64,000 nt of DNA. It comes from a virus. Taxonomy: Duplodnaviria > Heunggongvirae > Uroviricota > Caudoviricetes. Positions within the stretch are counted from its first letter, which is position 1. Every line of letters begins with the position of its first letter. The position numbers and the translations under genes are program-made. The stretch lies in IMG/VR virus record IMGVR_UViG_3300023184_000031, positions 106,256 to 170,255 of that record, one strand, 5' to 3'. Below are positions 1 to 64,000 of this stretch, piece by piece. The notes under the pieces were generated by a model. It worked only from the letters and a program-made list of their open reading frames with translations, was not told the origin of the DNA and searched no databases.

Positions 1-2718
1 TCATATGTTTCTGGATCTGTACATACTAGTTTTAATCCTGCATTAAGTGCATCATATGCTTCCGGCTCTACAAGTGCATCATATGCCCTTACAGCATCAT
101 ATGCATTAAATGTGTCAACAGCTCCTACACCCTCATTCATAGCAACAGGTAGTGTTACTGCTAGTGTAGATATAACTACATCATCATTATTTACTGTAAC
201 ATCAGGTAGTGTAACTACATTAAAATTAGAAAGAAATAATATAGCATATGGATATAGACTAACATTATCAAATCCTGCTAGTTCAAATGCTTTCTTAGAT
301 GCAGGATCAAATGTAGATAGCGATAGTACAATCAATGCGGCAACATTAGGATTAGGATATGCTGGAGCATACACAACCATTGATGCTTATGGAAATATGA
401 AAGCCAAAGCAAATCAGGGTTGGTTATTATATGGTGCTGTAACAGGTGGAGATAATGTAGTTTTCTTAAAAGGAGCATCAACTGGAACAGGATCCCTATT
501 CAGTGCAAGAATAAGTGGAAGTACAAATGTTTTTGATTATAGCTATGTAGGAGGAGGTGTATATCAATTAACAGTAACCGGATCTGTAGTAACACTTGGA
601 ACAGCAAGTATTGATAATACATTATATGTAAGCGGAGGATATGTCTCAGTTGGAACTACCAATATAGGAGCTGGTGTAACACCAACATCTAACTTTGGTA
701 CTAATAAAGAAATATATGCTAATGGTGGGTTTAATGTAGGAAACCCAAATGCTCTTAGCTATGTTAAAACAGGAATGTATGCCGGATCTAGCAATTTAGC
801 ATTTTGGTCAGGTAATGGTCAGATAGTTACTATGACTTATGTTGGGGGTACAGGTACATCAGCAGATTCACTTAAAATAGCTGAATCATATAACGCATCA
901 TCAGGAACAGGTACAGTATCTACTTTAAGAATAATAGGAAGTACACAACCAGCAGGCGCTAATAGTGTTAATTATAACCAAATATATATTACCCCTGCAT
1001 ATTCACAATCAATAGGAACAGGAGCAATAAGGGGTATATATTATAATCCAACAATAACTACATTAGGTAGCTCTACACATACCGCTATTGAAACAACAAG
1101 TGGCAATATAATATTTGGAGGTATCCCAACATCATCAATATCAGGAATAGGGGTATTATTAATAAGTAGTAGCGGACAACTATACTATACAGCCTCTTCA
1201 GCATTTATCGGATTAACATCAGCCGGCGGTTCAACAAACCAAATACAATACAATGTAAGTAATGTACTTACAGCAGAATCTAGCTTTACGTATGAACAAA
1301 ATTATCATAATTTCCAACAAGGATATCAAGTAACAGCAAGTGGAGGATCTTATTCTCATGCACAAGGTTTCCAAACCATAGCAAGTGGAGGATATTCACA
1401 CACTGAAGGTCGTGTTAATACAGCATATGCTGTATATTCACACGCAGAAGGACAAGAAACATCAACATTATTTGGAGCAGAAGCATCACATACTGAAGGT
1501 TTCCGTACAATAACAATAGGACAAGCATCACATGCTGAAGGTAATGCATCAACAGCATATGGAAATAATTCTCATGCTGAAGGTTTTCAAACTGTAGCAA
1601 GTGGATCATCATCCCACGCTGAAGGTATTTCCACAATAGCATCTGGAGGAACTTCACATGCAGAAGGTTCTGGAACATTAGCAAGTGGATCATCATCCCA
1701 TGCAGAAGGTCAGAACACAGTAGCATGGGGAGATTATTCACACGCTGCTGGTACAGGAACAATAGCCTCAGGTAGTGGGCAAAATGTAGTAGGTTCATAT
1801 AACAAACAAGGTGACTCAACATCTCTATTCATAATAGGTAATGGAACCTCAGCCGGAGCAAGAAGCGATGTATTTAAAGCCACGACAACCGGTATACAAG
1901 TAACAGGATCAGTAATAATAACAGGTTCACTTAGTAATGGTACAGGAGGAACAGTATCTTCAACGGGCCATGTAGAAGGTACAGGATCACAAGCTCTTGG
2001 TTCTTATTCTCATGCTGAAGGAACTTTTACTATTGTATCAGCAGGTGGAACAAATGCCCATGCTGAGGGAGATAGAACATTAGCCAATGCAGATTCATGT
2101 CACGTAGAAGGATATCTAACAACAGGGTCAGGCCAATATGCACATGCTGAAGGTAGATTCACACAAGCATATTATGCAGCGCACTCAGAAGGAACTCAAA
2201 CAGTAGCATCTGGTACATATTCACACGCAGAAGGTATAAATACCATTGCTTATGGATTAGCATCTCATGCTGAAGGTAATTCAAACTTTGCTTATGGTGA
2301 TTATTGTCATGCTGAAGGACAAAGTACAAGAGCATATGGTACTGGTTCTCATGCAGAAGGATACCAAACAGAAACATGGGTTGGTACTACAGGAGCTCAT
2401 ACTGAAGGATATAAAACAGTAGCATCTGGTTCATATCAAACAGTAATGGGAACTTGGAATAAACAGGGAGATACATCATCATTATTTATAATAGGTAATG
2501 GTACAAGTGAAGGAGCAAGAAGCGATGTATTTAGAGCTACAACAACCGGTATACAAGTAACAGGATCAGCTACAATAACAGATGTACTTGTTCTACCATA
2601 CCAAAATCCACTCCCATCAAGTAAACCAACAGGATCAATAGCTACATCAGGTAGTGGAGCTACATTTATTGGATTATTTCTGTATAATGGTACATCATGG
2701 GTTAAATTATCAGTATAA
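1..2718 (+). CDS. Tail-fibre-like repeat protein, 5'-partial. The reading frame is open from nt 1; the listed start at 112 is GTG.
   Basis: No in-frame stop from 1 to 112. Gly/Ser/Thr-rich beta-type composition. About 20 tandem 14-aa repeats with core [YS][SA]H[AT]EG. Two copies of an NKQGD(S/T)SLFIIGNGTS.GARSDVF.ATTTGIQVTGS module. ORF ends LYNGTSWVKLSV. Confidence 0.7.
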   Translation, partial: SYVSGSVHTSFNPALSASYASGSTSASYALTASYALNVSTAPTPSFIATGSVTASVDITTSSLFTVTSGSVTTLKLERNNIAYGYRLTLSNPASSNAFLDAGSNVDSDSTINAATLGLGYAGAYTTIDAYGNMKAKANQGWLLYGAVTGGDNVVFLKGASTGTGSLFSARISGSTNVFDYSYVGGGVYQLTVTGSVVTLGTASIDNTLYVSGGYVSVGTTNIGAGVTPTSNFGTNKEIYANGGFNVGNPNALSYVKTGMYAGSSNLAFWSGNGQIVTMTYVGGTGTSADSLKIAESYNASSGTGTVSTLRIIGSTQPAGANSVNYNQIYITPAYSQSIGTGAIRGIYYNPTITTLGSSTHTAIETTSGNIIFGGIPTSSISGIGVLLISSSGQLYYTASSAFIGLTSAGGSTNQIQYNVSNVLTAESSFTYEQNYHNFQQGYQVTASGGSYSHAQGFQTIASGGYSHTEGRVNTAYAVYSHAEGQETSTLFGAEASHTEGFRTITIGQASHAEGNASTAYGNNSHAEGFQTVASGSSSHAEGISTIASGGTSHAEGSGTLASGSSSHAEGQNTVAWGDYSHAAGTGTIASGSGQNVVGSYNKQGDSTSLFIIGNGTSAGARSDVFKATTTGIQVTGSVIITGSLSNGTGGTVSSTGHVEGTGSQALGSYSHAEGTFTIVSAGGTNAHAEGDRTLANADSCHVEGYLTTGSGQYAHAEGRFTQAYYAAHSEGTQTVASGTYSHAEGINTIAYGLASHAEGNSNFAYGDYCHAEGQSTRAYGTGSHAEGYQTETWVGTTGAHTEGYKTVASGSYQTVMGTWNKQGDTSSLFIIGNGTSEGARSDVFRATTTGIQVTGSATITDVLVLPYQNPLPSSKPTGSIATSGSGATFIGLFLYNGTSWVKLSV
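1345..2440 (+). repeat. Intragenic tandem repeat region, ~42 bp period, encoding the xSHAEGxxTxAxGx units. Includes a ~130 bp near-identical direct duplication (about 1795-1925 and 2455-2585).
   Basis: Repeated 'tcacatgctgaaggt'-like nucleotide blocks. Near-identical segments 'gcaagaagcgatgtattta.agc' and 'acaaccggtatacaagtaacaggatcag' occur twice. Confidence 0.75.
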
Positions 2719-2788
2719 TATTTGGCAAGGCAAAATAAACTAGGTTATGTATTAAATCATATATTTATTATCGAATAAACTCGATAAT

Positions 2789-3475
2789 ATGACTAGTATA
2801 TACGCTTTATCAAAAGAAAATTATATATTCTATATAGGAAAAACAATTAATGTACATAGTAGATTATATGAACATAAACAAAAGTATGGATCTAATATAG
2901 AAATAATAATATTAGATGAAGTAGAAGATAATAAATGGATGTTTTGGGAAAAATATTATATTTCATTGTTTAAAAGTTGGGGTTACATCTTAAAAAATAA
3001 AAATGATGGTGGTGGTGGAACAACACGAGGTACACTCCAAAAATCTCAAAAACTAAAAAAATCAAAACATAAACCTATTTTGCAATATGATTTACAAGGT
3101 AACTTTATTAGAGAATGGGAAAGTAGTAAACAAGTAGCGGACGAATTACAATTAACTAATTCTAGTGGAATAACTTCAGTTTTAAAAAACCATAGTCCTA
3201 CTGCTTATAAAAGCATATGGAAATATAAAACAGAAAATTATCCGTTTAAAATAAATCCTCCTCAATATTGGGAAAATAATTTAATACCTGTACTTCAATA
3301 TGATTTGCAAGGTAATCTAATAAAAGAATGGAGGAGCGGCAAAGAAGCTTCCTTATATTTAAATATAAATAAACAAAGCATATGCAATACTCTAAAAAAC
3401 AGAGCAAAGTCAGCATGTGGATATGTTTGGAAATATAAAAAAAGGAGGCATTATCTACCAGTCAATTTATTATGA
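2789..3475 (+). mobile_element. Free-standing GIY-YIG homing endonuclease with two NUMOD/IENR-like DNA-binding repeats.
   Basis: N-terminal 'IYALSKENYIFYIGKTINVHSRLYEHK' is a GIY-x10-YIG motif. Two C-terminal repeats 'ILQYDLQGNxIxEWxSxK' follow. The 3' end overlaps the DNA polymerase ORF start by ~59 nt. Confidence 0.8.
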
Positions 3476-6032
3476 TCGATCTACCTACACCTATCATCTA
3501 CGCGATGATGAAAAAGGCTGGTTAGATTTCAAATACACCCCCGAACTATACCAAATAGTACCTAATGGCCCATTAGAGACATTAGATGGTAAACGCGCTA
3601 AACCAGTCAACAAATACGAATGGCGCGACACTTCCCTATACGAACAAGACGTTGATAAATGTACACGCGTACTGATTGACCTATACAAGGATAGTGATGA
3701 AGGTCCTAAACAACACAACATAGTTTATTTTGATATTGAGTGTGAAATTGGTGGAACACTAACAGCTGATTATATCAAATCAGCACCCATGAAGATGACA
3801 TCAGTAGCACTGTATGATAATACAATGCAAAAATGGTATTGTCTAATATTGGATGAAAAGAACCAAATAACACCAGTAACAACCGATTCACAAGAGATAA
3901 GACGCTTCAATACAGAAGCTGATATGTTACTTGATTTCCTCAATCTATGGGAATATATAGACCCAACCATCATCTCAGGATGGAATAGTGGATTCTTCGA
4001 TGTACCATACACTTACTATAGAATGTGTAATGTATTAGGTAAAGACCAAGCAATTAGACTATCACCACTACGTAAATTAAATTTCACTGATTGGGATCAA
4101 TCACAACCAATAGAGCTAGGTGGTATTAATCATTTGGATTATATGTTACTATTTAAAAAGTACATTGTAAAACAAGAACCATCATACAAATTAAATGACA
4201 TAGGTGAGAAATATGTTAAATTAGGTAAGATAGAATATGAAGGCTCATTAGATAAACTATTCCAAACCGACATAAATAAATTCATTCAGTATAATCTACG
4301 TGACGTTGAGATTATTATTGAATTAGAGAAGAAATTAAAATTCATTGATCTAACAGTCGCTATCTGTCATTTATGTCACGTACCATACGAGCAAATCTAC
4401 CTATCAACAGTATTAAATGATGGAGCTATATTAACATATCTCAAACGCCAAGATATAGTATCACCAAACAAACCAACAACAATAAATCCATCACTAAAAG
4501 AATCTACTAGTGATGATTATGCTGGTGGCTACCTTAAAGACCCAATACCAGGACTATATCAATGGGTTATTGATTTGGACTTTACATCACTATATCCCTC
4601 AATCATTCGCTCGCTCAATATTGGTATTGAAACATTAGTAGGTCGTATTGTTAATACAGGTAAATATGATAACCAATGGTCATATGAAGAGCTACTTGAC
4701 ATGGATCCTAATAAAATGGTTACTATTGAGAAGCTAAATGAGAACTTCACTACATCCAGAACACAGGTTACTGTAAGTAAGATAGTAAAGATGATAGAGA
4801 ACAATAAATGGATTACAGCAGCGTCAGGAGCTATATTCAGAACAGATAAATCATCAGTAGTGTGTGAAGTATTAACTGATTGGTTCAATAAACGTAAGCA
4901 ATACAAGAAACTAATGTCTGAAGCATATAAGAAAGGAGATACTACATTAGGTGAGTATTATAACAGACTACAACACGCTTATAAGATCAAATTAAATGAC
5001 GTTTATGGCTGCTACGCTATCAATAGTTGGCGCTATACAGATGGACATAAAATGATATCATCTGCCATTACATTAACTGGACAACGCCTACTACAAGAGA
5101 GTATAATCAATATGAATAGGCATATAAACAGCCTATTAAAAACGGATAAAGACTATATTATAACATCCGACACAGATTCGCTATTCATACAAGTAAAAGA
5201 TATATTAGTTTCTAAAGGCGTTGATTTAACCGATAAAGAAGCATGTATTAAAGCAACACTAGAGATAGCATCTGAACTACAGGAAATAGCAAATATCTTC
5301 ATAGGTGAATTTGCAAAGAAATCATTTAATATACCAGGTGATCGTGAGCATTATTTCGAATTAAAGCAAGAAGTAGTAATTGAACGTAGTTATCATTCAG
5401 GTAAACGTCGCTATGCTATGCTTATTGTAAATAAGGAAGGTGTAGCTACTGAAGAGATGATTATGATGGGTCTAGATTTGATGAAATCAAATATGCCTCC
5501 GCTATACAAAAAATTCGGACAGAATCTACTAAAAGAGATAATGTCAGGTAAACCCAAAGCGGAAGTAGATAAACTAATAGTAGATTTCAAATCACAGCTA
5601 GAGAAAATGTCATGGGTTGATCTAGCTAAACCAACAGGCGTTAAGCAAATCAATTCATACATTGCTAAGCGTCCTGCACCAGGTGAGATATTTAGTGAAT
5701 TTAAGCTAAAAGCACCTATCAATACTAAAGCAGCAGTATACTATAATGATCTACTAAAATTCAAGAAATTGGATAAGAAGTACACAAGATTCACAGAAGG
5801 CGATAAGATGAAATATGTATCGTTGCGGCCAAATCCATTTAATATTGACGTAATAGGCTTTAAAGGTATTGATGATCCTGAATTTATCACTGAATTTATT
5901 GACAAATATGTAGATAGAGAAGATGCATTTAACTCGGTATTATTGAATAAATTAACAGGCGTTTACGAAGACATTAAGTGGGATTTCCCGGTTTTGAACG
6001 CAAAGATTAATAAATTCTTTAAATTCCATTAA
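3417..6032 (+). CDS. Family-B DNA polymerase.
   Basis: Exo I 'YFDIECE'. YAGGY. Motif A 'DLDFTSLYPSII'. Motif C 'ITSDTDSLF'. KKRY-like 'GKRRYA'. The true start may be 3417 or 3423. Confidence 0.9.
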   Translation: MDMFGNIKKGGIIYQSIYYDRSTYTYHLRDDEKGWLDFKYTPELYQIVPNGPLETLDGKRAKPVNKYEWRDTSLYEQDVDKCTRVLIDLYKDSDEGPKQHNIVYFDIECEIGGTLTADYIKSAPMKMTSVALYDNTMQKWYCLILDEKNQITPVTTDSQEIRRFNTEADMLLDFLNLWEYIDPTIISGWNSGFFDVPYTYYRMCNVLGKDQAIRLSPLRKLNFTDWDQSQPIELGGINHLDYMLLFKKYIVKQEPSYKLNDIGEKYVKLGKIEYEGSLDKLFQTDINKFIQYNLRDVEIIIELEKKLKFIDLTVAICHLCHVPYEQIYLSTVLNDGAILTYLKRQDIVSPNKPTTINPSLKESTSDDYAGGYLKDPIPGLYQWVIDLDFTSLYPSIIRSLNIGIETLVGRIVNTGKYDNQWSYEELLDMDPNKMVTIEKLNENFTTSRTQVTVSKIVKMIENNKWITAASGAIFRTDKSSVVCEVLTDWFNKRKQYKKLMSEAYKKGDTTLGEYYNRLQHAYKIKLNDVYGCYAINSWRYTDGHKMISSAITLTGQRLLQESIINMNRHINSLLKTDKDYIITSDTDSLFIQVKDILVSKGVDLTDKEACIKATLEIASELQEIANIFIGEFAKKSFNIPGDREHYFELKQEVVIERSYHSGKRRYAMLIVNKEGVATEEMIMMGLDLMKSNMPPLYKKFGQNLLKEIMSGKPKAEVDKLIVDFKSQLEKMSWVDLAKPTGVKQINSYIAKRPAPGEIFSEFKLKAPINTKAAVYYNDLLKFKKLDKKYTRFTEGDKMKYVSLRPNPFNIDVIGFKGIDDPEFITEFIDKYVDREDAFNSVLLNKLTGVYEDIKWDFPVLNAKINKFFKFH

Positions 6033-6034
6033 CC

Positions 6035-6274
6035 ATGATCCGTCTAATACACAACCCAGACCAATTAAAAGTTACCAATCAAATTAAGATTATTGACAAA
6101 GATGGTACTGAATTAATAATACCTATAGTTGTGATAGTAGGAATAGAAAAAGTAAAGGACAAACAACAATATAACATCTACAGATTAGTAGATTATATGT
6201 TTAACAGAGATTTCGTTATAGACAAACGTATCAAAGCAACTGCCCCTAAAAAACCATGGTGGAAGTTTTGGTAA
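6035..6274 (+). CDS. Hypothetical protein.
   Basis: ORF directly downstream of the polymerase in the same orientation. Confidence 0.4.
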   Translation: MIRLIHNPDQLKVTNQIKIIDKDGTELIIPIVVIVGIEKVKDKQQYNIYRLVDYMFNRDFVIDKRIKATAPKKPWWKFW

Positions 6275-6289
6275 ATTATATTTATATAC

Positions 6290-6694
6290 ATGAAACAATA
6301 TATCAACGAAGTAAAACGATTACAGAAATTAGCAGGCATTGATGAAGCAATGCAAGTAAATCCTCAAGGAAGATTACAAGACCTAGACATACCAAGCGGA
6401 TGGAAAAGACAAAAAATAGACTCAGATCAAGATCCTGAAGAAGATATAGAAATTGAATCTTATGGGGCACCAATGGAAGGATGGGATAAAGATCATTTAG
6501 ACGTAGTTACTATAATGAAAACTCCCAAAATAGATCCACTTACTGATGAACCTCAAGAAGTTAAATATTATGTAACAACATACATATCTTTTGGAGACTT
6601 TACAGAATCTGAACAGTTTGATAATCTTGATGATGCTAAGGCAGAAGCAATAAGTATAATGAATAATTTGAAGTCTGATTGGAGAGGTAGATAA
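6290..6694 (+). CDS. Hypothetical acidic protein.
   Basis: ORF with an AT-rich promoter-like upstream sequence 'tatatttatatacatg'. Confidence 0.5.
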   Translation: MKQYINEVKRLQKLAGIDEAMQVNPQGRLQDLDIPSGWKRQKIDSDQDPEEDIEIESYGAPMEGWDKDHLDVVTIMKTPKIDPLTDEPQEVKYYVTTYISFGDFTESEQFDNLDDAKAEAISIMNNLKSDWRGR

Positions 6695-6734
6695 GAGGAG
6701 TGGTAGGTCAAAATAAAAGTTATATATTTAAGTT

Positions 6735-7460
6735 ATGAAGAAACCATATTTAGAAGACGTTATTGAAAAGTATTACTTAGGTGGTCTAGTTGAACGTGTC
6801 AAAATACAAATAGTAGATAAGACACTAACTACTAAATTTATATCTCAACAGAAAAATCTAGTAGGAGTATTAGAAGCACCAAACATTACATTACCCGATT
6901 GCGAATTCGGCGTATATGACACCTCCCAACTCCTAAAGCTAATTGGTATTACTGATCACTTCCTCACATTAGATGTTGAAGCAAATAAAGGTATAGCTAG
7001 TAAGCTATTGATTGCTGATAACGAATACAACCTAGAATATGCATTAGCAGACACAATGCTAACGCCATCAGTACCATCAATTGATGAACCAACATATCAA
7101 ATGGTAGCTGATGTTAATGCTGAGTTTATTGCTAAATTCCTTAAAGCTAAGAAAGCGCTAGGTACAGATGTATTCATTATAGAGCAAGGTAAGGACCATG
7201 AAGATAAAAACGCAATGAAGTTTACATTAGGCGGTGTAGATAAACACACTAACAAAGTTAATTTTACACTACAAACAACACAATCCTCAGTACCAGGAGC
7301 ACAGTTGAAATTCCCCATTGCCGAATTCGGCGAAATATTAGCAGCAAATAAAGAACCACTAACAGGTGTATTAAGTGTATCCGAAGATGGATTACTAAAG
7401 ATTGACTTTACTAATGAAGAAGGCGTTAAAGCAACTTACCTGCTTGTTGGTAGGGAGTAG
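6735..7460 (+). CDS. Putative sliding clamp (gp45-like), tentative.
   Basis: 241 aa with two internally similar halves ('LPDCEFGVYDTSQLLKLIG' / 'FPIAEFGEILAANKE'). It sits between the polymerase and the clamp loader. There is no diagnostic motif; the call rests on size, position and architecture. Confidence 0.35.
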   Translation: MKKPYLEDVIEKYYLGGLVERVKIQIVDKTLTTKFISQQKNLVGVLEAPNITLPDCEFGVYDTSQLLKLIGITDHFLTLDVEANKGIASKLLIADNEYNLEYALADTMLTPSVPSIDEPTYQMVADVNAEFIAKFLKAKKALGTDVFIIEQGKDHEDKNAMKFTLGGVDKHTNKVNFTLQTTQSSVPGAQLKFPIAEFGEILAANKEPLTGVLSVSEDGLLKIDFTNEEGVKATYLLVGRE

Positions 7461-7549
7461 AATCCTCATATACGTATATACGAGCAATACACATTATGCA
7501 TTCGAAATTTTATAAATTAAAATACATAGAACATTTAAAAAACAAATAC

Positions 7550-7840
7550 ATGAACATTAAACCGTTACACAATCACGTAGTGATTAAGCAACAAGATGAA
7601 ACAGAAACAATGTATGGAAACATCATTGTACCAGATGCAGGTAAAGAGAAACCACTAATGGGTGAAGTAATTGCATCAGGACCAGGACTAATCAACATGA
7701 ATGGAGTATTAATTCCAAACACAGTTGAACTTGGATCAACAGTAATATTCCCCGCATTTGGTGGACAACGTATTACCGTTGAGGGTGAAGAATTAATCGT
7801 ATGTAAAGAACAAGATTTAATCGCAATTTTAAAAAAATAA
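7550..7840 (+). CDS. groES: Co-chaperonin GroES (Cpn10).
   Basis: 'NIKPLHNHVVIK..ETMYGNIIVPDAGKEKPLMGEVIASGPG...GSTVIFPAFGG..I..EGEELIVCKEQDLIAI'. Start trimmed to ATG 7550 within ORF 7496..7840. Confidence 0.85.
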   Translation: MNIKPLHNHVVIKQQDETETMYGNIIVPDAGKEKPLMGEVIASGPGLINMNGVLIPNTVELGSTVIFPAFGGQRITVEGEELIVCKEQDLIAILKK

Positions 7841-7853
7841 AAACAAATGAATT

Positions 7854-8024
7854 ATGGAAAACATTATTGTAGAAATTAAAGTAACAAATGAAAAAGGAAA
7901 AAGCGACACAGTTTCATTTCCTTATGATGTTTATGTTGGTATGAAAGAAAATAATAACATAAATATGGTAGATGATTTATTAAGTGGTTTAATTGAAAAA
8001 CTAAAACAAAAAGATAAAAAATGA
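7854..8024 (+). CDS. Small hypothetical protein, 56 aa.
   Basis: ORF MENIIVEIKVTNEKGKSDTV... Its TGA stop overlaps the groEL ATG (ATGA), suggesting translational coupling. Below the ORF-track size cut-off. Confidence 0.35.
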   Translation: MENIIVEIKVTNEKGKSDTVSFPYDVYVGMKENNNINMVDDLLSGLIEKLKQKDKK

Positions 8025-9655
8025 GTAAAATAATCAGTTTTAACAGAGATGCTAAAGAAAAATTGAAAGTCGGTATTGACAAGGTCAATAACGCAGTATC
8101 AGTAACAATGGGACCATTTGGTCGTAACGTATTGATTGAAAAAGAACACGGACAAGTAATATCAACTAAAGATGGTGTTACAGTAGCTAAAACAGTAGTA
8201 TTGGAAGATCCAATCGAAAACATGGCCGCTACCGTAATTAAACAAGCAGCAGAAAAAACAGTAGATGCAGCCGGTGATGGTACAACAACATCAACAGTAT
8301 TAGCACATTCAATTGCAACACAAGCATTAGAGGCAACATCGTATGCATCAACAAATGCAACGCAAGTAAAGAAAGGCATTGAATCAGCTGTAAAAACAGT
8401 AGTAGCAGAATTAAAAAGAATGTCTGTTCCGGTATCTGATGAAACACAAATCAGACAGATTGCTACATTATCCGCTAACGGCGATGCTGAAATTGGTGAA
8501 TTAGTAGCCACAGCTATTGATAAAGTAGGAAGAGATGGAGTAGTAACAGTAGAAGAGTCGCGTACTGGGGAAACTAGTTTAGAAGTAGTAGAGGGTATGC
8601 AGTTTGAAAGAGGATATAAGTCACCATACATGGTTACAGACAACAATACCATGACAGCAGTATTGGATAATCCATTATTATTGCTTGTAGATGGTAGAGT
8701 ATCTTCTATTAAGGAATTATTGCCTTTACTTGAAGCAGTATCACAAGAAAATAAATCATTATTGATTGTAGCTGAAGATATTGAAGGGGAAGCATTAGCA
8801 GCATTGATTGTAAATAAAATGAGAGGTATTTTGAAGGTAGCTGCTGTTAAAGCACCTGACTTTGGAGAACGTAGAACATTAATTTTGGAAGATATTGCAA
8901 CGCTAACAGGTGGAACAGTAGTATCACACCAAAAAGGTATGAAGCTAGATAAATTCAATAAAGATTGGTTCGGTGAAGCTCGTACTGTAACAGTAGGTAA
9001 AGATACAACTACTATTGTTGATGGTAAAGGTGAAACTACAGCTATTGAATCTCGTATTATGGAATTAAAATCACAAATCGACAATTCAAATTCACCATAC
9101 GAAATTGAAAAGCTACAAGAGCGCTTATCTAAAATGATTGGTGGAGTAGCTATTATCAATGTAGGTGGTGGAACAGAGATCGAAATGAAAGAGAAGAAAG
9201 ACAGATTGGATGATGCTTTACAAGCAACTAAAGCTGCTCTTGATGAAGGTATCTTACCAGGTGCTGGTGTAGCATTATTACATGCTAGAGAAGCTATTAG
9301 CTATATTAAAACAGATGGTGAAGACTTTAATAAAGGTAAACGTATCGTACAAAATGCATGTATGTCTCCATTTGCACAAATTCTAACTAACGCTGGTGAA
9401 AATCACTATGAGTGGTTAATGCAATTGAAAGACCATAATGAAGATTCATCTTTAGTACCTAATATTGAAGAAGAAATATTAACAGACGCTTATACCTCAG
9501 GTATCATCGATCCAACTAAAGTAGTACGTTCAGCACTTGAAAATGCAGCTGCAGCCGCAGTAACATTACTAATGACTGAATGCGTAATATATGAAAAACC
9601 ATCTGATAAGAAAGCAGACGCTGGAATGGATATGATGGGTGGAATGGGAATGTAA
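8021..9655 (+). CDS. groEL: Chaperonin GroEL (Cpn60).
   Basis: 'AAGDGTTTSTVLA'. 'GGGTEIEMKEKKDRLDDAL'. C-terminal 'GMDMMGGMGM' tail. 544 aa. Confidence 0.92.
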   Translation: MSKIISFNRDAKEKLKVGIDKVNNAVSVTMGPFGRNVLIEKEHGQVISTKDGVTVAKTVVLEDPIENMAATVIKQAAEKTVDAAGDGTTTSTVLAHSIATQALEATSYASTNATQVKKGIESAVKTVVAELKRMSVPVSDETQIRQIATLSANGDAEIGELVATAIDKVGRDGVVTVEESRTGETSLEVVEGMQFERGYKSPYMVTDNNTMTAVLDNPLLLLVDGRVSSIKELLPLLEAVSQENKSLLIVAEDIEGEALAALIVNKMRGILKVAAVKAPDFGERRTLILEDIATLTGGTVVSHQKGMKLDKFNKDWFGEARTVTVGKDTTTIVDGKGETTAIESRIMELKSQIDNSNSPYEIEKLQERLSKMIGGVAIINVGGGTEIEMKEKKDRLDDALQATKAALDEGILPGAGVALLHAREAISYIKTDGEDFNKGKRIVQNACMSPFAQILTNAGENHYEWLMQLKDHNEDSSLVPNIEEEILTDAYTSGIIDPTKVVRSALENAAAAAVTLLMTECVIYEKPSDKKADAGMDMMGGMGM

Positions 9656-9681
9656 TAAATATTTATATTAAATAACACACA

Positions 9682-10017
9682 ATGGCAGTATATAACGCAC
9701 CCTCACTATATGGAACAGGATCTGTTGGTGAAGATCTATCAGGATTAAAAACATTTACCTTTAGTAATCCATATGTCTCATCATATTTTACCTTAGAAAC
9801 AGTAAGAAATCCAAGTGGATTCTATGTTGGCCAACCAACAAACTTTACAGGGACTTGGAATGTTTCCGCTTCTATGGGATTAGTTCAATCACCTTATATT
9901 GCTTCTGTTGTTGTAATTCCTGGAGCTTCTTCATTTACATTTACCCCAGCATCTGCTGTTACAGGAACAACATATCGTATAATGGGAACAGGAGCTTATA
10001 CTTTAACAATTACTTAA
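9682..10017 (+). CDS. Hypothetical beta-rich protein.
   Basis: ORF with Ser/Thr/Gly-rich composition. Confidence 0.45.
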   Translation: MAVYNAPSLYGTGSVGEDLSGLKTFTFSNPYVSSYFTLETVRNPSGFYVGQPTNFTGTWNVSASMGLVQSPYIASVVVIPGASSFTFTPASAVTGTTYRIMGTGAYTLTIT

Positions 10018-10059
10018 AATAGTAGTTGAAAGGCAAAATAAAAATCATAGATTCCGGTT

Positions 10060-10983
10060 ATGAAAAAACAACATACACTCTGGATTGAAAAATATAGATC
10101 ACAAACCCTAGAACAATACATTGGAAACGATGCTGTTAAAAGTCGTATTGCTGATTGTATTGAATCTAATGACATACCGCATTTTATCTTTTCTGGTACT
10201 GCTGGTACCGGCAAAACAACCTTAGCCAAATTAATAGTATCCAACATCAAATGTGATTATCTCTACCTAAACGCTTCGGACGAAAACGGTATTGATATGA
10301 TCAGAGATAAAGTAAAGGGATTTGCTTCATCTGCTACATTTAACCCCCTTAAAGTAGTAATATTGGATGAAGCAGATTTCCTTACCCAACCAGCACAAGC
10401 AGCACTTCGTAACATTATTGAAGAGTATTCTATTAATACACGTTTCATATTAACATGTAATTATATTGAACGTTTGATTGAACCACTAACATCACGTTGT
10501 GAGATTAATATACTGAAGCCACCATCAATGCCTGATGTAGCTAGACATATCTGTACTAATATATTAGATGTTGAAGGTGTTACTTATAATATTAAGGAAG
10601 TAGCTATGGTGGTTAAGGAATATTATCCTGACATTAGATCAGTTATCAAGTATTTACAAGCCGGTAGTAAAGATAATAAATTTACATACACAGTATCGAA
10701 TATAGATTGGTTATCTAGCGTTATAGAAACGTTAAAAGCGCGTGATAAGAAAGCCTGGTATACTATTCGTCAAATAGTAGCCGACGCTCAAGTCGATGAT
10801 TTTCAAGTTGCTTATCGCTATATGTTTGAACACCTAGATAAATATAGCCACGGACATGATGCTGAAATATCAGTTATATTAGATGATTTCATTTGGAGAT
10901 CAGGTGTAGTACCAGATAAAGAAATTAACTTTGCAGCGTGTATAGCTAAAATATTAGAAATAAATAAAAAACAAATATTATAA
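10060..10983 (+). CDS. Clamp loader ATPase (RFC small subunit / gp44-like AAA+).
   Basis: Walker A 'SGTAGTGKTT'. Walker B 'ILDEAD'. SRC motif 'LTSRCEI'. N-terminal 'LWIEKYRSQTLEQYIGND'. Confidence 0.85.
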   Translation: MKKQHTLWIEKYRSQTLEQYIGNDAVKSRIADCIESNDIPHFIFSGTAGTGKTTLAKLIVSNIKCDYLYLNASDENGIDMIRDKVKGFASSATFNPLKVVILDEADFLTQPAQAALRNIIEEYSINTRFILTCNYIERLIEPLTSRCEINILKPPSMPDVARHICTNILDVEGVTYNIKEVAMVVKEYYPDIRSVIKYLQAGSKDNKFTYTVSNIDWLSSVIETLKARDKKAWYTIRQIVADAQVDDFQVAYRYMFEHLDKYSHGHDAEISVILDDFIWRSGVVPDKEINFAACIAKILEINKKQIL

Positions 10984-11231
10984 TGGAACAACAACAACAA
11001 GAAGTCAGACTTGATTTAAGTCAAACAACTCCAATAACATGTGAATGTGGAAATTCATTCTTTCAAGAAGTAGTAATGCTTCGTAAATGGTCTCGCTTTG
11101 CCTCAGGACTACCTACAGATCAAAATGTTCCTATTCCTGTAGTAATCTGTACTGAATGTAAAAAAATTAATAATGAAACTCTTCCACCAGCAGTTAAAGC
11201 TTTAATGGATAAAGAAAAAGAAAATGCTTAA
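10983..11231 (+). CDS. Zinc-ribbon protein.
   Basis: 'CECGNSFF...VICTECKK' two CxxC-like pairs. ATGA overlap with the clamp loader. Confidence 0.45.
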   Translation: MEQQQQEVRLDLSQTTPITCECGNSFFQEVVMLRKWSRFASGLPTDQNVPIPVVICTECKKINNETLPPAVKALMDKEKENA

Positions 11232-11508
11232 TATATTTAAACAAATAAAAACAATAATAATGAAAAAAGAAGAAACTGAAACTATGAAGCAACAGATTGC
11301 TGAGGCAATATCTGTAGCACAAAGATTAGGAGCTGAAAATGTTCAATTAAGACAGACCAATAGTGACTTGACTGCTGCTAATGCCAAATTAACAGAAGAA
11401 TTTAATTCCGCTATTGAACGTGTACGATATCTAGCAGAACAAGTTAGAATGAAAGAAGCACAACAAACAGCATCAGAAAGATTTAACGATAACGATAGAA
11501 GTTATTAA
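11224..11508 (+). CDS. Coiled-coil hypothetical protein.
   Basis: ORF with heptad-like Ala/Gln/Glu-rich sequence. Confidence 0.45.
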   Translation: MLNIFKQIKTIIMKKEETETMKQQIAEAISVAQRLGAENVQLRQTNSDLTAANAKLTEEFNSAIERVRYLAEQVRMKEAQQTASERFNDNDRSY

Positions 11509-11885
11509 TGAATATATTTGATCATATAAAGAATATTACAACTACAAAGGGTCCATACCTAGGTGACGAGGGATGGAATAACTGGATGGTCAATCGCTAT
11601 CTAAGTATGGATCAAGAGTATTGTGAAGTAGTAAATTATGTCCAAAAGAACACTTGGCAGATGAAGGGTGAATATCTATACAACCTATATAAGGATCTCA
11701 TTCCACAGCAATACAAGTATCTTAAGTATATTAAATCTACTAAGAAAAAAGACTATAAATTAGAAGATATAGAAGCAGTACAAGCATACTTTGAAATTAG
11801 TAAGAAAGAAGCTAAGGAATATATTGATATGATCGATAAAACTGAACTAGAAACTATTAAACAACAAATTAATGGGGTATATTAG
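11508..11885 (+). CDS. Hypothetical protein.
   Basis: ORF overlapping its neighbours at both ends. Confidence 0.45.
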   Translation: MNIFDHIKNITTTKGPYLGDEGWNNWMVNRYLSMDQEYCEVVNYVQKNTWQMKGEYLYNLYKDLIPQQYKYLKYIKSTKKKDYKLEDIEAVQAYFEISKKEAKEYIDMIDKTELETIKQQINGVY

Positions 11886-12198
11886 TGATGCAAAATCATT
11901 TCAAGAATTTACAAAATATATAGAGAAAAAGAATATGATAACAAAAGACATAATTACAGATCTAGTAATAGAAGATTTAACATCTAGAGCAGAGCGTGGG
12001 TATAAAAAATATAACACTACTCTAGGTGAAAATAACCATCAAAATATGCTTCAACATGCCTATGAGGAAGCACTAGATCTAGCTCAATATCTTAAAAAAG
12101 AGATTGTAACAATGAATACAATTCAAGACTTATTAGAAAATCATCCAAACGATTCTGAATTAGGGTACGCAATAAGAAGAGTGTATGGCAAAAAGTAA
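11872..12198 (+). CDS. Hypothetical protein.
   Basis: ORF. Confidence 0.45.
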   Translation: MGYISDAKSFQEFTKYIEKKNMITKDIITDLVIEDLTSRAERGYKKYNTTLGENNHQNMLQHAYEEALDLAQYLKKEIVTMNTIQDLLENHPNDSELGYAIRRVYGKK

Positions 12199-13129
12199 AC
12201 TATCAGAAATTGAAATACGAATTAAGAATCATACTCCCCCAGAAATAAATTATTCATTTCAACGGAATGTATCTTATTCACAATATTCAATTTATGCTAC
12301 CTGTCCTCACCAATGGTATCTCTCATATGTAGAGAATAAAAACCCATACCAGGCATCAATACATACTGTGTTTGGAACTGCATTTCATGAAACATTACAA
12401 AAATATATTGAGGTAATGTATAATGAGAGTGGAGCAGCCGCTGATAGATTAGATTTAGAAACATTATTCCAGGAGCGCTTTAAAGAAACATATTCTCAGG
12501 AATATGAGAAAACAAAAGAACACTTCAGCAACCCAGGTGAAATGAGAGATTTCTACGATGATGGAATAGCAATAATAAAATGGATTAAAGCTAGACGAAA
12601 CAAACTATTTACTATTCGTAAAGTAAAATTGCTGGGAATAGAAATGCCTTTATTAGTAGGCCTAACAAAAAACGTATACTTAAAAGGTTACATTGACTTT
12701 ATATTATATGATGAAGATTTAAAAAAAGTTTATATATATGACATCAAAACCTCGACGCGCGGGTGGGGCGACAGAGAAAAGAAAGACGATAATAAAATCG
12801 CTCAAATCCTCCTTTATAAAGAATATTTCGGAAGGCAATTTGGATTCGACGTTGATAGAATCGAAGTTGAATACTTTATTGTCAAAAGAAAAATTTGGGA
12901 AGAATCTGAATTTCCAATCCCCCGGGTTCAATCCTTTAAGCCCGCTAGCGGTAAAACCAAAAGAAAACAAGCAGTAGAAAGTCTTAATAGCTTTATTAAA
13001 GACTGTTTCGATGAAAGTGGAAAGCCACAAATAAAATCATACCTTAAAAATACAGGTGAGAAAAGTTGCAAATGGTGTCCTTACGCAGATAAACCAGAAC
13101 TCTGCGATAAAACTGCGGTTTCTGTATAG
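12185..13129 (+). CDS. Cas4/RecB-like PD-(D/E)XK nuclease with Fe-S cysteine cluster.
   Basis: N-terminal 'ATCPHQWYLSY' (Cys + QhxxY). 'GYIDFILYDED...YIYDIKTS' (D...E/D-x-K). C-terminal 'CKWCPYADKPELC' (CxxC...C). Confidence 0.75.
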   Translation: MAKSKLSEIEIRIKNHTPPEINYSFQRNVSYSQYSIYATCPHQWYLSYVENKNPYQASIHTVFGTAFHETLQKYIEVMYNESGAAADRLDLETLFQERFKETYSQEYEKTKEHFSNPGEMRDFYDDGIAIIKWIKARRNKLFTIRKVKLLGIEMPLLVGLTKNVYLKGYIDFILYDEDLKKVYIYDIKTSTRGWGDREKKDDNKIAQILLYKEYFGRQFGFDVDRIEVEYFIVKRKIWEESEFPIPRVQSFKPASGKTKRKQAVESLNSFIKDCFDESGKPQIKSYLKNTGEKSCKWCPYADKPELCDKTAVSV

Positions 13130-13158
13130 TCGTATATATTTATATAAAATAATATATT

Positions 13159-13350
13159 ATGGCAAAAATGCAATTAACATCCGTAAAGATTCCTGAGGGT
13201 TTATTTGAACAATTTAAAATTGCGTGTGTTAGGTATAAATTTAGCGTACAGAAATTAACAGAACGTTCAATGTTCTTATACTTAACAGACGAAGAATACA
13301 GAAAAAATATTCATAACACTTTAGACACACAATTTACAGGAAGTATTTAA
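13159..13350 (+). CDS. Small ribbon-helix-helix-like putative regulator.
   Basis: 63 aa 'VKIPEGLFEQFKIACVRYKFSVQKLTERSMFLYL' fits a beta-strand + two-helix CopG/Arc pattern. Preceded by the motif 'tatatatttatataaaataatatattatgg'. Confidence 0.35.
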   Translation: MAKMQLTSVKIPEGLFEQFKIACVRYKFSVQKLTERSMFLYLTDEEYRKNIHNTLDTQFTGSI

Positions 13351-13360
13351 AAACAGTTAC

Positions 13361-14821
13361 ATGAAAGAAGGTTACATTCCCCAAGCACAACGAAAAAAAA
13401 TCCTATTACTTTGCGATGACATTAGAATGACATCAGGTATCTCTACAATGGCTAGAGAAATTGTATTAGGTACAGCCCATCATTACAATTGGGTAAATTT
13501 AGGTGGAGCCATCAACCACCCAGATCAAGGTAAACGATTTGATCTTAACGCAGATACAAATCAACATGCTGAAATAGACGATGCTAATGTTATCTTATAT
13601 CCTACTAATGGATATGGTGATCCAATGCTCCTAAAACAAATGATTCAAATGGAAAAACCAGATGCAATCATGATGTTTACTGATCCAAGATATTGGGTTT
13701 GGTTATTTCAAATGGAACATGAGATTAGAAAAGAAATGCCTATTATTTATCTTAATATTTGGGATGATTTACCTTACCCAATGTATAATAAGTCATTCTA
13801 TGAATCATGCGACGCATTATTAGCAATTAGCAAACAAACAGAAAATATCAATCATTGCGTTTTAGGAGCAGAAATATCAGCTGAAAAAACAATTAAGTAT
13901 GTTCCACACGGTATTAATGAAAAATTCTTCTTTCCTATTACTAAAGAACATCCAGAATACTTATCATTACAAGAATTTAAAAAACAATTATATGGAGATA
14001 AATCGTACGATTTTACTTTACTATATAATGCGCGTAACATCCGCCGTAAATGTGTTCCTGATCTAATGCTTGCCTGGAAGATATTCGTTGATGAATTACC
14101 AGAAGATAAAGCAAAGAAAACAGCATTAGTACTTCACACACAACCTATAGATGAAAATGGTACTGACCTATACGCAGTAAAAGATATGTTATTCGGTAAC
14201 GAAGAAAAATACAATATTATCTTTGATCAAGGTAGATATCCATCAAACGTAATGAATCTAATGTATAACGCTACTGACGGATGTGCTTTAATCAGCTCAA
14301 ATGAAGGATGGGGATTATCATTAACTGAAGCAATGATTTGTGGAAAACCAATTATAGCAACAGTAACAGGTGGTATGCAAGATCAAATGCGCTTTGAAGA
14401 TGAAGATGGTAATTGGATTAAATTTACTGAAGAATTTGGCTCAAACCATAGAGGAAAATATAAAAAACATGGCAAGTGGGCATACCCAGTATTCCCAAGC
14501 AATTTATCAATTGTAGGTTCAATTCCAACACCTTATATCTTCGATGATAGAGCAGAACCATTTGATATAGCAGCTCAAATATCAGCCTTATATGAAACTA
14601 AAATGACAATGCCTGAACAATATGCTGAAGAATGTAAAGCGGCTCACGAATGGGTTCATTCGGATGAATCAATGATGACAGCAAAACATATGGCGGATAA
14701 TATAATTGAAGGCATTGATGCAACCTTTGCTAAATGGCAACCACGTCATAGATTCGAATTAATTCAAGTAGAAACACCAAAACAACCTAAACATTACGTA
14801 AAACACGCAATCGCAAAATAA
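13361..14821 (+). CDS. Glycosyltransferase, GT-B fold (GT4-like).
   Basis: C-terminal 'ISSNEGWGLSLTEAMICGKPIIATVTGG' matches the GT4 E-x7-E region. Confidence 0.75.
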   Translation: MKEGYIPQAQRKKILLLCDDIRMTSGISTMAREIVLGTAHHYNWVNLGGAINHPDQGKRFDLNADTNQHAEIDDANVILYPTNGYGDPMLLKQMIQMEKPDAIMMFTDPRYWVWLFQMEHEIRKEMPIIYLNIWDDLPYPMYNKSFYESCDALLAISKQTENINHCVLGAEISAEKTIKYVPHGINEKFFFPITKEHPEYLSLQEFKKQLYGDKSYDFTLLYNARNIRRKCVPDLMLAWKIFVDELPEDKAKKTALVLHTQPIDENGTDLYAVKDMLFGNEEKYNIIFDQGRYPSNVMNLMYNATDGCALISSNEGWGLSLTEAMICGKPIIATVTGGMQDQMRFEDEDGNWIKFTEEFGSNHRGKYKKHGKWAYPVFPSNLSIVGSIPTPYIFDDRAEPFDIAAQISALYETKMTMPEQYAEECKAAHEWVHSDESMMTAKHMADNIIEGIDATFAKWQPRHRFELIQVETPKQPKHYVKHAIAK

Positions 14822-14826
14822 GTTAT

Positions 14827-16137
14827 ATGAAACCACTATTTTTTATTAGCTGTCCGATCGACACGTACAGCGGCTACGGAGCACGTAGTAGAGATATTGT
14901 AAAAGCGCTTTTAAAATCGGATAAATACGACATTAAAATTATACCACAGAGATGGGGATCTACCCCATTTGGGTTTTTACAAGCAAATAACCCTGAACAT
15001 AAGCAAATTTTAGATTGTTGCTGGAATCAACCCCAACTACCTAAACAACCAGATGTTTGGATGCAAATTACAGTACCAAATGAATTTCAAGCAGTTGGTA
15101 AATTCAATATTGGTATGACAGCAGGTATTGAAACAACAGTATGTGATCCTAGCTGGATAGAAGGATTAAATAGAATGAACCTAAATCTAGTATCATCAGA
15201 ACATGCTAAAAAAGTATTTGAACAATCAATATTTGAACAACGTGATAAAAATCAAGGCGACAAGGTAGTTGCTACTATTAAATTAGAAAAACCAGTTGAA
15301 GTATTATTTGAAGGAGCAGATACAAATATATATCAAAAATTAGATGCTGTTGCTGGTAATAGTGAAGTAGGAGATGTATTAGATACAATTAATGAAGAAT
15401 TTAATTATCTATTTGTAGGCCATTGGTTGCAAGGCGATTTAGGACAAGATAGAAAAGATACAGGTATGTTAATTAAGATATTCCTTGAAACATTTAAAGG
15501 AAAAACTAAAAAGCCAGGCCTTGTTCTTAAAACATCATCTGCTACATATTCAATTATGGACAGAGAAGAAATATTAGAAAAAATAAATAAAATACGTGCT
15601 CATGTAGGTGATGATGGTACATTACCTAATGTCTACTTACTACATGGTGAATTAGAAGATAGCGAAGTAAATGAATTATATAATCACCCTAAAATAAAAG
15701 CACACGTATCATTTACTAAAGGAGAAGGATATGGTAGACCATTACTTGAAGCATCAATTAGCCAAAAACCAGTAATTGCTTCTAATTATAGCGGCCATAT
15801 TGATTTTCTAGAGGCTGAAATGTCGGTATTATTACCCGGACAAGTAACACAAATTCATCCTTCAGCAGTAGTACAGAATATGCTATTACCTGAATCAGGT
15901 TGGTTTACAGTTGATTATAAGAAAGCATCTGAAACATTAGAAGATGTTTATAAGAACTATAAAAACTATCTTGATGGGGCAAAAAGACAAGCGTATCGTT
16001 CACGTACTGAGTTTAGTTTAGATAAAATGGGTGAAAAATTAATTTCAATAATTGATGAAAAAGTACCTAAACCGGTTCAATTAAAACTCCCACAACTGAA
16101 GAAAATCGAATTACCTAAACTAAAAAAAGTAGATTAA
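14827..16137 (+). CDS. Glycosyltransferase, GT-B fold (GT4-like).
   Basis: 'FTKGEGYGRPLLEASISQKPVIASNYSGHIDFL' motif. Confidence 0.7.
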   Translation: MKPLFFISCPIDTYSGYGARSRDIVKALLKSDKYDIKIIPQRWGSTPFGFLQANNPEHKQILDCCWNQPQLPKQPDVWMQITVPNEFQAVGKFNIGMTAGIETTVCDPSWIEGLNRMNLNLVSSEHAKKVFEQSIFEQRDKNQGDKVVATIKLEKPVEVLFEGADTNIYQKLDAVAGNSEVGDVLDTINEEFNYLFVGHWLQGDLGQDRKDTGMLIKIFLETFKGKTKKPGLVLKTSSATYSIMDREEILEKINKIRAHVGDDGTLPNVYLLHGELEDSEVNELYNHPKIKAHVSFTKGEGYGRPLLEASISQKPVIASNYSGHIDFLEAEMSVLLPGQVTQIHPSAVVQNMLLPESGWFTVDYKKASETLEDVYKNYKNYLDGAKRQAYRSRTEFSLDKMGEKLISIIDEKVPKPVQLKLPQLKKIELPKLKKVD

Positions 16138-16138
16138 T

Positions 16139-16378
16139 ATGACACCAAACGAATTTATAACATGGTTTAAAGGATTTGCTCAAGCAGCAAGTAATTATAC
16201 CCTTACACCATCCCAATGGGATATTGTTAAAGACCAATTAGATAAAGTAAATACAGAGGAAAAAACAAAAGGAACTAGATATACATTAGATGCTAGTAAT
16301 TGGAATACTACTTCCACAGGAAAAATAACAGATACTACTTATAAACAAGATGAATTAACAACAAATACAGTATTTTAA
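16139..16378 (+). CDS. Hypothetical protein.
   Basis: ORF. Confidence 0.4.
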   Translation: MTPNEFITWFKGFAQAASNYTLTPSQWDIVKDQLDKVNTEEKTKGTRYTLDASNWNTTSTGKITDTTYKQDELTTNTVF

Positions 16379-16771
16379 ATGACAGAAAAACTAATAGACT
16401 GCCCTAGATGCGGATCAAACGCTTGTAGCGAAATGTCAGATGGTAAAGTATCTATCTGGATTTGTATGGGATGTGGATTTACCTCAAATACCACCATTAC
16501 CGATCTTAATAAAGAACAAATGGAAACTACGCTACCAGAGTTATATAAAGCACTTAGATATAAAGATCAAAATGGAAAATATTGGTATCCTAATAGCGTA
16601 ATGCTAGAAGATAAATCAATGGTGTTTGCTGAGGGTGTATCAATAGAAAATTGGAAATGGTCAGCTGTACAATCGAAAGATGGTAAAGCAGATATGACAA
16701 CAAAACAAGAATTTCCTGAACGCGAATTTATGGACGCGTTAGAATATATTGGTTACTTTAACGGAAAATAA
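16379..16771 (+). CDS. Zinc-ribbon protein.
   Basis: 'CPRCGSNAC...WICMGCGF'. Confidence 0.45.
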   Translation: MTEKLIDCPRCGSNACSEMSDGKVSIWICMGCGFTSNTTITDLNKEQMETTLPELYKALRYKDQNGKYWYPNSVMLEDKSMVFAEGVSIENWKWSAVQSKDGKADMTTKQEFPEREFMDALEYIGYFNGK

Positions 16772-16777
16772 TAATTT

Positions 16778-17434
16778 ATGAAAATTAGTTATGGATTGAC
16801 AGCTTGGATTGAACACCAAGAGTTAGATAGGTTACTAACCTTCTTAAAACCTAGAATAGAGGATGAAGATGAGATTATAATTGTTTATGATCAAAATAGA
16901 GCTACTCCCGAAGTAATGGCCATTATGGAAAATTTTAAAAGAGATAATTATAGATATTATCCATTTAATTTCCAACAAGATTGGTTAGCCAACAAAAATT
17001 ATTTAGGAAGCATGTGTACAGGAGATTATATATTCCAAATAGATGCAGATGAATTACCAAATGAATTTTTGCTACAAAATATAAAAATTCTATTAGAAAA
17101 CAATCCCGCAGATGTGTTTATTATTCCTAGAATTAATCTTGTTGAAGATCTCACCCCAGAACATATCCAACAGTGGGGATGGAGAGTAAATGAAAAAGGA
17201 TGGGTTAATTTTCCCGATCCTCAAAAACGCTTATATCGTAATGATCCTTCCATTCAATGGCGTGATCCTGAAGGTCAACCTCAAGTACATGGAATGGTGA
17301 CAGGATATAAAACATATGCTGAATTACCTTATGAAGAAGAATGGTCACTATATCATATGAAACATATTACTAAACAAGAATATCAAAATAGAGTATATGA
17401 TATTGTATTAAAAGGAGGAAAAAGAAATGACTAA
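16778..17434 (+). CDS. Putative GT-A fold glycosyltransferase.
   Basis: 'IIIVYDQN' and DxD-like 'QIDADE'. Assignment is weak. Confidence 0.35.
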   Translation: MKISYGLTAWIEHQELDRLLTFLKPRIEDEDEIIIVYDQNRATPEVMAIMENFKRDNYRYYPFNFQQDWLANKNYLGSMCTGDYIFQIDADELPNEFLLQNIKILLENNPADVFIIPRINLVEDLTPEHIQQWGWRVNEKGWVNFPDPQKRLYRNDPSIQWRDPEGQPQVHGMVTGYKTYAELPYEEEWSLYHMKHITKQEYQNRVYDIVLKGGKRND

Positions 17435-18377
17435 AACAGCTTTTATAACAGGAATATCTGGACAAGATGGATCTTTATTGGCTGAGTTTCTTTTAGGTAA
17501 AGGATATAAAGTTTATGGGTTGATGAGAGAAAATTCATCAAAGGATAATTTAGAAGATATTATTAATAATAAAAATCTTTATATTATATATGGTGATTCT
17601 TTAAATAATGAATTAATACGTTATTTACTAGAAACATATCAATTTGATGAAATATATAATTTAGCTTCTCAAAGTAATATTAGATTAAGTTATGATAATC
17701 CTTTAATTACATTTAATGTAACATTAATAGGAACACTTATACTATTAGAAAATATCAAAAAATATTCTCTTAAATCAAAAATATTTCAAGCCGGTTCATC
17801 AGCTATGTTTGGAAATTCAATTGATAAAGATGGATTTCAAAGAGAAACATCCCCATTCAAACCAATCAGTCCATATGCTTCCTCTAAATTATTTGCTTTT
17901 AATGTTAGCAATAATTATAGAGAAAATAATGGATTATACGTGGTTAATGGGATATTATACAATCATGAATCTTTTAAATCAAAAACATTACTTGGTGTTA
18001 CGAATAATATAATTAAACATATTACTAATATTAAAAAAGGTATTATATCTGAATATTATGTACCTAATTTTAAAGTTTATTTAGATATAGGCAATGCTGA
18101 AGATTATATAGAAGCAATGTGGCTAACTCTACAACAAGCAAAACCGGATGATTATATTATATCTACCGGTATATTAAATAGCATAGAACATATATGTCAA
18201 TATACTTGTTCTAAACTTAATTTAGATTATAAGCAATGTATCAAAACTGAAAGTAATTCAATAGAGTTACCTAAATTAAAAGGAGATTCATCCAAATTAA
18301 AATCAATAGGATGGAATCCAAAATATACATTTGAAAATACAATGGATGAAATTATTAACTTTTATATTACCTTATGA
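17427..18377 (+). CDS. gmd: GDP-mannose 4,6-dehydratase.
   Basis: 'AFITGISGQDGSLLAEFLLGKGYKVYGLMR'. 'SPYASSKLFAFNVSNNYRENNGLYVVNGILYNHES'. Confidence 0.85.
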   Translation: MTKTAFITGISGQDGSLLAEFLLGKGYKVYGLMRENSSKDNLEDIINNKNLYIIYGDSLNNELIRYLLETYQFDEIYNLASQSNIRLSYDNPLITFNVTLIGTLILLENIKKYSLKSKIFQAGSSAMFGNSIDKDGFQRETSPFKPISPYASSKLFAFNVSNNYRENNGLYVVNGILYNHESFKSKTLLGVTNNIIKHITNIKKGIISEYYVPNFKVYLDIGNAEDYIEAMWLTLQQAKPDDYIISTGILNSIEHICQYTCSKLNLDYKQCIKTESNSIELPKLKGDSSKLKSIGWNPKYTFENTMDEIINFYITL

Positions 18378-19273
18378 AAATATTAGTTACAGGAGGAAAG
18401 GGTTTAGTTGGTTCTGCCATAAATGCAGATATTAAAATAGGAAGAGAGTTTGACTTAACTTCTCAGATAGAAACTAATATGGCGTTTGAATTACACAAAC
18501 CAACACATGTTATTCATTGTGCTGGGAAAGTAGGTGGAGTTGGTAGTAATATGAAATATAAGGGAGAATTTTTTTATGATAACATAATGATTAATACTAA
18601 TGTTATCGAATCTTGTAGAAAACATAACATTGAGAAATTATTGGCCTTCTTATCTACATGTATTTTTCCAGATAATGTTGAATATCCATTAAATGAAAAA
18701 AAAATTCATATAGGCCCTCCTCATACTTCTAATGACGCTTATGCATATGCAAAACGTATGTCAGACATACAAATAAGAGCATATAAAGAACAATACGGAC
18801 TAAATTACACCTCAGTAATACCAACTAATATATATGGAATTAATGATAATTTTTCATTAGAAAATGGGCATGTCATTCCAATGTTAATGCATAAATTATA
18901 TTTAGCCCAAAAAAATAACACAGATTTTATTGTATGGGGTAGCGGAAAACCATTAAGGGAATTTATATATTCTAAAGATATTGCAAAATTATCTGAATGG
19001 GCAATTGAGAACTATAATGAGATAGAACCTATTATCTTTACTAACTCACAAGAAATTAGTATAATGAATTTAGTTGATTTATTAGTTAAAGAGTTTAACT
19101 TTAAGGGTAAAGTCGTATTTGACTCAACAAAACCTGATGGTCAATTTAGAAAACCTTCGGATAATAGTAAACTAAAATCATATTTACCTGATTTTCAATT
19201 TACATCGATTGAAATAGGTATTAAAGAAACTGTAAAATGGTTTATTGAAAATTATGAAAATATAAGAAAATAA
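18374..19273 (+). CDS. GDP-4-keto-6-deoxymannose 3,5-epimerase/4-reductase (Fcl/ColC-like SDR).
   Basis: 'KILVTGGKGLVGSAI'. 'YAYAKRM'. 'PTNIYGINDNFSLENGHVIPMLMHK' resembles Fcl 'NLYGPHDNF..SHVIPAL'. Confidence 0.75.
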   Translation: MKILVTGGKGLVGSAINADIKIGREFDLTSQIETNMAFELHKPTHVIHCAGKVGGVGSNMKYKGEFFYDNIMINTNVIESCRKHNIEKLLAFLSTCIFPDNVEYPLNEKKIHIGPPHTSNDAYAYAKRMSDIQIRAYKEQYGLNYTSVIPTNIYGINDNFSLENGHVIPMLMHKLYLAQKNNTDFIVWGSGKPLREFIYSKDIAKLSEWAIENYNEIEPIIFTNSQEISIMNLVDLLVKEFNFKGKVVFDSTKPDGQFRKPSDNSKLKSYLPDFQFTSIEIGIKETVKWFIENYENIRK

Positions 19274-19275
19274 AT

Positions 19276-20088
19276 ATGAAATTATTTATAAGCCATATTA
19301 ACAAAGATCTTTTAGAAAAAAAATTAAAATTTATAAAACATATAGATTTTTCTTTATTTGTAGATGCAACCCCTCAATCTTTAGATGATTTATCTTCTAT
19401 TAATATATTAATACTTCAAGAACCAAATGAATATTTTGGTTTACATGATTGGGCTATAAAAAATAAAGATTTATTTTCTTTTATATTAACATGGAATGAT
19501 AAAGTAATTAATAATTGTGAAAATGCTATCTTTTTACCTTTTGGCCATACCTGGTTTAAACCAGAACAATATAAAAAAAACCATCAAAAACAGTTTCAGT
19601 TATCTCATTTATGTGGTAAATTATTAAAAACCTATGGTCATTCCTTAAGACATGAATTGTTAGCTAGACAAAATGAAATAAAAATACCCCTTAAATTTTT
19701 TGATGTTTATGGTGATAGATATAATATTGAAGAGGCTAGATTAGGAAAAGAATTTATTTTTAGCGATTCAATGTTTGGAGTAGCTATTGAAAATACTTCC
19801 CATAATGGTTATTTCACAGAAAAAATACTAGATTGTTTTTTATTGAAAACAATTCCCGTATATTGGGGATGTTCATCTATATCAAATTTCTTTAGGCAAG
19901 ATGGAATTATTACATTTAATAATATTGATGATTTTATTGTTAAAGTTAACCAATTAGATGAAATCTATTATAATGATCGTCTAAAGATTATTGAAGAAAA
20001 CTATCAATTAGCTCTCCAATATGTTGATTATGAACAAAACATAATAAATAAAATAACAGAAATATTTAAATTAAATAATTTAATATAA
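19276..20088 (+). CDS. GT10-like alpha-1,3-fucosyltransferase family protein.
   Basis: 'FGVAIENTSHNGYFTEKILDCFLLKTIPVYWG' matches the GT10 motif (F..AFENS...Y.TEK...A...G.VPVV). Confidence 0.6.
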   Translation: MKLFISHINKDLLEKKLKFIKHIDFSLFVDATPQSLDDLSSINILILQEPNEYFGLHDWAIKNKDLFSFILTWNDKVINNCENAIFLPFGHTWFKPEQYKKNHQKQFQLSHLCGKLLKTYGHSLRHELLARQNEIKIPLKFFDVYGDRYNIEEARLGKEFIFSDSMFGVAIENTSHNGYFTEKILDCFLLKTIPVYWGCSSISNFFRQDGIITFNNIDDFIVKVNQLDEIYYNDRLKIIEENYQLALQYVDYEQNIINKITEIFKLNNLI

Positions 20089-20091
20089 TAC

Positions 20092-21405
20092 ATGCAAGAA
20101 ATATTAAAATTAGTGGATGAATACATCCAGAAAAAGCACTCAGAAAAAACATGGGAAGCTGGTAAAGATTGGGTTCAATACGCTGGTCCCTATTTTGATT
20201 CTCAAGAATACATAGCCGCTGTTAAAACCTTATTAGGTGAATGGTTAGTATTAGGAGCTGAAGCAATTAAGTTTGAAAATAAATTTCCTAAGTTATTTGG
20301 TAAAAAATATGGACTATTAACTAATAGTGGTTCAAGTGCTAATTTATTGATGATGTTAGCAATGACATCAAAACGAGGATATAATTTTCCTAAAGGTACT
20401 AAGGTAATAACACCAATAGCCGGATTTCCAACCACAATTAATCCAATACTTCAATTAGGATTCACACCAGTATTTGTTGATATTGAGCTAGAAACACTTA
20501 ATCTAGATTTAGATCAAGTAGAACAAGCATGTATTGATAATCCTGATGCTAAAATTATTACATTTGCTCATGTGTTAGGTAATCCACCTAATATGAATCG
20601 ACTAATGGAAATGGTTGAAAAATATAAATTAATTCTATTAGAAGATTGTTGTGATGCCTTAGGATCTTCATTTGAAGGTAAACCATTAGGATCATTTGGG
20701 GAAATGGCTAGCTGCTCATTTTACCCAGCACATCATATTACAATGGGAGAAGGTGGATTTGTAGCTATGAATAATGTAGATACAGAACGTATTGTTCGTA
20801 GTTTTAGAGAATGGGGCCGTGGTTGTTATTGCGTTGGTAAACAAAATCTACTAGAAAATGGTAGCTGTGGATGTCGTTTCAATAACTGGCTACCAGCATT
20901 ACCAAACGATATATTTGATCACAAATATGTTTATGAAGAAATTGGTTATAATTTAAAACCAATTGAATTACAAGCATCAATGGGTTTAGTTCAAATGACT
21001 AAATTAGAAGAAATAGGAATTAAACGTAGAGAGAATTATAAAAATTTATTTGCTGCATTTAGTAAATACAAACAATATTTTCATTTACATGAATCACAAC
21101 CAGGGGCAGATGTTGATTGGTTTGCTTTTCCTATAACAGTAAAAGATGGAGCACCATTTAAACGCTCTGATATCTGTCAATTTTTAGAAGCAAACAAAAT
21201 ACAAACTCGCCCTTATTTTGCAGGTAATATTATGCTCCAACCAGCATATACACATTTGATGGATTCTAAAGAAGTAATTGAAAAATATCCTGTAGCTAGA
21301 AAAGTAACTACTGATACCTTCTTTTTAGGAACATCACCTGTAATCAATAAAGAAAAAACAGATTATATAGAAACAATATTAGATAAATTTATTAATACTT
21401 TATGA
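20092..21405 (+). CDS. DegT/DnrJ/EryC1-family PLP/PMP enzyme, 3-dehydratase type (ColD/E1-like) with Cys-rich insert.
   Basis: 'LLTNSGSSANLLMM'. The active-site region 'CSFYPAHHITMGEGGF' has His-His where aminotransferases have Lys. Insert 'GCYCVGK..GSCGCRF'. Confidence 0.75.
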   Translation: MQEILKLVDEYIQKKHSEKTWEAGKDWVQYAGPYFDSQEYIAAVKTLLGEWLVLGAEAIKFENKFPKLFGKKYGLLTNSGSSANLLMMLAMTSKRGYNFPKGTKVITPIAGFPTTINPILQLGFTPVFVDIELETLNLDLDQVEQACIDNPDAKIITFAHVLGNPPNMNRLMEMVEKYKLILLEDCCDALGSSFEGKPLGSFGEMASCSFYPAHHITMGEGGFVAMNNVDTERIVRSFREWGRGCYCVGKQNLLENGSCGCRFNNWLPALPNDIFDHKYVYEEIGYNLKPIELQASMGLVQMTKLEEIGIKRRENYKNLFAAFSKYKQYFHLHESQPGADVDWFAFPITVKDGAPFKRSDICQFLEANKIQTRPYFAGNIMLQPAYTHLMDSKEVIEKYPVARKVTTDTFFLGTSPVINKEKTDYIETILDKFINTL

Positions 21406-22349
21406 AAGTAGTATATATAACGGGATGTTTAGGTTTTATAGGTTCTTACATCACTAGAAGATGTTTAGAAAAAGGATGGTATGTTAAAGGGGTAGATAAA
21501 ATGACATATGTCGCTAATAAAACATTATTAGAAGAATTTAATCAATACGAAAATTTTTCATTTGTTCATTGTGATATAAATGAGTTAGAATTTTTACATG
21601 AATGCGATTATATTATTAATACAGCTGCTGAGACCCATGTTGGTAATTCAATAGCAGGTAGTGGGGAATTTGTAGACTCAAATATTACTGGTGTTCATTC
21701 CTTATTAGAATTAATAAGAAATTATAGGCAAGAAACCTCTAAAACACCAATATTATTACACTTTAGTACAGATGAAGTATATGGAGATATTGAAGAAGGA
21801 GCACACACCGAAACAGATTTACTAAAACCCAGCAATCCCTATTCAGCAACAAAAGCAGCAGCAGATATGTTAGTTTTAGCGTGGGGAAGAACTTACAACT
21901 TACCTTATGTTATAGTTAGACCAACAAATAACTATGGTATAGGTCAATATGTTGAAAAACTAATTCCTAAAACATGTAAATATCTTAAATTAGGAAGAAA
22001 AATACCCTTACATAATGGTGGAACTCCTATTAGAAATTGGTTACATGCTGCTGATACTGCTGAGGCCGTAATAACAATTATTGAAAAGGGAATTAAAAAT
22101 GAAATTTACAATATTGCTGGGGGATTTGAACAGTCAAATCATGATACTGTAAAGAAAATAATTAAAGAATATTGTGGAGATGATAATATAGAGTCGTATA
22201 TTGATTTAACATATTCTAGAGTAGGACAAGATGTTCGTTATGCTTTAGATGATTCTAAATTAAGATCATTAGGATGGGAACCAAAGAAAAACTTTGACGT
22301 TGAATTATTAAACATAGTAAAATATTATAAAAATAAATTTATATGGTAA
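21402..22349 (+). CDS. NDP-hexose 4,6-dehydratase (RmlB-like extended SDR).
   Basis: 'VYITGCLGFIGSYI'. 'HFSTDEVYGD'. 'YSATKAAADMLVLAWGRTYNLPYVIVRPTNNYG'. Confidence 0.8.
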   Translation: MKVVYITGCLGFIGSYITRRCLEKGWYVKGVDKMTYVANKTLLEEFNQYENFSFVHCDINELEFLHECDYIINTAAETHVGNSIAGSGEFVDSNITGVHSLLELIRNYRQETSKTPILLHFSTDEVYGDIEEGAHTETDLLKPSNPYSATKAAADMLVLAWGRTYNLPYVIVRPTNNYGIGQYVEKLIPKTCKYLKLGRKIPLHNGGTPIRNWLHAADTAEAVITIIEKGIKNEIYNIAGGFEQSNHDTVKKIIKEYCGDDNIESYIDLTYSRVGQDVRYALDDSKLRSLGWEPKKNFDVELLNIVKYYKNKFIW

Positions 22350-22891
22350 AAAAAGCACTTATTATTACTTGGGAAAAATTTCAAGATCACGAATTAATTT
22401 ATCCTTATTATAGTTTAAAAGAAGCAGGGTATGAAGTAACATTAATGGCCAATAAAATAGGAAAAATATGGGGTAGTTTAGGTACTCATATGTCTTGTGA
22501 TATTGAAACATCATTATTTGAAGATGAAAATAAAAGAAAATCATATTTGAATAATTTTGAAATACTATTAATTCCAGGGGGTGTTAAAGCACTTGAAAAA
22601 TTAAGACAAGAAAAAGGTGTACTTAAGTTTGTTCAAGAATGGAATGCCGCTAACAAAACAATATTTTCAGTATGTAATGGAGCTCAATTACTTATATCCG
22701 CTAAAATATTAAAAGGAAGAACACTTTCAGGATATTATAGCATTGATGTAGATATTGAAAACGCAGGTGCTACTTATAGTCGTGGTCCTGTAGTAGTGGA
22801 TGATAATATTATTTCTTGTCCACACTACGACTTTATGGGTGATTGGATGAGAATAGCATATCAAGTACATAATGAAAGAAATAAAAAATAA
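22343..22891 (+). CDS. DJ-1/PfpI family protein.
   Basis: 'LLIPGG'. 'IFSVCNGAQLL' (nucleophile-elbow Cys). 'IISCPHYD'. Confidence 0.7.
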   Translation: MVKKALIITWEKFQDHELIYPYYSLKEAGYEVTLMANKIGKIWGSLGTHMSCDIETSLFEDENKRKSYLNNFEILLIPGGVKALEKLRQEKGVLKFVQEWNAANKTIFSVCNGAQLLISAKILKGRTLSGYYSIDVDIENAGATYSRGPVVVDDNIISCPHYDFMGDWMRIAYQVHNERNKK

Positions 22892-23559
22892 TGAGTTACG
22901 AAACTAACATTGTAAAAAAACCATGGGGTTATGAGTATCTAGCTTACAAGAATGAAGATGTAGGTCTATGGTTTCTTTACATCGCTCCTGGTCAAAGTAC
23001 ATCAATGCATTGTCACCCTAAAAAAACAACTGGGTTAGTATTATTAGATGGGGAAGCAGAAATATCATTTTTAGCTGATAAAAGAACAATAAAGTCTTTA
23101 GATAAAGTAATGATTAGAAGAGGGTTATTTCACTCTACAAAGGCTATATCAGGTAAAGGAGCTTTTATATTTGAAATTGAAACACCTGTAGATAAACAGG
23201 ATTTAGTTAGATTAAATGATCAATATGGCCGTGCTTCCAAACCTTACGAAGATAATACATTTGAAGAAACAAAAAGTCAAAATTGTTTATGGATTACAGA
23301 CGAAAACAAAATATATGATTTTGCAAATTGTACTCTTCAAGTAGAAACTATAGACGATATTAATGTGATCAATAATAAAAAAGATAATGATTTGATAATG
23401 TTTCTTAAAGGAGGTATGGTACGTAATATAGATAATATTTCTCATTGCGTTACCGTCCCCGGAGATGTTGGGTTTGCATATATTATAAAACAAGTATCTA
23501 AACAATTAGATGGAGTACTTCCAGAAACATTAATAATGACAATAATTAAAAATGGCTAA
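22891..23559 (+). CDS. Cupin-fold protein; possible sugar ketoisomerase/epimerase.
   Basis: 'APGQSTSMHCHPKKTTGLVLLDGEAEI' cupin motif 1 with H-x-H. Confidence 0.45.
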   Translation: MSYETNIVKKPWGYEYLAYKNEDVGLWFLYIAPGQSTSMHCHPKKTTGLVLLDGEAEISFLADKRTIKSLDKVMIRRGLFHSTKAISGKGAFIFEIETPVDKQDLVRLNDQYGRASKPYEDNTFEETKSQNCLWITDENKIYDFANCTLQVETIDDINVINNKKDNDLIMFLKGGMVRNIDNISHCVTVPGDVGFAYIIKQVSKQLDGVLPETLIMTIIKNG

Positions 23560-23938
23560 TTTTTACCCTCCAGGATTTGAAAATCAATTAACAGTAGTTG
23601 CTATTGATTTTGATGGTGTGTTACATAATGCTAATAAAGGTTGGGGTGATGGTACATGTTACGGAGATCCATTACCTGGATCAATAGATGCTATTAAAGA
23701 GTTATCTAAAAAATATAAAATTATTATATTCACCGCTAAAGCAAAGTCTGATCGTCCGTTAGTAAATGGTAAAACAGGAACAAAATTAGTACAAGAGTGG
23801 TTTGAAAGGCATAATATTTTAGAGTATATTGATGATATTACAAGTGAAAAACCAAGAGCTGAATTATATATTGATGATAATGGTTATCGTTTTGAAAATT
23901 GGAAAGATACATTATCATTTATAGAAAAAAACATATGA
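23552..23938 (+). CDS. Small HAD-superfamily phosphatase.
   Basis: Motif I 'VVAIDFDGVLH'. 'IIIFTAKAKSD'. C-terminal 'YIDDNG'. Confidence 0.6.
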   Translation: MANFYPPGFENQLTVVAIDFDGVLHNANKGWGDGTCYGDPLPGSIDAIKELSKKYKIIIFTAKAKSDRPLVNGKTGTKLVQEWFERHNILEYIDDITSEKPRAELYIDDNGYRFENWKDTLSFIEKNI

Positions 23939-25701
23939 TAAAAGTTTCAGATTATATATTTGATTTTTTAAAATCTAAAGAAATTGACACTATATTTTCA
24001 GTATCAGGTGGAGCAGCTGCTCATTTACTTAATTCTGTAGTTGAGAAGAAATTTAAATATATTTGCAATTATCACGAACAAGCTTGTGCTATGGCCGCTG
24101 AAGGATATGCTCGTATAGCTAATAAACCTGCTTGTGTTTTAGTTACTAATGGACCTGGGTCTACTAATACTATTACAGGTATAGTAGGGGCTTATCAAGA
24201 TTCAATTCCCATGATTATTATATCAGGTCAAGTACCTGTAAATCAATCATTGGGTAGTTTAAAAGATATTAAGTTAAGACAACTAGGGGTACAAGAATGT
24301 AATATTATTGATATGGTTAAAAATATTACTAAATACGCTGTTCAAGTAACAGATCCTAAAACTATACCTTATCATATTGCTATGGCTTATAATGAAGCTA
24401 CAACAAATAGAATGGGTCCTGTTTGGTTAGATATTCCTCTCGATGTACAAAACGCAATGATAGAGCCAAATGAATTTATAATAGATAAAAGTTTTAATAC
24501 CACTGGTTATAATATTAATGAAATAATTAATCTTATATTCCATTCCAAAAAACCACTTATCATAACAGGAAATGGCATTCATTTATCACAGACTGAAAAT
24601 TTATTTACCCAGTTAAAAAATAAATTAAAAATACCAGTAATATCAACTTGGACTTCTAAAGACTTAATGGCACAAAATGATCCATTATTTGTAGGTAATT
24701 TTGGATTATTAGGAGAGAGAGCAGGTAATTTTGCTGTACAAAATGCTGATTTATTATTAATATTAGGTAGTAGGTTATCTATTCCAAATGTTGGATATCA
24801 ATCACATTTATTTTCACCTAAATCAATTAAAATAATGGTTGATATAGATAAAAATGAATTAAAAAAACCAACAATTAACATTGATTATCCTATAAACGAA
24901 GATTTAAATAATTTTCTTACAGATATTATATCAACACTAAGTAATAAAAAGATTCCTAATTGGAAAGAATGGATAGAAAAAACTCAATTATGGAAAATAA
25001 AATATCCTGTATTTCAACCTAAATATAAAGTAAATACTGATAAGATAAATTCATTTTATTTTATGGAGATATTATCTAGTAAATTAACAGATAATAATAT
25101 TGTAATAACAGATATGGGTACAAGCTATACTTGTACAATGCAGTCTTTACAAATGAATGGAAAAAATAGATTATTTACATCTAGTGCTTGTTGTTCAATG
25201 GGGTTTGGTTTACCTGGGGCTATTGGAGCTTATTTTGGAAAACCTAATAAAGATATTATATTGATTGCTGGAGATGGAGGCTTACAAATGAATATCCAGG
25301 AATTACAAACAATAATTCATAATAAAATACCTCTTAAAATATTTGTACTTAATAATAATGGTTATTTAGCTATTTCATTAATGCAAGATAATTTATTTAA
25401 AAGTAATTATATAGGTTCAAATAATGAAAGTGGAGTTAGTTCACCTAATTTTACTAAATTAGCAGAAGTATATGGATTTAAGACATTTAAATTTAATAAT
25501 AATAGTGAATTAGAAAGTAAAATAGATACTGTTTTAAATGAAAAAGGACCTGTTTTATGTGAAATAATGATGACTGAAAACCAATTATTAATTCCTCGTG
25601 TTCAATCTTCTAAAGATGAAAATGGGAAAATTATATCTAATTCACTAGAAAATATGTTTCCTTACCTTAGTGAAGAAGAAATGAAAGAAATAATGATATG
25701 A
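23935..25701 (+). CDS. Thiamine-diphosphate enzyme, acetolactate-synthase-like (YerE-like sugar-branching candidate).
   Basis: 'GPGSTNTITGIVGAYQDSIPMIIISGQV'. ThDP-binding 'IAGDGGLQMNIQELQT...VLNNNGY'. Start set at ATG 23935 (ATGA overlap with the upstream stop) within ORF 23899..25701. Confidence 0.8.
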   Translation: MIKVSDYIFDFLKSKEIDTIFSVSGGAAAHLLNSVVEKKFKYICNYHEQACAMAAEGYARIANKPACVLVTNGPGSTNTITGIVGAYQDSIPMIIISGQVPVNQSLGSLKDIKLRQLGVQECNIIDMVKNITKYAVQVTDPKTIPYHIAMAYNEATTNRMGPVWLDIPLDVQNAMIEPNEFIIDKSFNTTGYNINEIINLIFHSKKPLIITGNGIHLSQTENLFTQLKNKLKIPVISTWTSKDLMAQNDPLFVGNFGLLGERAGNFAVQNADLLLILGSRLSIPNVGYQSHLFSPKSIKIMVDIDKNELKKPTINIDYPINEDLNNFLTDIISTLSNKKIPNWKEWIEKTQLWKIKYPVFQPKYKVNTDKINSFYFMEILSSKLTDNNIVITDMGTSYTCTMQSLQMNGKNRLFTSSACCSMGFGLPGAIGAYFGKPNKDIILIAGDGGLQMNIQELQTIIHNKIPLKIFVLNNNGYLAISLMQDNLFKSNYIGSNNESGVSSPNFTKLAEVYGFKTFKFNNNSELESKIDTVLNEKGPVLCEIMMTENQLLIPRVQSSKDENGKIISNSLENMFPYLSEEEMKEIMI

Positions 25702-26483
25702 ACAAAATATTAATTACTGGGGCTAATGGATATGTAGGTAAAGCACTACATAATGCTTTAAAAGATAAATATAATGCAATTGCTATTACCAGAAAAGAGG
25801 TAGATTTAACTAATTCTGAAGAGGTTAATTCTTTTTTCTCAAAAATGGGAGGTTTTGATGTTATAATAAATTGTGCTGTTAAAGGAGGAAGTAGATTACA
25901 ACAAGACGAATGGAATATATTAGATGATAATCTAAAAATATATTACAATTTATTAGCAAATAAATGCTATTTTCAAAAATTTATACATTTTGGCTCAGGG
26001 GCTGAATTATTCACAAAAGATAAACCATATGGATTCAGTAAAGATGTAATTAGAAAATCAATACTTAATAAAAATTATTTCTATAACCTCAGAATATTTG
26101 GGGTATTTGATGAAAATGAACTAGATACTAGATTTATTAAAGCTAATATAAAACGTTATTTAAATAACGAACCAATAATCATTCATCAAAATAAACAGAT
26201 GAATTTTATTTATATGAAAGATTTAGTTACTTTAGTAGAATATTATATAATAAATAATAATTCACCTAAAGAAATAAATTGTAATTATAATAAAACTATT
26301 ACTTTAGAAGAAATAGCAAATATGATAAATAACCTAGACACATATAAAGTTAATATAGAAATAATAAATAAAAAATCCGCGACTTCCTACTCAGCAGATA
26401 ATTTTACTGATTTAGGAATCAAATTTATAGGTTTAGAGCAAGGTATTAAAGAAGTATATAATAAATTAAAAAATGAATATTAA
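25698..26483 (+). CDS. NAD(P)-dependent SDR sugar reductase/epimerase (RmlD-like).
   Basis: 'ILITGANGYVGKAL' Rossmann motif. 261 aa. Confidence 0.6.
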   Translation: MNKILITGANGYVGKALHNALKDKYNAIAITRKEVDLTNSEEVNSFFSKMGGFDVIINCAVKGGSRLQQDEWNILDDNLKIYYNLLANKCYFQKFIHFGSGAELFTKDKPYGFSKDVIRKSILNKNYFYNLRIFGVFDENELDTRFIKANIKRYLNNEPIIIHQNKQMNFIYMKDLVTLVEYYIINNNSPKEINCNYNKTITLEEIANMINNLDTYKVNIEIINKKSATSYSADNFTDLGIKFIGLEQGIKEVYNKLKNEY

Positions 26484-27411
26484 AATTTTAACTCACTTAA
26501 TGCCTTGGGAAATAGATTATGCATTATTGTCTTTTTCTCAACTTAAAAAAGTTCAAAAACACATTCCGGAAGAAGTAAATATTGAGTTTGATAATGTTTT
26601 AAATTTATCTAGTAATATTATAGATTGGGATAAAAGTAAATTTCCTAAAGAATATTTTATAGATAAGTATAAAGATATTTGTAAAGGATTTAGTACAATT
26701 AAAATCAATTCTAAAATAATAGATTCTAATATATTTTATGGACATTTAGACCTTCAAAGAGAGTGTAAATCTCCTCACATAGATTATTACATTCCTTTTT
26801 GCCCAGATATGTATTTTGGAGAATATTTAATTCCATATATAATTGAATCTATTAAAAATATCTCTAATAAACATTTCATCATAACTCCTCAAGTAACAAA
26901 AAGATGGGATCCTAGTTGGGATATTTTAGTTAATGAAAACTTTTTAAATATTTCATATAGTCATTGTTTTGATTTAAATCACTATGAGGTAGATATTATA
27001 AATAATCCCTCAACCCCAGAATTAATTCCACTTAATGGATTTAAATATGCTGGTTGGTTTGATTGTTATAGTAAAGAAATTTGGGAAACTTTCTGTCCCG
27101 TATGGGATGAATGGAGTGGCTATGGATCCTGGGATACTTATTCTATGTATACTTTATCTTTATTAAAACAAAAAGGATATGATATTCAACAATATATTTT
27201 AAAAAATCAAGTAATATCAGAATACTGGAATGGTAATGAATCTCAACAAAATTGGGATATAGATACTTATAAAGAAAAAAATAGTGAAGGATTATGTGGA
27301 TACTATAAAAAACAATTGTATATTAATAAAAATAAAGAAGGAAAATTAGATTATACTAGACTTCAAGAATATGCAATTACTCAATTTAATAAAATAATAA
27401 ATAATGGATAA
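26473..27411 (+). CDS. Hypothetical protein, Trp/Tyr-rich, inside the sugar island.
   Basis: ORF with ATGA-type overlaps to both neighbours. Confidence 0.45.
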   Translation: MNIKILTHLMPWEIDYALLSFSQLKKVQKHIPEEVNIEFDNVLNLSSNIIDWDKSKFPKEYFIDKYKDICKGFSTIKINSKIIDSNIFYGHLDLQRECKSPHIDYYIPFCPDMYFGEYLIPYIIESIKNISNKHFIITPQVTKRWDPSWDILVNENFLNISYSHCFDLNHYEVDIINNPSTPELIPLNGFKYAGWFDCYSKEIWETFCPVWDEWSGYGSWDTYSMYTLSLLKQKGYDIQQYILKNQVISEYWNGNESQQNWDIDTYKEKNSEGLCGYYKKQLYINKNKEGKLDYTRLQEYAITQFNKIINNG

Positions 27412-28255
27412 AATAAATGTATTCGGAGGAACAGGGTTTATAGGAAGTAAATTTTGCCAATTACACCCAGAACATATTATATTAAATGATAGAAATGATT
27501 ATATACCTAAAACAAATAATATATTATACTTTATAAGTACTATTGATAACTATAATGTTCATAAAGATTTACATATTGATGTAGATACTAATTTAACAGT
27601 ATTATTAAATGTATTAGAAAATATTAAAAATAATCCAACTAAAGATATCACATTTAATTTTATTAGTTCTTGGTTTGTTTATGGACAAAACGATAAAATT
27701 CCTTTTAAAGAAAATGATCTAGGATGTAACCCAACAGGATTTTATTCTATAACAAAAAGATGTGCTGAGCAATTAATTATTAGTTTTTGTGAAACATATG
27801 ATATAAAATATAGGATATTTAGATTGGCAAATGTATTAGGGGAAGGAGATAAAAAAATATCAAAAAAGAAAAATGCACTTCAATTTTTAATTCAAGAAAT
27901 AGCTAATAATAGGAATGTTGAACTATATTATGGAGGAAATGTTTTAAGAGATTATATATATGTTGATGATGTGTGTAATGCCGTGTTTCATTGTATAAAT
28001 AAAGCCCCAATAAACGAAATAATAAACATTGGAAGTGGCAAACCATATCTATTTTTGAATATTATAAAAGATGCTATAGTTAAAGCTAATTCTAAATCTA
28101 AAATTATAGAAATTCATCCAACCCATTTCCACAATATTGTTCAAGTAAAAAATTCATATTTAGATACTACTAAGTTAACTAATTATGGATATAAATGTGA
28201 ATATGATATTGATGAAATAGTTCAAAAACTTGTAGATCATTATAAAAATCAATGA
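27404..28255 (+). CDS. NAD-dependent epimerase/dehydratase family SDR.
   Basis: 'INVFGGTGFIGSKF'. 'YSITKRCAEQL' (YxxxK). Confidence 0.65.
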   Translation: MDKINVFGGTGFIGSKFCQLHPEHIILNDRNDYIPKTNNILYFISTIDNYNVHKDLHIDVDTNLTVLLNVLENIKNNPTKDITFNFISSWFVYGQNDKIPFKENDLGCNPTGFYSITKRCAEQLIISFCETYDIKYRIFRLANVLGEGDKKISKKKNALQFLIQEIANNRNVELYYGGNVLRDYIYVDDVCNAVFHCINKAPINEIINIGSGKPYLFLNIIKDAIVKANSKSKIIEIHPTHFHNIVQVKNSYLDTTKLTNYGYKCEYDIDEIVQKLVDHYKNQ

Positions 28256-28950
28256 ATAAATATCTAATAATATCACCAGTAGGAGATGAATCTCTTCACC
28301 CAGAATGGGTTAAAGAAAAAACTAATTTTGATTTAGTTTTAATTTATTATGGAGATAATGAATCTATTGCTGAGTCAAATATAAAATATACCCCTTATGT
28401 ATATGCTGCTAAAGGAGAAAAATATCATTTAATCAAATCATTTATAGAATCTAATATTGAGTTTATTTCTAATTATACCTACATTTGGATCCCAGATAAT
28501 GATGTTCTAATATCAACCAAAAATATTAACAGATTATTTGAGATAGCAACTCAATATCAACTCTCCATTTGCCAACCATCAATGGATGGGTATGTTTCTC
28601 ATGAAATAACAAAACCAGTCCCTAACAATATATTACGTTATACTAATTTTGTTGAAGTATTAGCACCTTTATTTGATTTAAAATCACTATTAAAAGTGTA
28701 TAAAACATTTGATTTAAATTATTCAAGTTGGGGATATGATTACTTGTGGCCTCATCTTTTAGATTATCCTAAAGATAAAATAGCAATTATAGATGGTATA
28801 ATAATGACCCACACAAAACCAGTAGGACAAAGTTATTCTCGCTTTCCTGTAGCTCCTTGGGAAGAAATGAATTGGTTATTATATTCATATAATATTAAAA
28901 AAGAAGAAATAAATTATTCACAAATAATAAAAAATGAATATATATTTTAA
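28252..28950 (+). CDS. Hypothetical protein; possible glycosyltransferase-like.
   Basis: ORF within the island. No diagnostic motif recognised. Confidence 0.4.
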   Translation: MNKYLIISPVGDESLHPEWVKEKTNFDLVLIYYGDNESIAESNIKYTPYVYAAKGEKYHLIKSFIESNIEFISNYTYIWIPDNDVLISTKNINRLFEIATQYQLSICQPSMDGYVSHEITKPVPNNILRYTNFVEVLAPLFDLKSLLKVYKTFDLNYSSWGYDYLWPHLLDYPKDKIAIIDGIIMTHTKPVGQSYSRFPVAPWEEMNWLLYSYNIKKEEINYSQIIKNEYIF

Positions 28951-29692
28951 AGAAACACAATTCGGTCATTTTTGTCTTATTGAGAAAGATTTAATTAGTA
29001 ATTGTATTAGTAATTATGGATATTGGGAGCAGCATCTACATTATTTTTATTCTCAATTTATTAAACCAAATGATGTTGTTATAGATGGAGGAGCAAATTT
29101 AGGATTTCATAGCATTCAGTTTGCTAAATTAGCTAATCAAGGAAAAGTATATTGTTTTGAACCTCAACCATTAATATTCAATGTATTATCTACTAATATA
29201 TTAATTAATGGAGCTACAGACATAATAAAACAATTTAGATTAGGATTAAGTGATAAAGAAGAGCAATTGAAAATGTCCCCACTTAAAGATCAAATATTCT
29301 CAGAAGATTGCATTAATTATGGAGGAAGAGCTTTAACAAATTCAGAAGAGGGTGAAGAAGAAGTTCAATTAACTAATATAGATAGTTTAAATTTATCTAA
29401 ATTAGATTTAATAAAATTAGATGTACAGGGATTTGAATTAGAAACTATTAAAGGTGGAGAAAAAACAATAAAAAATAACTATCCTATATTCTTTTTAGAA
29501 AATTATATTGATCAAGAAAAAGATCAAGAAGTAATTAAACTACTACAAGAATGGGGATATATTAATTATAGACTAGATATAGGAAATAAAGAAGATTGCA
29601 TACTAGTATACCCAGATAAACATAAATCAGAAATAAAATTTATAGAGACACAAACTAAAATAAAATATAATAAATTAAAGGATGAATATTAA
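28934..29692 (+). CDS. FkbM-family methyltransferase.
   Basis: 'VVIDGGANLGFHSIQFAKLANQGKVYCFEPQPLIFNVL'. Confidence 0.75.
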   Translation: MNIYFKETQFGHFCLIEKDLISNCISNYGYWEQHLHYFYSQFIKPNDVVIDGGANLGFHSIQFAKLANQGKVYCFEPQPLIFNVLSTNILINGATDIIKQFRLGLSDKEEQLKMSPLKDQIFSEDCINYGGRALTNSEEGEEEVQLTNIDSLNLSKLDLIKLDVQGFELETIKGGEKTIKNNYPIFFLENYIDQEKDQEVIKLLQEWGYINYRLDIGNKEDCILVYPDKHKSEIKFIETQTKIKYNKLKDEY

Positions 29693-31037
29693 ATTAATTA
29701 TATTTGATTTAGATGGAGTTTTAGTTGAAGCTAAACGTATTCATTATGATGCTTTAAATAAAGCATTGGGAGAAAAGTATGCTATAGAATGGAATGAGCA
29801 TTTATCAATCTATGATGGTTTAAAAACAAACCAGAAACTTGAAATATTAACAGAGAGAAAAGGATTATCTATTAATCTGTATAAAGAGGTATGGGATAAT
29901 AAACAAATGTATACTTTACAAGAACTAAGAAATCTTAAAGTTAATTCTGAATTAGTAACAACTATGACTATGTTAGTTAATGAAGGATATAAATTAGCTG
30001 TATGTTCCAATAGTATTAGAAAAACTGTGTTAACAGTACTATCTAAATTAGGTATTATTGAATTCTTTGATTTAATATTATCAAATGAAGATGTTAAAAA
30101 TAGTAAACCACATCCTGAAATGTATTGGAAGACAATGTCAACAATGGGATGCCTACCAGAAGAAGTATTAATTGTTGAGGATTCACCATATGGTTTATTA
30201 GCAGCAAGTAGAAGTAAAGCTCATGTAATGAGAGTTGGTTCTCCTAAAGAGGTTACATATATTAATATCCATAAACATTTAAATAAAGAAAGAATGAATG
30301 TTACTCCTAAATGGAAAGATGAAAAATTAAATGTATTAATTCCAATGGCTGGAGCTGGTTCTAGATTCGAACAAGCAGGTTATACATTTCCAAAACCACT
30401 TATTGATGTTAGAAATAAACCAATGATTCAGGTTGTTATTGAGAATCTTAATATTGATGCCAATTATATATATCTTGTTCAGAAAAAACATAGAGAAAAA
30501 TATAATTTAGATACTTTACTTAATCTACTTACTCCTGGTTGTAAAATAGTAGAAGTAGACGGTATAACTGAAGGAGCGGCTTGTACTGCATTGTTAGCTA
30601 AAGAATTTATTGGTAATGACAGTCCATTATTCTTTGCTAATTCTGATCAATTTGTAGAGTGGGATTCAAATGACTTTATGTACAAGATGCAAGAAACAAA
30701 TGCTGATGGAGGTATAGTTACATTTAAAGCAACTCATCCTAAATGGTCATTTGCTAAAATTGATGAAAATGGATTAGTAACAGAGGTAGCAGAAAAAAAT
30801 CCAATATCTGATAATGCAACAGTAGGATATTATTTTTGGAAACATGGGTCTGATTTTATTAAATATGCAGAACAGATGATTGAAAAGAACATTCGTGTTA
30901 ATAATGAATTCTATGTTTGCCCTGTATTTAATCAAGCAATTACCGATAATAAAGAAATTAGAACATTTAATGTTGAAGGAATGTGGGGATTAGGCACACC
31001 AGAAGACTTACACTATTATTTAGAAAATTACAAATGA
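29682..31037 (+). CDS. Bifunctional HAD-family hydrolase/phosphomutase fused to an NDP-sugar/phospho-alcohol nucleotidyltransferase.
   Basis: N-terminal 'IIFDLDGVLVEA', 'KPHPEMY' and 'VEDSPYGLLAA' (HAD-IA). C-terminal 'LIPMAGAGSRFEQAGYTFPKPLIDVRNKPMIQ' (G-x-G-[ST]-R nucleotidyltransferase signature). Confidence 0.7.
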   Translation: MNIKLIIFDLDGVLVEAKRIHYDALNKALGEKYAIEWNEHLSIYDGLKTNQKLEILTERKGLSINLYKEVWDNKQMYTLQELRNLKVNSELVTTMTMLVNEGYKLAVCSNSIRKTVLTVLSKLGIIEFFDLILSNEDVKNSKPHPEMYWKTMSTMGCLPEEVLIVEDSPYGLLAASRSKAHVMRVGSPKEVTYINIHKHLNKERMNVTPKWKDEKLNVLIPMAGAGSRFEQAGYTFPKPLIDVRNKPMIQVVIENLNIDANYIYLVQKKHREKYNLDTLLNLLTPGCKIVEVDGITEGAACTALLAKEFIGNDSPLFFANSDQFVEWDSNDFMYKMQETNADGGIVTFKATHPKWSFAKIDENGLVTEVAEKNPISDNATVGYYFWKHGSDFIKYAEQMIEKNIRVNNEFYVCPVFNQAITDNKEIRTFNVEGMWGLGTPEDLHYYLENYK

Positions 31038-31480
31038 TACTAATATCACATAGAGGAAATATTAATGGTAGAATTATTGAAGCTGAAAATAAACCTGAAT
31101 ATATCGATGATACTATTCGCTTAGGATATGATGTTGAAATTGATATGTGGTGGGTTGATGGTCAAATATATCTGGGGCATGATAAACCACAATATGAAGT
31201 GAGCGATGAATGGTTAGGAGACAGAGTTGATAAGTTGTGGATTCACTGTAAAAATGTTGAGTTATTAAATTGGATCAAAAGTACATCATTACATTACTTT
31301 TGGCATGAAAATGATACAGTGACATTAACATCAAAAAATTATCTTTGGGTTTACCCAGGGAAACAACCTATAATAGGAAGTATAGCAGTAATACCAGAGC
31401 TATATAAAGATAATACATCGAAATGTATAGGAGTTTGTTCAGATTATATACAAAATTATAAGAATGGTATTATTATTTAA
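31034..31480 (+). CDS. Short glycerophosphodiester-phosphodiesterase-like protein.
   Basis: 'MILISHRGN'. 'DVEIDMWWVDGQIYLGHD'. ATGA overlap with the upstream gene. 148 aa, shorter than typical GDPD. Confidence 0.6.
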   Translation: MILISHRGNINGRIIEAENKPEYIDDTIRLGYDVEIDMWWVDGQIYLGHDKPQYEVSDEWLGDRVDKLWIHCKNVELLNWIKSTSLHYFWHENDTVTLTSKNYLWVYPGKQPIIGSIAVIPELYKDNTSKCIGVCSDYIQNYKNGIII

Positions 31481-32669
31481 TGTTTTTATTACTAACAAAT
31501 CCTCTACTGGAGGACAGTGGGAGAGACTAGGAGTAACGTATGATAGAGGAAATTTATCTACTCCTAATAAACTAGATATATTAAAATATAGTTTAGCTAG
31601 CTATGCAGTAGCATACCCTTGGAAAAGAATAATATTAAATTTAGAGTTAGATCCTGATTATATCCCACCCAGTAGACAATCAGAATTAAAAGAATTTGCT
31701 TTTAAAATATTTAAAAATATTGAAATATTCTATTCAGAACGAAGAAATGTAACACAAGAAGATTGGATTAAAACTTACGACTTAATTAATGATGATGTTA
31801 TTTTTTATCAAGGTAATCATGATCATATTTTTATAGACAGTTCAACATCTTATCTAGAAGAATTAGTTAAATTAAGAGAAACATATGGAGAAAATTTAAC
31901 TATTTCAACATCTCATTTTCCTGAATGTGTTAGAACATCTAAAGGATGTTATATAGATTTATTTAAAGGAGAAACTCAACCCTCTTTATTCAACTCAGAT
32001 TATGAATTAAAAAATAATCATTTTTCTAGAACAACTCCTGTTTTTGATAGTTTAATTATTATAACTAAAGAAATTTATAAAAATTGGTTTTTAGAAGGAG
32101 ATTGGTCTCAAATTCAATTCCCCCCTGAGTTATTTACTTCAGGCAAATTAGAATTAGCTCGAACTGAAGGAACCGGAATAATAGGATTATCAGAAATAAA
32201 AAAGTTAATTAAAAGTCCAATAATTAAACAGATATTAATTTCTCCATATAAAGAAATATTTAGACATTTTGATGGATATTATCATCAATATATAACAAAT
32301 AATCAATGCCCTGCTCTTGATATACCTCCTGGCTTTTTTGAAAATAATATTAAAATCAGATATGGATATGAAAATTATATAGAGGGTTGGGTAAATATTA
32401 ACCCAAAAAATGAACATTACTATGCTTATGATAAATCAGGAACGGATTATAAATTTACTTTAAATGAAATTCCTTTATTTTGGAAAAGCAGAATATCTAA
32501 AATAGATTCAAATCCTAATATTGATGAAGAAGAAATGGTTCAATATAGACTAAAATCAATATTAGAAATGATATATACTCATCCTTATTACGAACCCTAT
32601 ATAGATAAAGAATTAGAAAATAAAATATTAAACAAATATTTAGAAAATTATCCTGGATATGAATATTAA
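31464..32669 (+). CDS. Hypothetical protein within the island.
   Basis: 401 aa ORF. Confidence 0.45.
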   Translation: MVLLFNVFITNKSSTGGQWERLGVTYDRGNLSTPNKLDILKYSLASYAVAYPWKRIILNLELDPDYIPPSRQSELKEFAFKIFKNIEIFYSERRNVTQEDWIKTYDLINDDVIFYQGNHDHIFIDSSTSYLEELVKLRETYGENLTISTSHFPECVRTSKGCYIDLFKGETQPSLFNSDYELKNNHFSRTTPVFDSLIIITKEIYKNWFLEGDWSQIQFPPELFTSGKLELARTEGTGIIGLSEIKKLIKSPIIKQILISPYKEIFRHFDGYYHQYITNNQCPALDIPPGFFENNIKIRYGYENYIEGWVNINPKNEHYYAYDKSGTDYKFTLNEIPLFWKSRISKIDSNPNIDEEEMVQYRLKSILEMIYTHPYYEPYIDKELENKILNKYLENYPGYEY

Positions 32670-33870
32670 AAATATGGAAAAAATAACATTTTGCATCCCA
32701 AGTAAATCAAATTTACGTTATCTTAAAACATGTATCCCTTCAATTAGAGAAAATGCATATAGAAAAGATCATGATATTATTATATTTGTTGATCAAGATA
32801 ATGATGGTACAGTTGAATGGTTAGAGCAAGTTAAAGATGAATATAATATAACGTATTATGTTAATCCATATTTAGGAGAAAAATTATTTGGTATTGGTAA
32901 AGGTTATGATTATTGTATTGAAAAATCAACAACAGATGTTTTTATGATATTCCATGCTGACATGATGCTTGGAAAAGATGCTGATTTATATGCTTATAGT
33001 TGTTTAAAAAGTAAAACTGCTGTTTGTTCAACTAGAATTGAACCACCCTTACATCCAAATGGTGGAGAAAAAATACTAATTGATTATGGAATATGGCCGG
33101 AAGAATTTAAAAAAGATGAATTTAATAAGTATGTTGAATCTCAAACAAAAGAAACTAAAATAACAAATGGAATATTTGCTCCTTGGATGTTATTTAAAGA
33201 TGAATTTCTAGCAATAGGAGGACATGACCCTATATTAAAATCAGCACGAGAAGATTCAGATGTATTTAATAGATTAAAATTAGCAGGATTTACATTTATT
33301 CAACCCTGGAATAGCTTAGTGTACCATTTAACTGGTAGAGGAGGACAGTTCCAGCATGGTAAAATAACTCAAGAACATTCTCAAAAAAGTGAAGAATGGC
33401 AAAAATTAATGCATAATTCAACTAAAGAATTTATACGTAAATGGGGTTCAAGTGTTAAACATACTCCCTTAATGGACCCTATCATATCTCCTAAATATAA
33501 TATTGCCTTTGTAGTTAATAATTGTAACTTACAATTACTAGAGGTATTAGAACCATGGTGTGATAGAATATACACCAGTGAAATATATAATATAGGTAGA
33601 ATGTGGGATTATGTAGAAATAGAACAATCAAACACAGAATTTGATTTAAGTAAACGTGTATTAACAATTGAAAATAATAACCCTATAGCAGAAAATAATA
33701 TTATAATTGAATTTGATGCGACTAAATTAAATCAAAATAATTTTCAATTACTACAACAATTACCCGAAATTATACAGGACTCAGGTGAACTTGGACAGTT
33801 TGAATTAGATATATTTAAAATAACAATTAATAGCTTAGAAACATATGAGCATACTTTAATAAAAATTTAG
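32659..33870 (+). CDS. GT2-like glycosyltransferase.
   Basis: 'ITFCIPSKSNLRYLKTCIPSI'. 'DIIIFVDQDNDGT' DxD motif. Confidence 0.55.
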   Translation: MNIKNMEKITFCIPSKSNLRYLKTCIPSIRENAYRKDHDIIIFVDQDNDGTVEWLEQVKDEYNITYYVNPYLGEKLFGIGKGYDYCIEKSTTDVFMIFHADMMLGKDADLYAYSCLKSKTAVCSTRIEPPLHPNGGEKILIDYGIWPEEFKKDEFNKYVESQTKETKITNGIFAPWMLFKDEFLAIGGHDPILKSAREDSDVFNRLKLAGFTFIQPWNSLVYHLTGRGGQFQHGKITQEHSQKSEEWQKLMHNSTKEFIRKWGSSVKHTPLMDPIISPKYNIAFVVNNCNLQLLEVLEPWCDRIYTSEIYNIGRMWDYVEIEQSNTEFDLSKRVLTIENNNPIAENNIIIEFDATKLNQNNFQLLQQLPEIIQDSGELGQFELDIFKITINSLETYEHTLIKI

Positions 33871-33895
33871 TATTTATTGGAGAAAATATAACCAT

Positions 33896-34435
33896 ATGTC
33901 TTCTCCAAAAAAATCAACAAAACCAACGGGTCGAATCATGTCATTAGGTGATATAGAAATAGACAACGTTAATGAAATAATAGAAGTTATATACGAAATC
34001 AACGAAGAAGATGCGAAAAAAACGCAAAAAGAACCAATAAAGCTAATAGTCAACTCACCTGGTGGAGATGTTTATCATGGATTTGCCTTAGTTGATGTCA
34101 TTTCAAACTCGCAGACTCCAATCCATACAATATGTCATGGCCACGCCATGTCAGCAGCACTAATAGTGTACGCCGCTGGTCATAAACGATTTGCAAGTCA
34201 ACGTGCCACATTTATGTACCATGAAATGTCATGGCTAACACAACAAGAAAAACTACAATATCATCTACAAGAAGCAAAAGAGGGAGAACGAATGTGGAAA
34301 ATATATGATGATTACTTACTTTCCCGTACGAAATTCACAGCAAAACAATTGAATGAGGTTAAAGATAGACGTGGAGAGTGGTATATGGATGTAAAAGTAG
34401 CACATAAATATGGGCTAGTAGACGAAATTTTATAA
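33896..34435 (+). CDS. ClpP-family serine protease.
   Basis: 'IKLIVNSPGGDV'. 'GHAMSAALIV' (Ser). 'FMYHE' (His). Confidence 0.7.
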   Translation: MSSPKKSTKPTGRIMSLGDIEIDNVNEIIEVIYEINEEDAKKTQKEPIKLIVNSPGGDVYHGFALVDVISNSQTPIHTICHGHAMSAALIVYAAGHKRFASQRATFMYHEMSWLTQQEKLQYHLQEAKEGERMWKIYDDYLLSRTKFTAKQLNEVKDRRGEWYMDVKVAHKYGLVDEIL

Positions 34436-34457
34436 TATTTATACGTAAACGATATCA

Positions 34458-34835
34458 ATGGCAATCAAACCAAAACTAATAGTAGATGTGAATCATAACC
34501 CAACTAAAAAGGGTATTAAGGTTCAATTTGCATTACCTCAAACGCTTGAGGGGGATGCTAAAGCATCTGCTGCACAGAAACTACAAGCTAAATTAAATCA
34601 AGGCTTAGAACAATTTAACTTGACTGTATCTCAGGATACAGATGTACCATATAGCAACGTAATTGGATTTTTAATTCCAATCGCTGATGTTAAATTATTG
34701 ATTAAGAAGGCATTAGGAATGGGTGAAGAAGGACAAGGCGAACAAGCGCCTGAAGAAATGCCTGCACCTGAAGCTGCACCTGAAGAACCAATGGCTGAAA
34801 TGAAGAGAATGCAGAAATTAGCTAATGTAAAATAA
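34458..34835 (+). CDS. Hypothetical protein with Pro/Glu/Ala-rich C-terminal tail.
   Basis: ORF. Confidence 0.45.
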   Translation: MAIKPKLIVDVNHNPTKKGIKVQFALPQTLEGDAKASAAQKLQAKLNQGLEQFNLTVSQDTDVPYSNVIGFLIPIADVKLLIKKALGMGEEGQGEQAPEEMPAPEAAPEEPMAEMKRMQKLANVK

Positions 34836-34847
34836 TTACATAAATCA

Positions 34848-35174
34848 ATGGTTATGGTTAAAACTAGAAAGATAATGAGAAGAAAAATCCCTGTGTTCAG
34901 AGTGCATGTTGGACCAGGGGCAGATTATGATCAATTAAAAGAAATACCAGAAGTACAACAAGCAGTAAGAAACGAAGCCGTTTATGCTATAAAAGACGGT
35001 ATCGAAAAACATAAATCCACAATCACTTTATTTGAAATAGCTAATTCAGACTATTATATTGAGTTGAGTAAAGATAAGTGGAAATCAACCCTTGAAAACA
35101 TAATTCAATATTATGCCGAAAAAGAGGAATACAACAAGTGCGCTGAAGCACGAGATCTCATAAGCAAATTATAA
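34848..35174 (+). CDS. Hypothetical protein.
   Basis: ORF. Confidence 0.45.
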   Translation: MVMVKTRKIMRRKIPVFRVHVGPGADYDQLKEIPEVQQAVRNEAVYAIKDGIEKHKSTITLFEIANSDYYIELSKDKWKSTLENIIQYYAEKEEYNKCAEARDLISKL

Positions 35175-35178
35175 TTTT

Positions 35179-35610
35179 ATGGATAATGAAAAACATGCTG
35201 ATGGGATTAAAAAATCCATCGACGGTATTATTGGTGTAGATACGTTTTTAAAACGTAAAAAGAAAAATGAAGATGATGCTCAAAGGGAAAGATTTGAGAA
35301 AATTATCCAAACATTAGAGGAAGTAGAAGTACGTGGAATGATATTAGGTAATGATTTGAATTTAGACTTTACATCATACGATGAAAAATTCTATTTCGTG
35401 ATTGATTCATTATTTAGTTTGCATTTTGGTAAAGAAGCGTGTGAACTAATATTCTTCTATCTATACGAACGCCTAGGTCCCGATGGGAGTATGAATGAAA
35501 TAATGGATGAAGAGGGAAATGTAATAGAATTATCATCTTCAACAGATCTTTGGTATTTATTGAAAGCTACCCAAGATCAAGAAAAAAGCGGGAAGGCAAA
35601 GAAAAAATAG
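35179..35610 (+). CDS. Hypothetical protein.
   Basis: ORF. Confidence 0.45.
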   Translation: MDNEKHADGIKKSIDGIIGVDTFLKRKKKNEDDAQRERFEKIIQTLEEVEVRGMILGNDLNLDFTSYDEKFYFVIDSLFSLHFGKEACELIFFYLYERLGPDGSMNEIMDEEGNVIELSSSTDLWYLLKATQDQEKSGKAKKK

Positions 35611-35641
35611 TATATTTAATCAAATAATAAAAACAAACAAC

Positions 35642-35803
35642 ATGAAAAAAACAATTGCAATCGTTGCATTAGCAGCAACCCTAGCATCTTGTGGTGGAAG
35701 TACTACTACTGAAGCTCCAAAAACTGATTCTACAGTAGTAAAATGTGATTCTACTAAATGCGACAGCACTAAAGTAGTAGATACTACTAAAGCAGTAAAG
35801 TAA
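35642..35803 (+). CDS. Small lipoprotein, 53 aa.
   Basis: 'MKKTIAIVALAATLASCGG' signal peptide with lipobox. Unlisted + strand ORF, followed by a terminator. Confidence 0.5.
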   Translation: MKKTIAIVALAATLASCGGSTTTEAPKTDSTVVKCDSTKCDSTKVVDTTKAVK

Positions 35804-35818
35804 TTAGGATTTAATATC

Positions 35819-35854
35819 CGACTGGGGTGCCTGTATGGCATCCCGGTTATTTTT
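35819..35854 (+). terminator. Rho-independent terminator.
   Basis: 'gggtgcc-tgtat-ggcatcc' hairpin followed by 'ttattttt'. Confidence 0.5.
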
Positions 35855-35864
35855 AATTTAAGTT

Positions 35865-36467
35865 ATGCCAGCAGCCAAACATCTTACCAAAACACAGATT
35901 GAAACGGCAATGCGCTATACGAAATCAGTTCGTGCCGCTGCCCGATATTTAGGTTGCTCATATCAACATCTTAAGCCGTTTATGAAAGCGCTTAGAGTGG
36001 ATGATAATGATCCAAATTCCCCAACATTATTTGATGCTCACAAGAATCAAAGTGGCAAGGCCATCCCTAAGTTCCTACCCAATAGACGTAAAGAACCTCA
36101 TGTAACACGAATATTCACAGAGGGTACTGGGTATGAATCATTTACAACAGAAAAAATACGAATTAGAGGCATCGCTGAAGGATTCTTGAGAGATGAATGC
36201 TATATGTGTGGCTTTAGTGAACGTAGAGTAACTGATTATAAGGTTCCATTATTAATGAACTTTAAAGATGGTAGTAAATGTAATTATCTATTAGATAACC
36301 TTGAACTATTATGTTATAATTGCTACTTCCTATACGTTGGTGAAGTATTAACACCAGACCAAATTCGCGACGTTGAAACAAATCAAACCACTAAAACTAA
36401 ATCGTTTGAGTGGGATTTAGATGATGATCAATTAGATAACATGCGCGCATTGGGCTTAATAGATTGA
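35865..36467 (+). CDS. HTH-like N-terminus with Cys-rich C-terminal domain protein.
   Basis: 'SVRAAARYLGCSYQHL'. 'CYMCGF...C...CYNCY'. Confidence 0.45.
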   Translation: MPAAKHLTKTQIETAMRYTKSVRAAARYLGCSYQHLKPFMKALRVDDNDPNSPTLFDAHKNQSGKAIPKFLPNRRKEPHVTRIFTEGTGYESFTTEKIRIRGIAEGFLRDECYMCGFSERRVTDYKVPLLMNFKDGSKCNYLLDNLELLCYNCYFLYVGEVLTPDQIRDVETNQTTKTKSFEWDLDDDQLDNMRALGLID

Positions 36468-36790
36468 TTTGGCTTAGGCAAAATAAGTTTATATATTTAC
36501 TCAAACAAAAAATACAAGTTATGTACGAATTAGCACAAAAGTATGCAGATTTTAAAATCCCAACCGAATTTAAAAGAGGTTATGGTTCTACTAGTTTAAT
36601 TAAAATGATGTTGTTTGCCAACAGCGTTGAATTAACAAACGACCATATTGACTACTATATGGGTATTCCTCCACAAAGACAGGAAGACGAATCATATGAG
36701 GATATGAAATCAAGAAATAAACTAGCAAACGCTATGTTAAAATACAGATCAAAATTATACGATTATTCATCTTACGAAAAAATAAATTAA
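36464..36790 (+). CDS. Hypothetical protein.
   Basis: ORF preceded by the 'tttggcttaggcaaaataag' motif. Confidence 0.45.
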   Translation: MIWLRQNKFIYLLKQKIQVMYELAQKYADFKIPTEFKRGYGSTSLIKMMLFANSVELTNDHIDYYMGIPPQRQEDESYEDMKSRNKLANAMLKYRSKLYDYSSYEKIN

Positions 36791-36791
36791 T

Positions 36792-37004
36792 ATGGCACAG
36801 TTTTTCCAAGTTAAGGTTCAATTCACTGTTGAAGACAGTAAAGGTAAAGTAAAAAAACAAAACGTATTATATCTAGTAGACGCAATGTCAGTGACTGAAG
36901 CTGAAGCTAGAATGGTACAGCATCTAACAGAGCAAGGTGAAAATGAGTTTGAGGTTAAAGCGGCTTCCGAATCGCCAATTGCGTCTGTAGTTGTAGGTAA
37001 GTAA
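36792..37004 (+). CDS. Hypothetical protein.
   Basis: ORF. Confidence 0.4.
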   Translation: MAQFFQVKVQFTVEDSKGKVKKQNVLYLVDAMSVTEAEARMVQHLTEQGENEFEVKAASESPIASVVVGK

Positions 37005-37008
37005 TTAC

Positions 37009-37079
37009 TGTGATATGATGTAACGGTAACATTACAGATTTTGATTCTGTCCTTCCTGGTTCGAATCCAGGTGTCACAT
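37009..37079 (+). tRNA. tRNA-Gln(TTG).
   Basis: Acceptor tgtgata/tgtcaca. D-arm atgt-aacggta-acat. Anticodon stem acaga/tctgt with loop ttTTGat. T-arm cctgg-ttcgaat-ccagg. No CCA encoded. Confidence 0.75.
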
Positions 37080-37084
37080 CTAAT

Positions 37085-37187
37085 AGTCAGGTGGCAGAGT
37101 GGACGAATGCTAACTAGGAAGAGTCTGAGGGGTGATAACCTGGTATCGATACCCTGATGACCGCAGGTTCGAATCCTGTCCTGACTA
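37085..37187 (+). tRNA. Atypical ~103 nt class-II (Ser-type) tRNA-like gene with an enlarged central region.
   Basis: Perfect 7-bp acceptor agtcagg/cctgact. Ser-like D-arm 'tggcagagtggacgaatgc'. T-arm gcagg-ttcgaat-cctgt. The only central stem I can draw (ctagg/cctgg) encloses ~20 nt rather than a 7-nt anticodon loop. Confidence 0.45.
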
Positions 37188-37311
37188 CTTGATCAACAAG
37201 GCACTCATGTTAACCCGGACTTGTGGGGTGCTTTAAAAAACAAACAAGAAAGGGAGTACCGTTATTTTGCTGGTTTTGAAGATTCGGTACGCTCAACAAA
37301 TCAGCAGCGCT

Positions 37312-37384
37312 GCAGCCTTAGACGAGCGGTTAAGTCGTCTCCCTTTCACGGAGAAGATCATGGGTTCGAATCCCATAGGTTGTA
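37312..37384 (+). tRNA. tRNA-Glu(TTC).
   Basis: Acceptor gcagcct/aggttgt (with G-U pairs). Anticodon stem tctcc/ggaga with loop ctTTCac. T-arm atggg-ttcgaat-cccat. Confidence 0.65.
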
Positions 37385-37411
37385 CTTGTTTTCGAACCCT
37401 TTATATATTTA

Positions 37412-37816
37412 TTGCAAATGAATAATATGAAAATTTGTAGTAAATGTAAACAGGAAAAAGAATTAATTGAATTCAATAAACATCGCTATGGAGTTACATC
37501 ATGGTGCAAAGAATGTGTTAGAAGTAGAAGTAAACAACACTATGAAGAAAATGGTATATCTTTAAAAGAGAAGAAAAAACTATACATTCAGCAACGAAGA
37601 GAGTGGTTTAATGAATTTAAAAAAACATTAAAATGTATTAAATGTGGTGAAAACCATATAGCGTGTTTAGACTTTCATCACCGTGATCCTAAACAAAAAG
37701 AATTTAGTATTGCTGGGGCTGTAAGCCATTCAAACAAAGAAAAAGTGATTAAGGAATTAGAAAAATGTGATGTTTTATGTGCTAATTGCCATAGGAAGCA
37801 TCATTACGAAGAATAA
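37412..37816 (+). mobile_element. HNH homing endonuclease.
   Basis: N-terminal 'CSKCKQ...WCKECV' zinc finger. 'LDFHHRDPKQK...NKEKVIKELEKCDVLCANCHRKHH' HNH motif. Lies between tRNA and tmRNA genes. Confidence 0.8.
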
Positions 37817-37823
37817 AATATTT

Positions 37824-38144
37824 ATGGTTATGGCATGTCATTGTTTATACTTAAAAGATCAACGCGAATTCTTCGAATTAATGAAGAAGCGAGATTCTGA
37901 CTTAGTATTGAAAATGGTTAAGTGCGTATTAAGTGCTACTAAGCGAAATAAAACGAAAATAGATATATTCGATATTTCATTCAAGGATATGAGTTCAATG
38001 TTATTTACGATTGAAAAATCACAATATAACGACATGTTAAGTAATTGTATGGATGATCTTATCAAAATAGAAGAATATGAGTTATGTGCTGAAATAAAGA
38101 AGTTAATAGATAAAAAAACTAGAAAGAAAAAAGAAGTTCTTTAA
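37824..38144 (+). CDS. Hypothetical protein.
   Basis: ORF (listed as 37767..38144). Start trimmed to MVMACH so it does not overlap the HNH gene. Confidence 0.4.
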   Translation: MVMACHCLYLKDQREFFELMKKRDSDLVLKMVKCVLSATKRNKTKIDIFDISFKDMSSMLFTIEKSQYNDMLSNCMDDLIKIEEYELCAEIKKLIDKKTRKKKEVL

Positions 38145-38150
38145 AATATG

Positions 38151-38588
38151 GGGGTGCCTTGGAATTGCTCCGAATCAAAGGGTAGTATTACATGTAGTGA
38201 GATGGTTCTAACTCACTTAAATCAATGGGCAAACAATTAAACGACAACTCTGAATTATCAGATTGGACCTTCGATGATGCTATGGCATTCATTGGAGCTG
38301 ACGAGTACGCTTTAGCGGCCTAGTCACCGGGGCAGCTGATAGCCTTGCAACAGAACAGCAGCGAGTCGTACGCTACAGAGACGGCATCCGGACGCATATT
38401 GTGAGCCGTGGCAAACCGTTTTTCCTGTTTTCTCAAAACATGATGGTGGAGCCGGTGATTATCACTGGTTAGTTCCCTACGGTGCAGAATGTGTTTGGGA
38501 TCTTTCCAGCACAAACAGTACTAAACATGTGAGACGTTAGTATTATTGCTTTTTTACGGAAACACGGGTTCGACTCCCGTCACCTCCA
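38151..38588 (+). ncRNA. ssrA: tmRNA (ssrA), complete, with tag reading frame ...GADEYALAA*.
   Basis: 5' GGGGGTG pairs with 3' CACCTCC+A as a 7-bp acceptor stem. T-arm acggg-ttcgact-cccgt. Internal ORF 'gga gct gac gag tac gct tta gcg gcc tag' translates to GADEYALAA-stop (38294-38323). Followed by a terminator. Confidence 0.8.
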
Positions 38589-38597
38589 CACTCAAGG

Positions 38598-38622
38598 CAA
38601 CCAGAAATGGTTGTCTTTTTTT
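38598..38622 (+). terminator. Rho-independent terminator.
   Basis: 'caacca-gaaa-tggttg' hairpin followed by 'tcttttttt'. Confidence 0.7.
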
Positions 38623-38645
38623 ATATATTTATATAAAATAATATT

Positions 38646-39062
38646 ATGGTAACAAGTCAACAAGCATTAAAGAAATACGGAGACCCAACACTAGAAAAAA
38701 GTATGATAGTTTGGGACGTTCCAACTAATTTAGAAATAGGAGTTATTCCTAAAAAATTATACTGCAACAAAGATATAGTTGCTCCATTAACTCAAGCATT
38801 TACTAATTTAATTAGTACAGGTAAAGTAAGTGAACTTAAAACATTCGATGGTTGCTTCAACATCAGAAAAAAGCGTGGACTTAGCTCAATGTCATTACAT
38901 AGCTGGGGTATAGCAATTGATGTTAATGCCGCTTGGAACCAATTAAATATGGTTCCTACACTAACACCAGGATTTGTAAAATGTTTTACAGACGCTGGAT
39001 TCGAATGGGGTGGTACCTGGACTAGAAAAGATGGTATGCATTTCCAGTTAGCAAAAATATAA
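38646..39062 (+). CDS. Endolysin, peptidase M15 family (L-Ala-D-Glu / D-Ala-D-Ala peptidase type).
   Basis: 'MSLHSWGIAIDVN' (H...D zinc ligands). 'GFEWGGTWTRKDGMHFQL'. 138 aa. Confidence 0.7.
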   Translation: MVTSQQALKKYGDPTLEKSMIVWDVPTNLEIGVIPKKLYCNKDIVAPLTQAFTNLISTGKVSELKTFDGCFNIRKKRGLSSMSLHSWGIAIDVNAAWNQLNMVPTLTPGFVKCFTDAGFEWGGTWTRKDGMHFQLAKI

Positions 39063-39111
39063 TTTGGCTTAGGCAAAGTAGAGTCTTACCTTTAACGGGT
39101 AAGACTCCTCT

Positions 39112-39609
39112 ATGTACAAGATAAAACAATTCTTTAGACGCATTCGTAATCTATATCGTTGGTTTCCTATTATATGGAAAGACCAAGATTGGGATGATCA
39201 CTATATATTTGAAATACTCAAATTTAAATTAACAAACCAAGCTGACTATATTGGTAGATATGACAGACACACTTGTGCCAAGCGTGATGCTGAAAGAATG
39301 ATGTTATGTGTTCGCTTAATTGAAAAAGTACAAGATGAATATTATGGAACTGAGTATTTGGATTATGTAGAAACAGAATATAACTTTATCCCTAGTGACC
39401 ATTGTGAAGACTGCAGTGAATTAAAAATAGTTGACATCAGCGATACTTTAGATGAATATTTCAAGAAATATCCTCGCATCTATAAACAAATAGAAGATAA
39501 ATCAAATAGAAGAAAAGTAGCATTTAGAATGAGTAGTATCAATCACAACAGAGCTAGAAAATTATTATTTAAAATATTAGAAGAAAATATTGAAAGATGG
39601 TGGGATTAA
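39112..39609 (+). CDS. Hypothetical protein.
   Basis: ORF. Confidence 0.45.
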   Translation: MYKIKQFFRRIRNLYRWFPIIWKDQDWDDHYIFEILKFKLTNQADYIGRYDRHTCAKRDAERMMLCVRLIEKVQDEYYGTEYLDYVETEYNFIPSDHCEDCSELKIVDISDTLDEYFKKYPRIYKQIEDKSNRRKVAFRMSSINHNRARKLLFKILEENIERWWD

Positions 39610-39674
39610 TTATAGCGGCTATAGTATCAGTTATAGCTGGGATTTTACTTTTTTCATGGGCTGATAAAAAATAA
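39597..39674 (+). CDS. Tiny single-TM peptide, 25 aa.
   Basis: 'MVGLIIAAIVSVIAGILLFSWADKK'. Sits inside the lysis region. Not in the ORF track. Confidence 0.3.
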   Translation: MVGLIIAAIVSVIAGILLFSWADKK

Positions 39675-39677
39675 GTT

Positions 39678-39800
39678 ATGGATACAATATTACATATGTT
39701 AGGTATTTGTGGTGATCATAATGCACACACCAACCTAATTTCATTATTAACAAGTGAGATGCAATATGCATTATCATACATTAAAAATTATTTCAGATGA
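39678..39800 (+). CDS. Small hypothetical protein, 40 aa.
   Basis: ORF MDTILHMLGICGDHNAHTN... with ATGA overlap to the next gene. Confidence 0.25.
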   Translation: MDTILHMLGICGDHNAHTNLISLLTSEMQYALSYIKNYFR

Positions 39801-40135
39801 ATATAATATGGGGAATACTGTGGGGATTAGCAGCGCAAATAACTACTTTTATACAATTACAAGGCCAATTAAAATATGATTTTCTAAAACAAAATACCTG
39901 GTTTACAGTGTTAATGGGTATTCCTATTTCATTTATGTTTATGCAATCAGTAAAGAATTTCGTTGCTGGATTTCATGGTCAAATATGGCCTTCACGATTA
40001 ATAGGTTTTGGTATTGGTGTAATTGTATTTACAGTAATGTCTGAATTATTATTTAAAGAACCATTCACAACTAAAACAGGACTCTGTCTATTTTTAGGAA
40101 TTTGTATAATAGCGATTCAGGTATTCTGGAAATAA
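39797..40135 (+). CDS. Multi-pass small membrane protein (holin candidate, or EamA/ArnE-like).
   Basis: 112 aa with 3-4 hydrophobic segments, next to the endolysin. Confidence 0.45.
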   Translation: MNIIWGILWGLAAQITTFIQLQGQLKYDFLKQNTWFTVLMGIPISFMFMQSVKNFVAGFHGQIWPSRLIGFGIGVIVFTVMSELLFKEPFTTKTGLCLFLGICIIAIQVFWK

Positions 40136-40167
40136 GTGATATTTATTGTCACAAAACCATTATTACC

Positions 40168-41526
40168 ATGAAAAAGTTGATCACCCTCTTGCTGACTCTC
40201 TCTGTCCTTGTTGGAGCAGAAGCTCAAATCAAAAACATAGGACCAAAAGTAAACAGTACATACCACGAAATTCGCCCACTCGCTTCCGCAGACGGAACGA
40301 CTCTGTACTTCACAGTTCAAGGCAATCCAATTAACAAAGCTAAAGACGGACAAGACATTTGGATGTCTAAACGTGACTCTTTAGGTGAATGGGGTAAAGC
40401 ACAACGCTTACCAAATTACATTAACAGTGAAAAATATAATGGTGTATTTTCCATCTCAGCTGATGGTAATACATTAGTAATTAGAGGCAGGCGAAGCTCT
40501 TCAGGTTCGACTACACGCGGCTTTTCCAAGATTACAAAAATGGAAAATGGTGATTGGAGTATTCCTGAACCTTTAAAAATCCATGATTATGACAGATTAT
40601 CAAGAGGTATATATACAGGTGCTACTTTATCACCTGATGAAAAAGTATTGATAATGTATTTTTCTAATGAAATGAATAGTGATATGAATGACTTATGGAT
40701 AAGTCGTTTAAATGAAACTACAGGTGAATACTCAACACCATCTAAATTAAGTTTAAGCGAAGAAGATAATGATGAAATGAGTCCTTATATTGCCCCAGAC
40801 AATAAAACACTTTACTATGCATCAGACAGAAAAGGTGGTTTGGGTGGAATGGATATTTGGATGACAAGAAGAGTAGATGATACTTGGGAAAATTGGACAA
40901 TACCTGTTAATATGGGTAAACCAATTAACTCTAAAGGCTGGGATGCTTATTTTTCAGTAGATGTATTTGATAAAGCAGCTTACATCACTACAAACACTAA
41001 ATATAGCTTACCAGGTGATATGGGTGGTGCAGATATTGCTTATGTTAAATTACCAGACTCATTATTACCACTACCTATACCTCCAGCTCCTCCAGTATAT
41101 GATACTATTTATATTACTATAACTGATACTGTATATCAAAAGCAATTATGTGATCCACTTGATACTTTAAGTGGTGAAGAATTAGCGAAAGAATATAACA
41201 AAGGTAGAATATTATTTGATTTTGGTAGCTCAGTATTAAGACCCGATTCATATCATCAATTAGATATTATTGTTAAAATGATGAAAAATGACCCTAATAT
41301 GAAGATTGAATTAAGCGGTCACACAGATGCTGTTGGTATGGATAAAAGAAATATAGCTCAATCAGAAGAAAGAGCAATATCAACTAAACTATATTTAATA
41401 TCTAAAGGAATTGACCCTAATAGAATAAATACAGTGGGAATGGGAAATAAAGCACCTGTAGCACCAAATAGTACAGATGGTGGTCGTCAGTTGAATAGAA
41501 GAGTAGATATGAAGATAATAAATTAA
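40168..41526 (+). CDS. Secreted TolB-like repeat protein with C-terminal OmpA peptidoglycan-binding domain.
   Basis: Signal peptide 'MKKLITLLLTLSVLVGAEAQ'. C-terminal 'ELSGHTDAVGMDKRNIAQSEERA...NRRVDM' OmpA_C motif. Start trimmed to 40168. Confidence 0.75.
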   Translation: MKKLITLLLTLSVLVGAEAQIKNIGPKVNSTYHEIRPLASADGTTLYFTVQGNPINKAKDGQDIWMSKRDSLGEWGKAQRLPNYINSEKYNGVFSISADGNTLVIRGRRSSSGSTTRGFSKITKMENGDWSIPEPLKIHDYDRLSRGIYTGATLSPDEKVLIMYFSNEMNSDMNDLWISRLNETTGEYSTPSKLSLSEEDNDEMSPYIAPDNKTLYYASDRKGGLGGMDIWMTRRVDDTWENWTIPVNMGKPINSKGWDAYFSVDVFDKAAYITTNTKYSLPGDMGGADIAYVKLPDSLLPLPIPPAPPVYDTIYITITDTVYQKQLCDPLDTLSGEELAKEYNKGRILFDFGSSVLRPDSYHQLDIIVKMMKNDPNMKIELSGHTDAVGMDKRNIAQSEERAISTKLYLISKGIDPNRINTVGMGNKAPVAPNSTDGGRQLNRRVDMKIIN

Positions 41527-41548
41527 TACCTCACCATAAGAAAAATTA

Positions 41549-41574
41549 GGGCTTGGTTTTCCAAGCCCTTTTTT
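41549..41574 (+). terminator. Rho-independent terminator (copy 1 of a repeated hairpin).
   Basis: 'gggcttgg-tttt-ccaagccc' + 'tttttt'. The identical sequence recurs at 42241. Confidence 0.8.
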
Positions 41575-41680
41575 ATTGGGCAAGATAATATTCATATATT
41601 TAAGAACACGAATACTCCTTCGTAGAATATTAATCCGTTAAATTTCGATTTAACAATTTTTTTAACAAAACAAAACAAAC

Positions 41681-42217
41681 ATGAAAAAAGTAGTATTATT
41701 AGTAGTTGCTCTTATTGCAGCAATTACATTCACAAACGCACAAAACAACTTCAAAAAATCTAATAAATTTGTAGAAGGTACAGTATCTTACACAAAAGCT
41801 ACAGGTACTGATGCAGAATATGGATTTCAACCAACAGTTGGATATTTCTTAACTGATAGATTCGCAATTGGTGCTTCAGGCGCATTCGGTAAAGATGCAG
41901 CTGGTGTTAAAACAAACGGCATTGGCGCATTTGGGCGTTGCTATGTATTAAATATTGGTCAGAATTTGAAAACATTCTCACAATTAAACATAGGAACTGC
42001 ATCTGTTAATGATGCTGGTATTAAAACCTCTACATTTGGAGTTAATCTTGGTTTAGGTATAAACTATTTTGTTAGTCCTAAATTAGCTCTTACATTAAAT
42101 GTAGCAAATCTTGTAGATTATACAAGTATTAAATCTAACTCAACTTTTAATATTGGTTGGGAAGGTGTAACAAATCCATTAAGTACTTCTAAATTCGGAG
42201 TTTTATATAAATTCTAA
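41681..42217 (+). CDS. Outer-membrane beta-barrel protein.
   Basis: Signal peptide 'MKKVVLLVVALIAAITFTNAQ'. Alternating amphipathic strands. C-terminal '...FGVLYKF' aromatic terminus. Confidence 0.7.
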   Translation: MKKVVLLVVALIAAITFTNAQNNFKKSNKFVEGTVSYTKATGTDAEYGFQPTVGYFLTDRFAIGASGAFGKDAAGVKTNGIGAFGRCYVLNIGQNLKTFSQLNIGTASVNDAGIKTSTFGVNLGLGINYFVSPKLALTLNVANLVDYTSIKSNSTFNIGWEGVTNPLSTSKFGVLYKF

Positions 42218-42240
42218 TTTACACTATACGAAGGAGTTAA

Positions 42241-42266
42241 GGGCTTGGTTTTCCAAGCCCTTTTTT
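42241..42266 (+). terminator. Rho-independent terminator (copy 2, identical to 41549).
   Basis: 'gggcttggttttccaagccctttttt'. Confidence 0.8.
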
Positions 42267-42279
42267 GTATATTCATTGT

Positions 42280-43047
42280 ATGAAAACAATAGTATTAGGC
42301 GATACACACGGTCGCTCACAATGGAAATTAATAACACATCAAGAAAACGCTGATAGAGTAATTTTTATAGGTGATTACTTTGACAGTTATGATCTATCCG
42401 CGGTTGAGCAAATGCATAATTTCAAGGAAATTATTGAGTATAAGGAAACATCATTCACAAATGAAGGTACTTTAGACCAACATAAAACAGAAGTAATATT
42501 ACTAATTGGTAATCACGATCATCACTACTACCCAGAAATTGGTAATACAGGCACATCAGGTTATCAATATGGAGCAGCAGCCGCTATTAGCCAAGTAATA
42601 GATGAAAATAGAAAACATCTACAAATGGCTTACAGTTTTGATAAATTCCTATTTACCCACGCTGGTGTTAGTCCCGTGTTTATGGATCAAGTGTTTGGTG
42701 AAGATGGATGGGATAAGAATGATATAGTTAAGTTATTAAATGATAAAATGACATATCAACCTAAAACATTTAAGTTTAATGGATTGGAAGGTAGTGGTGA
42801 TAATACAACACAAACACCAATATGGATTAGACCAAGAAGTTTAATGTCTGTTAATAAGAAACATAAAAACGGATTAAAAAACGATTATATTCAAATAGTA
42901 GGGCATACACAAATGAAACATCTAGATCTAGTAGGATCAGATAAATTCACAGGAGGTAAATATTACTTTGTAGATACGTTGGATACTAGTGGTGAATATT
43001 TAATTATTGATGATGGAGAATTAAGAACAAATAGCTGGAAATCGTAA
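42280..43047 (+). CDS. Calcineurin-like metallophosphoesterase.
   Basis: 'IVLGDTHGR'. 'FIGDYFDSYD'. 'LIGNHDHHYY'. Start trimmed to 42280. Confidence 0.75.
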   Translation: MKTIVLGDTHGRSQWKLITHQENADRVIFIGDYFDSYDLSAVEQMHNFKEIIEYKETSFTNEGTLDQHKTEVILLIGNHDHHYYPEIGNTGTSGYQYGAAAAISQVIDENRKHLQMAYSFDKFLFTHAGVSPVFMDQVFGEDGWDKNDIVKLLNDKMTYQPKTFKFNGLEGSGDNTTQTPIWIRPRSLMSVNKKHKNGLKNDYIQIVGHTQMKHLDLVGSDKFTGGKYYFVDTLDTSGEYLIIDDGELRTNSWKS

Positions 43048-43108
43048 TATTTTGTAGGTTTCTGATATGTATTGCCGTAATATATTCATTAACCCAAAAT
43101 TACAAATT

Positions 43109-43282
43109 ATGAGATCTAATTTAAAAACCACCCTTGGTGGTATTTTAGCAGCAGTTGGTACTTTCTTAGTAAACTCACAAACTGGGACTTTAAATCTAGT
43201 AGGACAAATATGTCAAGTGATTGGTATATTCCTTATTGGTGCTATGGCTCAAGATGCAACTTCAGCTAAAAAAGAAGACTAA
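43109..43282 (+). CDS. Small membrane protein.
   Basis: 'MRSNLKTTLGGILAAVGTFLV...IGIFLIGAMA' two hydrophobic helices. Confidence 0.45.
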   Translation: MRSNLKTTLGGILAAVGTFLVNSQTGTLNLVGQICQVIGIFLIGAMAQDATSAKKED

Positions 43283-43308
43283 TAACTTCTGAAACCAAAA
43301 CTAATCAA

Positions 43309-43333
43309 CCCAGCTGAAAGGCTGGGTTTTTTT
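43309..43333 (+). terminator. Rho-independent terminator.
   Basis: 'cccagc-tgaaag-gctggg' + 'ttttttt'. Confidence 0.75.
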
Positions 43334-43336
43334 AAC

Positions 43337-43576
43337 TTGGCACAACTCTTTTCATATATTTACGGTATGAAAAATGTAAAGCAAAAAGATGATAAACGTG
43401 AGTGGTTCATAGTTATGAACTCTAGATTAGAATACTTTGCAGGGATGATGTATGGTGGTGAATTGGTTTGGTGTAGTGACTATAAAGAAGCAAAATTACT
43501 AGATGATGAAGCTAAGTTTCGAACATTAAGATCACTATCATATGGTGAGGAACTTATCTTAGATTATGTAGAATGA
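43337..43576 (+). CDS. Hypothetical protein.
   Basis: ORF. Confidence 0.45.
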   Translation: MAQLFSYIYGMKNVKQKDDKREWFIVMNSRLEYFAGMMYGGELVWCSDYKEAKLLDDEAKFRTLRSLSYGEELILDYVE

Positions 43577-43707
43577 AAAAAATAAAATGTAAAATTGGTA
43601 AATGGTTAAAATGTATTGTAGGACATGAGTGGGAAACCATTTATACATACAATGGCGTTACTTATTTTAGATGTAGAAGATGTGGTTCTCGAGGAAGTAA
43701 ATCGTAA
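43573..43707 (+). CDS. Small zinc-ribbon protein, 44 aa.
   Basis: 'CKIGKWLKC...H...CRRCG'. ATGA overlap with the upstream gene. Not in the ORF track. Confidence 0.3.
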   Translation: MKKIKCKIGKWLKCIVGHEWETIYTYNGVTYFRCRRCGSRGSKS

Positions 43708-43716
43708 ATTAAAGTT

Positions 43717-43938
43717 ATGACAAAAATAGCACCAGTTTATCCAAAACAAGATCCTGAATATAGGAAACGAGTAATGGAGCAGTTTTATAAGAAAGTAAGA
43801 GAAACAAATTGGAATGATACTTGTGGTGAGTATCAAGGTAAAGCTAGAGGCCGCAAAGCAAAAACAACAGAACGTCCCAAAGCACAACCTAGAACAGAAA
43901 AAGAACACAAAGCAAAATATGATTGGTTTAATAAATAA
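43717..43938 (+). CDS. Basic hypothetical protein.
   Basis: ORF with 'aagttatg' start context. Confidence 0.45.
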   Translation: MTKIAPVYPKQDPEYRKRVMEQFYKKVRETNWNDTCGEYQGKARGRKAKTTERPKAQPRTEKEHKAKYDWFNK

Positions 43939-43947
43939 ATATAAATT

Positions 43948-44181
43948 ATGAGTTACAGCGTTAGCGTTGATGTAGATATTGATGATGTACTATGGAATAT
44001 GAATAAGAGAGAAAAACAACAATTAGTAGATGATCTCTATGATGATGGTTATATTCCAAAACCATTAATAAATAATCACACAGATGATTTTAGTAAGGCC
44101 TGTAGGAAACTAATAGGTCAAGCATGGAGACTAACACGCGAAGAAGAAGAATATATTATTAACATATCAAAACGATTCTAA
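43948..44181 (+). CDS. Hypothetical protein.
   Basis: ORF. Confidence 0.45.
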   Translation: MSYSVSVDVDIDDVLWNMNKREKQQLVDDLYDDGYIPKPLINNHTDDFSKACRKLIGQAWRLTREEEEYIINISKRF

Positions 44182-44388
44182 ATGGAAGACAAATACAAAG
44201 CATTAAAAGATAAATACTTTGACTTTGAAGTATTCGAAGACATACTTCGAGCAATTGACAAACAACGCCACCCAGAACATGATATGTTCAATGCTGGGTT
44301 AGCTAGTGCTGATGGTGCTATTAGGCGCTTAAGAGAAGAATATTATGCCCTTATAAAAGAAATGCATGATTTGGAAGATAATAAATAA
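44182..44388 (+). CDS. Hypothetical protein.
   Basis: ORF. Confidence 0.45.
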   Translation: MEDKYKALKDKYFDFEVFEDILRAIDKQRHPEHDMFNAGLASADGAIRRLREEYYALIKEMHDLEDNK

Positions 44389-44456
44389 CATTGAACAGAG
44401 GTTCAATAAGGAATTTGGATGGTTTTTTATAAACGGGAATAAATTAAAATAAAGTT

Positions 44457-44654
44457 ATGAAATTAGCACTTAAATTTTTACTACTGTTAATACATTATGT
44501 TGTAGTGGCAGTAATTGTGTATTACATTGGTGACCTTATGACTAAGGATGTTAGTGGTGTAGGAGTAGCACCCAATGCTTTAGTATTGCTACTCTTAATA
44601 ATCAGTATAATATCACACACAAAACAGTTTATTTTATCATTTAAAAACAAATAA
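44457..44654 (+). CDS. Small two-TM membrane protein.
   Basis: Hydrophobic segments 'FLLLLIHYVVVAVIVYYIG' and 'ALVLLLLIISIISH'. Immediately upstream of the SPFH gene. Confidence 0.45.
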   Translation: MKLALKFLLLLIHYVVVAVIVYYIGDLMTKDVSGVGVAPNALVLLLLIISIISHTKQFILSFKNK

Positions 44655-44664
44655 AAACACAGTT

Positions 44665-45609
44665 ATGATTGGAACTTTAATTTTTATCTTATCTGCCCTT
44701 ATAATAGGGGGATCATTAGGAATCTTTAATGCAAAAACTTACGAAACAGCTCCAGATAAATATGGAGAGACAAATTTTAATCCAAAAGGTATGCTCAAAC
44801 TTGGATTAGTAGTAGCAATATCTTTAGTATTAGCATTAATTAACCCAGTAACAGTAGAACGTATTGATGTTGGTAATGTAGGACTAAAAGTAAATAATAC
44901 AGGTGATGAAAGAGGTGTTAGTAAGACAGCCTATGTAACAGGCTGGGTGTTTTATAACAGTTGGCTATCACGAATTAAAGAATTTCCTGTAACACAGCAA
45001 CATATTGATTACGAAGAGACATCTATCATTACCAAAGGAGGTTTCCAAGCCATTATCAAACCAAGCTTCAACTGGTCAGTCAACCCAGGTAATGCTGCTG
45101 ATATGTATCAAAACTTACGTCAGGATGTAGATCAAATTAAAGAAACATGGTTAAAAAATGCCATTATAGGTGCAGTTAATGATGTAGCTAACTTATATAG
45201 TGTAGATAGTATATTCAATCATAGAGCTGAATTTGAAGCTGATATAGTTAAAGAATGTAATAAACGTGTAAGTAAGTGGTTTAATGTTAGTCAGTTAAGA
45301 ACTAATATAGTACCACCTAAAGAAATTACTCAAGCAATTAATGCTAAGACAGCTGCTGTACAAGAAGCACAAGCCGCTATTCAACAGAAGATTGTAGCAG
45401 AAGCTCAAGCCTTAACTCAAATAGCTAAAGCTAAAGGTGATAGTGCTCAAGCAGTAATTGCAGCTGCTGGTAGAGCAGAAGCAGTAAAGAAAGAACAGCA
45501 ATTCTTAACACCACTATACATTGACTATTTAAAAGTACAAAAATGGAAAGGTGATGTACCAAATACAGTATTAGGATCTAACAGTAATACATTAATAAGT
45601 TTACCATAA
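44665..45609 (+). CDS. SPFH/band-7 (stomatin/prohibitin/HflC-like) membrane protein.
   Basis: N-terminal TM. Central SPFH-like domain. Ala/Gln-rich coiled coil 'AQAAIQQKIVAEAQALTQIAKAKGDSAQAVIAAAGRAEA'. Confidence 0.7.
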   Translation: MIGTLIFILSALIIGGSLGIFNAKTYETAPDKYGETNFNPKGMLKLGLVVAISLVLALINPVTVERIDVGNVGLKVNNTGDERGVSKTAYVTGWVFYNSWLSRIKEFPVTQQHIDYEETSIITKGGFQAIIKPSFNWSVNPGNAADMYQNLRQDVDQIKETWLKNAIIGAVNDVANLYSVDSIFNHRAEFEADIVKECNKRVSKWFNVSQLRTNIVPPKEITQAINAKTAAVQEAQAAIQQKIVAEAQALTQIAKAKGDSAQAVIAAAGRAEAVKKEQQFLTPLYIDYLKVQKWKGDVPNTVLGSNSNTLISLP

Positions 45610-45615
45610 GGAGAA

Positions 45616-45639
45616 GGGGGTCGTCAAGACCCCCTTTTT
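45616..45639 (+). terminator. Rho-independent terminator.
   Basis: 'gggggtc-gtcaa-gaccccc' + 'ttttt'. Confidence 0.75.
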
Positions 45640-45662
45640 ATATTTATACAAAACAATTAAGT

Positions 45663-45857
45663 ATGACAACTAAAGAAGAAATGTACATGAAATGCCTAAT
45701 GATTGAAGCATTCGTGAAATCCGTAGTAATTAACGGTATGACTGATAATGCAACACTAGTATCAATGGTTGATGAAACATTCCATCCTGAAACAAATGAA
45801 GAGATGGAAGCGTATTCCGAAGCGATTATTTATGCCAAATATTCAATACTAAATTAA
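45663..45857 (+). CDS. Hypothetical protein.
   Basis: ORF. Confidence 0.4.
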   Translation: MTTKEEMYMKCLMIEAFVKSVVINGMTDNATLVSMVDETFHPETNEEMEAYSEAIIYAKYSILN

Positions 45858-45880
45858 ATATAACTACTACTTAAGTAGCC

Positions 45881-45908
45881 ATGTTCCTCCATGAGGAACA
45901 TTTTTTTT
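45881..45908 (+). terminator. Rho-independent terminator.
   Basis: 'atgttcctc-catg-aggaacat' + 'tttttttt'. Confidence 0.75.
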
Positions 45909-45939
45909 CAATATTTATTGTAAACCAAAACCACAAACC

Positions 45940-47484
45940 ATGAAAAACTTAAAAAACCTTAAACTGCTTATATTAGCAGTGGTTTTATTATTCGGGTGTA
46001 GAAAAGATTCACTTTTCATTACAGATAATCCTGAAATTCCTAGTGTTGAATCTTTAGGCACAGGAGTAGTTCCTGATGACCCCGCTGCTGTTGAAAAAGT
46101 ACAGTTAAGAATTACACAAGATCTACTTGATGCTAAAATAGATTCTCTATTAGGTATTCCATCTTCTGAAAGAATAATAGCTAAAGGACCAAAAGAAAGA
46201 ATCCCACCTACTATTTCAATTACATCACCCTCTAACAACGACTCATTATCAGGTACTGTTACTATTAAATCAATTGCTACTGATAATATAGGTGTTGTAT
46301 CAGTTGCTTGTTATATTGATAATAACATATTAGCAACTGATGTAGCCGCTCCTTGGGATTTTACATTAAATACTCTAAACAGAGCAGGTGGTACGCATAT
46401 TATTAAAGTGACAGCTAAAGATGCTGCTGGTAATAGTGCATCTGCTTCTATTCAGGTAATAGTATATAACGGCTCAGGTGGTGGTGGAACTATTACTGAT
46501 ATAACTCCTCCATCAATTACAATTTTAACTCCTATAAATGGAACAACATTTAATATGGGAGATAACGTTAATATAACAACATCAGCAACAGATAATGTTG
46601 GTATAAGTAGTGTAAGTTTTAGTATTGATGGTACATTATGGGCTATAAAAACAATATCACCATATTCATATAACTGGTCTGCAATAAATGTACTTTCAGG
46701 TACACATACTATAACTGCAACAGCTAAAGATGCTGCTGGTAATAGTACATCAACAACTAATTTAATAACAATCAATACAATAATAACTCCACCAGTAAGC
46801 GGAGTACCTTCATCATTTGTATTAGTTACACCAACACCTAGAAGTCAAGGCGGAGAAGGCTCTTGTATGGCATGGGCAGTTGGCTACTCAGCATTCTCAA
46901 TAGATTGGGTATATAGAAATAATCAATCATCTTATAGTACAGCAACAAATATATTTAGCCCAGAATATCTTTATGATTATTATAGAATTAGATATGAAAT
47001 CCCAAACGGACAAGATCCCGCGAATTGTAATTTAGGTAGCTCACTTCAAGGTTGTGTTCAAATTATTCAAGACTCTGGGATTTGTACTTGGGATATGATG
47101 CCATATCAAAGTGGTATTTGTAATACAATGCCAAGTTCATCTCAATTTGCTAATGCTAGCCAACACAAATCAATTGGAACAACCAGAATTTATTCTACTG
47201 ATAGCGCTGGTATAAAAAATGCTATATATAATTTAAAGCATCCGATAATGATAGGAATGGATATTGATAATAATTTCTATAATGCTAGAGCTGGATACAT
47301 TTGGAATACATTTGGTACCAGCGTTGGTGGACACGGTTTAGCAGTAATTGGATGGGATGATAGTAAACATGCATTTAAAATAATGAACTCATGGGGTACA
47401 GGTTGGGGAGATGGAGGATTTTTATGGGTTGATTATAATATATTCTTTGCTCATACTTCATATTTTGTATATTATTTTAATTAA
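45940..47484 (+). CDS. Lipoprotein with two Ig-like domains and a C-terminal papain-family (C1) cysteine peptidase domain.
   Basis: 'LLFGCRKD' lipobox. Two ~80-aa repeats ending 'TAKDAAGNS'. 'QGGEGSCMAWAVGYS' (catalytic Cys). 'GGHGLAVIGWDD' (His). 'NSWGTGWGDGGFLWV' (Asn/Trp). Confidence 0.75.
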   Translation: MKNLKNLKLLILAVVLLFGCRKDSLFITDNPEIPSVESLGTGVVPDDPAAVEKVQLRITQDLLDAKIDSLLGIPSSERIIAKGPKERIPPTISITSPSNNDSLSGTVTIKSIATDNIGVVSVACYIDNNILATDVAAPWDFTLNTLNRAGGTHIIKVTAKDAAGNSASASIQVIVYNGSGGGGTITDITPPSITILTPINGTTFNMGDNVNITTSATDNVGISSVSFSIDGTLWAIKTISPYSYNWSAINVLSGTHTITATAKDAAGNSTSTTNLITINTIITPPVSGVPSSFVLVTPTPRSQGGEGSCMAWAVGYSAFSIDWVYRNNQSSYSTATNIFSPEYLYDYYRIRYEIPNGQDPANCNLGSSLQGCVQIIQDSGICTWDMMPYQSGICNTMPSSSQFANASQHKSIGTTRIYSTDSAGIKNAIYNLKHPIMIGMDIDNNFYNARAGYIWNTFGTSVGGHGLAVIGWDDSKHAFKIMNSWGTGWGDGGFLWVDYNIFFAHTSYFVYYFN

Positions 47485-47507
47485 TAATAACTTACCATAA
47501 TTAATTA

Positions 47508-47532
47508 AGCCCTCATTTTGAGGGCTTTTTTT
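47508..47532 (+). terminator. Rho-independent terminator.
   Basis: 'aagccctca-tttt-gagggctt' + 'ttttt'. Confidence 0.75.
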
Positions 47533-47561
47533 ATCATATTTATTGGAAACCAATTAAAAGT

Positions 47562-48137
47562 ATGAAACAGTCCCTCATTGTGCTGTTACTGCTGACCTTC
47601 TCTTTTATACTTAAAGCACAACCACTCGCCCAACAAGAAGTAGAACTATGTCCTGGTATTAGAACTAATTTTACTTACTTTTCCACTGCAATTACCACAA
47701 CAGGAAACTGGACGTGGACACTAAATGGAATCCCTATCTCCACAATTAGTAATACTAATATAAACTGGACTGATACAGGATATTTCACTATTAAAGTACA
47801 ATATATTGATAGCTGCGGTGTTGATACTAAATCATATATAGTACATGTATCTAAATGTAGACCAGCAGTTATATATTTTCCAAACGCATTTACACCCAAT
47901 AGAGATGGAATTAATGATGGTTGGAGACCTATAGGCGTTAATATAGTAAGTATAAAATATAACATCTGGAATAGATGGGGTGAAAGAGTATTTGAGGGTC
48001 ATAGCATGAATGATAAATGGAATGGGATGTATAAAGGAATGCCTCAAGATATAGCTACTTTTGTTGTACAAGCATTTTGGAAAGATATTACAGGAAAAGA
48101 GGGATATTACAAAGGTTTTATTATATTGATAAGATGA
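47562..48137 (+). CDS. Secreted protein with type-B T9SS (gliding-motility-associated) C-terminal domain.
   Basis: Signal peptide. 'VIYFPNAFTPNRDGINDGWRPIG...KWNGMYKGMPQDIATFVVQAF' matches the PNAFSPNGDGIND-type CTD. Confidence 0.7.
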   Translation: MKQSLIVLLLLTFSFILKAQPLAQQEVELCPGIRTNFTYFSTAITTTGNWTWTLNGIPISTISNTNINWTDTGYFTIKVQYIDSCGVDTKSYIVHVSKCRPAVIYFPNAFTPNRDGINDGWRPIGVNIVSIKYNIWNRWGERVFEGHSMNDKWNGMYKGMPQDIATFVVQAFWKDITGKEGYYKGFIILIR

Positions 48138-49258
48138 GAATATTATTAGTTATATTACTATTACCCTTTTTGGGTTATTCACAATGCGGTAATTTAGATT
48201 TTGAAACAGGTAATTTTACTGGTTGGAATGCTAGATTAGGTACTTGTTGTCCTATTGCTTTACCAACAGCTGGATTTGCTAATACCAGACAAACAATAAT
48301 GACCCAAGGCATTGATCCTCACACTTGTGGAGGATTAAGAACAGTATATCAAGGAACATACTCAGCAAGATTGGGCAATGATAGAGTAGGTGCTCAAGCA
48401 GAAGGATTATCATATTCATTTGTTGTGACACCTCAAACAAATATTATTAAATATGCTTATGCTGTTGTATTTCAAGACCCAGGACACTCTCCAGCTGATC
48501 AACCTCGATTTCAATCACGTGTTAGATTAGCAAATGGTACAGTAATACCTTGTACTGATTATACAGTAACAGCAGCATCTAATTTACCTGGGTTTCAGTA
48601 TTGTCCACCTCCACCTCCTGATACAGCAAATGTTGCTTGGAAAGATTGGACTGAAGTTGCTTTAGATTTATCTGCTTATACTGGTCAAACAGTATCACTT
48701 GAATTTGAAACAGGCGATTGCAAATTAAGAGGTCACTATGGATATGCTTATATAGATGCTGTTCAATGTGGAATGTTAGATACTCATGTACCCTATTGTA
48801 GTGGAGACAATTTATTAACTATAAACGCAATGGGTGGTTTTGTTAGTTATCTTTGGGAGAACGGAGATACAACTCAAACAACGACTATCAATCCTAATTT
48901 ATACGATACTGTATCTTGTGTTGTAACAACATATAGCGGCTGTCAAATAACATTACATTATATATTAGACGCAACACCAATTATTCCCTCATTTACAGCA
49001 CCTAATGTTTGTTTAGGTAACCCAACTCAATTCAATAACACAACACAACCACTTCCCGGTTATACACTGCTATATAGTTGGAATTTTGGTGATAATAATA
49101 CCTCTACTGTTGTTTCTCCATCTCATACCTATTTATCTGTAGGAACATATAATATTACACTTACTGCTAATGCATTAGGTAGTTCGTGTAATGCATCTGT
49201 TCAGGGACAAGTAATAGTAAAACCATTACCAACAATAACCCCAATTATACATAATTAA
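48134..49258 (+). CDS. Secreted protein with C-terminal PKD domain.
   Basis: Signal peptide 'MRILLVILLLPFLGYSQC'. 'YSWNFGDNNTSTVVSPSHTYLSVGTYNITLTA' PKD signature. ATGA overlap with the upstream gene. Confidence 0.7.
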   Translation: MRILLVILLLPFLGYSQCGNLDFETGNFTGWNARLGTCCPIALPTAGFANTRQTIMTQGIDPHTCGGLRTVYQGTYSARLGNDRVGAQAEGLSYSFVVTPQTNIIKYAYAVVFQDPGHSPADQPRFQSRVRLANGTVIPCTDYTVTAASNLPGFQYCPPPPPDTANVAWKDWTEVALDLSAYTGQTVSLEFETGDCKLRGHYGYAYIDAVQCGMLDTHVPYCSGDNLLTINAMGGFVSYLWENGDTTQTTTINPNLYDTVSCVVTTYSGCQITLHYILDATPIIPSFTAPNVCLGNPTQFNNTTQPLPGYTLLYSWNFGDNNTSTVVSPSHTYLSVGTYNITLTANALGSSCNASVQGQVIVKPLPTITPIIHN

Positions 49259-49267
49259 AAAGAAAAC

Positions 49268-51565
49268 ATGAAAAAAATCGTTTTATTATTAACACTATTA
49301 TTTACAATAGCATTCGCTAATGCTAGGAAATTTTATTTTAGTTCTTCAACCGGTAACGACAGTTACACTACAACACAAGCACAAAACCAAGCTACACCTT
49401 GGGCAACATTAAGGAAATTAACACAGATGACTACCAATACAAATGGTACAACTGTATTTAGAGCAGGTGATAGTATTTGCTTTAAACGTGGAGATGTATT
49501 TGCTAATGGAATGGCTAATGGGTATTGTTCAGCTTATTGGTGGAATGTACAAGGTGATGCTTATTTTACAGCACCAAGTGGCACACCAGGTAATCCAATA
49601 GTAATTACTAATTATGGTGATCCAACTTTACCATTACCAAACTGGTTATATCCAACTGCAACATACCCTGTATCGACTTGGAATAGTAGAGAAGGTAGAG
49701 CAGTAATTGAATTTTCAGGCGTTCACGATATTGTTGTAGACGGTATCCAATCAAATGATTTTAGAGTACCAGAATGGGATAAATCGAATCCTGGTTATAC
49801 AGCAGGTTGGATATTAGGAGAACCTACACGTTCACCTGCTTATGGACAAGCAGGTTGTGTTTCAGATACTAATTTAAGAAAACAATTTGTAAGAAGATTT
49901 ACACTTAAAAACTGTGTATTCAATAATTGTATCTATGGTATTCAAGATTGTGCAATGTGGGATAGTAAAATAACTAATTGTACATTTACAAACTTTAAAT
50001 CATCAGCTGATACAGCTGGTACACATGATATAATGGCAGGTTCATTAGATGGATTGTGTGGATTTAATCTTGAAATTAGTCATAACCTTATTAAAGGAGC
50101 TTGGGGTAAATCAGGTAGGATTGGTTCGTGTGGTGGATTAGGTGGTGTAGCATTAGATATCTTTTGTCTACAAGATTCAAGAGTATGTTACAACACTGTT
50201 ATAGATTGTGATGGATTTATTGAGGTGGGTAATTTAGATCATAACGACACATTGAGTGGTGCTCAAAGAGATACATTTGCCTTTAATAAAATTATTAACT
50301 GTGGTCAGTTTGCTTATATTCATGGCTCAGTAGGAGATCCATTCGCAGGTAACAACCACCATTTAGCTTTTTGGAATAATATATGCATATCAAATAATAA
50401 AGATAGGTTTATAGGTTGGGGATTTGGTAAAGATGTTTATGGAGACGGACAAGGATTTGGAGTTGGTACACGTCAACCTTGGTGGTTTCTAAGAGACCCA
50501 TTTAATACACTAAATGTTGATCAAATGAGACCAACAGTAAATACTGTTCGAGGTTCTAATGTTATAACAGTAAGTACAAATGCAGGAATTTCTATTGGGT
50601 CAGTTTGGTTTACGGATGATGATAATTTAGCTAGTAATAATTATAAAACTGTTACTGTAACGGCTATTAATGGTAATACGCTTACATTAAGTGACACAGC
50701 AACAAGAACTGTTAATGGCTTTGTTTGTTCTGGTGAATCAGGATTTTATCTCCCAGTATCTAATCAAACCTGGAGCAATCCAGCTAATGGAGCTTGGAGT
50801 AATTATGGTGGTGGTAGATTTACAATACAATACGCTGGCGACTTATATGTTCATGGTAATCAATATGATACTTTATTTGATATGAGAAATAATATATTCT
50901 ATTGGACTACAGGTATGCAGGGATTATATAATAGAACTAGATTTAAAAGAAATAATAATATATATATGCCAATTGGTGGCTGTCGATATCCATCAGCATT
51001 AGGAGGTACTTTAAATTCAAATGAAAGAATAATAACATCAAAAATATTTACTGATACTTTAGCTTTATATCCTGAAAATTGGGACTTACACCCAGTAGAT
51101 ACGAGTTATGCTTATAGAGGTGGAACTCCAATTCCAGGATTTAATGTTGATTTTGAAGGATATCCAATCACAGCTCCATTTATAGGATTATATACAAAAT
51201 TAGGTGCTGTTAGTATTGATACTTGTAGATTTACTTATGGACAATGGTCAGTATGCAATAGTAGTTATCAAACAAGACCATACACTACCTCACCTGTTAA
51301 CTGTATAGGAACACCTCCATTAGATAGTATTCAAAGAACTTGCAGTAATACAATTACAGTAACTCGTTTTTATTATAATTCAAGTCGCACTAGTATTCGT
51401 GTTGAATCTAACATAGCAGGGACGATAACAATTCAGAACACATTAGGACAAGTAGTTCGTGTGTTAAGTTATCCTGCAGGTAATAACTTGATTAATGTGA
51501 GTATGTTAGCAAGAGGATTTTATTTAGCATCAACTTACAATCAAACAATTCGATTCTTTAGATAG
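49268..51565 (+). CDS. Secreted right-handed beta-helix (pectate-lyase/depolymerase-like) protein with type-A T9SS C-terminal sorting domain.
   Basis: Signal peptide 'MKKIVLLLTLLFTIAFANA'. Repeated 'NC.F.N' beta-helix rungs. C-terminal ~80 aa 'TITIQNTLGQVVRVLSYPAGNNLINVSMLARGFYLASTYNQTIRFFR'. Confidence 0.7.
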   Translation: MKKIVLLLTLLFTIAFANARKFYFSSSTGNDSYTTTQAQNQATPWATLRKLTQMTTNTNGTTVFRAGDSICFKRGDVFANGMANGYCSAYWWNVQGDAYFTAPSGTPGNPIVITNYGDPTLPLPNWLYPTATYPVSTWNSREGRAVIEFSGVHDIVVDGIQSNDFRVPEWDKSNPGYTAGWILGEPTRSPAYGQAGCVSDTNLRKQFVRRFTLKNCVFNNCIYGIQDCAMWDSKITNCTFTNFKSSADTAGTHDIMAGSLDGLCGFNLEISHNLIKGAWGKSGRIGSCGGLGGVALDIFCLQDSRVCYNTVIDCDGFIEVGNLDHNDTLSGAQRDTFAFNKIINCGQFAYIHGSVGDPFAGNNHHLAFWNNICISNNKDRFIGWGFGKDVYGDGQGFGVGTRQPWWFLRDPFNTLNVDQMRPTVNTVRGSNVITVSTNAGISIGSVWFTDDDNLASNNYKTVTVTAINGNTLTLSDTATRTVNGFVCSGESGFYLPVSNQTWSNPANGAWSNYGGGRFTIQYAGDLYVHGNQYDTLFDMRNNIFYWTTGMQGLYNRTRFKRNNNIYMPIGGCRYPSALGGTLNSNERIITSKIFTDTLALYPENWDLHPVDTSYAYRGGTPIPGFNVDFEGYPITAPFIGLYTKLGAVSIDTCRFTYGQWSVCNSSYQTRPYTTSPVNCIGTPPLDSIQRTCSNTITVTRFYYNSSRTSIRVESNIAGTITIQNTLGQVVRVLSYPAGNNLINVSMLARGFYLASTYNQTIRFFR

Positions 51566-51634
51566 ATTTTAGCAGGTTTGTTGTTATAGATAGTAGTGGT
51601 CAATATTTATACCCGTAAATAACCATTAACTACC

Positions 51635-52642
51635 ATGAAAAAATTACTAGTGTGTCTTGTGACATTGTGGATATTGTCTACAAATGTCAACGCCCAATGT
51701 ACAGACGTATTTGGGAATATAGTCGAGTGTCCTACTGAGAACGACTCGCTAGCAGTTTACAACAACGCTTTAAAAGTATATGATTTTTACGAAAAGAGTC
51801 CTAATTATAGAAAATTATCTTCTAGAAAGTTAAGAACAAGACAAGACGTATTAAATTGTTTCTATAGTTTACAAGATGCAGTTGATAGTTTTAGAACATT
51901 ATGGCAAAGAAGAGAACAAGTATTAAAAGGAGCTGATTTACCTGGAGTATTATTACCTAGAGGGGGTAGAAATATACCTATAAATGAATATTATCAATAT
52001 ATTGATGCTTATAGATTCTATCAACGCGAATTAGAAAATGGAATATTAAATACTAATTCACCATTTCCTATTTATGATACTAGAATCAATCCTTTAGTTG
52101 TTAACTCATATAACAATGAAATAGGATATGATGATTTCAATGGTGACTTTGTTAACGTAGCATTATATATTCCAGTAACAATTAAGCCATTTAGATTATT
52201 AACTGATTCAGAAAAAGTAATAAGACAAAAGATACTTAGTGGTATAATTCCAAATAAGGTTATTCCAAAAACTACTAAAAAGGATAAACCAAAACCACAA
52301 ATACCACCTCCAGGTAAAAGAATAACATCTGATACTACATTATTACCTAGTGCTAATATTGATTTTGATACAATAAGATTAGTTAAAAAAGATGAAATGA
52401 TATTTGGTAAAGTACCATCTGATGGTATTCCTATATACTTATGGGAACCAAATGGTGGTGGATGGATAATTGGTTGGATGGTAAAAAGACAATTTAGAAA
52501 ATTCTTACCAACAGATGAACATTATTGGTCAGTACCTAAACGTATTAAAGCATTTTTAAATGATGATGCTGCTGTTGAGAAATACTTAAGATTAAAATAT
52601 GGTGACTACTATGATGGTTACTATTTTGGAGGGCAAGATTAA
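51635..52642 (+). CDS. Secreted hypothetical protein.
   Basis: Signal peptide 'MKKLLVCLVTLWILSTNVNA'. Confidence 0.5.
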   Translation: MKKLLVCLVTLWILSTNVNAQCTDVFGNIVECPTENDSLAVYNNALKVYDFYEKSPNYRKLSSRKLRTRQDVLNCFYSLQDAVDSFRTLWQRREQVLKGADLPGVLLPRGGRNIPINEYYQYIDAYRFYQRELENGILNTNSPFPIYDTRINPLVVNSYNNEIGYDDFNGDFVNVALYIPVTIKPFRLLTDSEKVIRQKILSGIIPNKVIPKTTKKDKPKPQIPPPGKRITSDTTLLPSANIDFDTIRLVKKDEMIFGKVPSDGIPIYLWEPNGGGWIIGWMVKRQFRKFLPTDEHYWSVPKRIKAFLNDDAAVEKYLRLKYGDYYDGYYFGGQD

Positions 52643-52691
52643 CTTCGTACATTCATAGTGTTAAATAATTAAAAACCAAAAACAATAAGTT

Positions 52692-53492
52692 ATGAATCAA
52701 GAATTGAACACAAGTAGCATGATGAGTAGCAACAGTTACTCACTTGATGAAATTAAAATTATGGCTCCATCAGTATTTACTACTGAGAAAGCAGCTCACC
52801 TAACAGACAAATATATCCAAACACCAACATCACGTGTGGTTGAGGATTTAATGGCATTGGGTTGGCAGGTAACTAAAGCACAAGAAGTTAGATCTAAGAA
52901 ATTTAAAGGATTCCAAAAACACATTGTCGTATTTAGACACCCAGACATTCAAATTAAGGGTAAGAACGGTGATGATTCGTTTCCACAGATCCTATTGACA
53001 AATAGTCATGATGGTAAAGCAGCATTTAATTTCAGAGTAGGTATATTCCGTCTTGTGTGTAGTAATGGATTGGTTATTAGTGATGCTGATTTTAGTAATG
53101 TGAGCATCCGCCATACCAATTACACATTTGAGTCATTACAGGCGAAAGTAAACGAGGTAATTGAGAAGTTACCAGGTCTGGTACAGAAGATTAATCTGTT
53201 TAAAAACACAAACCTAACTGAAGCTCAAATGACTGATTTCGCTTATAAAGCAGTATCATTGCGTAGCAAAGCAACAGTTAATATTATGGAAGTGCTTGAA
53301 GCGACTCGTAGTGAAGATCAAGGTAATGATTTATGGGCTGTGTTTAATAGAGTACAAGAGAAAGTGTTGGGTGGTAGTTATAGCTACGGACGTAAACAAC
53401 GTAAGGCACGTTCAGTAACATCATTCCAAAAGGATATTGAGTTGAATGAGAAATTGTTTGAATTAGCAGGTTCGTATTTAGTAGAAGCTTAA
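52692..53492 (+). CDS. Phage/plasmid-associated protein (DUF932-like), tentative.
   Basis: 'FRLVCSNGLVI' and overall size recall the DUF932 family. Preceded by the conserved promoter motif and followed by a terminator. Confidence 0.4.
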   Translation: MNQELNTSSMMSSNSYSLDEIKIMAPSVFTTEKAAHLTDKYIQTPTSRVVEDLMALGWQVTKAQEVRSKKFKGFQKHIVVFRHPDIQIKGKNGDDSFPQILLTNSHDGKAAFNFRVGIFRLVCSNGLVISDADFSNVSIRHTNYTFESLQAKVNEVIEKLPGLVQKINLFKNTNLTEAQMTDFAYKAVSLRSKATVNIMEVLEATRSEDQGNDLWAVFNRVQEKVLGGSYSYGRKQRKARSVTSFQKDIELNEKLFELAGSYLVEA

Positions 53493-53498
53493 GAAATT

Positions 53499-53520
53499 GG
53501 AGGGGCGAAAGCCCCTCCTT
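53499..53520 (+). terminator. Rho-independent terminator.
   Basis: 'ggaggggc-gaaa-gcccctcc' + 'tt'. Confidence 0.65.
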
Positions 53521-53531
53521 ATATTTACGTT

Positions 53532-53867
53532 ATGGAAAAGATATACAAGTGTCCTAAATGCGACGAACAAGAAAATTTACATTTCAATTATGATTACAAT
53601 CAACAACACAGACCTATTAAAGATGTGTTATGCAATGAATGTGGTACAACATTTGATGGTAATATGTCTGTAGATGCTCTTCTAACTAAACCCGGTTTTG
53701 TTGAACGCAGAATGGCGCTTGGTAAACACAACAACGACAAACAATGGGATGACATATATGAAGAATATTCTATGGAACAATATCCCCCCTTTGGTGGGCC
53801 ATTTACTGACGCATTATCATTTATTGATTGGTTAAAACAATATTATATAGTACCAGAAAGAATATAG
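53532..53867 (+). CDS. Zinc-ribbon protein.
   Basis: 'CPKCDEQ...CNECG'. Confidence 0.45.
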   Translation: MEKIYKCPKCDEQENLHFNYDYNQQHRPIKDVLCNECGTTFDGNMSVDALLTKPGFVERRMALGKHNNDKQWDDIYEEYSMEQYPPFGGPFTDALSFIDWLKQYYIVPERI

Positions 53868-53869
53868 CT

Positions 53870-54193
53870 ATGGGTAAATACACAGAAGAAGAATGGATTG
53901 CATTAAATAATGCTGTACCCTCAAAGCAAGAATATCCTGAATTAGAAGGGACATTAGCCCTTTGTAACGAAATTATTAATAATAGAGAAATGAATAAAGG
54001 AAAATTATTTAAAACAGGATGGGATAATTGGTTATTAAAAGTAAATGGTATATCATATCCAATTCATCAACAACATTCTTTTTGGTTAAAGATATTTGGT
54101 GAAGAAGGAATGGAACTTGCTTTTGAAAGGCAAGGTAGTGAAGTTATATTAAAAGCAAACGGGCCAGATACACACTCCTACACACAAGATTAA
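53870..54193 (+). CDS. Hypothetical protein.
   Basis: ORF; start trimmed to MGKYTEEEW. Confidence 0.4.
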   Translation: MGKYTEEEWIALNNAVPSKQEYPELEGTLALCNEIINNREMNKGKLFKTGWDNWLLKVNGISYPIHQQHSFWLKIFGEEGMELAFERQGSEVILKANGPDTHSYTQD

Positions 54194-54196
54194 GTT

Positions 54197-54481
54197 ATGA
54201 AAAAAAATAAAGATGAAATCATTGTTGAAGAAATGATCAACAAAATGTTTGAGATAGCAGGTCATCAAGTTACCTTTGAAGATATTAAAGGTAGAACTGA
54301 TAACTGGTATCAACAATGGACAATGACTGAAGCGCAAAACAAAGAATGGAGAGAATGGGGTGTAAAATACCTTAAAAAACAGAAAGGTTTGTATAAGCAC
54401 TACGCTGAAAGACAAATGGCTATGTTTGATCTGAATTACGGATTAAAATTCGAACAATTAGAAACAAATAAAACAATATAA
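54197..54481 (+). CDS. Hypothetical protein.
   Basis: ORF with 'taagttatg' start context. Confidence 0.45.
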   Translation: MKKNKDEIIVEEMINKMFEIAGHQVTFEDIKGRTDNWYQQWTMTEAQNKEWREWGVKYLKKQKGLYKHYAERQMAMFDLNYGLKFEQLETNKTI

Positions 54482-54483
54482 CA

Positions 54484-54789
54484 ATGGCAAGAGCTAAAAA
54501 AACAACAGTACAAGAATTAAAGGAATTGATTGAAGCAACTCCTAAAGCAAAAACATTAACTAAAGCTCAATTCAAAACACTTGAAGAAGTATCTGAGAAA
54601 CTATCAGCTATAAGACGTGGTTTGTATGAGTTAGAAGGCGAAGAAAACATTAGTACAATTATGTTTAAAGTAGGATCAGTACATACTAATGCTGATTGGT
54701 GTGAAGATGCAGTAAGTGATATCATTAATTCATTTGATGAGGATAATTATGAAGATTGTGATGATGAGGATGATGATAATAGATGGTAA
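54484..54789 (+). CDS. Acidic hypothetical protein.
   Basis: ORF with Asp/Glu-rich C-terminus. Confidence 0.45.
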   Translation: MARAKKTTVQELKELIEATPKAKTLTKAQFKTLEEVSEKLSAIRRGLYELEGEENISTIMFKVGSVHTNADWCEDAVSDIINSFDEDNYEDCDDEDDDNRW

Positions 54790-54817
54790 GGCAAAACAAT
54801 AATCGTACATTCACGTT

Positions 54818-55372
54818 ATGATAATATTTAAAGGTAAAAAACGTAAATACATTCACACTAGAGATATTCATTTAAAGGATATTCGCGCTGTGTTTTTTCC
54901 AAAGAACTTCCATGAAAAATATCAATACTTAGGTTCAATACCTTGGAATGAAGAGGGAGCTATGTTCAAAGCAATGGAGCCGCTAGTAATCTTTATGGAT
55001 TATAAAGCAAAACCTAAATGGTGTCCTAGATGGGTATTACGTTTTTTACATTTATTTGGTAGTGATAACTCAATTGTTAGAGTAAGGAATAAACGTTTAT
55101 ATGAATTAGAGAGACGTTTGACTAAAGGTATTCAACTCACTGACTATAAGACTAAATGGGAGTGGTACGATTTAAGAATATCTGTTTATGGTACTGATCA
55201 AATGCAGAATCTAGCTGATGCTATTGAACATAAGTTTTATAGTGATGGACTTAGAGAAGATCTTGCAGATCAAATTAAAGAATTAGATCCAGATACTAAT
55301 TTCGATAAAGGATATTGTACTGAGAATTTAAAAAAAGAATTAGATAGATTAGAAACCATAAACGATAAATAA
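54818..55372 (+). CDS. Hypothetical protein.
   Basis: Preceded by the 'cgtacattcacgttatg' motif. Confidence 0.5.
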   Translation: MIIFKGKKRKYIHTRDIHLKDIRAVFFPKNFHEKYQYLGSIPWNEEGAMFKAMEPLVIFMDYKAKPKWCPRWVLRFLHLFGSDNSIVRVRNKRLYELERRLTKGIQLTDYKTKWEWYDLRISVYGTDQMQNLADAIEHKFYSDGLREDLADQIKELDPDTNFDKGYCTENLKKELDRLETINDK

Positions 55373-55373
55373 T

Positions 55374-55622
55374 ATGAGCGGAGGAGCATTTGACTACCAA
55401 CAATATAGTATTAAAACGATTGCTGAAGAAATTGAGCAAATAATAGAGCATAATTCTTACAAATTCCCAGACGATATAATTGAGGAATTTAAGACGGGTG
55501 TAGATATACTTAGAAAAGCTCATGTTTATGCTCAACGAATTGATTGGTTAATAAGTGGGGATGATGGCGAAGAATCATTCCGTGAACGATTAAAAGAAGA
55601 ATTAGATTGGTTGGCAAAATAA
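55374..55622 (+). CDS. Hypothetical protein.
   Basis: ORF. Confidence 0.45.
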   Translation: MSGGAFDYQQYSIKTIAEEIEQIIEHNSYKFPDDIIEEFKTGVDILRKAHVYAQRIDWLISGDDGEESFRERLKEELDWLAK

Positions 55623-55653
55623 CAATTGTATATTCAATTCAAATAAATAAGTT

Positions 55654-56214
55654 ATGAAAACATTAGTAATACATCCAGATGATAGATCAACAGATTTCCT
55701 GATTCCGATCTATATGAATCTCAAATCGTTTCCTGATTATGATGATGTAACAATCATTAGAGGTGGATATTCAAAAGATGAAGTTGATCAAATGATTAGA
55801 GAACATGATCGTATTATGATGATGGGTCATGGTTCACCTGGTGGTTTATTCTCAGTAGGTCAATTCGAATCACAAGGATTTATTATTAATCATACTACAG
55901 TTCCATTACTGCAAGATAAAGAATGTATATTTATTTGGTGTAACGCAGATCGATTCGTTGAAGCAAATAATCTAAAAGGATTATATAGTGGAATGTTTAT
56001 ATCAGAGATAAGCGAAGCAAATTACTGTGGACTACCAAATATACCACAAGAAGTGGTTAATGAATCAAATGATTTCTTCGCTGCTGAATTTGGATTAATA
56101 GCTGATAAACCACTGAATGAAATATATGATACAATTAAATACAACTACAATATATTAGCTGAAAATAATTCAATAGCAGAATATAATGCAGAGCGTCTAT
56201 ATTTAAACTCGTAA
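55654..56214 (+). CDS. Hypothetical protein.
   Basis: Preceded by the 'tgtatattcaattcaaataaataagttatg' motif. Confidence 0.5.
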   Translation: MKTLVIHPDDRSTDFLIPIYMNLKSFPDYDDVTIIRGGYSKDEVDQMIREHDRIMMMGHGSPGGLFSVGQFESQGFIINHTTVPLLQDKECIFIWCNADRFVEANNLKGLYSGMFISEISEANYCGLPNIPQEVVNESNDFFAAEFGLIADKPLNEIYDTIKYNYNILAENNSIAEYNAERLYLNS

Positions 56215-56233
56215 TTAAAAACCAAAAACATAA

Positions 56234-56428
56234 ATGGCAATCCAAACCAAGGACGACGCACAATCAAAAGCAGACAGACGCTTAGATAGAAATCTAAATC
56301 AACCGGCAAGACCAAAGAAGTACATTCCACTAATTGAAAGAAAATTTAGTGATTTAGTATCATTAGAAGATCAATTAAAATGGGTTGAATTAAAGAAAAA
56401 ACAAAAAGACAAAGATCAAACATGGTAG
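56234..56428 (+). CDS. Basic hypothetical protein.
   Basis: ORF. Confidence 0.4.
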   Translation: MAIQTKDDAQSKADRRLDRNLNQPARPKKYIPLIERKFSDLVSLEDQLKWVELKKKQKDKDQTW

Positions 56429-56700
56429 TAGTAATTATTATAATGGGTTTTACTATAGCAGCACTATTAGTATTTGTAATAATGTTGAATAGTATGATAG
56501 GAAGTTTAAATAAACAACTTATATTATTGGAGAAGGAACAACATACCCAAAATAAGGAAATAATGGAGTTGATGAAAGGCAATATAACGCATCAAGAAAT
56601 GTTGTTACAACACATTGAAATACTTAAATACTTGGTTGAGCAAGACCCTAAACTAAACTCAGGTAAACTATACTTCACAGGACCTATGGGAGAGGCATAA
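56422..56700 (+). CDS. TM + coiled-coil small protein.
   Basis: N-terminal hydrophobic helix 'VVVIIIMGFTIAALLVFVIML'. Confidence 0.45.
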   Translation: MVVVIIIMGFTIAALLVFVIMLNSMIGSLNKQLILLEKEQHTQNKEIMELMKGNITHQEMLLQHIEILKYLVEQDPKLNSGKLYFTGPMGEA

Positions 56701-56730
56701 CATATTATATTTATAATAAAATAATTTAAC

Positions 56731-56931
56731 ATGGATAATCATATATCATTTGAAAATATCCTTAGAGAATATGAAAGTAAATCTAAGGAGAGAAAAGAAA
56801 AACAACGAATAAAAAAACTAGCAAATATAAAAGAAAATCAAATTTCCCCTTTAGTTACAAATGGAGTCACAGAATTTAGAAAACTTATAAATCAAATTAA
56901 AGATGAAGTTAAGAGAAGAGGAAGTAAGTGA
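56731..56931 (+). CDS. Hypothetical protein.
   Basis: ORF. Confidence 0.4.
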   Translation: MDNHISFENILREYESKSKERKEKQRIKKLANIKENQISPLVTNGVTEFRKLINQIKDEVKRRGSK

Positions 56932-57157
56932 TTTAGTTTATTTAGGTAAAAGATTAGATAAAGTATTAAAATATTTAATAGAATCTAAATCCGAATTTAA
57001 AGATAATTTCTTAGAATATATTAATAACTATTTTCTACCAATAATAAATGGTGATATTACTCAAGAAGAAGAAGATTATTTCTTTGAAGAAATGGATAAT
57101 ATTATAGATGAATTAGAAGAAATATTTTCCCAAACATTTGAGAATAAAATATCATAA
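56903..57157 (+). CDS. Acidic hypothetical protein.
   Basis: ORF. Confidence 0.4.
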   Translation: MKLREEEVSDLVYLGKRLDKVLKYLIESKSEFKDNFLEYINNYFLPIINGDITQEEEDYFFEEMDNIIDELEEIFSQTFENKIS

Positions 57158-57182
57158 TATTTATGATTAAAAATTAAAAAAC

Positions 57183-57350
57183 ATGTCAGCACAAACAGAA
57201 ATGAAAGTAATCAGCGTCTTGTTAGACGAGGCAATGAATGAAGGTCTAGAAGTAGAAGTCATTTATTCTGCTCTGAAAGTAATGAGAGAGGAAGAAACAA
57301 TGACGCCATCTCAAGCATTTCAAGAGGCAATGAACGAATGGGTAAAATAA
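57183..57350 (+). CDS. Small hypothetical protein, 55 aa.
   Basis: ORF MSAQTEMKVISVLLDEAMNEGLEV...; not in the ORF track. Confidence 0.3.
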   Translation: MSAQTEMKVISVLLDEAMNEGLEVEVIYSALKVMREEETMTPSQAFQEAMNEWVK

Positions 57351-57616
57351 AGATTTTGATTTTTGGTTATAATAGATGGGTAGGGCAAAATGCTCTACCT
57401 ATCTTTATTTCAAATAAAAAAGTTATGAGTATAAAATTAATACAAACAGAAACAACATTTGATGTTGAATATAATGAACAAACATATAGTGTTACAATGT
57501 TAGAAGATAGTGTTAGTTTAGGTTATACACAATATGATGTGTATAATGAAGAGGGTGAATTAGTTGAAGGTGATTTAGAAGAAGAAATAATCAACTACTT
57601 AGAAGAAAATATCTAA
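57338..57616 (+). CDS. Hypothetical protein.
   Basis: ORF. Confidence 0.4.
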   Translation: MGKIKILIFGYNRWVGQNALPIFISNKKVMSIKLIQTETTFDVEYNEQTYSVTMLEDSVSLGYTQYDVYNEEGELVEGDLEEEIINYLEENI

Positions 57617-57663
57617 GGCACAATTTCAGTCGTATATTCACGTTAACCAAAAATAAATAAGTT

Positions 57664-58473
57664 ATGAAAAAAAGAGGTAGACCATCTAAAGTGCAAAATG
57701 TAGTTCATGTTCCGTCACTAATTGACTTCGGACAAATTACAATGCTTAACCAACTAAACATTGACAGGCGAATGCTTGAATCAATGGAAACAGAAAGTGA
57801 AGTAATTAATCAGTTATTCAGTGATGAAGGAGGTATTCCGTGTGCATCAAATTACATGATGATTGGAGATCCTGGTGTAGGTAAAACTACAGTATTATTG
57901 GATGTACTTGCTATGGTTCAAAACTATGACCGACAACGTAAGTGTTTGTTCATTAGTGGTGAAATGGGACGTAAGCAAATGTTCAAATATACAGAGCGTT
58001 TCCCGCAGTTCGGATTTGTTAAAACGCTATTCATGGCTGATTATCTTGAGTACAACACTAAAGATGTATTTGAGCAAATATTATCACAAGGATGGGATTT
58101 GATTCTAATTGATAGTGCCGCTGAAATTATTGATGGTGTTAGGGATGATAATGGATGGGATAGAAAAACTGCTGAAGCATGGTTCGTTGATATATGCATC
58201 AAGCATAATAAAGGCGAGAATACAGGAAGAAAATATACATCGTTTCTAGCTATTCAGCAAGTGACTAAACAAGGCGAATTCGTAGGTAGCAACAAATTAA
58301 AACACCTTTTTGATGCAATGGGAGAGATGCGTCGTGAGTCTGAACGTAACGGAGGAGGTACATATATTGCATTTACTAAGAATAGAAACGGAAATGTAGG
58401 TATTAAATTCAGTTACCAATTAGAAAACGGAAATATATCCTATGGTATATTAAATGAAGAAGTAGATGCTTAG
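57664..58473 (+). CDS. RecA-superfamily P-loop ATPase (DnaB C-terminal/RadA/Sak4-like).
   Basis: Walker A 'GDPGVGKTT'. Walker B 'LILIDSAAEI'. 269 aa. Preceded by the conserved promoter motif. Confidence 0.65.
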   Translation: MKKRGRPSKVQNVVHVPSLIDFGQITMLNQLNIDRRMLESMETESEVINQLFSDEGGIPCASNYMMIGDPGVGKTTVLLDVLAMVQNYDRQRKCLFISGEMGRKQMFKYTERFPQFGFVKTLFMADYLEYNTKDVFEQILSQGWDLILIDSAAEIIDGVRDDNGWDRKTAEAWFVDICIKHNKGENTGRKYTSFLAIQQVTKQGEFVGSNKLKHLFDAMGEMRRESERNGGGTYIAFTKNRNGNVGIKFSYQLENGNISYGILNEEVDA

Positions 58474-58516
58474 GCACTACTTCTTTCTTACATTCACATC
58501 ACACAAATAATTAATT

Positions 58517-58711
58517 ATGCAAACAGCAGTAGAATGGTTAGCAGAAATAGTATGTAAAATGGGTTACGTTTCTTCTAACATAGTAGAACAAGCCAAACAA
58601 ATGGAAAAGCAACAGATAATGGATGCTGCAAATACGTTATTGTATCACTCAACAGGACCAGGTAATACAGCAGCAGAACAATACTACAATGAAACATTTA
58701 AAAAAGATTAG
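58517..58711 (+). CDS. Hypothetical protein.
   Basis: ORF. Confidence 0.4.
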   Translation: MQTAVEWLAEIVCKMGYVSSNIVEQAKQMEKQQIMDAANTLLYHSTGPGNTAAEQYYNETFKKD

Positions 58712-58713
58712 TT

Positions 58714-58929
58714 ATGGAATTTAAAAACGAAGACGAACTAAAACAATACATCAAACGCGTACTAGAAGAAGGTGATATATCGCCTGGTTATATTGATAAC
58801 TATATTGACTGTATAATGGCTTATAGCTCAGTAGAAGATTATGTTGGTGTAACAGACGAAGCGGTTTGGGGTGATTTTAGTGATTGGATGGATGATGATA
58901 TTGATTGGAAGGCAAAGCAACAATGGTAG
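58714..58929 (+). CDS. Acidic hypothetical protein.
   Basis: ORF. Confidence 0.4.
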   Translation: MEFKNEDELKQYIKRVLEEGDISPGYIDNYIDCIMAYSSVEDYVGVTDEAVWGDFSDWMDDDIDWKAKQQW

Positions 58930-59141
58930 ATTCACATTATAAAATAAAAGTTATGATAGTAAAAATTAATTTGACAATATTAATAGTTTTAGCGATTCTC
59001 GCATGTGGGAGTGGAATAATGCTGAATGTAGATGAAAAAAGAGAAGAATTTTGGCTTAAAACCGGTCAGACTCTTCTTGCATTAATGTTTATAGAATGCG
59101 CAGTGTGGTTACTAATATCAATATGGACAGATCAAATATAG
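58905..59141 (+). CDS. Small membrane protein.
   Basis: Two hydrophobic helices. Confidence 0.4.
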   Translation: MEGKATMVDSHYKIKVMIVKINLTILIVLAILACGSGIMLNVDEKREEFWLKTGQTLLALMFIECAVWLLISIWTDQI

Positions 59142-59254
59142 TTAGATGGCGAAATAGAGTAGACGCACCGTGCCGAAAGCCCCCGCAACAAAGAACGGCA
59201 ATACGGAGAGAGCATTGGGCGACTTTCATACAGGTTCAAGTCCTGTTCTAACTA
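59140..59254 (+). tRNA. Atypical ~115 nt class-II (Leu-type) tRNA-like gene with an enlarged central region.
   Basis: Acceptor agttaga/tctaact. Leu-like D-arm 'tggcgaaatagagtagacgc'. T-arm acagg-ttcaagt-cctgt. The central stem ccgtgccg/cggc..tacgg encloses ~20 nt; no canonical 7-nt anticodon loop found. Confidence 0.4.
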
Positions 59255-59269
59255 CTAAAAATAAATGTT

Positions 59270-59560
59270 ATGCAAAGTATTTACAAATCACCACTAGGAC
59301 TCTCAGTCGAAAAGTATGATTGGGATAAAAACTTCACCATTACAGGTAAGTTATTCAAATCAATGACAATGAAGGAATTTGATTCTGCTTATGATGTAGA
59401 AGATTTCATTCAAGCAAAAATTAACTGTAAAGGAATAGATTTTGATAGTGAATATTGTCAATTCTTTGCATACGCCAAAACTAAAAACCGAGCAATGACG
59501 TTTGTTAAGGAAATAGAAGATTATTTCGCTAAGGTAAGAGAGATGTTGTCGGCAAAATAA
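59270..59560 (+). CDS. Hypothetical protein.
   Basis: ORF. Confidence 0.45.
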   Translation: MQSIYKSPLGLSVEKYDWDKNFTITGKLFKSMTMKEFDSAYDVEDFIQAKINCKGIDFDSEYCQFFAYAKTKNRAMTFVKEIEDYFAKVREMLSAK

Positions 59561-59611
59561 AAATCGTACATTCACGTTATACAAATAATTAAAAACCAAA
59601 AACAAATAGTT

Positions 59612-59935
59612 ATGACAAAGCAATCAACAATCGAGTTATTAGAAAAACAATTACCTGGATTTTATTCAGTAGAACAAGTTATTAAGTTAATTAATGACAT
59701 TGAAGAATCAGAAACATTTGAGTTTCATAGTGATTCAATTGAAGAATTAACTAGTAATATTGTTGACGCATTAGACAGCGAAGGAACAGATCTTATTGAT
59801 GATTATGATTTGAGTATGAATTCTAGAGAAGTAGAACTTGATAGTATAGAATTTGATACAAGTAGAATTAGACGTGTAGTTGAAGATGCATTAGAAGAGT
59901 TTATGGAACAACTTAAACAAGCAGATGCCGAATAG
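59612..59935 (+). CDS. Acidic hypothetical protein.
   Basis: Preceded by the 'cgtacattcacgttat' motif. Confidence 0.45.
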   Translation: MTKQSTIELLEKQLPGFYSVEQVIKLINDIEESETFEFHSDSIEELTSNIVDALDSEGTDLIDDYDLSMNSREVELDSIEFDTSRIRRVVEDALEEFMEQLKQADAE

Positions 59936-59976
59936 GCACTGCTTTTTTTATACATTCACCCTATAAATAAACAGTT

Positions 59977-60147
59977 ATGAAACAAACGCTAACCGCACTC
60001 GCATGCATTCTAGTAATGGCAAGTTGTTATACAATTAAAGCCGACAATCAACACCACAAATATACCTACACATTTAAACGAAGTGGTGTAATATATCAAG
60101 TAACACAAGATTATACTAAAATAATCACGATTGATACATTAAGGTAG
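59977..60147 (+). CDS. Small lipoprotein, 56 aa.
   Basis: 'MKQTLTALACILVMASC' signal peptide with lipobox. Not in the ORF track. Confidence 0.35.
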   Translation: MKQTLTALACILVMASCYTIKADNQHHKYTYTFKRSGVIYQVTQDYTKIITIDTLR

Positions 60148-60160
60148 TATTTATGGTTGT

Positions 60161-60463
60161 ATGACCAAATTAATATTAACCATTATCTTAATGCTAATGT
60201 TATGTTCAGCTACTGCTCAACGCAGTAAAGATACAGTTATTGTTTGGTATAGTCCACCAGTGTATGATAATAATTTATTAGTTCAAAAGAAAGCAAGAGT
60301 ATTTACTAACTGCATACCAACACATCAAGATACAATTGACTTTGGTGAGCGATTAGATATAGAATGGTTTGAAAGTTTCAATAATGGTTTACAGCAAGCC
60401 TTAGATAGTTTTAGAAGAACAGTATTGAAAGGCAAAGCAAAAAGCGGACATTTACAGTATTAA
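60161..60463 (+). CDS. Secreted small protein.
   Basis: Signal peptide 'MTKLILTIILMLMLCSATAQ'. Confidence 0.45.
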   Translation: MTKLILTIILMLMLCSATAQRSKDTVIVWYSPPVYDNNLLVQKKARVFTNCIPTHQDTIDFGERLDIEWFESFNNGLQQALDSFRRTVLKGKAKSGHLQY

Positions 60464-60483
60464 ATAATTAAAACAAATCAGTT

Positions 60484-60741
60484 ATGGCAGAATTCAGTAA
60501 ACAATTTTGTGAAATAAAAGACATGGGTTTTGATGGTGATTTTGATGTATATGAAGAATGGTCTAAGTTAACACCCGGCTACGCAGTAGCTTATATATGC
60601 GAAGGATTTGGTTTCAGTATGATTGGTAAGAAAGAATCAAGTGATGAAGTGTTTGTGTATATGCATGATTGGGATAATCCTGAGAATGGTAAATGGGTTA
60701 ATTTTGATGATTTGGTTTTGAAGGCAAAATCCAATTCGTAG
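60484..60741 (+). CDS. Hypothetical protein.
   Basis: ORF. Confidence 0.4.
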   Translation: MAEFSKQFCEIKDMGFDGDFDVYEEWSKLTPGYAVAYICEGFGFSMIGKKESSDEVFVYMHDWDNPENGKWVNFDDLVLKAKSNS

Positions 60742-60768
60742 ATTCACGTTAACCAAAAATAAATAATT

Positions 60769-60969
60769 ATGAAAATTGAATTTTTTAAAGAAACAAAAGT
60801 AAACGGTAAAGAATTATATTTTACTAGAGTCAATAGTAGTTTCGTTGATGGTAGTTTAGAATTCGATCAGGATAAAGCAAAAACAATATACGATAATATT
60901 GTAGCGAATGGTGGTAAAATGACAATTGAAGAAGTACTCGAATCAGTAGAGATTGAAGTGGCAGAGTAA
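60769..60969 (+). CDS. Hypothetical protein.
   Basis: Preceded by the full promoter motif. Confidence 0.45.
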   Translation: MKIEFFKETKVNGKELYFTRVNSSFVDGSLEFDQDKAKTIYDNIVANGGKMTIEEVLESVEIEVAE

Positions 60970-61006
60970 TAGTCGTAGATTCACGTTAACCAAAAAATAA
61001 AACGTT

Positions 61007-61279
61007 ATGAAATTAAAAATGAGTGATTACGATGCAATGAGTACTGAAGATTTAAGAGCTATTAATAAAATGGTAGTTAAAATACTCAGAAGTAGACAAA
61101 ACGATAAGCTAGAAGAAATTAAAGACCAACTCAGGGTCGGTTCTAAAGTAACAATCAATCACTCCAGAACACACGGCGAAACATTTACCATTACAGAAAT
61201 TAGACGCAAACGAGCTACAGTTAAGGGTCAATATGGTAGTTCACTTAATGTTCCAATTGCATTAGTAACATTGTGTTAG
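61007..61279 (+). CDS. Hypothetical protein.
   Basis: Preceded by the full promoter motif. Confidence 0.45.
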   Translation: MKLKMSDYDAMSTEDLRAINKMVVKILRSRQNDKLEEIKDQLRVGSKVTINHSRTHGETFTITEIRRKRATVKGQYGSSLNVPIALVTLC

Positions 61280-61322
61280 GCACAATTCAAAGCGTAAATT
61301 CACATTAACCAAATAATTAGTT

Positions 61323-61628
61323 ATGAAAAAAACATTCAAGGAAATAGGTGGTACATCATTCCACGACACAACAGTAGGTACTACAGTTCACACATTAACT
61401 AAAATATTAGGCGAACCAGAATACTCAGGTAATGATGGTAAAGATAAAATAAATTTTCAATGGGAAATGGAAACGAGTAGTGGTGATGTGTTTACAGTAT
61501 ATGATTATAAAACATATAGACCATTAGACGAACACGAAATAATTGAGTTTCATATTGGTGGTCACAGTAAAGCAGTGACAGAACAAGCTAAAAATGAAAT
61601 GTACGATACAATGGCGAACCTAAAATAG
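61323..61628 (+). CDS. Hypothetical protein.
   Basis: Preceded by the promoter motif. Confidence 0.45.
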   Translation: MKKTFKEIGGTSFHDTTVGTTVHTLTKILGEPEYSGNDGKDKINFQWEMETSSGDVFTVYDYKTYRPLDEHEIIEFHIGGHSKAVTEQAKNEMYDTMANLK

Positions 61629-61676
61629 GCAAAATAGCAGTCGTATATTCACATCACACAACAATACGTATATACA

Positions 61677-61829
61677 ATGACAGTAGAAGAAGCAAAATCA
61701 GCACTAATTGACTTGTTAAAAGAACAAGTAGAACAACTATCAGTAATGTCCAAAATCGAATTGGGTGACGATGTGATAGAAGAATATAACAGATTAAGTG
61801 AAGTAATTGCGGCAAAGGAACAATCATAA
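61677..61829 (+). CDS. Small hypothetical protein, 50 aa.
   Basis: ORF MTVEEAKSALIDLLKEQ...; preceded by 'cgtatattcacatcacaca'. Confidence 0.3.
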   Translation: MTVEEAKSALIDLLKEQVEQLSVMSKIELGDDVIEEYNRLSEVIAAKEQS

Positions 61830-61855
61830 ATTTAATTAACCAAAAACAATTAATT

Positions 61856-62089
61856 ATGGCAATTTACGGAGATGGTAAACACAACGAAAATATGGAATAT
61901 ACATCTAATACAAACGAAAAAGATTTATTCCTTTGGAAAGACGGCGACTATGACGCCCAAGGCGGATTCTTCGTTAGAAACGACCTTAAAGTATTTATTA
62001 ATAAATTAATCGAAGCAGGACACAAACCAGTAGGTATTAAGGTCGATTTAGAATCATTTAATTTAGAAGTATTAGTGGCGGCAGAATAA
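61856..62089 (+). CDS. Hypothetical protein.
   Basis: ORF. Confidence 0.4.
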   Translation: MAIYGDGKHNENMEYTSNTNEKDLFLWKDGDYDAQGGFFVRNDLKVFINKLIEAGHKPVGIKVDLESFNLEVLVAAE

Positions 62090-62125
62090 ATGTATTAGAT
62101 TTAATTAACCAAAAAATAATTAGTT

Positions 62126-62323
62126 ATGAATAATTCTTACAGCGATTCTTATGGTGTATTTTGTATGGCAATGTTAATGGATAAACACAACACAAAGGAG
62201 TTAGATGTGTGGTGGGATGAAGCGATTGAGTTATATAAGGAATTTATTAAAAGTAAATTTAATAATTCTAATCAATCAGAATTAGATTGTATAAATCAAT
62301 TTATAACGAGTAAGGCAGAGTAA
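62126..62323 (+). CDS. Hypothetical protein.
   Basis: ORF. Confidence 0.4.
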   Translation: MNNSYSDSYGVFCMAMLMDKHNTKELDVWWDEAIELYKEFIKSKFNNSNQSELDCINQFITSKAE

Positions 62324-62359
62324 TGATCGTATATTCAATTAACCAAAAAATAATTAGTT

Positions 62360-62578
62360 ATGACACAATTCGAAGAAAATAATCCTCAACAACTTAAAGA
62401 ATTTATTCGTCAATTAATGATACTCACAGACGAATTTCACCCAAACATATATACAATAGAGGGTGTATGGGAAGGTGTAACTAAAATTCAACAATCAGTT
62501 ACTAATGTGTTAGCAGGTAATAATGATGCAGATATGGAGGTACAAGACTATAATGTGTTTGGTGAAGATAAGATATAG
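62360..62578 (+). CDS. Hypothetical protein.
   Basis: Preceded by the promoter motif. Confidence 0.4.
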   Translation: MTQFEENNPQQLKEFIRQLMILTDEFHPNIYTIEGVWEGVTKIQQSVTNVLAGNNDADMEVQDYNVFGEDKI

Positions 62579-62624
62579 TAGGCACAGTTTTTTTTGTACA
62601 TTCATTTTAACCAAAAAATCAGTT

Positions 62625-62750
62625 ATGAGCTTCAAACAAGAATTAATAAAATTATTATCAGAGGATTGTATAGAAATGGGATTTATAATTTATATAGCGG
62701 CAGTTGTAACTCTTATAGCTATAAGGCAACGAGATAAGGCACAACAATAG
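62625..62750 (+). CDS. Tiny TM protein, 41 aa.
   Basis: 'MSFKQELIKLLSEDCIEMGFIIYIAAVVTLIAI'. The promoter motif sits just upstream, so the listed start at 62523 is unlikely. Confidence 0.3.
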   Translation: MSFKQELIKLLSEDCIEMGFIIYIAAVVTLIAIRQRDKAQQ

Positions 62751-62783
62751 TCGTATATTCACATTAACCAAAAATAATTAGTT

Positions 62784-62963
62784 ATGCAATTAGAAGAATT
62801 AAAACAACAAGTCATTAATAAATTAGGTGAAATGTATAATGAACATTTTATAATCGACATTAATGAGTGTAATAGTGGATATGAGTTATTGTATACATTA
62901 GAGGAATATGGTTATGATACACAAGGCGGTTTACATATTTTATTCTCAATTCTAATTGATTAG
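62784..62963 (+). CDS. Small hypothetical protein, 59 aa.
   Basis: ORF after the promoter motif; not in the ORF track. Confidence 0.3.
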   Translation: MQLEELKQQVINKLGEMYNEHFIIDINECNSGYELLYTLEEYGYDTQGGLHILFSILID

Positions 62964-63009
62964 GCACAGTTTTTTTTGTACATTCATTTAAACCAAAAAA
63001 TAATTTTTT

Positions 63010-63270
63010 ATGCCAAACATGAGTTATTGCCAATTCGAAAACACATACAAAGATTTGTTACAATGCCTAAACGCAATGAACGATGATTTAAGCGAAGACG
63101 AAACAGCATATAAACGCCGTTTAGTTGATGTTTGTAAAGAAATCATTGACGAGTACGAACTGAATAAAATGAGTAATGAAGAAGACGGTGAATGGGGATT
63201 TGATATAGTAGAACTGGAACGTGGGGAGAATGATAATGACGATATACCGTGGGATACTCAGACAAGATAA
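63010..63270 (+). CDS. Acidic hypothetical protein.
   Basis: Preceded by the promoter motif. Confidence 0.45.
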   Translation: MPNMSYCQFENTYKDLLQCLNAMNDDLSEDETAYKRRLVDVCKEIIDEYELNKMSNEEDGEWGFDIVELERGENDNDDIPWDTQTR

Positions 63271-63325
63271 TATGGTTTTTTTGGCAAGGTTTTTTGTGTA
63301 AATCCAATTAATAAATAAAATAACA

Positions 63326-63529
63326 ATGAATATAATAGAAATACAAACAATACAAACGACGGCGAATATAGTAGGATGGTTTTTTTTAATCGCGTCGTGG
63401 GTAACACCGAGATTTTTTAAGCAAGAAAAGACGAAGGGATATGGGTTAGGTATAGCTTTTGCTGTAACAGCAATTGCGTTTTTTATGGTTGCTTTAGGTA
63501 TTAGTATTGCTGCTGTATTTAATAGATAA
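63326..63529 (+). CDS. Small membrane protein.
   Basis: Two hydrophobic helices. Confidence 0.45.
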   Translation: MNIIEIQTIQTTANIVGWFFLIASWVTPRFFKQEKTKGYGLGIAFAVTAIAFFMVALGISIAAVFNR

Positions 63530-63960
63530 TGTTTTTACTTCGCTTCTAATGCGCTAATACACATATGTTTTTGTGTTAAAATATCACGTTTTTGTGTAAT
63601 AAATGCGCCTTTTTTGTGCTAGGTATAGATGGGTTTATAAATTAAATGGGTGTCAAACATAAATGCGTCTATAATATAGTCCGGTCTATAAGATAGACCA
63701 TATATACGAGCCGTTATGTATGTGGAATAGATGTGGAGTATGTGGTATGCGGTGATGTGAAGAATCCATTTTTATGCCCCGCCCCGCCACGTTTCTTTGT
63801 TATAAAGCATTTTTTTGGCACAACTTTTTTTGTACATTCACGCTATGAAAACAATAATACGATATCTAAAGGCGTTAAATTTTTTGCTGGATATATTTTT
63901 GTTATGGTGGGTTTGGAGTTGGATTTTTGATGAAATAAAGAGGGAAAGGCAAGAAAAAAA
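63530..63960. promoter_or_regulatory. ~430 bp non-coding, repeat-rich region; candidate origin or regulatory/packaging region.
   Basis: Four copies of 'TTTTTGTG(T/C)'. Three copies of 'AATGCG(C/T)C'. Four copies of 'ATGTGG'. Inverted repeat 'ggtctata-ag-atagacc' (63683-63699). GC-rich 'ccccgccccgcc'. Confidence 0.4.
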
Positions 63961-64000
63961 GCGTAAATTCAATTAACCAAATAAATAAAAATGAGTAAAA

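Follow-up and report, generated by a model that had tools for sequence, protein, structure and literature searches.

What does a long, tightly packed run of sugar genes do in a phage genome, and what would its sugars be attached to? Our window was the whole stretch of 64,000 nucleotides from an IMG/VR virus record, in which positions 13159-33870 hold 24 consecutive + strand ORFs (gap range −17 to +10 nt), with neighbouring ORFs mostly overlapping by 4-17 nt. According to Pfam and NCBIfam, nearly all 24 genes encode nucleotide-sugar enzymes or glycosyltransferases (GTs), in line with the same-strand sugar-gene block that an earlier note on this DNA had described. Family matches were likewise obtained for its two GT4, two GT2 and one GT10 transferases, GMD, the Fcl-like and RmlB-like enzymes, the DegT-family 3-dehydrase, the ThDP enzyme, the FkbM methyltransferase and the HAD-nucleotidyltransferase protein. 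The island lies where it had been placed, between phage replication genes and a ClpP gene: PolB, GroEL, a clamp loader and a PD-(D/E)XK nuclease are found upstream, and ClpP (PF00574) downstream.

The variable part of the island (the cassette, 17427-32669) has a GC content of 0.27, against 0.33-0.35 in the flanks, and many of its enzymes have bacterial homologs, as might be expected if the island were a piece of host chromosome, a host locus next to a prophage or the product of a chimeric assembly join. However, phage genes flank it at either end, all reading in one direction, and reading frames overlap along its whole length. At least two independent assemblies (the second of 168 kb) yielded the 170 kb contig, and an identical neighbourhood is present on three contigs. 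Furthermore, 13 IMG/VR contigs and two cultured phages, Flavobacterium phage immuto and Mel-JY01, share a homologous frame, and the ThDP enzyme is 51% identical to its best bacterial homolog versus 82% to proteins of other viral contigs. Independent assemblies and cultured relatives thus rule out an artefact, to which we assign practically no probability, and the island is genuine phage DNA, as the note had held. A Bacteroidota host is supported by the host of immuto and by an ORF with a CHU_C domain (T9SS) in the phage.

The island consists of a conserved head (13159-17434: small ORF, two GT4, Zn-ribbon, GT2) and a semi-conserved terminal GT2, which together bracket the hypervariable cassette. 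The anchors, the head and the terminal gene are as follows, with the number of related loci carrying homologs and with amino acid identities:

12185..13129, + strand, PD-(D/E)XK nuclease, upstream anchor, backbone and not glycan machinery (PF12705, 83.8 bits; 85 loci; immuto gp183, 45%)
13159..13350, + strand, conserved protein of 63 aa, first gene of the island (83 loci, identity up to 98%; immuto gp182, 52%)
13361..14821, + strand, head GT4-type (GT-B) glycosyltransferase a (PF00534, 37.7 bits; phrog_2170; 78 loci; immuto gp181, 56%; Mel-JY01, 41%)
14827..16137, + strand, head GT4-type glycosyltransferase b (PF00534, 27.9 bits; phrog_2170; 72 loci; immuto gp180, 56%)
16139..16378, + strand, small ORF of 79 aa, a head gene of variable presence (phrog_28500; 11 loci)
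16379..16771, + strand, conserved 130-aa Zn-ribbon protein, head (weak Lar_restr_allev and Zn_ribbon matches below cutoff; 62 loci; immuto gp179, 38%)
16778..17434, + strand, head GT2 (GT-A) glycosyltransferase (PF00535, 36.4 bits; 54 loci, ~40-48%; immuto gp178, 40%)
32659..33870, + strand, terminal GT2, semi-conserved, island 3' end, usually the last gene before ClpP (PF00535, 35.9 bits; 24 loci, 46-80%; immuto gp169, 48%)
33896..34435, + strand, ClpP-like protease, downstream anchor, backbone (PF00574, 89.3 bits; 31 viral loci)

The 63-aa protein had been taken for an RHH-like regulator, an assignment for which Pfam, PHROG and PDB returned no match.

Most head genes have homologs in 54-83 loci; for the majority of cassette genes the figure is 1-24. 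Across the 13 relatives, the span from nuclease to ClpP ranges from 7.8 to 26 kb, and their cassettes are likewise rich in SDR, GT2, DegT and methyltransferase genes. Phages with a ~80-90% identical backbone hold different cassettes (at ~80%, only 1-7 of 18 cassette genes are in common, mostly at low identity), whereas one phage with a backbone only ~60% identical carries the cassette of the window at 77-93%. Since cassette similarity is decoupled from backbone identity and cassette GC is low, we conclude that the cassette is hypervariable and horizontally exchanged at a fixed genome slot. Within it, the frame E1-RmlB-(ThDP)-SDR-GT-A is kept, and the ThDP slot is filled by a YerE-type or, in relatives, a split transketolase-type enzyme, both of which are known sugar-branching classes (PMC12247030).

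Two sugar routes are predicted from the cassette genes. The first would lead to GDP-L-fucose:

17427..18377, + strand, GDP-mannose 4,6-dehydratase (GMD), divergent and short, opens the variable cassette (PF16363, E=2.8e-78; TIGR01472, 240.6 bits vs cutoff 415)
18374..19273, + strand, GDP-L-fucose synthase-like (Fcl/GMER) SDR (PF01370, E=5e-48; NF047922, 241.8 bits vs cutoff 500)
19276..20088, + strand, GT10-like (fucosyltransferase family) glycosyltransferase (PF00852 Glyco_transf_10, 30.2 bits vs cutoff 23.9; homologs in 23 related loci)

GMD and the Fcl-like enzyme would convert host GDP-mannose to GDP-L-fucose, the putative donor for the GT10-type transferase. Both, like the RmlB-like enzyme below, score under the NCBIfam equivalog cutoffs and are therefore divergent.

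The second route would yield a yersiniose-like C-branched 3,6-dideoxyhexose:

20092..21405, + strand, E1/RfbH, PMP- and [2Fe-2S]-dependent NDP-4-keto-6-deoxyglucose 3-dehydrase, DegT family
21402..22349, + strand, RmlB-like NDP-hexose 4,6-dehydratase (TIGR01181, 303 bits vs cutoff 365)
22343..22891, + strand, DJ-1/PfpI-family protein, ThDP module (PF01965, 115.7 bits)
22891..23559, + strand, weak cupin-like protein with conserved His residues, ThDP module (Cupin_2 and PMI C-terminal below cutoff; profile reaches PDB cupin 4E2G, E=0.026)
23552..23938, + strand, weak small HAD-like ORF, ThDP module (NT5C, 17 bits, below cutoff)
23935..25701, + strand, YerE-like ThDP-dependent carboligase, predicted sugar C-branching enzyme (three TPP domains)
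25698..26483, + strand, SDR after the ThDP module, candidate YerF-like branch ketoreductase (PF01370, 71.5 bits)

E1/RfbH passed the RfbH equivalog cutoff (NF011936, 458.1 bits vs 423) and matched Yersinia E1 over its full length (PDB 3BCX/3BB8, E~1e-98), with the AHH (His-His) motif, EDCC and the CxC...C cysteines aligned. In Yersinia, E1 has an obligatory partner, E3; no E3 reductase was found in the island, but the motif scan was uninformative, as it missed E3 in the bacterial control loci too. The best PDB match of the ThDP enzyme was JanthE (8RPH, 360 bits; best acetolactate synthase 240 bits), a YerE-like enzyme (PMC12188165), and the E1 product CDP-3,6-dideoxy-4-keto-glucose serves YerE-like enzymes as substrate (PMC12247030). 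Of 80 viral loci, 46 have an E1-type gene no more than 6 kb away from the ThDP gene; for 80 bacterial loci and a distance of 10 kb, the count is 39. However, the closest bacterial ThDP homologs (48-51%) adjoin DJ-1/cupin genes and have no E1 within 10 kb, so this subgroup might use another keto-sugar. Of 26 close viral loci, 18 have the DJ-1/PfpI gene next to the ThDP gene, an arrangement also seen in the closest bacterial loci, and the cupin-like gene and the small HAD-like ORF accompany the ThDP gene in 20 and 15 of the 26, respectively; none of these three had been mentioned in the note. An SDR of the 25698 type is present in 58 of the 80 viral ThDP loci and follows either ThDP type (window, L096, L102, L094, L085, L201).

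The remaining cassette genes are the following:

26473..27411, + strand, cryptic GT-A-fold glycosyltransferase, unannotated family (structure prediction)
27404..28255, + strand, second SDR, NDP-sugar epimerase/reductase type (PF01370, 103.9 bits)
28252..28950, + strand, DUF707 protein (PF05212, 40.5 bits vs cutoff 24.1)
28934..29692, + strand, FkbM-family methyltransferase (PF05050, 64 bits; TIGR01444, 90.5 bits vs cutoff 37.7)
29682..31037, + strand, HAD (beta-phosphoglucomutase-family) and sugar-1-phosphate nucleotidyltransferase fusion (HAD_2, 109.7 bits; NTP_transferase, 46.2 bits; closest NCBIfam models, bPGM family and RmlA_long, neither reaching its cutoff)
31034..31480, + strand, 148-aa protein with GDPD-like N-terminal motifs (phrog_34507)
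31464..32669, + strand, probable glycosyltransferase with GT-A-like N-terminal and beta-rich C-terminal domains, unannotated family (structure prediction)

DUF707 and the two cryptic GT-A-fold proteins were also absent from the earlier description. Together with the latter two (26473 and 31464), the transferases would number seven, possibly eight. Besides GMD, Fcl and RmlB, only two SDRs are present (25698 and 27404), not the three reported before. The supposed GDPD (31034) retains HRG, EN, ExD and HD invariant in five homologs, but searches of Pfam, NCBIfam and PDB gave no match for it, and a five-sequence profile reaches the true GDPD 7E0V only at E=0.2.

We infer the sugar structures and the order of steps from sequence. 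The fusion protein would activate a hexose phosphate, which the RmlB-like enzyme may turn into an NDP-4-keto-6-deoxyhexose. E1/RfbH would then take off the 3-OH, with a host reductase as presumable electron donor, the YerE-like enzyme would place an acyl branch from a 2-keto acid onto C-4, and the SDR (25698) would reduce the branch. The adjacent GT-A protein (26473) probably transfers the product, and the methyltransferase and the second SDR might decorate it further. The carrier nucleotide is uncertain because, by NCBIfam, the 4,6-dehydratase and the nucleotidyltransferase look dTDP-type and not CDP-type (CDP-type model for the RmlB-like enzyme, 70 bits only).

The island encodes no flippase, polymerase or priming transferase and no clear GDP-mannose supply. 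With no E3 found either, the "complete" and "autonomous" pathway of the earlier note was an overstatement. No multi-pass membrane protein was found in the island or among 175 cassette proteins of the relatives. Soluble GTs without export or polymerisation machinery make cytoplasmic assembly on a phage-encoded acceptor most likely, and our best guess for this acceptor is a virion protein, although the window contains no structural genes. Glycosylation of virion proteins has precedents in chloroviruses, Megavirinae and mycobacteriophages. Furthermore, the presence of the homologous frame in immuto and distant Mel-JY01 favours a lineage-intrinsic function.

The sugars might instead remodel the host surface: phage NDP-sugars and peripheral GTs would feed host Und-P-based LPS, capsule or O-glycosylation, with export via host flippase, polymerase and ligase, and the changed surface could, e.g., block superinfection or adsorption of progeny to lysing cells. 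The same hypothesis was offered for 24 "LPS" genes of the lytic cyanophage P-SSM2 (PMC1079782). The GT4, GT2, RfbH and YerE families are characteristic members of O-antigen and capsule loci, and in its hypervariability the cassette resembles host O-antigen loci. Most O-unit GTs are soluble or peripheral, so the lack of membrane proteins fits this scenario as well. Und-PP-linked O-units are also built by peripheral GTs without membrane segments, so the missing Wzx and Wzy are compatible with the use of host export machinery. We nevertheless regard this scenario as rather unlikely. Priming transferase, Wzx, Wzy, ligase and ABC exporter are absent from the window and from the 175 cassette proteins of 13 relatives, and the export machinery of one host would have to accept a glycan made by seven or eight GTs that differs between near-identical phages. 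A phage-intrinsic acceptor better fits a GT frame conserved as far as Mel-JY01, whose PolB is only 34% identical. In addition, the 64 kb hold no integrase, and immuto, the relative in culture, is a myovirus whose gene set is of the virulent type.

We consider it highly improbable that the conserved GTs glycosylate modified DNA bases, with cassette donors diversifying against host nucleases. Phage GT-A and GT-B enzymes with kin among the LPS and teichoic-acid GTs do decorate 5hmC with mono- to trisaccharides, and their genes often neighbour those for polymerase, clamp and epimerase (bioRxiv 10.1101/2023.12.21.572611). The island itself lies between clamp loader/nuclease and the remaining early region, and its lineage modifies DNA (GTP cyclohydrolase I upstream in the sister assembly, a full DpdA/7-deazaguanine set in immuto). 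However, none of the ORFs in the 64-kb window encodes a thymidylate-synthase-like hydroxymethylase (ThyS), 5mYOX/TET or a cytosine methyltransferase, although such pathways are usually clustered, and the seven to eight GTs, with routes to deoxysugars and branched sugars on top, go far beyond any known DNA glycan.

Taken as a whole, the explanation we favour, to which we give about an even chance, is that the island serves an Immutovirus-like (Flavobacterium-type) lytic myovirus of ~170 kb as its glycan locus, in which conserved soluble GTs act on a phage-encoded acceptor and an exchanged cassette with two sugar routes would supply strain-specific activated sugars and the additional GTs to use them.

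The earlier note allowed phages usually no more than 1-3 serotype-conversion genes, yet this island is not exceptional in content. Comparable clusters exist in the T4-like cyanophages P-SSM2 (24 sugar genes in two clusters; PMC1079782) and S-H68 (at least 17 kb, including the same E1 enzyme), and the homologous locus of immuto comprises 13 genes. The likeness to giant viruses, which also encode glycan clusters specific to their lineages, holds as an analogy. As large sugar clusters in large phages are already known, the novelty lies in the architecture: the swap-in/swap-out layout, together with the branched-sugar pathway of the cassette, appears to be undescribed in the literature.

Within the island (13159–33870), 24 ORFs were identified, with gaps of −17 to +10 nt and most of them overlapping their neighbours; they lie on the + strand, as does coding across the entire window. 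Their identities were derived from Pfam and NCBIfam scans.

Predicted ORFs of the island (start coordinate or range, strand, assignment)
13159, +, 63-aa ORF, no match
13361, +, Glycos_transf_1 glycosyltransferase (GT4-type)
14827, +, Glycos_transf_1 glycosyltransferase (GT4-type)
16139, +, 79-aa ORF
16379, +, 130-aa Zn-ribbon ORF
16778, +, GT2
17427, +, GMD (PF16363, E = 2.8e-78)
18374, +, Fcl-like GDP-fucose synthase
19276, +, GT10-type transferase (PF00852)
20092, +, DegT-family protein
21402–22349, +, RmlB-like 4,6-dehydratase
22343, +, DJ-1/PfpI
22891, +, cupin, weak
23552, +, small HAD, weak
23935, +, three-domain ThDP enzyme
25698–26483, +, SDR
26473–27411, +, ORF without family match (GT-A fold by model)
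27404, +, second SDR
28252, +, DUF707
28934, +, FkbM methyltransferase
29682, +, HAD–nucleotidyltransferase fusion
31034–31480, +, 148-aa ORF without family match
31464–32669, +, 401-aa ORF without family match (GT-A-like by model)
32659, +, GT2

By Pfam and NCBIfam, the gene list of the earlier note is thus essentially right, i.e., the island encodes sugar-pathway enzymes and glycosyltransferases (GTs). Some single assignments had to be revised. Instead of the three SDR reductases listed there, two extra SDRs were found (25698 and 27404), and the RHH-like regulator proposed at 13159 had no statistical support, searches having returned nothing. The GDPD read at 31034 likewise had no statistical support, as neither Pfam nor NCBIfam nor searches of PDB by sequence and by profile gave a significant match: the profile reached GDPD 7E0V with E = 0.2, restricted to the N-terminal ~50 residues, and the protein has 148 aa vs. 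~250 for GDPDs. GDPD-like motifs of the catalytic type (HRG/EN/ExD/HD) are invariant among five of its homologs. For the cupin-like ORF 22891, a generic cupin was the only match (E = 0.026), PMI-type similarity was weak and below cutoff, and a role as sugar ketoisomerase or epimerase was not demonstrable from profile search.

The island is embedded in phage genes. On its 5′ side, we identified a GIY-YIG endonuclease, a family-B DNA polymerase, GroES/GroEL, a gp44-like clamp loader, and a PD-(D/E)XK nuclease (12185–13129); on its 3′ side, ClpP (33896–34435), two tRNAs, and an endolysin-type peptidase. The source contig comprises 170,341 bp (ENA ERZ3460575 NODE_84), and the exact protein encoded by 20092 occurs with the same neighbours on three contigs, one of which is an independent 168,414-bp assembly (ERZ27247968). 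The independent assemblies and cultured relatives identify the region as phage DNA and rule out a chimeric contig or host chromosome, which the earlier note had named as a possible refutation. When the island and its two flanks were compared with GenBank phages by megablast, no match was found at the DNA level. A scan for sigma-70 promoters and terminators was uninformative, with fewer promoter-like sites than in shuffles.

A cultured relative is vB_FspM_immuto (Immutovirus immuto, NC_055915; 160 kb), which infects Flavobacterium sp. LMO8. Its host, together with a type IX secretion CHU_C domain at 47562–48137 (46 bits vs. cutoff 27), a PD40/OmpA protein encoded in the window, and a related phage contig binned within a 'Bacteroidota bacterium' MAG, fits a Bacteroidota as host.

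To place the island among its relatives, we anchored the search on the nuclease and ClpP, which gave >100 related IMG/VR loci; both anchors were present on 13 contigs, at distances of 7.8–26 kb. The head of the island (13159–17434) recurs widely, with the 63-aa ORF in 83 related loci, the two GT4-type genes in 78 and 72, the Zn-ribbon ORF in 62, and the GT2 in 54, and a homolog of the terminal GT2 (32659–33870) is often the last gene ahead of ClpP. Most genes of the cassette in between (17427–32669) were found in 1–24 loci only, many of these matches being distant paralogs. In the three closest phages, backbone proteins are ~80–95% identical, yet only 1–7 of 18 cassette genes are common, mostly at low identity. 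A phage whose backbone is only ~60% identical (ClpP 62%) nevertheless shares the block GT10–E1–RmlB–DJ1–cupin–HAD–ThDP–SDR–GT-A–SDR–DUF707–GT2 at 66–93% identity. GC content in most relatives is 0.26–0.30 in the cassette vs. 0.33–0.35 in the flanks. By Pfam, 127 non-redundant proteins from the cassettes of relatives are of similar kinds to those in the window, with 20 Epimerase-family SDRs, 16 GT2, and 5 DegT proteins, numerous methyltransferases, and also RmlC, Polysacc_synt_2, and ThDP enzymes of the two-component type. The same frame, with a minimal four-gene cassette, is present in the distant Microcystis phage Mel-JY01 (PolB only 34% identical), which argues that the GT frame is old and lineage-intrinsic and the cassette mobile. 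A fixed slot, conserved GT borders, and swapped cassettes indicate that these clusters resemble serotype loci in behaviour rather than random 'morons', and the conserved GTs point to a conserved acceptor, probably phage-encoded. In the cassette of one relative (L201, 13761–14837), a Rieske/ring-hydroxylating oxygenase occurs with PglD-like and TylF-like enzymes, suggesting that this phage family tailors sugars in yet other unusual ways.

Immuto carries a homologous locus (gp183–gp169) with the same local gene order, i.e., PD-(D/E)XK nuclease, ~61-aa ORF, GT, GT, small ORF, GT2, sugar cassette, and terminal GT2. Identities to the window are 56% for each of the first two GTs, 38% for the small ORF, 40% for the GT2, and 48% for the terminal GT2, and immuto likewise has GroES/GroEL upstream and a Bacteroidota host. 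Its cassette, in contrast, consists of eight different genes (WecE-type aminotransferases, a methyltransferase, a mannosyltransferase, a PglD-like acetyltransferase, and an epimerase) and lacks GMD/Fcl, E1, and the ThDP enzyme; furthermore, there is no ClpP at the 3′ border, and the polymerase is PolA, whereas the window encodes PolB. Although the island is annotated in immuto, a search of the available literature revealed no discussion of its glycan genes and nothing on Mel-JY01.

Two sugar routes can be predicted from the cassette. The first is the standard conversion of host GDP-mannose to GDP-L-fucose, which GMD and Fcl would catalyse, with the adjacent GT10-type enzyme as transferase. The best NCBIfam models were gmd for GMD (241 vs. 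equivalog cutoff 415) and GDPFucSynFcl for 18374 (242 vs. 500), so both enzymes are divergent. The GT10-type gene 19276 adjoins the Fcl gene and matches PF00852 with 30.2 bits (cutoff 23.9), over the C-terminal catalytic part only. For the steps to GDP-mannose itself (PMI, PMM, and GMP), the sole similarity was the sub-cutoff PMI-type one of 22891, alongside a HAD–nucleotidyltransferase fusion of uncertain specificity; GDP-mannose is probably supplied by the host.

The second route would lead to a branched 3,6-dideoxyhexose. The protein encoded by 20092 passes the RfbH equivalog NF011936 (458 bits vs. cutoff 423) and aligns end-to-end with Yersinia E1 (PDB 3BCX; E = 1e-98), including the Lys-replacing His-His motif and the four Fe-S cysteines; it is therefore predicted to be the PMP-dependent [2Fe-2S] NDP-4-keto-6-deoxyglucose 3-dehydrase (E1; RfbH/DdhC/AscC). 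Its putative substrate supplier at 21402–22349 falls into the NDP-glucose 4,6-dehydratase fold and family, scoring 303 bits with TIGR01181 (cutoff 365) and 70 bits with the CDP-type model. For the ThDP enzyme 23935, in which a GDG motif is visible, the best PDB match was JanthE (8RPH; 360 bits), acetolactate synthases reaching at most 240 bits. JanthE is a YerE-like enzyme (PMC12188165), and 23935 is accordingly a predicted YerE-like ThDP carboligase acting on a 4-keto sugar. In the YerE reaction, pyruvate provides activated acetaldehyde, which is added to CDP-3,6-dideoxy-4-keto-glucose to give yersiniose, and this acceptor is exactly the E1 product (PMC12188165, PMC12247030).

Gene context agrees with such a route. 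Among 80 viral loci with a ThDP homolog, 46 also carry an E1-type gene no more than 6 kb away, and 58 encode the downstream SDR; among 80 bacterial loci, 39 have an E1-type gene no more than 10 kb from the ThDP homolog. The SDR at 25698–26483 is always 3′ of the ThDP module, whichever ThDP type is encoded, and is a candidate YerF-like reductase of the acyl branch. Relatives keep the frame E1–RmlB–[X]–SDR–GT-A, in which position X holds DJ-1/cupin/HAD/YerE-like genes in some cases and a split ThDP enzyme of the transketolase type in others, the latter being another class known for sugar branching (PMC12247030). This non-orthologous replacement in the X slot is strong contextual evidence for C-branching, followed by ketoreduction and transfer. 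In total, the ThDP branched-sugar module was found on roughly 100 viral contigs.

Compared to the yersiniose/erwiniose pathways of Yersinia pseudotuberculosis and Pectobacterium (DdhA-D, YerE/ErwE, and YerF), the window has an equivalog-level E1, a 4,6-dehydratase, a YerE-like enzyme, and an adjacent SDR, and E1 and ThDP genes are linked in most related loci, as they are in that pathway. It differs in being phage-borne, in the extra DJ-1, cupin, and HAD genes accompanying the ThDP gene, and in lacking Wzx/Wzy and E3 (DdhD/AscD). For E3, the NAD(P)H flavin/[2Fe-2S] reductase, neither the window nor 197 viral loci yielded an Fe-S/FNR-like ORF; the motif scan (Fe-S + RxYS) was also blank in 80 bacterial control loci and thus had no power. 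With no E3 encoded, the route would depend on a reductase from the host. Both the dehydratase and the nucleotidyltransferase resemble dTDP-type enzymes, which makes the nucleotide carrier uncertain.

Around the ThDP gene, the trio of DJ-1/PfpI, cupin, and small HAD (22343–23938) co-travels with the YerE-like gene in 15–20 of 26 close phage loci, and several of the closest bacterial loci likewise have DJ-1 and/or cupin beside it. A gap in the proposed second route is that the bacterial ThDP homologs nearest to the phage enzyme retain DJ-1/cupin but have no E1 in the vicinity. No clear bacterial donor emerged, as the best matches (48–51% identical) are scattered over many phyla and allow no donor or host inference. 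ThDP homologs 50–79% identical to the phage enzyme were also found on four IMG/VR 'GVMAG' contigs (L206, L221, L224, and L228), with DJ-1/cupin/HAD neighbours on L206; these are probably phages mis-binned as giant virus, or else evidence of shared sugar modules.

Two further ORFs belong to large families of public metagenomes that lack annotation: 636 proteins for 26473–27411 and 567 for 31464–32669, all 'hypothetical' and none with a Pfam domain. Their AlphaFold models are confident (pLDDT 89 and 93, respectively) and show fold-level similarity to Mimivirus R699 and to the hyaluronan synthase of chloroviruses. Judged by these models, both families adopt a GT-A-type fold and are candidate new GT families, which brings the predicted number of GTs in the island to seven, or to eight when DUF707 is counted as a GT. 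In the island and in 175 cassette proteins of 13 relatives, a hydropathy scan revealed no protein with more than two hydrophobic segments. Without multi-pass membrane proteins, there is no priming transferase, flippase, polymerase, ligase, or exporter, and Pfam families of priming transferases, flippases, polymerases, and exporters were absent among the matches listed for island and relatives.

These properties bear on the acceptor of the glycan. Soluble enzymes, a self-contained NDP-sugar supply, GT borders kept over deep phage divergence, and a lineage- or strain-specific cassette are best explained if the glycan is built in the cytoplasm on a phage-encoded acceptor, most likely a virion protein, a reading that we regard as evenly balanced between right and wrong. 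Precedents are chloroviruses, Megavirinae (PMC10117803; PMC9614988), and mycobacteriophage capsids and tails, where NDP-sugar synthesis and soluble GTs are likewise virus-encoded, and where virion-glycosylation clusters have lineage-dependent content and rare bacterial-type sugars. Those viruses have eukaryotic hosts or are actinophages with only 2–4 GT genes, whereas virion glycosylation is putative here and, unlike in them, the cluster varies among near-identical genomes at one fixed slot. In the latter respect it resembles bacterial O-antigen and capsule loci, with their fixed slot, conserved borders, and exchanged low-GC cassettes of NDP-sugar, GT, and modifying-enzyme genes, although it lacks their priming transferase, flippase, polymerase, chain-length regulator, and exporter, and its borders are the GTs themselves, on a lytic phage replicon. 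More tentatively, Immutovirus-like phages may carry a phage equivalent of the O-antigen locus: four conserved GTs would put a core glycan on a virion protein, and the freely exchanged cassette would add a strain-specific outer glycan, here fucose and a ThDP-branched 3,6-dideoxyhexose. If so, co-circulating near-identical phages would differ in 'glyco-serotype', with diversifying selection presumably coming from glycan-recognising host defences, grazers, or adhesion to particular host capsules.

Alternatively, the sugars could remodel the host surface via host export machinery, as proposed for P-SSM2. Since O-unit GTs are usually peripheral proteins, we regard this as plausible, though less likely than a phage-encoded acceptor. 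Glycosylation of the phage DNA is unlikely, as no ThyS-like hydroxymethylase, 5mYOX/TET, or cytosine methyltransferase was found by Pfam among all ORFs of the 64 kb window, and no known DNA glycan comes close to this enzymatic complexity. A serotype-converting prophage module (gtrABC, oac) was rejected: the window encodes neither Gtr-type membrane proteins nor an integrase, and the relatives are myovirus-type phages of ~160–180 kb.

Regarding other loci, GroES (Cpn10, 7496–7840) and GroEL (Cpn60, 8021–9655) form a syntenic pair in immuto as well. Directly upstream lies the family-B polymerase (3417–6032) or, in immuto, a family-A enzyme (L203, 8709–11042), suggesting that the replicative polymerase was exchanged for a non-orthologous one within a single lineage of phages. 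A GIY-YIG/NUMOD homing-endonuclease gene (2789–3475) overlaps the PolB start, and in one relative (L004, 10001–13641) the PolB match extends over 3.6 kb vs. 2.6 kb, suggesting an insertion (intein or homing endonuclease) inside the gene. Very large proteins just upstream of PolB (window 112–2718 and upstream; L196 1–9930 vs. L197 2707–9930) differ between otherwise near-identical assemblies (2094 + 868 aa vs. 1255 + 1146 aa); the 868-aa protein has YadA-head-like repeats, and the locus is a second hypervariable one, possibly encoding fibres or adhesins. Further upstream, the sister assembly L197 encodes GTP cyclohydrolase I and dCTP deaminase (467–1192 and 2090–2620), and immuto a full QueD/QueE/FolE/QueF/DpdA set (L203, 819–7826); the lineage probably carries 7-deazaguanine-modified DNA. 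Downstream of the island are tRNA-Gln(TTG) (37009–37080), tRNA-Glu(TTC) (37312–37385), and a host-envelope-like cluster (40102–43047 and 44665–49258) comprising a PD40 + OmpA protein, an OMP beta-barrel, an SPFH/Band7 protein, a Big_7 + papain-like peptidase, the CHU_C ORF, and a PKD-domain protein.

Large sugar clusters in lytic phages are already known, and the statement in the earlier note that phages usually carry at most 1–3 such genes does not hold in view of immuto and the T4-like cyanophages P-SSM2 and S-H68 (MK016663). The two cyanophages are lytic myoviruses with same-strand epimerase/dehydratase/GT clusters like that of the window: 24 sugar genes in two clusters in P-SSM2, and at least 17 kb with cytidylyltransferase, RmlB, RmlC, SDRs, GT11, GT25, and an E1 3-dehydratase 43% identical to ours in S-H68. 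They belong to a different family (Kyanoviridae), the S-H68 cluster lies beside baseplate genes, unlike ours, and neither a ThDP branching enzyme nor a conserved-GT frame with swappable cassettes has been reported for them. We found no description in the literature of a serotype-locus-like architecture with conserved GT borders and inter-phage cassette exchange, of a ThDP branched-sugar module whose slot is filled by either of two enzyme classes, or of the two unannotated GT-A families, and no paper linking phages to 3-dehydratase/dideoxyhexose pathways.

Sugar clusters of large lytic phages have been on record since 2005, and the locus supplies a comparative framework for them. It also provides evidence for phage-borne ThDP sugar branching, YerE-type and transketolase-type, in the same slot; these pathways and the two putative GT-A-fold families (~600 members each) are of use in the discovery of glycoenzymes. 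As immuto is cultured on Flavobacterium sp. LMO8, the question of the acceptor (virion, host surface, or DNA) is experimentally tractable. If virions bear variable glycans, this would affect the view of phage–host recognition and of phage typing in aquatic Bacteroidota.

Follow-up and report, generated by a model that had tools for sequence, protein, structure and literature searches.

A predicted E1-type sugar 3-dehydratase paired with an RmlB-type dehydratase in an uncultured T4-superfamily phage lineage

The stretch analysed here (the window) is 64 kb of a phage genome of about 170 kb. Its sugar-related features are collected in Table 1. The gene of main concern encodes a protein of 437 aa from an ATG start. 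Directly upstream of it lies a low-GC cassette of three genes (Gmd-like, Fcl/ColC-like, and GT10-like), and directly downstream lies a gene for an RmlB-type NDP-glucose 4,6-dehydratase, the start of which overlaps the stop of the 437-aa ORF (ATGA). Farther downstream are genes for a ThDP-dependent carboligase, a short SDR, and a HAD/nucleotidyltransferase fusion. An earlier note on this DNA had taken the 437-aa protein for a DegT-family 3-dehydratase of the class of ColD and E1, with the active-site Lys replaced by His and with a Cys-rich insert. From this gene and the neighbouring dehydratases it had predicted that the phage makes a 3,6-dideoxyhexose of the colitose or ascarylose type.

Table 1. 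Features of the sugar-related region of the window, with positions counted from the first nucleotide of the window
Feature	Position	Strand	Evidence
Low-GC cassette directly upstream of the E1-type gene	17427..20088	+	Profile matches; GC 0.23-0.28
Gmd-like gene	17427-18377	+	
Fcl/ColC-like gene	18374-19273	+	
GT10-like gene	19276-20088	+	
Predicted E1/DdhC/RfbH-type NDP-4-keto-6-deoxyhexose 3-dehydratase gene	20092..21405	+	Pfam, NCBIfam, PDB, AF2, Foldseek, dN/dS
EDCCD motif, aa 184-188	20641..20655	+	Cys187 aligned to E1 C193; family conservation
Active-site motif SFYPAHHITMGEGG, aa 209-222	20716..20757	+	Aligned to E1, ColD, and a control aminotransferase
Predicted Fe-S loop CYCVGKQNLLENGSCGCRF, aa 245-263	20824..20880	+	Aligned to E1; family conservation
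RmlB-type NDP-glucose 4,6-dehydratase gene	21402..22349	+	TIGR01181, 303 bits; PDB 2hun, 1.2e-70
YerE/JanthE-like ThDP-dependent carboligase gene	23935..25701	+	PDB 8rph, 9.3e-107; below ALS equivalog cutoffs
Short SDR gene, 261 aa, candidate YerF-like or 4-keto reductase	25698..26483	+	Pfam Epimerase/RmlD_sub_bind
HAD (beta-phosphoglucomutase-like) and nucleotidyltransferase fusion, candidate sugar-1-phosphate activation	29682..31037	+	Pfam HAD_2 and NTP_transferase

The 437-aa protein matches Pfam PF01041 (DegT_DnrJ_EryC1) with an E-value of 3.6e-75, and scores 458.1 bits against the NCBIfam RfbH equivalog NF011936, the curated cutoff of which is 423. Its top sequence match is E1 of Yersinia pseudotuberculosis (PDB 3bcx; E 1.3e-98), also called AscC, DdhC, or RfbH, the CDP-6-deoxy-L-threo-D-glycero-4-hexulose 3-dehydrase. 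Both E-values are far outside what chance would give. Over the full length, identity to E1 is between about 38% (structure-based) and 42% (sequence), and identity to the ddhC product of a Yersinia ddhD-ddhA-ddhB-ddhC-yerE cluster is 41.7%. The AlphaFold (AF2) model of the protein has a pLDDT of 96.2. With this model Foldseek finds 3bcx as the top fold match (TM 0.88/0.91). Pfam, the model, and Foldseek all support a fold of the fold-type-I DegT/aspartate-aminotransferase kind.

His214 (nucleotides 20731-20733) occupies the slot of the PLP-lysine of DegT aminotransferases. It aligns with H220 of E1, with H188 of ColD, and with the Lys of the E1 H220K mutant (PDB 3bb8). The Lys of a control DegT aminotransferase (L058:12968-14077, SFDGIKNITSGEGG) falls exactly opposite it. 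The Lys residues closest to His214 are K197 and K250. The position is His in 87 of 87 family representatives and is also invariant in our family alignment (A1). In these alignments the His-His dipeptide sits at the PLP site, and no conserved catalytic Lys is found elsewhere in the motif. A plain aminotransferase identity was rejected because the catalytic Lys is missing and His214 stands in its position. The reading as a DegT-fold sugar 3-dehydratase with a Lys-to-His replacement is thus borne out by the Pfam and RfbH matches, by the alignments with E1 and ColD, and by that with the control aminotransferase.

Four Cys residues of the phage enzyme (C187, C245, C247, and C259) align to C193, C251, C253, and C261 of E1, which, going by residue number, we take to be the [2Fe-2S] ligands of that enzyme. 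Cys187 (nucleotides 20650-20652), the first predicted ligand, lies in the EDCCD motif, where the control aminotransferase reads EDAAQ. At least 90% of the sequences in alignment A1 share it, and the predicted ligands C245, C247, and C259 are invariant there. Also invariant in A1 is Asp185, the predicted cofactor-binding Asp. The non-ligand Cys positions of E1 are not conserved across the family; the four aligned Cys are exactly the invariant or near-invariant ones. The spacing is C-X57-C-X1-C-X11-C in the phage enzyme and C-X57-C-X1-C-X7-C in E1, so that the last spacer is four residues longer. The longer loop holds an additional residue, Cys261, which is invariant in 120 close homologs. The loop is also where the model is least confident (pLDDT 75-84). 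Taken together, the alignments and the analogy to E1 make a [2Fe-2S] cluster in the phage enzyme probable, and the suggestion that the Cys residues recall the E1 cluster site holds up position by position. Describing them as an insert does not: they belong to a normal Fe-S loop of the E1 kind in its X11 variant. A novel Cys-rich insert was likewise rejected, since the long loop is common among family members.

The phage enzyme shares with E1 the fold, the replacement of Lys by His, the placing of the four Cys with their C-X57-C-X1-C spacing, and the motifs EDCCDALG, SFYPAHHIT, and W-G-R-x-C-x-C. The two enzymes differ in the X11 rather than X7 spacer between the third and fourth Cys and in the conserved Cys261. 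ColD (PDB 2gms), which needs no reductase, resembles the phage enzyme in its DegT fold and in having His188 at the Lys position; a Gmd-like and an Fcl/ColC-like gene are found upstream of the phage gene in the window. ColD is, however, much more distant (26% identity, E 1.5e-49, TM 0.79), and it lacks the Fe-S Cys, its shorter loop appearing as gaps across the Cys loop of the alignment. The Cys loop is absent from aminotransferases as well. A ColD-type identity was rejected, as all four Cys are present in the phage enzyme and ColD is so much farther away. Of the earlier class assignment, the E1 half stands and the ColD half falls. The protein is very likely, from its sequence matches and modelled fold, an E1-type (DdhC/AscC/RfbH-like) sugar 3-dehydratase. 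As an enzyme it is a further example of a well-known type: the mechanism of E1-type 3-dehydratases has been understood for decades, IMG already names the family, and ascC/ddhC/rfbH are already in the lists of viral auxiliary metabolic genes (AMG) of virome surveys.

The E1-type gene belongs to the conserved backbone of a lineage of uncultured T4-superfamily phages. It is found in 55 loci of this lineage with 68-93% identity, and its dN/dS of 0.04-0.09 indicates that the gene is functional. The GC content of the E1-type and RmlB-like genes (0.30-0.31) is like that of the backbone, while the cassettes have 0.23-0.28. In megablast searches, neither the sugar island nor 22 kb of the window matched any GenBank phage, and the phage could be placed by protein only (its PolB is 34% identical to that of Microcystis phage Mel-JY01). 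Recent capture of the gene from a sequenced host was rejected, as no species-representative genome has more than 49% identity to the phage protein.

The constant partner of the E1-type gene is the RmlB-like gene, which is found in 36 of 40 long related loci; these were chosen for carrying the E1-type gene, which is present in all of them by selection. Presence or absence and identity were used from this comparison of loci, the distances being unreliable for some of them. RmlB-like identity rises and falls with that of the E1-type protein (rho 0.69, p 7e-8), a behaviour shared with backbone genes. Against PDB, the RmlB-type ORF has no match to a CDP-glucose dehydratase at 1e-20 or better. The RmlB-type enzyme is somewhat favoured as the supplier of the 4-keto-6-deoxy substrate, and this pairing makes a nucleotide carrier other than CDP probable.

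In the canonical CDP pathway, the phage protein would be a true DdhC acting on CDP-4-keto-6-deoxy-D-glucose, with DdhA, DdhB, and E3 (DdhD/AscD) supplied by the host or by phage genes outside the window. The RfbH equivalog score above its cutoff agrees with this, as does the fact that the window is 64 kb of a genome of about 170 kb. Cellular relatives mostly have DdhA and DdhB as neighbours: among 46 cellular loci with the canonical X7 loop, DdhA is found in 36 and DdhB in 27. Among 47 long phage loci, however, none carries DdhA, DdhB, or E3, and the conserved neighbouring dehydratase is of the RmlB type described above. In the window DdhA has no match, and DdhB matches only the RmlB-like ORF, at 23% identity. 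We consider the canonical CDP pathway improbable. The 3,6-dideoxyhexose pathway proposed earlier keeps its RmlB-like partner and loses the partners of CDP-ascarylose synthesis.

The reductase E3 deserves separate mention. No match to Yersinia DdhD was found in the window or in the 47 long phage loci, and nothing like E3 was found on viral contigs with an E1 gene; ferredoxin/FNR motifs were likewise not found in the window or related phage loci. Even in the 46 X7 cellular loci, E3 is nearby in only three. With no dedicated E3 nearby, the electrons would most likely come from the general ferredoxin/flavodoxin system of the host. There is a precedent in SpnQ of Saccharopolyspora spinosa, the TDP-4-keto-2,6-dideoxy-D-glucose 3-dehydratase, an E1 homolog with the His and the [2Fe-2S] motif that acts on a dTDP sugar, has no dedicated E3, and works with general ferredoxin/flavodoxin reductase pairs (PMC8987622). 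Compared by description, the phage enzyme resembles SpnQ in its His and Cys motifs, in lacking E3, and in its RmlB-type dehydratase, from which a similar carrier may be supposed. SpnQ differs in its 2-deoxygenated substrate and in belonging to an antibiotic pathway; among the Pfam matches of the window we noticed no 2,3-dehydratase of the Nudix type. Another comparable case is QBP05885 of Synechococcus phage S-H68, annotated as CDP-4-dehydro-6-deoxy-D-glucose 3-dehydratase. It has 43% identity to the phage protein, belongs to the same long-loop subtype (WGRGCYCVGQQNLLSNGVCGRRF), and is part of a sugar island that includes a dTDP-glucose 4,6-dehydratase but no E3. S-H68 differs in being a member of Kyanoviridae, another phage family, and no YerE-like enzyme was detected within 19 kb around its gene.

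That neither E3 nor ferredoxin was found in the searched loci would also suit an aminotransferase or ColD-like PLP/glutamate enzyme, which transaminates C4 or hydrolyses the enamine and leaves the Fe-S cluster unused; indeed SpnQ without a reductase has aminotransferase activity in vitro (PMC8987622). E1 and ColD, however, showed no transaminase activity under comparable conditions (PMC8987622). Such an enzyme would also leave unexplained why four invariant Cys are kept under strong purifying selection if they hold no cluster, and the relatives of the much more distant ColD have no Cys loop. We regard this alternative as highly improbable, and the E1-type reading with a predicted cluster is retained.

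A further alternative is raised by the cassette upstream. Here E1-type chemistry would act on GDP-4-keto-6-deoxy-D-mannose from the Gmd-like enzyme, the Fcl-like protein, in the role of a ColC-like epimerase/reductase, would turn the product into GDP-L-colitose (3-deoxy-L-fucose) or a related sugar, and transfer of this sugar would fall to the GT10-like protein. ColC is a homolog of Fcl, the colitose pathway requires no E3, which fits its absence here, and the Gmd-like, Fcl-like, and GT10-like genes are contiguous with the 3-dehydratase gene in the window. A near-canonical Gmd also directly adjoins the E1-type gene in about 12 related loci. It comes right after E1 in L001, L009, L018, L025, L026, and L033 (307-409 bits, cutoff 415), and L024 has the order E1, Fcl-like, Gmd. 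Across the 40 long loci, however, Gmd-like genes occur in only 11 and Fcl-like genes in six, well below the frequency of RmlB-like genes, and the GC content of the three genes (0.23-0.28) is unlike that of E1 (0.31). Gmd, Fcl, and a fucosyltransferase-like glycosyltransferase form by themselves a complete GDP-fucose module, and the characterised GDP-specific 3-dehydratases are all of the Cys-less ColD type (PMC8987622). We regard the GDP-sugar route as unlikely, though a serious alternative. The three genes form a swappable cassette that would serve either for GDP-fucose or, instead, for a colitose-like sugar. The proposed tie between GMD and a colitose-type sugar accordingly has the adjacency of the Gmd- and Fcl-like genes in its favour, and against it that the cassette can be exchanged and that the RmlB-type gene is the conserved partner.

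What becomes of the product is suggested by the genes farther downstream. The carboligase gene probably starts at the ATG at 23935, although the mechanical ORF begins at a TTG at 23899. Its product has its best PDB match in JanthE (8rph), a YerE-like enzyme, compared with about 4e-70 for acetolactate synthases, and it scores under all ALS equivalog cutoffs. Its identity to the ORF in the yerE position of Yersinia is 28% (E 4e-61). A ThDP enzyme beside E1 is found in 27 of 47 phage loci and in 26 of 46 X7 cellular loci; these counts, about 57% of loci, are for a distance of 10 kb with relaxed thresholds, and stricter thresholds give 17 of 40. The short SDR gene that follows the ThDP gene co-occurs in about 25 related loci. 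The SDR has no detectable similarity to the ORF in the yerF position of Yersinia, and no YerF homolog was found in the window. In the HAD/nucleotidyltransferase fusion, the C-terminal half matches rmlA_long best among the NCBIfam models, though weakly (57 bits).

Clusters for yersiniose and erwiniose (ddhDABC with yerE/yerF; ErwE/F/I/J) likewise have the E1 gene near a YerE-like ThDP carboligase (PMC9306805), as does a locus of Yersinia vastinensis (L110). Unlike these clusters, the window lacks ddhD, ddhA, ddhB, and a detectable yerF, and the ThDP enzyme encoded there resembles JanthE more than it does the Yersinia ORF. YerE and ErwE take the E1/E3 product as acceptor (PMC9306805). In one related phage locus (L001) the ErwE/ErwJ/ErwI arrangement is reproduced, with a pair of aldolase and acetaldehyde-dehydrogenase genes. 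The carboligase may use the product of the E1-type enzyme, and the odds that this product ends in an acyl-branched, yersiniose-type sugar are about even. A 3,6-dideoxyhexose as end product, as foreseen in the earlier note, does not agree well with a YerE/JanthE-like enzyme downstream, which suggests instead an intermediate for a branched sugar.

The sequence of reactions can be proposed by homology to Yersinia E1. The C4 keto group of an NDP-4-keto-6-deoxyhexose would first condense with pyridoxamine-5'-phosphate (PMP) to a Schiff base. His214 would then take the C4' proton from PMP, and the hydroxyl at C3 would leave. Two single electrons, passed on by the [2Fe-2S] cluster, would reduce the 3,4-ene intermediate; the ligands of the cluster would be Cys187, Cys245, Cys247, and either Cys259 or the adjacent Cys261, and the electrons would be drawn from host carriers as for SpnQ. 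The NDP-4-keto-3,6-dideoxyhexose would then be released and PMP regenerated. Variable downstream cassettes would tailor this 3,6-dideoxy-4-keto product; in the present phage, the YerE/JanthE-like enzyme and SDR reductases would add an acyl branch to C4 and reduce it, and the adjacent glycosyltransferases would use the resulting yersiniose-type sugar. To this explanation as a whole, an E1-type enzyme with PMP and [2Fe-2S], paired with an RmlB-type dehydratase and followed by branched-sugar tailoring, we assign a probability of about 0.65.

The enzyme itself adds little to what is known; the unusual part is its pathway context in a phage. A widespread uncultured lineage keeps the gene in its backbone under strong purifying selection, with non-canonical partners (an RmlB-type dehydratase and no E3) and with swappable tailoring cassettes that include YerE-like carboligases. 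We tentatively suggest, as a possibility more speculative than the pathway itself, that the E1-type and RmlB-type genes may be the conserved core of a glycan-diversification island. This core would provide a non-CDP, E3-independent hub at the NDP-4-keto-3,6-dideoxyhexose, from which cassettes (YerE/JanthE-like or ErwE/I/J-like ThDP modules, C-methyltransferases, and Gmd/Fcl-like modules) would lead to different rare sugars across an abundant uncultured lineage, for virion decoration or for remodelling of the host surface. We know of no report of acyl-branched sugars of the yersiniose or erwiniose type from viruses. If the proposal is true, acyl-branched 3,6-dideoxy sugars would be known from viruses as well, E1 chemistry that does without E3 could be put to the test in a natural system, and new ketone-accepting ThDP carboligases of biocatalytic interest could be drawn from these phages.

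The E1 gene of the window starts at an ATG and encodes 437 amino acids. It belongs to a long same-strand array, beginning 3 nt past the preceding stop, and its own stop overlaps the start of the next gene (ATGA). The protein matches the Pfam family DegT_DnrJ_EryC1 (3.6e-75) and scores 458.1 bits with the NCBIfam RfbH equivalog NF011936 (curated cutoff 423); it falls well under the cutoffs of the NCBIfam aminotransferase models. The best PDB match is 3bcx, the Yersinia pseudotuberculosis E1 dehydrase (E 1.3e-98, residues 2-434 vs 8-433), and the H220K mutant of E1 (3bb8) is also among the best matches. ColD (1.5e-49) and true aminotransferases (1e-37 or weaker) are matched more weakly. The AlphaFold2 model, obtained with a 71-sequence alignment, has a mean pLDDT of 96.2, and in Foldseek it is closest to E1 (TM 0.88/0.91, 38% identity), followed by ColD (TM 0.79, 26% identity).

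Features of the window, with nucleotide positions and, for protein motifs, residues
Feature	Nucleotides	Residues	Remark
GIY-YIG/NUMOD homing-endonuclease-like ORF	2789-3475		directly upstream of the polymerase gene, overlapping its start
Family-B DNA polymerase gene	3417-6032		
Phage GroEL-type chaperonin	8021-9655		PHROG 5725, E 9e-149; kept in related contigs
Sugar island	13361-33870		GC 0.23-0.30; flanks 0.32-0.38
Gmd-like, Fcl-like, GT10 (fucosyltransferase)-like genes	17427-20088		compact cassette, GC 0.23-0.28
E1 gene	20092..21405 (+)		
EDCCD		184-188	third relevant motif of the E1 protein
SFYPAHHITMGEGG	20716-20757	209-222	His motif of the E1 protein
CYCVGKQNLLENGSCGCRF	20824-20880	245-263	Cys cluster of the E1 protein
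DJ-1/PfpI-like protein, cupin, small HAD-like protein	22343-23938		between RmlB-like and ThDP genes
ThDP ORF	23899-25701		probable start ATG 23935
HAD (beta-phosphoglucomutase-like) + sugar-1-phosphate nucleotidyltransferase	29682-31037		unusual fusion
OmpA-domain protein with PD40/TolB-like repeats	40102-41526		cell-envelope-like run
Outer-membrane beta-barrel protein	41681-42217		cell-envelope-like run
SPFH/Band 7 protein	44665-45609		cell-envelope-like run
Papain-like protease with Big domains	45940-47484		cell-envelope-like run
PKD-domain protein	48077-49258		cell-envelope-like run

The earlier note held that a His replaces the PLP-binding Lys in this DegT enzyme, and alignment with E1 and ColD bears this out. 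In the HMMER alignment, His214 is opposite E1 His220, a column occupied by K in the H220K mutant sequence, and opposite the first His of S187-H188-H189 in ColD. A control DegT aminotransferase from a bacterial locus (L058:12968-14077) reads SFDGIKNITSGEGG where the window protein reads SFYPAHHITMGEGG. The His assignment stands because the lysine of this control falls exactly opposite His214, the closest lysines of the window protein are K197 and K250, and His214 is kept in 87 of 87 representatives (full-length members of 50%-identity clusters). The HH pair is at the PLP site, and no catalytic Lys is found elsewhere in the motif. E1, ColD, and SpnQ are set apart by the exchange of this Lys for His, which serves as catalytic acid/base (PMC8987622).

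E1 has Cys at positions 192, 193, 251, 253, 257, 261, 298, and 327, and the window protein at 186, 187, 245, 247, 259, and 261 and three more. In the alignment, C187, C245, C247, and C259 correspond to E1 C193, C251, C253, and C261, which we take to be the [2Fe-2S] ligand positions. Agnihotri et al. reportedly described C-X57-C-X1-C-X7-C in 2004 as the ligands of E1; the motif of the window protein differs only in the last spacer, which is X11 instead of X7. Conservation independently singles out the same four predicted ligands: the family alignment shows no change at C245, C247, or C259, at least 90% conservation at C187, and no conservation at the positions matching E1 C192 and C257. The Cys loop is gapped in ColD and the control aminotransferase, which also lack the EDCC cysteines, and Cys are likewise missing in ~17 of the 87 representatives. 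The cluster had been described earlier as a Cys-rich insert. Its cysteines do match the E1 positions, but the long loop (CxCxGK...NGxCG.RF) is common to many unrelated representatives, cyanophage S-H68, and several bacterial and archaeal genomes, so it is a subfamily trait rather than a new insertion. Cys261 does not vary among the 120 closest homologs and could be an alternative Fe-S ligand; the CGCRF ending is also found in Bacteroidota and Campylobacterota homologs.

Some E1 homologs of 700-900 aa (P0122, P0141, P0145, P0150, and P0162) carry inteins with LAGLIDADG endonuclease domains, inserted by the His motif or the CxC motif, which are the most conserved functional sites. Natural fusions of RmlD-like protein with E1 (P0130, P0133) and of E1 with an extended SDR (P0139, P0152) also exist. 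No E3-like reductase fused to an E1 homolog was seen among the family representatives.

The partner genes of E1 differ between cellular and phage loci. Of the long cellular loci, 46 have the canonical X7 loop; among these, E3 is found in 3, DdhA in 36, DdhB in 27, a YerE-like ThDP enzyme in 26, and an RmlB-like gene in none. The 47 long phage loci have no E3, DdhA, or DdhB; 42 have an RmlB-like gene and 27 a YerE-like ThDP enzyme. The reference cluster of Yersinia vastinensis includes ddhD (E3), ddhA, ddhB, ddhC, a 571-aa ORF at the yerE position, and a 310-aa ORF. Its ddhC product is 41.7% identical to the window E1 protein and its yerE-position ORF 28% identical to the window ThDP ORF (E 4e-61). 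Its E3, DdhA, and yerF-position ORF have no match in the 64-kb window, and the best the window offers for its DdhB is the RmlB-like ORF (23% identity). Motif scans gave no credible ferredoxin/FNR signatures in the window or the phage loci, and a search of IMG/VR guided by a profile of aligned E3 sequences found no E3 on contigs that also carry the E1 gene. Some related sugar islands have ~390-aa ORFs with a CxxCxxCxxxCP 4Fe-4S motif that are not E3-like (L031 13091-14263, L043 18821-19993, L048 15463-16632, and L056 15495-16664).

The dehydratase adjoining the E1 gene is of RmlB type (best PDB match 2hun, 1.2e-70), and its PDB matches at or below 1e-20 include no CDP-glucose dehydratase. Over the loci its identity to the window copy follows that of E1 (Spearman 0.69, p 7e-8), as does that of the backbone glycosyltransferases (0.69 and 0.78). 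The sugar island is a mosaic, in which two glycosyltransferases, a GT2, E1, and the RmlB-like gene are kept over 55 loci and the genes between vary by locus. The GC pattern agrees with E1 (0.314) and the RmlB-like gene (0.295) behaving as backbone genes, near the backbone glycosyltransferases (0.31-0.34). Gmd (0.242), the GT10-like gene (0.230), the ThDP enzyme (0.265), and the SDRs (0.23) resemble imported cassettes. The DJ-1/PfpI-like, cupin, and small HAD-like genes occur together in 6 related loci; the cupin weakly matches the mannose-6-phosphate isomerase C-terminus. In L057 (6123-7194), which carries the E1 gene's nearest relative outside the clade (P0121, 54% identical), that gene precedes an RmlB-like gene with 66% identity to the one of the window and a split transketolase, another ThDP enzyme paired with E1.

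Since ColC is homologous to Fcl and colitose is 3-deoxy-L-fucose, a colitose-like GDP route using an E1-type dehydratase is conceivable, and the Gmd-like, Fcl-like, and GT10-like genes of the window are directly upstream of E1. Near-canonical Gmd comes straight after E1 in L001, L009, L018, L025, L026, and L033, and L024 has the order E1, Fcl-like, Gmd. However, Gmd and Fcl genes occur in few loci, are low in GC, and make up a self-sufficient GDP-fucose module, and we regard such a route as unlikely. The cassette resembles a module for GDP-fucose, or possibly for colitose, that was inserted beside the conserved E1 gene.

The ThDP ORF is under every acetolactate-synthase equivalog cutoff. Its best PDB match (9.3e-107, vs ~4e-70 for acetolactate synthases) is 8rph, JanthE, a characterised YerE-like enzyme coupling aldehydes to ketones. 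While JanthE has a CDG motif, the window enzyme has the ordinary GDG ThDP motif. We found no published report of YerE/JanthE-like ThDP carboligases in viruses. YerE couples pyruvate to CDP-4-keto-3,6-dideoxy-D-glucose, the E1/E3 product, and ErwE uses a 4-hydroxy-2-oxo acid from an adjacent aldolase and acetaldehyde-dehydrogenase pair (PMC9306805). In the related phage contig Ga0492737_0000064 (L001 17947-21314), genes for an acetaldehyde dehydrogenase-like protein (Semialdhyde_dh/AcetDehyd-dimer) and an aldolase-like protein (HMGL-like/DmpG) lie after that for a ThDP enzyme. Together the three match the ErwE/ErwJ/ErwI set of the proposed route to erwiniose; by analogy this phage may make a longer-branched sugar. 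Production of a 3,6-dideoxyhexose had been predicted in the earlier note. Because the window ThDP enzyme is nearest to JanthE, YerE acts on the E1/E3 product, and L001 has the Erw trio, it is plausible that the E1 product in the window is converted further, to a C4-branched sugar, and is not the end product.

By homology with E1 and SpnQ (PMC8987622), PMP would form a Schiff base at sugar C4, His214 would take a proton from PMP C4', the 3-OH would leave, and two single-electron reductions via the [2Fe-2S] cluster would give the product. As no E3 was found in the window or the phage loci, a general ferredoxin or flavodoxin system would supply the electrons, as it does for SpnQ. Gene association suggests that the RmlB-type enzyme would provide the substrate and that the product would be passed to the YerE-like and SDR enzymes.

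The phage has genes for family-B DNA polymerase, clamp loader, PD-(D/E)XK nuclease, GroEL, and ClpP. The closest cultured relative of its polymerase, from Microcystis phage Mel-JY01, is only 34% identical, so this is an uncultured, distant T4-superfamily phage. The cell-envelope-like run suggests a Gram-negative host. Metagenomes are rich in proteins 87-99% identical to the E1 protein, and an identical one is encoded on a 170,341-bp contig. The E1 gene shows 68-93% identity across the 55 related loci and has a constant place downstream of the nuclease and two conserved glycosyltransferases. Its pairwise dN/dS values are 0.04-0.09. Species-representative bacterial and archaeal genomes have no homolog above 49% identity.

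The enzyme itself is of an already known type, since IMG labels its family 'CDP-6-deoxy-D-xylo-4-hexulose-3-dehydrase', a 43%-identical cyanophage homolog in GenBank is annotated in the same way, and ascC/ddhC/rfbH is listed among viral AMGs in a virome study. Less ordinary is its context: the E1 gene is a backbone gene in an abundant uncultured phage lineage, has an RmlB-type, E3-less partner set, and is recurrently associated with YerE-like carboligases.

Follow-up and report, generated by a model that had tools for sequence, protein, structure and literature searches.

Here we report that a phage DNA stretch encodes what we judge, with a probability of roughly 0.7, to be a YerE-like ThDP carboligase within a self-contained cassette of exclusively soluble enzymes for the biosynthesis of a C-branched deoxysugar nucleotide. 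This reading builds on what was observed in this study, namely the domains and the clade of the enzyme and a gene order that is conserved. The window, that is, the whole stretch of 64,000 nucleotides analyzed, is of phage origin, as it encodes a T4-like DNA polymerase, a clamp loader, GroEL, and a prohead protease. No phage isolate has a DNA polymerase more than 34% identical to that of the window, and megablast searches with 20-kb pieces of the window returned no match among GenBank phages. The ThDP gene is part of a glycan island composed of the following features, the last line giving the gene that comes after it.

13361..17434 (+): two GT1-type glycosyltransferases, a Zn-ribbon protein, and a GT2 (PHROG 2170, Pfam)
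17427..19273 (+): Gmd-like and Fcl-like pair (Pfam, NCBIfam)
19276..20088 (+): GT10 (fucosyltransferase-like) protein (Pfam PF00852)
20092..21405 (+): E1/RfbH-type PMP and [2Fe-2S] NDP-4-keto-6-deoxyhexose 3-dehydratase (NCBIfam NF011936)
21402..22349 (+): NDP-hexose 4,6-dehydratase, RmlB-like (TIGR01181, PDB 2hun)
22343..22891 (+): DJ-1/PfpI-family protein (Pfam PF01965; alignment to PDB PfpI/PH1704)
22891..23559 (+): two-domain protein with a PMI-like metal cupin in its N-terminal ~125 aa
23552..23938 (+): small HAD-like protein with a DxDGV motif (sub-threshold HAD-family matches only)
23935..25701 (+): ThDP-dependent carboligase of the YerE-like/JanthE clade, 588 aa (Pfam, NCBIfam, PDB, NJ tree)
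25698..26483 (+): short extended SDR, 261 aa (Pfam Epimerase and RmlD_sub_bind)
26473..27411 (+): conserved 312-aa protein following the SDR (no Pfam or NCBIfam match)
27404..28255 (+): second extended SDR of the epimerase/reductase type (Pfam Epimerase and GDP_Man_Dehyd)
28252..29692 (+): DUF707 protein and FkbM-family methyltransferase (Pfam, NCBIfam TIGR01444)
29682..31037 (+): fusion of a beta-phosphoglucomutase-like HAD and a sugar-1-phosphate nucleotidyltransferase (Pfam HAD_2 and NTP_transferase)
32659..33870 (+): GT2 glycosyltransferase, the last gene of the island, followed by the prohead protease (Pfam)
33896-34435: head maturation protease (PHROG)

The sequence-only reading that preceded this analysis had described an acetolactate synthase (ALS)-like ThDP protein of 589 amino acids. 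Its motifs and domains were as described, but the count had included the stop codon, and the open reading frame, which starts with ATG, encodes 588 residues. A TTG at position 23899 is a possible, but unlikely, start of a longer form. TPP_enzyme_N, _M, and _C are all matched (Pfam, E 1e-28 to 1e-36), and the translation contains GPGSTNTITG...SIPMIIISGQV and GDGGLQMN...NNNGY, with an invariant catalytic Glu at E48 and a GDG-X24-NNN motif. The ATG overlaps the upstream stop codon and the stop codon overlaps the start of the downstream SDR gene, in both cases as ATGA, an arrangement expected if the ThDP gene and its neighbors form one operon.

As judged from its sequence, the window enzyme is not a biosynthetic branched-chain amino acid ALS (acetohydroxyacid synthase, AHAS). 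It shares with AHAS (IlvB/IlvG/IlvI) the three-domain fold, the catalytic Glu, the ThDP motif, and about 29-31% identity, but differs by an additional loop and by a tail at the C terminus. Against the NCBIfam model TIGR00118 it scored 371 bits versus a cutoff of 538, and it fell short of all other ALS equivalogs by more. The score against phrog_11199, which carries no annotated function, was no better than for the ALS models (363 bits). AHAS enzymes have a conserved Trp (in QMW) at the acceptor/herbicide site, and the motif RFDDR. The corresponding positions here are C400 and RLSIP, and the Trp was found in none of 149 ThDP family members in the alignment columns. The Arg of RFDDR, by contrast, was rejected as a clean marker between AHAS and YerE-like enzymes, as about half of the family retains it. 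No IlvN/IlvH-like small subunit, ACT-domain protein, or other ilv gene is present near the ThDP gene or in the island, and its immediate neighbors encode the HAD-like protein and an SDR rather than a regulatory subunit. Clear orthology to ALS together with a regulatory partner, the outcome that the sequence-only reading had set against a role in sugar biosynthesis, was thus not seen.

The best match among solved structures, over the full length, was JanthE of Janthinobacterium sp. HH01 (PDB 8rph/8rpi/8rpj), a characterized YerE-like enzyme, with 360 bits for 8rph compared to 240 bits for the best AHAS. A neighbor-joining (NJ) tree, in which three of the four reference sequences came from outside the ThDP family, grouped the family with JanthE and apart from AHAS and 5ahk in all 50 bootstraps. 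A phylogeny against ALS and YerE was among the checks that the sequence-only reading had proposed. The structure 5ahk, which we take to be PpYerE, lay outside the JanthE/ThDP clade in this NJ tree. The window protein and JanthE have in common the C-terminal tail, the invariant and family-specific R115, and an RL(S/A)IP motif, and both lack the Trp of AHAS. They are only 32% identical, however, compared to 29-31% identity of the window protein to AHAS, and JanthE has CDG in place of the canonical GDG. By sequence, the enzyme is closer to characterized YerE-like enzymes, as represented by JanthE, than to AHAS, and its putative kinship to enzymes proven to act on sugars is drawn from JanthE and the gene context rather than from the sequences of YpYerE, ErwE, or MygE. 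JanthE binds FAD non-catalytically. In the window protein the middle domain PF00205 is intact (100 bits) and P284 and Y288 correspond to P293 and Y297 of JanthE, while JanthE Y268 is replaced by Leu. The window enzyme is a candidate for FAD binding as well.

The flanking 4,6-dehydratase, 3-dehydratase-type enzyme, and SDRs claimed in the sequence-only reading were all recovered with Pfam and NCBIfam. The E1-type protein scored 458 bits against NF011936 (cutoff 423) and retains equivalents of His220 and of the four Fe-S cysteines Cys193/251/253/261; it would yield a 3,6-dideoxy-4-keto acceptor. The 4,6-dehydratase scored 303 bits with the dTDP model TIGR01181 versus 70 bits with the CDP model TIGR02622, and 242 bits with PDB 2hun, and is predicted to be RmlB-like rather than of the CDP-glucose type. 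The SDR directly downstream of the ThDP gene is a YerF-like candidate for reducing the carbonyl of the branch, following the logic of YerF and ErwF (PMC9306805). The 312-aa protein encoded next is conserved in eight of the loci compared (L003, L005, L087, L092, L093, L095, L152, and L156), and in related phages a GT2 gene comes after it. The HAD/nucleotidyltransferase fusion, a likely entry point to the NDP-hexose as far as its domains indicate, is weakly RmlA-like, with both the bPGM family and rmlA_long matched below the NCBIfam cutoffs; the nucleotidyltransferase and the SDR alike stay below curated cutoffs. The window thus holds a 4,6-dehydratase, an E1, and a candidate branch reductase together. 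The Gmd/Fcl pair would constitute a separate GDP-6-deoxyhexose (fucose-type) branch within the same island.

The absence of a visible E3-type reductase, pointed out in the sequence-only reading, was confirmed: no Fer2 or FNR-type domain was found by Pfam in 40 open reading frames of the window. A search for plant-type Fe-S and FNR motifs likewise found none in the six window frames or in 159 cellular and IMG/VR loci, a weak negative, since these regular expressions are crude and stand in for a real E3 query. By this search, lack of an E3 is the rule across loci of the ThDP family and not a peculiarity of the phage. We rejected an explanation through a ColD-type enzyme, as the similarity to Yersinia pseudotuberculosis E1 (3bcx, 334 bits) is twice that to ColD (172 bits) and the Fe-S cysteines are kept. 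The E1-type PMP/[2Fe-2S] 3-dehydratase mechanism has been reviewed, and SpnQ is an E1-type enzyme that acts on a dTDP sugar without an E3, SpnQ-type systems relying instead on general ferredoxin or flavodoxin reductases (PMC8987622). The window resembles these systems, by description rather than by sequence, in combining an E1-like Fe-S 3-dehydratase and an RmlB-type dehydratase with no dedicated E3. It differs in that its E1-type protein is much nearer to Yersinia E1 (334 bits) than to 9wvy (171 bits), the one putative NDP-4-keto-6-deoxyglucose 3-dehydratase in the PDB.

The pathway to yersiniose A in Y. pseudotuberculosis comprises DdhA, DdhB, E1 with E3, YerE, and YerF. In gene types and pathway logic, rather than in comparison to the YpYerE sequence, the cassette is alike: a nucleotidyltransferase, a 4,6-dehydratase, an E1-type 3-dehydratase, and an ALS-like ThDP enzyme, then a reductase. 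To this extent the fit to yersiniose biosynthesis suggested earlier holds, but not in its canonical form, because the dehydratase is RmlB-like instead of CDP-type. The canonical CDP-3,6-dideoxyhexose pair of DdhB/RfbG and DdhA/RfbF was not found in the window according to NCBIfam scores. Further differences are the missing E3, the additional DJ-1, cupin, and HAD-like genes, and the location of the cassette in a phage, without membrane (Wzx/Wzy) components.

From this combination of genes we infer the following catalytic steps. The HAD/nucleotidyltransferase fusion would generate an NDP-hexose, which the RmlB-like enzyme would convert into an NDP-4-keto-6-deoxyhexose. The E1-type PMP/[2Fe-2S] enzyme would then remove the 3-OH; in the absence of an encoded E3, its electrons would presumably come from ferredoxin or flavodoxin systems of the host. 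The ThDP enzyme would decarboxylate a 2-oxo acid and attach the acyl anion equivalent so formed at C-4 of the keto-sugar, and the product would be a tertiary alcohol bearing an acyl branch. The carbonyl of the branch would be reduced by the translationally coupled SDR, and glycosyltransferases of the island would move the sugar onto an acceptor. The carrier nucleotide may not be CDP, as the dehydratase is RmlB-like. Pyruvate, the source of the two-carbon branch in yersiniose, is one candidate among the possible 2-oxo acids, and since the branch depends on the donor, its identity would follow that of the donor acid.

We compared 159 loci, comprising those of the best 80 cellular relatives of the ThDP protein, none from Yersinia, Pectobacterium, or Mycobacterium, and 79 viral loci from IMG/VR. 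Of these closest 80 cellular relatives, 55 had an E1 homologue no more than 10 kb from the ThDP homologue, and 19 had an SDR near it. Among the viral loci, 63 of 79 had an E1, 63 of 79 an RmlB-like dehydratase, and 67 of 79 an SDR. An RfbF-like cytidylyltransferase was present in 45/80 cellular loci versus 1/79 viral loci. In the phages of the window's clade, the E1, dehydratase, DJ-1, cupin, HAD-like, ThDP, and SDR genes are contiguous and co-conserved, a pattern that almost all of the clade's long loci show (L087-L102, L118). The YerE-like sugar-branching role put forward in the sequence-only reading gains support from the linkage to E1, 4,6-dehydratase, and SDR genes seen in bacteria as well as in viral contigs, besides the non-ALS character of the enzyme and its membership in the JanthE clade.

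The DJ-1, cupin, and HAD-like genes, which the sequence-only reading had missed, are the tightest-linked partners of the ThDP enzyme. By alignment to PfpI/PH1704, the Cys-His dyad of the DJ-1/PfpI protein is altered to Cys-Asn, and its gene travels with those of the cupin and the ThDP clade of the window. The cupin contains HxH...H and DLVRLxDxYGR motifs, and a profile search against the PDB returned generic cupins only. We propose that it prepares the acceptor, or else supplies or tailors the donor. The gene of the small HAD-like protein, possibly a phosphatase, is conserved as the one immediately preceding the ThDP gene in 18/79 viral loci.

These partners also allow for another interpretation, namely that the YerE-like carboligase acts on an acceptor other than the E1 product, with cupin and DJ-1 defining a distinct pathway. 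The cupin would isomerize or epimerize another keto-sugar or a sugar phosphate, which would then be branched, and E1 and the dehydratase would serve a parallel sugar. The nearest bacterial relatives carry cupin and ThDP enzyme as one fusion protein. We consider such a pathway unlikely for the phage cassette, given that the genes from E1 through the SDR are contiguous and co-conserved in the phages of the clade, and that the Gmd/Fcl pair already covers another sugar, which would leave the reactive product of E1 without a consumer. The three closest cellular relatives (L007, L008, and L013) have both a cupin and DJ-1, yet there is no E1 up to 10 kb away, and L008 is embedded among different sugar genes; for these reasons this sub-clade may use another acceptor.

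YerE-like enzymes are promiscuous in vitro, and the publications on JanthE that we consulted state no physiological substrate or pathway. Both are compatible with a decarboxylase or carboligase whose substrate is a small metabolite other than a sugar, perhaps serving to form an acyloin or to remove a 2-oxo acid, and positioned in the island incidentally. This is very improbable, as the co-occurrence of E1, 4,6-dehydratase, and SDR in ~120 independent loci is far beyond incidental and the ThDP gene is translationally coupled to that of the SDR. A genuine AHAS that boosts valine, leucine, isoleucine, or pantothenate synthesis during infection is scarcely credible, even though ALS large subunits are the nearest NCBIfam and PHROG-level similarities, homologues are named acetolactate synthase by JGI and K01652 in automatic annotation, and viral auxiliary metabolic gene tables enter such genes as ALS, because the protein misses every ALS equivalog cutoff, lacks the Trp and RFDDR, has no small subunit or further ilv genes nearby, is separated from AHAS in all 50 bootstraps, and is encoded within a sugar cassette.

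The preferred reading of a sugar-branching cassette has consequences for viral gene catalogues. We found no paper on a phage-encoded YerE-like enzyme, and researchers studying such enzymes have themselves pointed to viruses as unexplored. The claim that a phage pathway for branched sugars would be new has to be qualified, as more than 500 IMG/VR stretches encode relatives of the ThDP protein. The gene is widespread in viral contigs, yet unrecognized. In a tblastn search of GenBank phage records no match exceeded 34% identity, and the matches were annotated as ilvB/ALS or not at all, many of them in records that resemble bacterial contigs, which makes these matches uninformative. K01652 (ilvB/G/I) genes in viral contigs have been counted as amino acid or pantothenate genes. 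Genes of this kind in viral catalogues are probably mislabelled as amino acid genes, and those located beside deoxysugar genes are more likely to encode glycan-branching enzymes. This would reassign a common viral auxiliary metabolic gene and point to the production by phages of rare C-branched deoxysugars, so far described in bacterial lipopolysaccharide (LPS) and antibiotics.

More divergent members of the ThDP family adjoin genes of 2-oxoacid-forming enzymes (PanB, NeuB, HMGL-like, and HpcH aldolase), in line with the published scheme of an aldolase, a ThDP enzyme, and a reductase for acyl-branched sugars (PMC9306805). ErwE, MygE, and MMAR_2332, likened here by description, are ThDP enzymes that similarly occur next to a 2-oxoacid-forming enzyme and together with a reductase, but the clade of the window has no recognizable aldolase and contains the DJ-1/cupin/HAD trio in its place. 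We tentatively entertain, at odds of about one in three, a conserved deoxysugar chassis (dehydratase, E1, and SDR) in which pairs of donor module and ThDP enzyme are swapped, the module being PanB, NeuB, an HMGL-aldolase, or here DJ-1/cupin/HAD, to produce hypervariable branched sugars on virions or another cytoplasmic target, and not on LPS. If so, the trio would represent an undescribed route to the donor or acceptor, hence a new sugar, and branched sugars would be built wholly by soluble enzymes. With hundreds of diverse YerE-like carboligases, each with a neighboring gene that hints at its donor acid, viral metagenomes offer a ready panel for the biocatalysis of chiral tertiary alcohols.

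The ThDP gene runs from an ATG at 23935 to a stop codon at 25699-25701 and encodes 588 amino acids; the sequence-only reading had the coordinates right, and its length of 589 includes the stop codon. With the alternative TTG start at 23899, the protein would be 12 residues longer. Pfam matches cover all three domains of a ThDP enzyme, N-terminal, central, and C-terminal (E 1e-28 to 1e-36), and the protein carries a catalytic Glu, E48 (HEQ), and the canonical ThDP motif GDG-X24-NNN. Both of its junctions are ATGA overlaps, shared at the start with the stop codon of the upstream gene and at the end with the start codon of the downstream SDR gene, so that the three genes are translationally coupled. 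The neighboring genes, which include the 3-dehydratase, 4,6-dehydratase, and SDR earlier recognized from sequence, fit a deoxysugar-branching pathway.

20092-21405, +, E1/RfbH-type 3-dehydratase (equivalog score 458, cutoff 423)
21402-22349, +, RmlB-kind 4,6-dehydratase (dTDP model 303 bits, CDP model 70; PDB 2hun 242 bits)
22343-22891, +, DJ-1/PfpI protein, PfpI-type Cys-His dyad changed to Cys-Asn
22891-23559, +, 222-aa cupin-bearing protein
23552-23938, +, HAD-like protein, 128 aa (sub-threshold matches only)
23935-25701, +, ThDP enzyme
25698-26483, +, short extended SDR, in the YerF/ErwF position
29682-31037, +, beta-phosphoglucomutase-like HAD domain fused to a sugar-1-phosphate nucleotidyltransferase
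Elsewhere in the island, +, five glycosyltransferases (two GT1-type, two GT2, one GT10-like)
Rest of the island, +, a Gmd/Fcl pair, an FkbM methyltransferase, a DUF707 protein, and several unknowns

Against Yersinia pseudotuberculosis E1, the product of 20092-21405 scores 334 bits, about twice its 172 bits against ColD, and it retains both the His that stands in for the aminotransferase Lys and the equivalents of Cys193, Cys251, Cys253, and Cys261. Enzymes with this combination of His and Fe-S Cys residues are by definition of the E1/SpnQ type and depend on an external reductant (PMC8987622). From the gene content and order observed in the window, we infer every step of a branched deoxysugar nucleotide pathway, to which we assign a probability of roughly 0.7. 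An NDP-hexose would be formed, 4,6-dehydrated, and then 3-deoxygenated in a PMP/[2Fe-2S]-dependent reaction with host electron carriers. The ThDP enzyme would decarboxylate a 2-oxo acid and attach the resulting acyl anion equivalent at C-4 of the keto-sugar, the coupled SDR would reduce the branch carbonyl, and soluble glycosyltransferases of the island would transfer the sugar to its target. No membrane segment is predicted in any of the island's 22 proteins, which points to a glycan made by soluble enzymes, and no flippase, polymerase, or initiating phosphoglycosyl transferase was found in the island. The glycan island (about 13.4-33.9 kb; 13361-33870) has a GC content of 0.23-0.30 versus 0.32-0.38 outside, is placed between the replication genes and the head protease, and has every gene on the plus strand.

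Directly upstream of the ThDP gene are three small genes overlooked in the sequence-only reading, encoding the DJ-1/PfpI, cupin-bearing, and HAD-like proteins. Archaeal PfpI/PH1704 gives the best alignment to the DJ-1/PfpI protein, in which Asn replaces the His beside the nucleophilic Cys (svCNGaq); in a homologue from locus L125 the pair is Cys-Ser. In the closest cellular relatives, Nitrospinaceae (51% identity) and Candidatus Scalindua (49%), the cupin is fused to the N terminus of the ThDP enzyme, giving ORFs of 862 aa (L007:9212-11800) and 858 aa (L008:9233-11809), respectively, each with a DJ-1 gene just upstream. Cupin-linked ThDP enzymes group together near JanthE in a neighbor-joining (NJ) tree. 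By position, the trio may be a donor or branch-tailoring module, or, in the manner of the CapF cupin, which is an epimerase, it may prepare the acceptor. The main rival to the proposed pathway keeps the same chemistry and lets the cupin and DJ-1 partners set another acceptor. No E1 lies within 10 kb of the L007 and L008 fusion ORFs, and the neighbors in L008, unlike the sugar genes of the window, are an HldE-like kinase/nucleotidyltransferase, a radical SAM-SPASM protein, a HAD protein, and an altronate dehydratase. We consider this other acceptor unlikely, and a role of the ThDP enzyme outside sugar metabolism altogether quite improbable.

Judged by its sequence, the ThDP enzyme is not a biosynthetic acetolactate synthase (ALS, or AHAS). 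Its top NCBIfam score, 371 bits for TIGR00118, falls short of the 538-bit cutoff, and the shortfall is larger still for all other ALS equivalogs. The best match among solved structures is full-length and to 8rph (360 bits), whereas the best true AHAS scores 240 bits; 8rph is JanthE of Janthinobacterium sp. HH01, a biochemically and structurally characterized "YerE-like" carboligase whose cofactors are ThDP and a non-catalytic FAD. Searched for among 1.8 billion representative proteins, homologues of about 600 aa make up a large family, the best 150 representatives all scoring 379-633 bits. A MAFFT/NJ tree was built from 153 sequences: the window protein, 148 homologues from fetched loci, and four references, namely JanthE, E. 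coli AHAS I, yeast AHAS, and 5ahk, which we take to be PpYerE (PDB reference sequences were transcribed from HMMER alignments). The family and JanthE were monophyletic against the other three references in 50/50 bootstraps, with JanthE nested within the family. With these four references, the phylogeny proposed in the sequence-only reading separates the JanthE clade from AHAS and 5ahk; assignment of the window enzyme to the YerE-like class rests on JanthE and gene context.

Raw identity discriminates poorly (32% to JanthE, 29-31% to AHAS), unlike specific alignment columns, which separate the family from AHAS well. The position of the AHAS QMW Trp is Cys400 in the window protein and is Trp in 0/149 family members, and AHAS RFDDR corresponds to RLSIP in the window protein and RLAIP in JanthE; both are conserved features of AHAS, where the Trp belongs to the acceptor and herbicide site. 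The family has an insertion of 8-12 residues followed by invariant R115 and G118, and the window protein and JanthE share a C-terminal tail of about 30 residues (S..DG...S.PLEDM.PFL) found in neither AHAS nor 5ahk. With scores below the ALS cutoffs, no AHAS Trp, a separate clade, and no regulatory small subunit or other ilv genes found near the ThDP gene, orthology to a branched-chain ALS with a regulatory partner, the outcome named in the sequence-only reading as refuting the sugar-branching proposal, was not observed, and a true AHAS role is scarcely credible.

The association of the ThDP gene with deoxysugar genes recurs widely. Among the 80 closest cellular loci (38-51% identity, very diverse phyla), an E1 homologue lies within 10 kb of the ThDP homologue in 55, though many are short contigs, and 45 have an RfbF-like glucose-1-phosphate cytidylyltransferase and are therefore canonical CDP-3,6-dideoxyhexose clusters. 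Relatives are encoded by at least 582 IMG/VR stretches (582 of the 600 matches listed); the best 79 loci contain E1 (63/79), RmlB-like dehydratase (63/79), and SDR (67/79). In the protein database, more than 120 clusters are 73-88% identical to the window protein; the contigs that encode them reach 197 kb. Three cassette-bearing IMG/VR contigs (L088, L103, L110) are labeled giant-virus MAG fragments ("GVMAG"); given the same phage-type gene order as in the window, the label of L088 may reflect mis-binning.

As had been noted from sequence, no E3-type reductase, the dedicated partner of E1, was detected in the window; nor was one in 159 cellular and IMG/VR viral loci, which were scanned by sequence motifs only, so its absence appears to be a general feature of these clusters. 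SpnQ provides a precedent, acting on a dTDP-sugar and drawing on general reductase pairs of the ferredoxin or flavodoxin kind (PMC8987622); the window likewise combines an E1-type enzyme and an RmlB-kind dehydratase without E3. Two related phages (L005:6621-7454, L003:5460-6290) have an additional gene of about 277 aa, which the window lacks, separating E1 from the 4,6-dehydratase. Pfam gives no match for it, and since neither Fe-S nor FNR motifs are seen in it, it is not an obvious E3 substitute.

Many related phage loci retain E1 at 60-70% identity, the dehydratase at 70-78%, and the SDR at about 50%, and in these the ThDP enzymes are only 37-44% identical to that of the window and the trio is absent. 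The ThDP gene is instead adjoined by PanB ketopantoate hydroxymethyltransferase (L116:9782-10720, L146:9798-10736), a NeuB-family enzyme (L131:6927-8000, L155:9776-10861), or an HMGL-like aldolase (L127:6973-8004), and cellular loci often have an HpcH/HpaI aldolase; all of these make 2-oxo acids. In our comparison, divergent ThDP homologues adjoin such genes, which suggests that a ThDP enzyme is exchanged together with its donor module. In erwiniose biosynthesis, the donor comes from an aldolase, a ThDP enzyme links this donor with the keto-sugar, and a reductase completes the sequence (PMC9306805); the related loci similarly pair a 2-oxo-acid-making gene with a ThDP gene. Separately, the 197-kb relative IMGVR_UViG_3300032291_002550 has two short genes between the 4,6-dehydratase and DJ-1 (L003:7228-8398), matching PF00676 (E1_dh, 209 aa) and PF02779 (Transket_pyr, 178 aa). 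By its domains, this pair is predicted to be a second ThDP enzyme of the cassette, split over two genes and recalling the alpha-ketoacid-dehydrogenase-type sugar-branching enzymes of antibiotic pathways.

We found no literature linking YerE-like enzymes to phages, in line with the earlier expectation that a phage-encoded branched-chain sugar pathway would be new, and a review by a group studying YerE-like enzymes names viruses as unexplored. Tables of viral AMGs list K01652 "acetolactate synthase" beside rfbG, gmd, and fcl, filed under amino-acid and pantothenate metabolism; such entries probably repeat this misannotation. Enzymes of this kind are already known. New are the phage setting, the RmlB-type chassis lacking E3, the cupin/DJ-1/HAD partners, and the apparent donor-module swapping.

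The window, from metagenomic contig NODE_84 of ENA ERZ3460575 (170,341 bp), is phage DNA, with a T4-like DNA polymerase, clamp loader, GroEL, exonuclease, and prohead protease. No close GenBank phage was found at the DNA level, and the DNA polymerase is at most 34% identical to that of any isolate. The GroEL-type chaperonin is full-length (8021-9655; phrog_5725, 497 bits), and there are two tRNA genes, tRNA-Gln(TTG) at 37009-37080 and tRNA-Glu(TTC) at 37312-37385. An 868-aa ORF at 112-2718 has six repeated stretches matching phrog_25468 (unknown function). The 474-aa product of 40102-41526 combines PD40 repeats with an OmpA domain, the 514-aa product of 45940-47484 combines Big_7/Ig domains with a papain-like C1 peptidase domain, and PKD and Band_7 proteins are encoded nearby; from the OmpA/PD40 architecture, our guess would be a Bacteroidota-like Gram-negative host.
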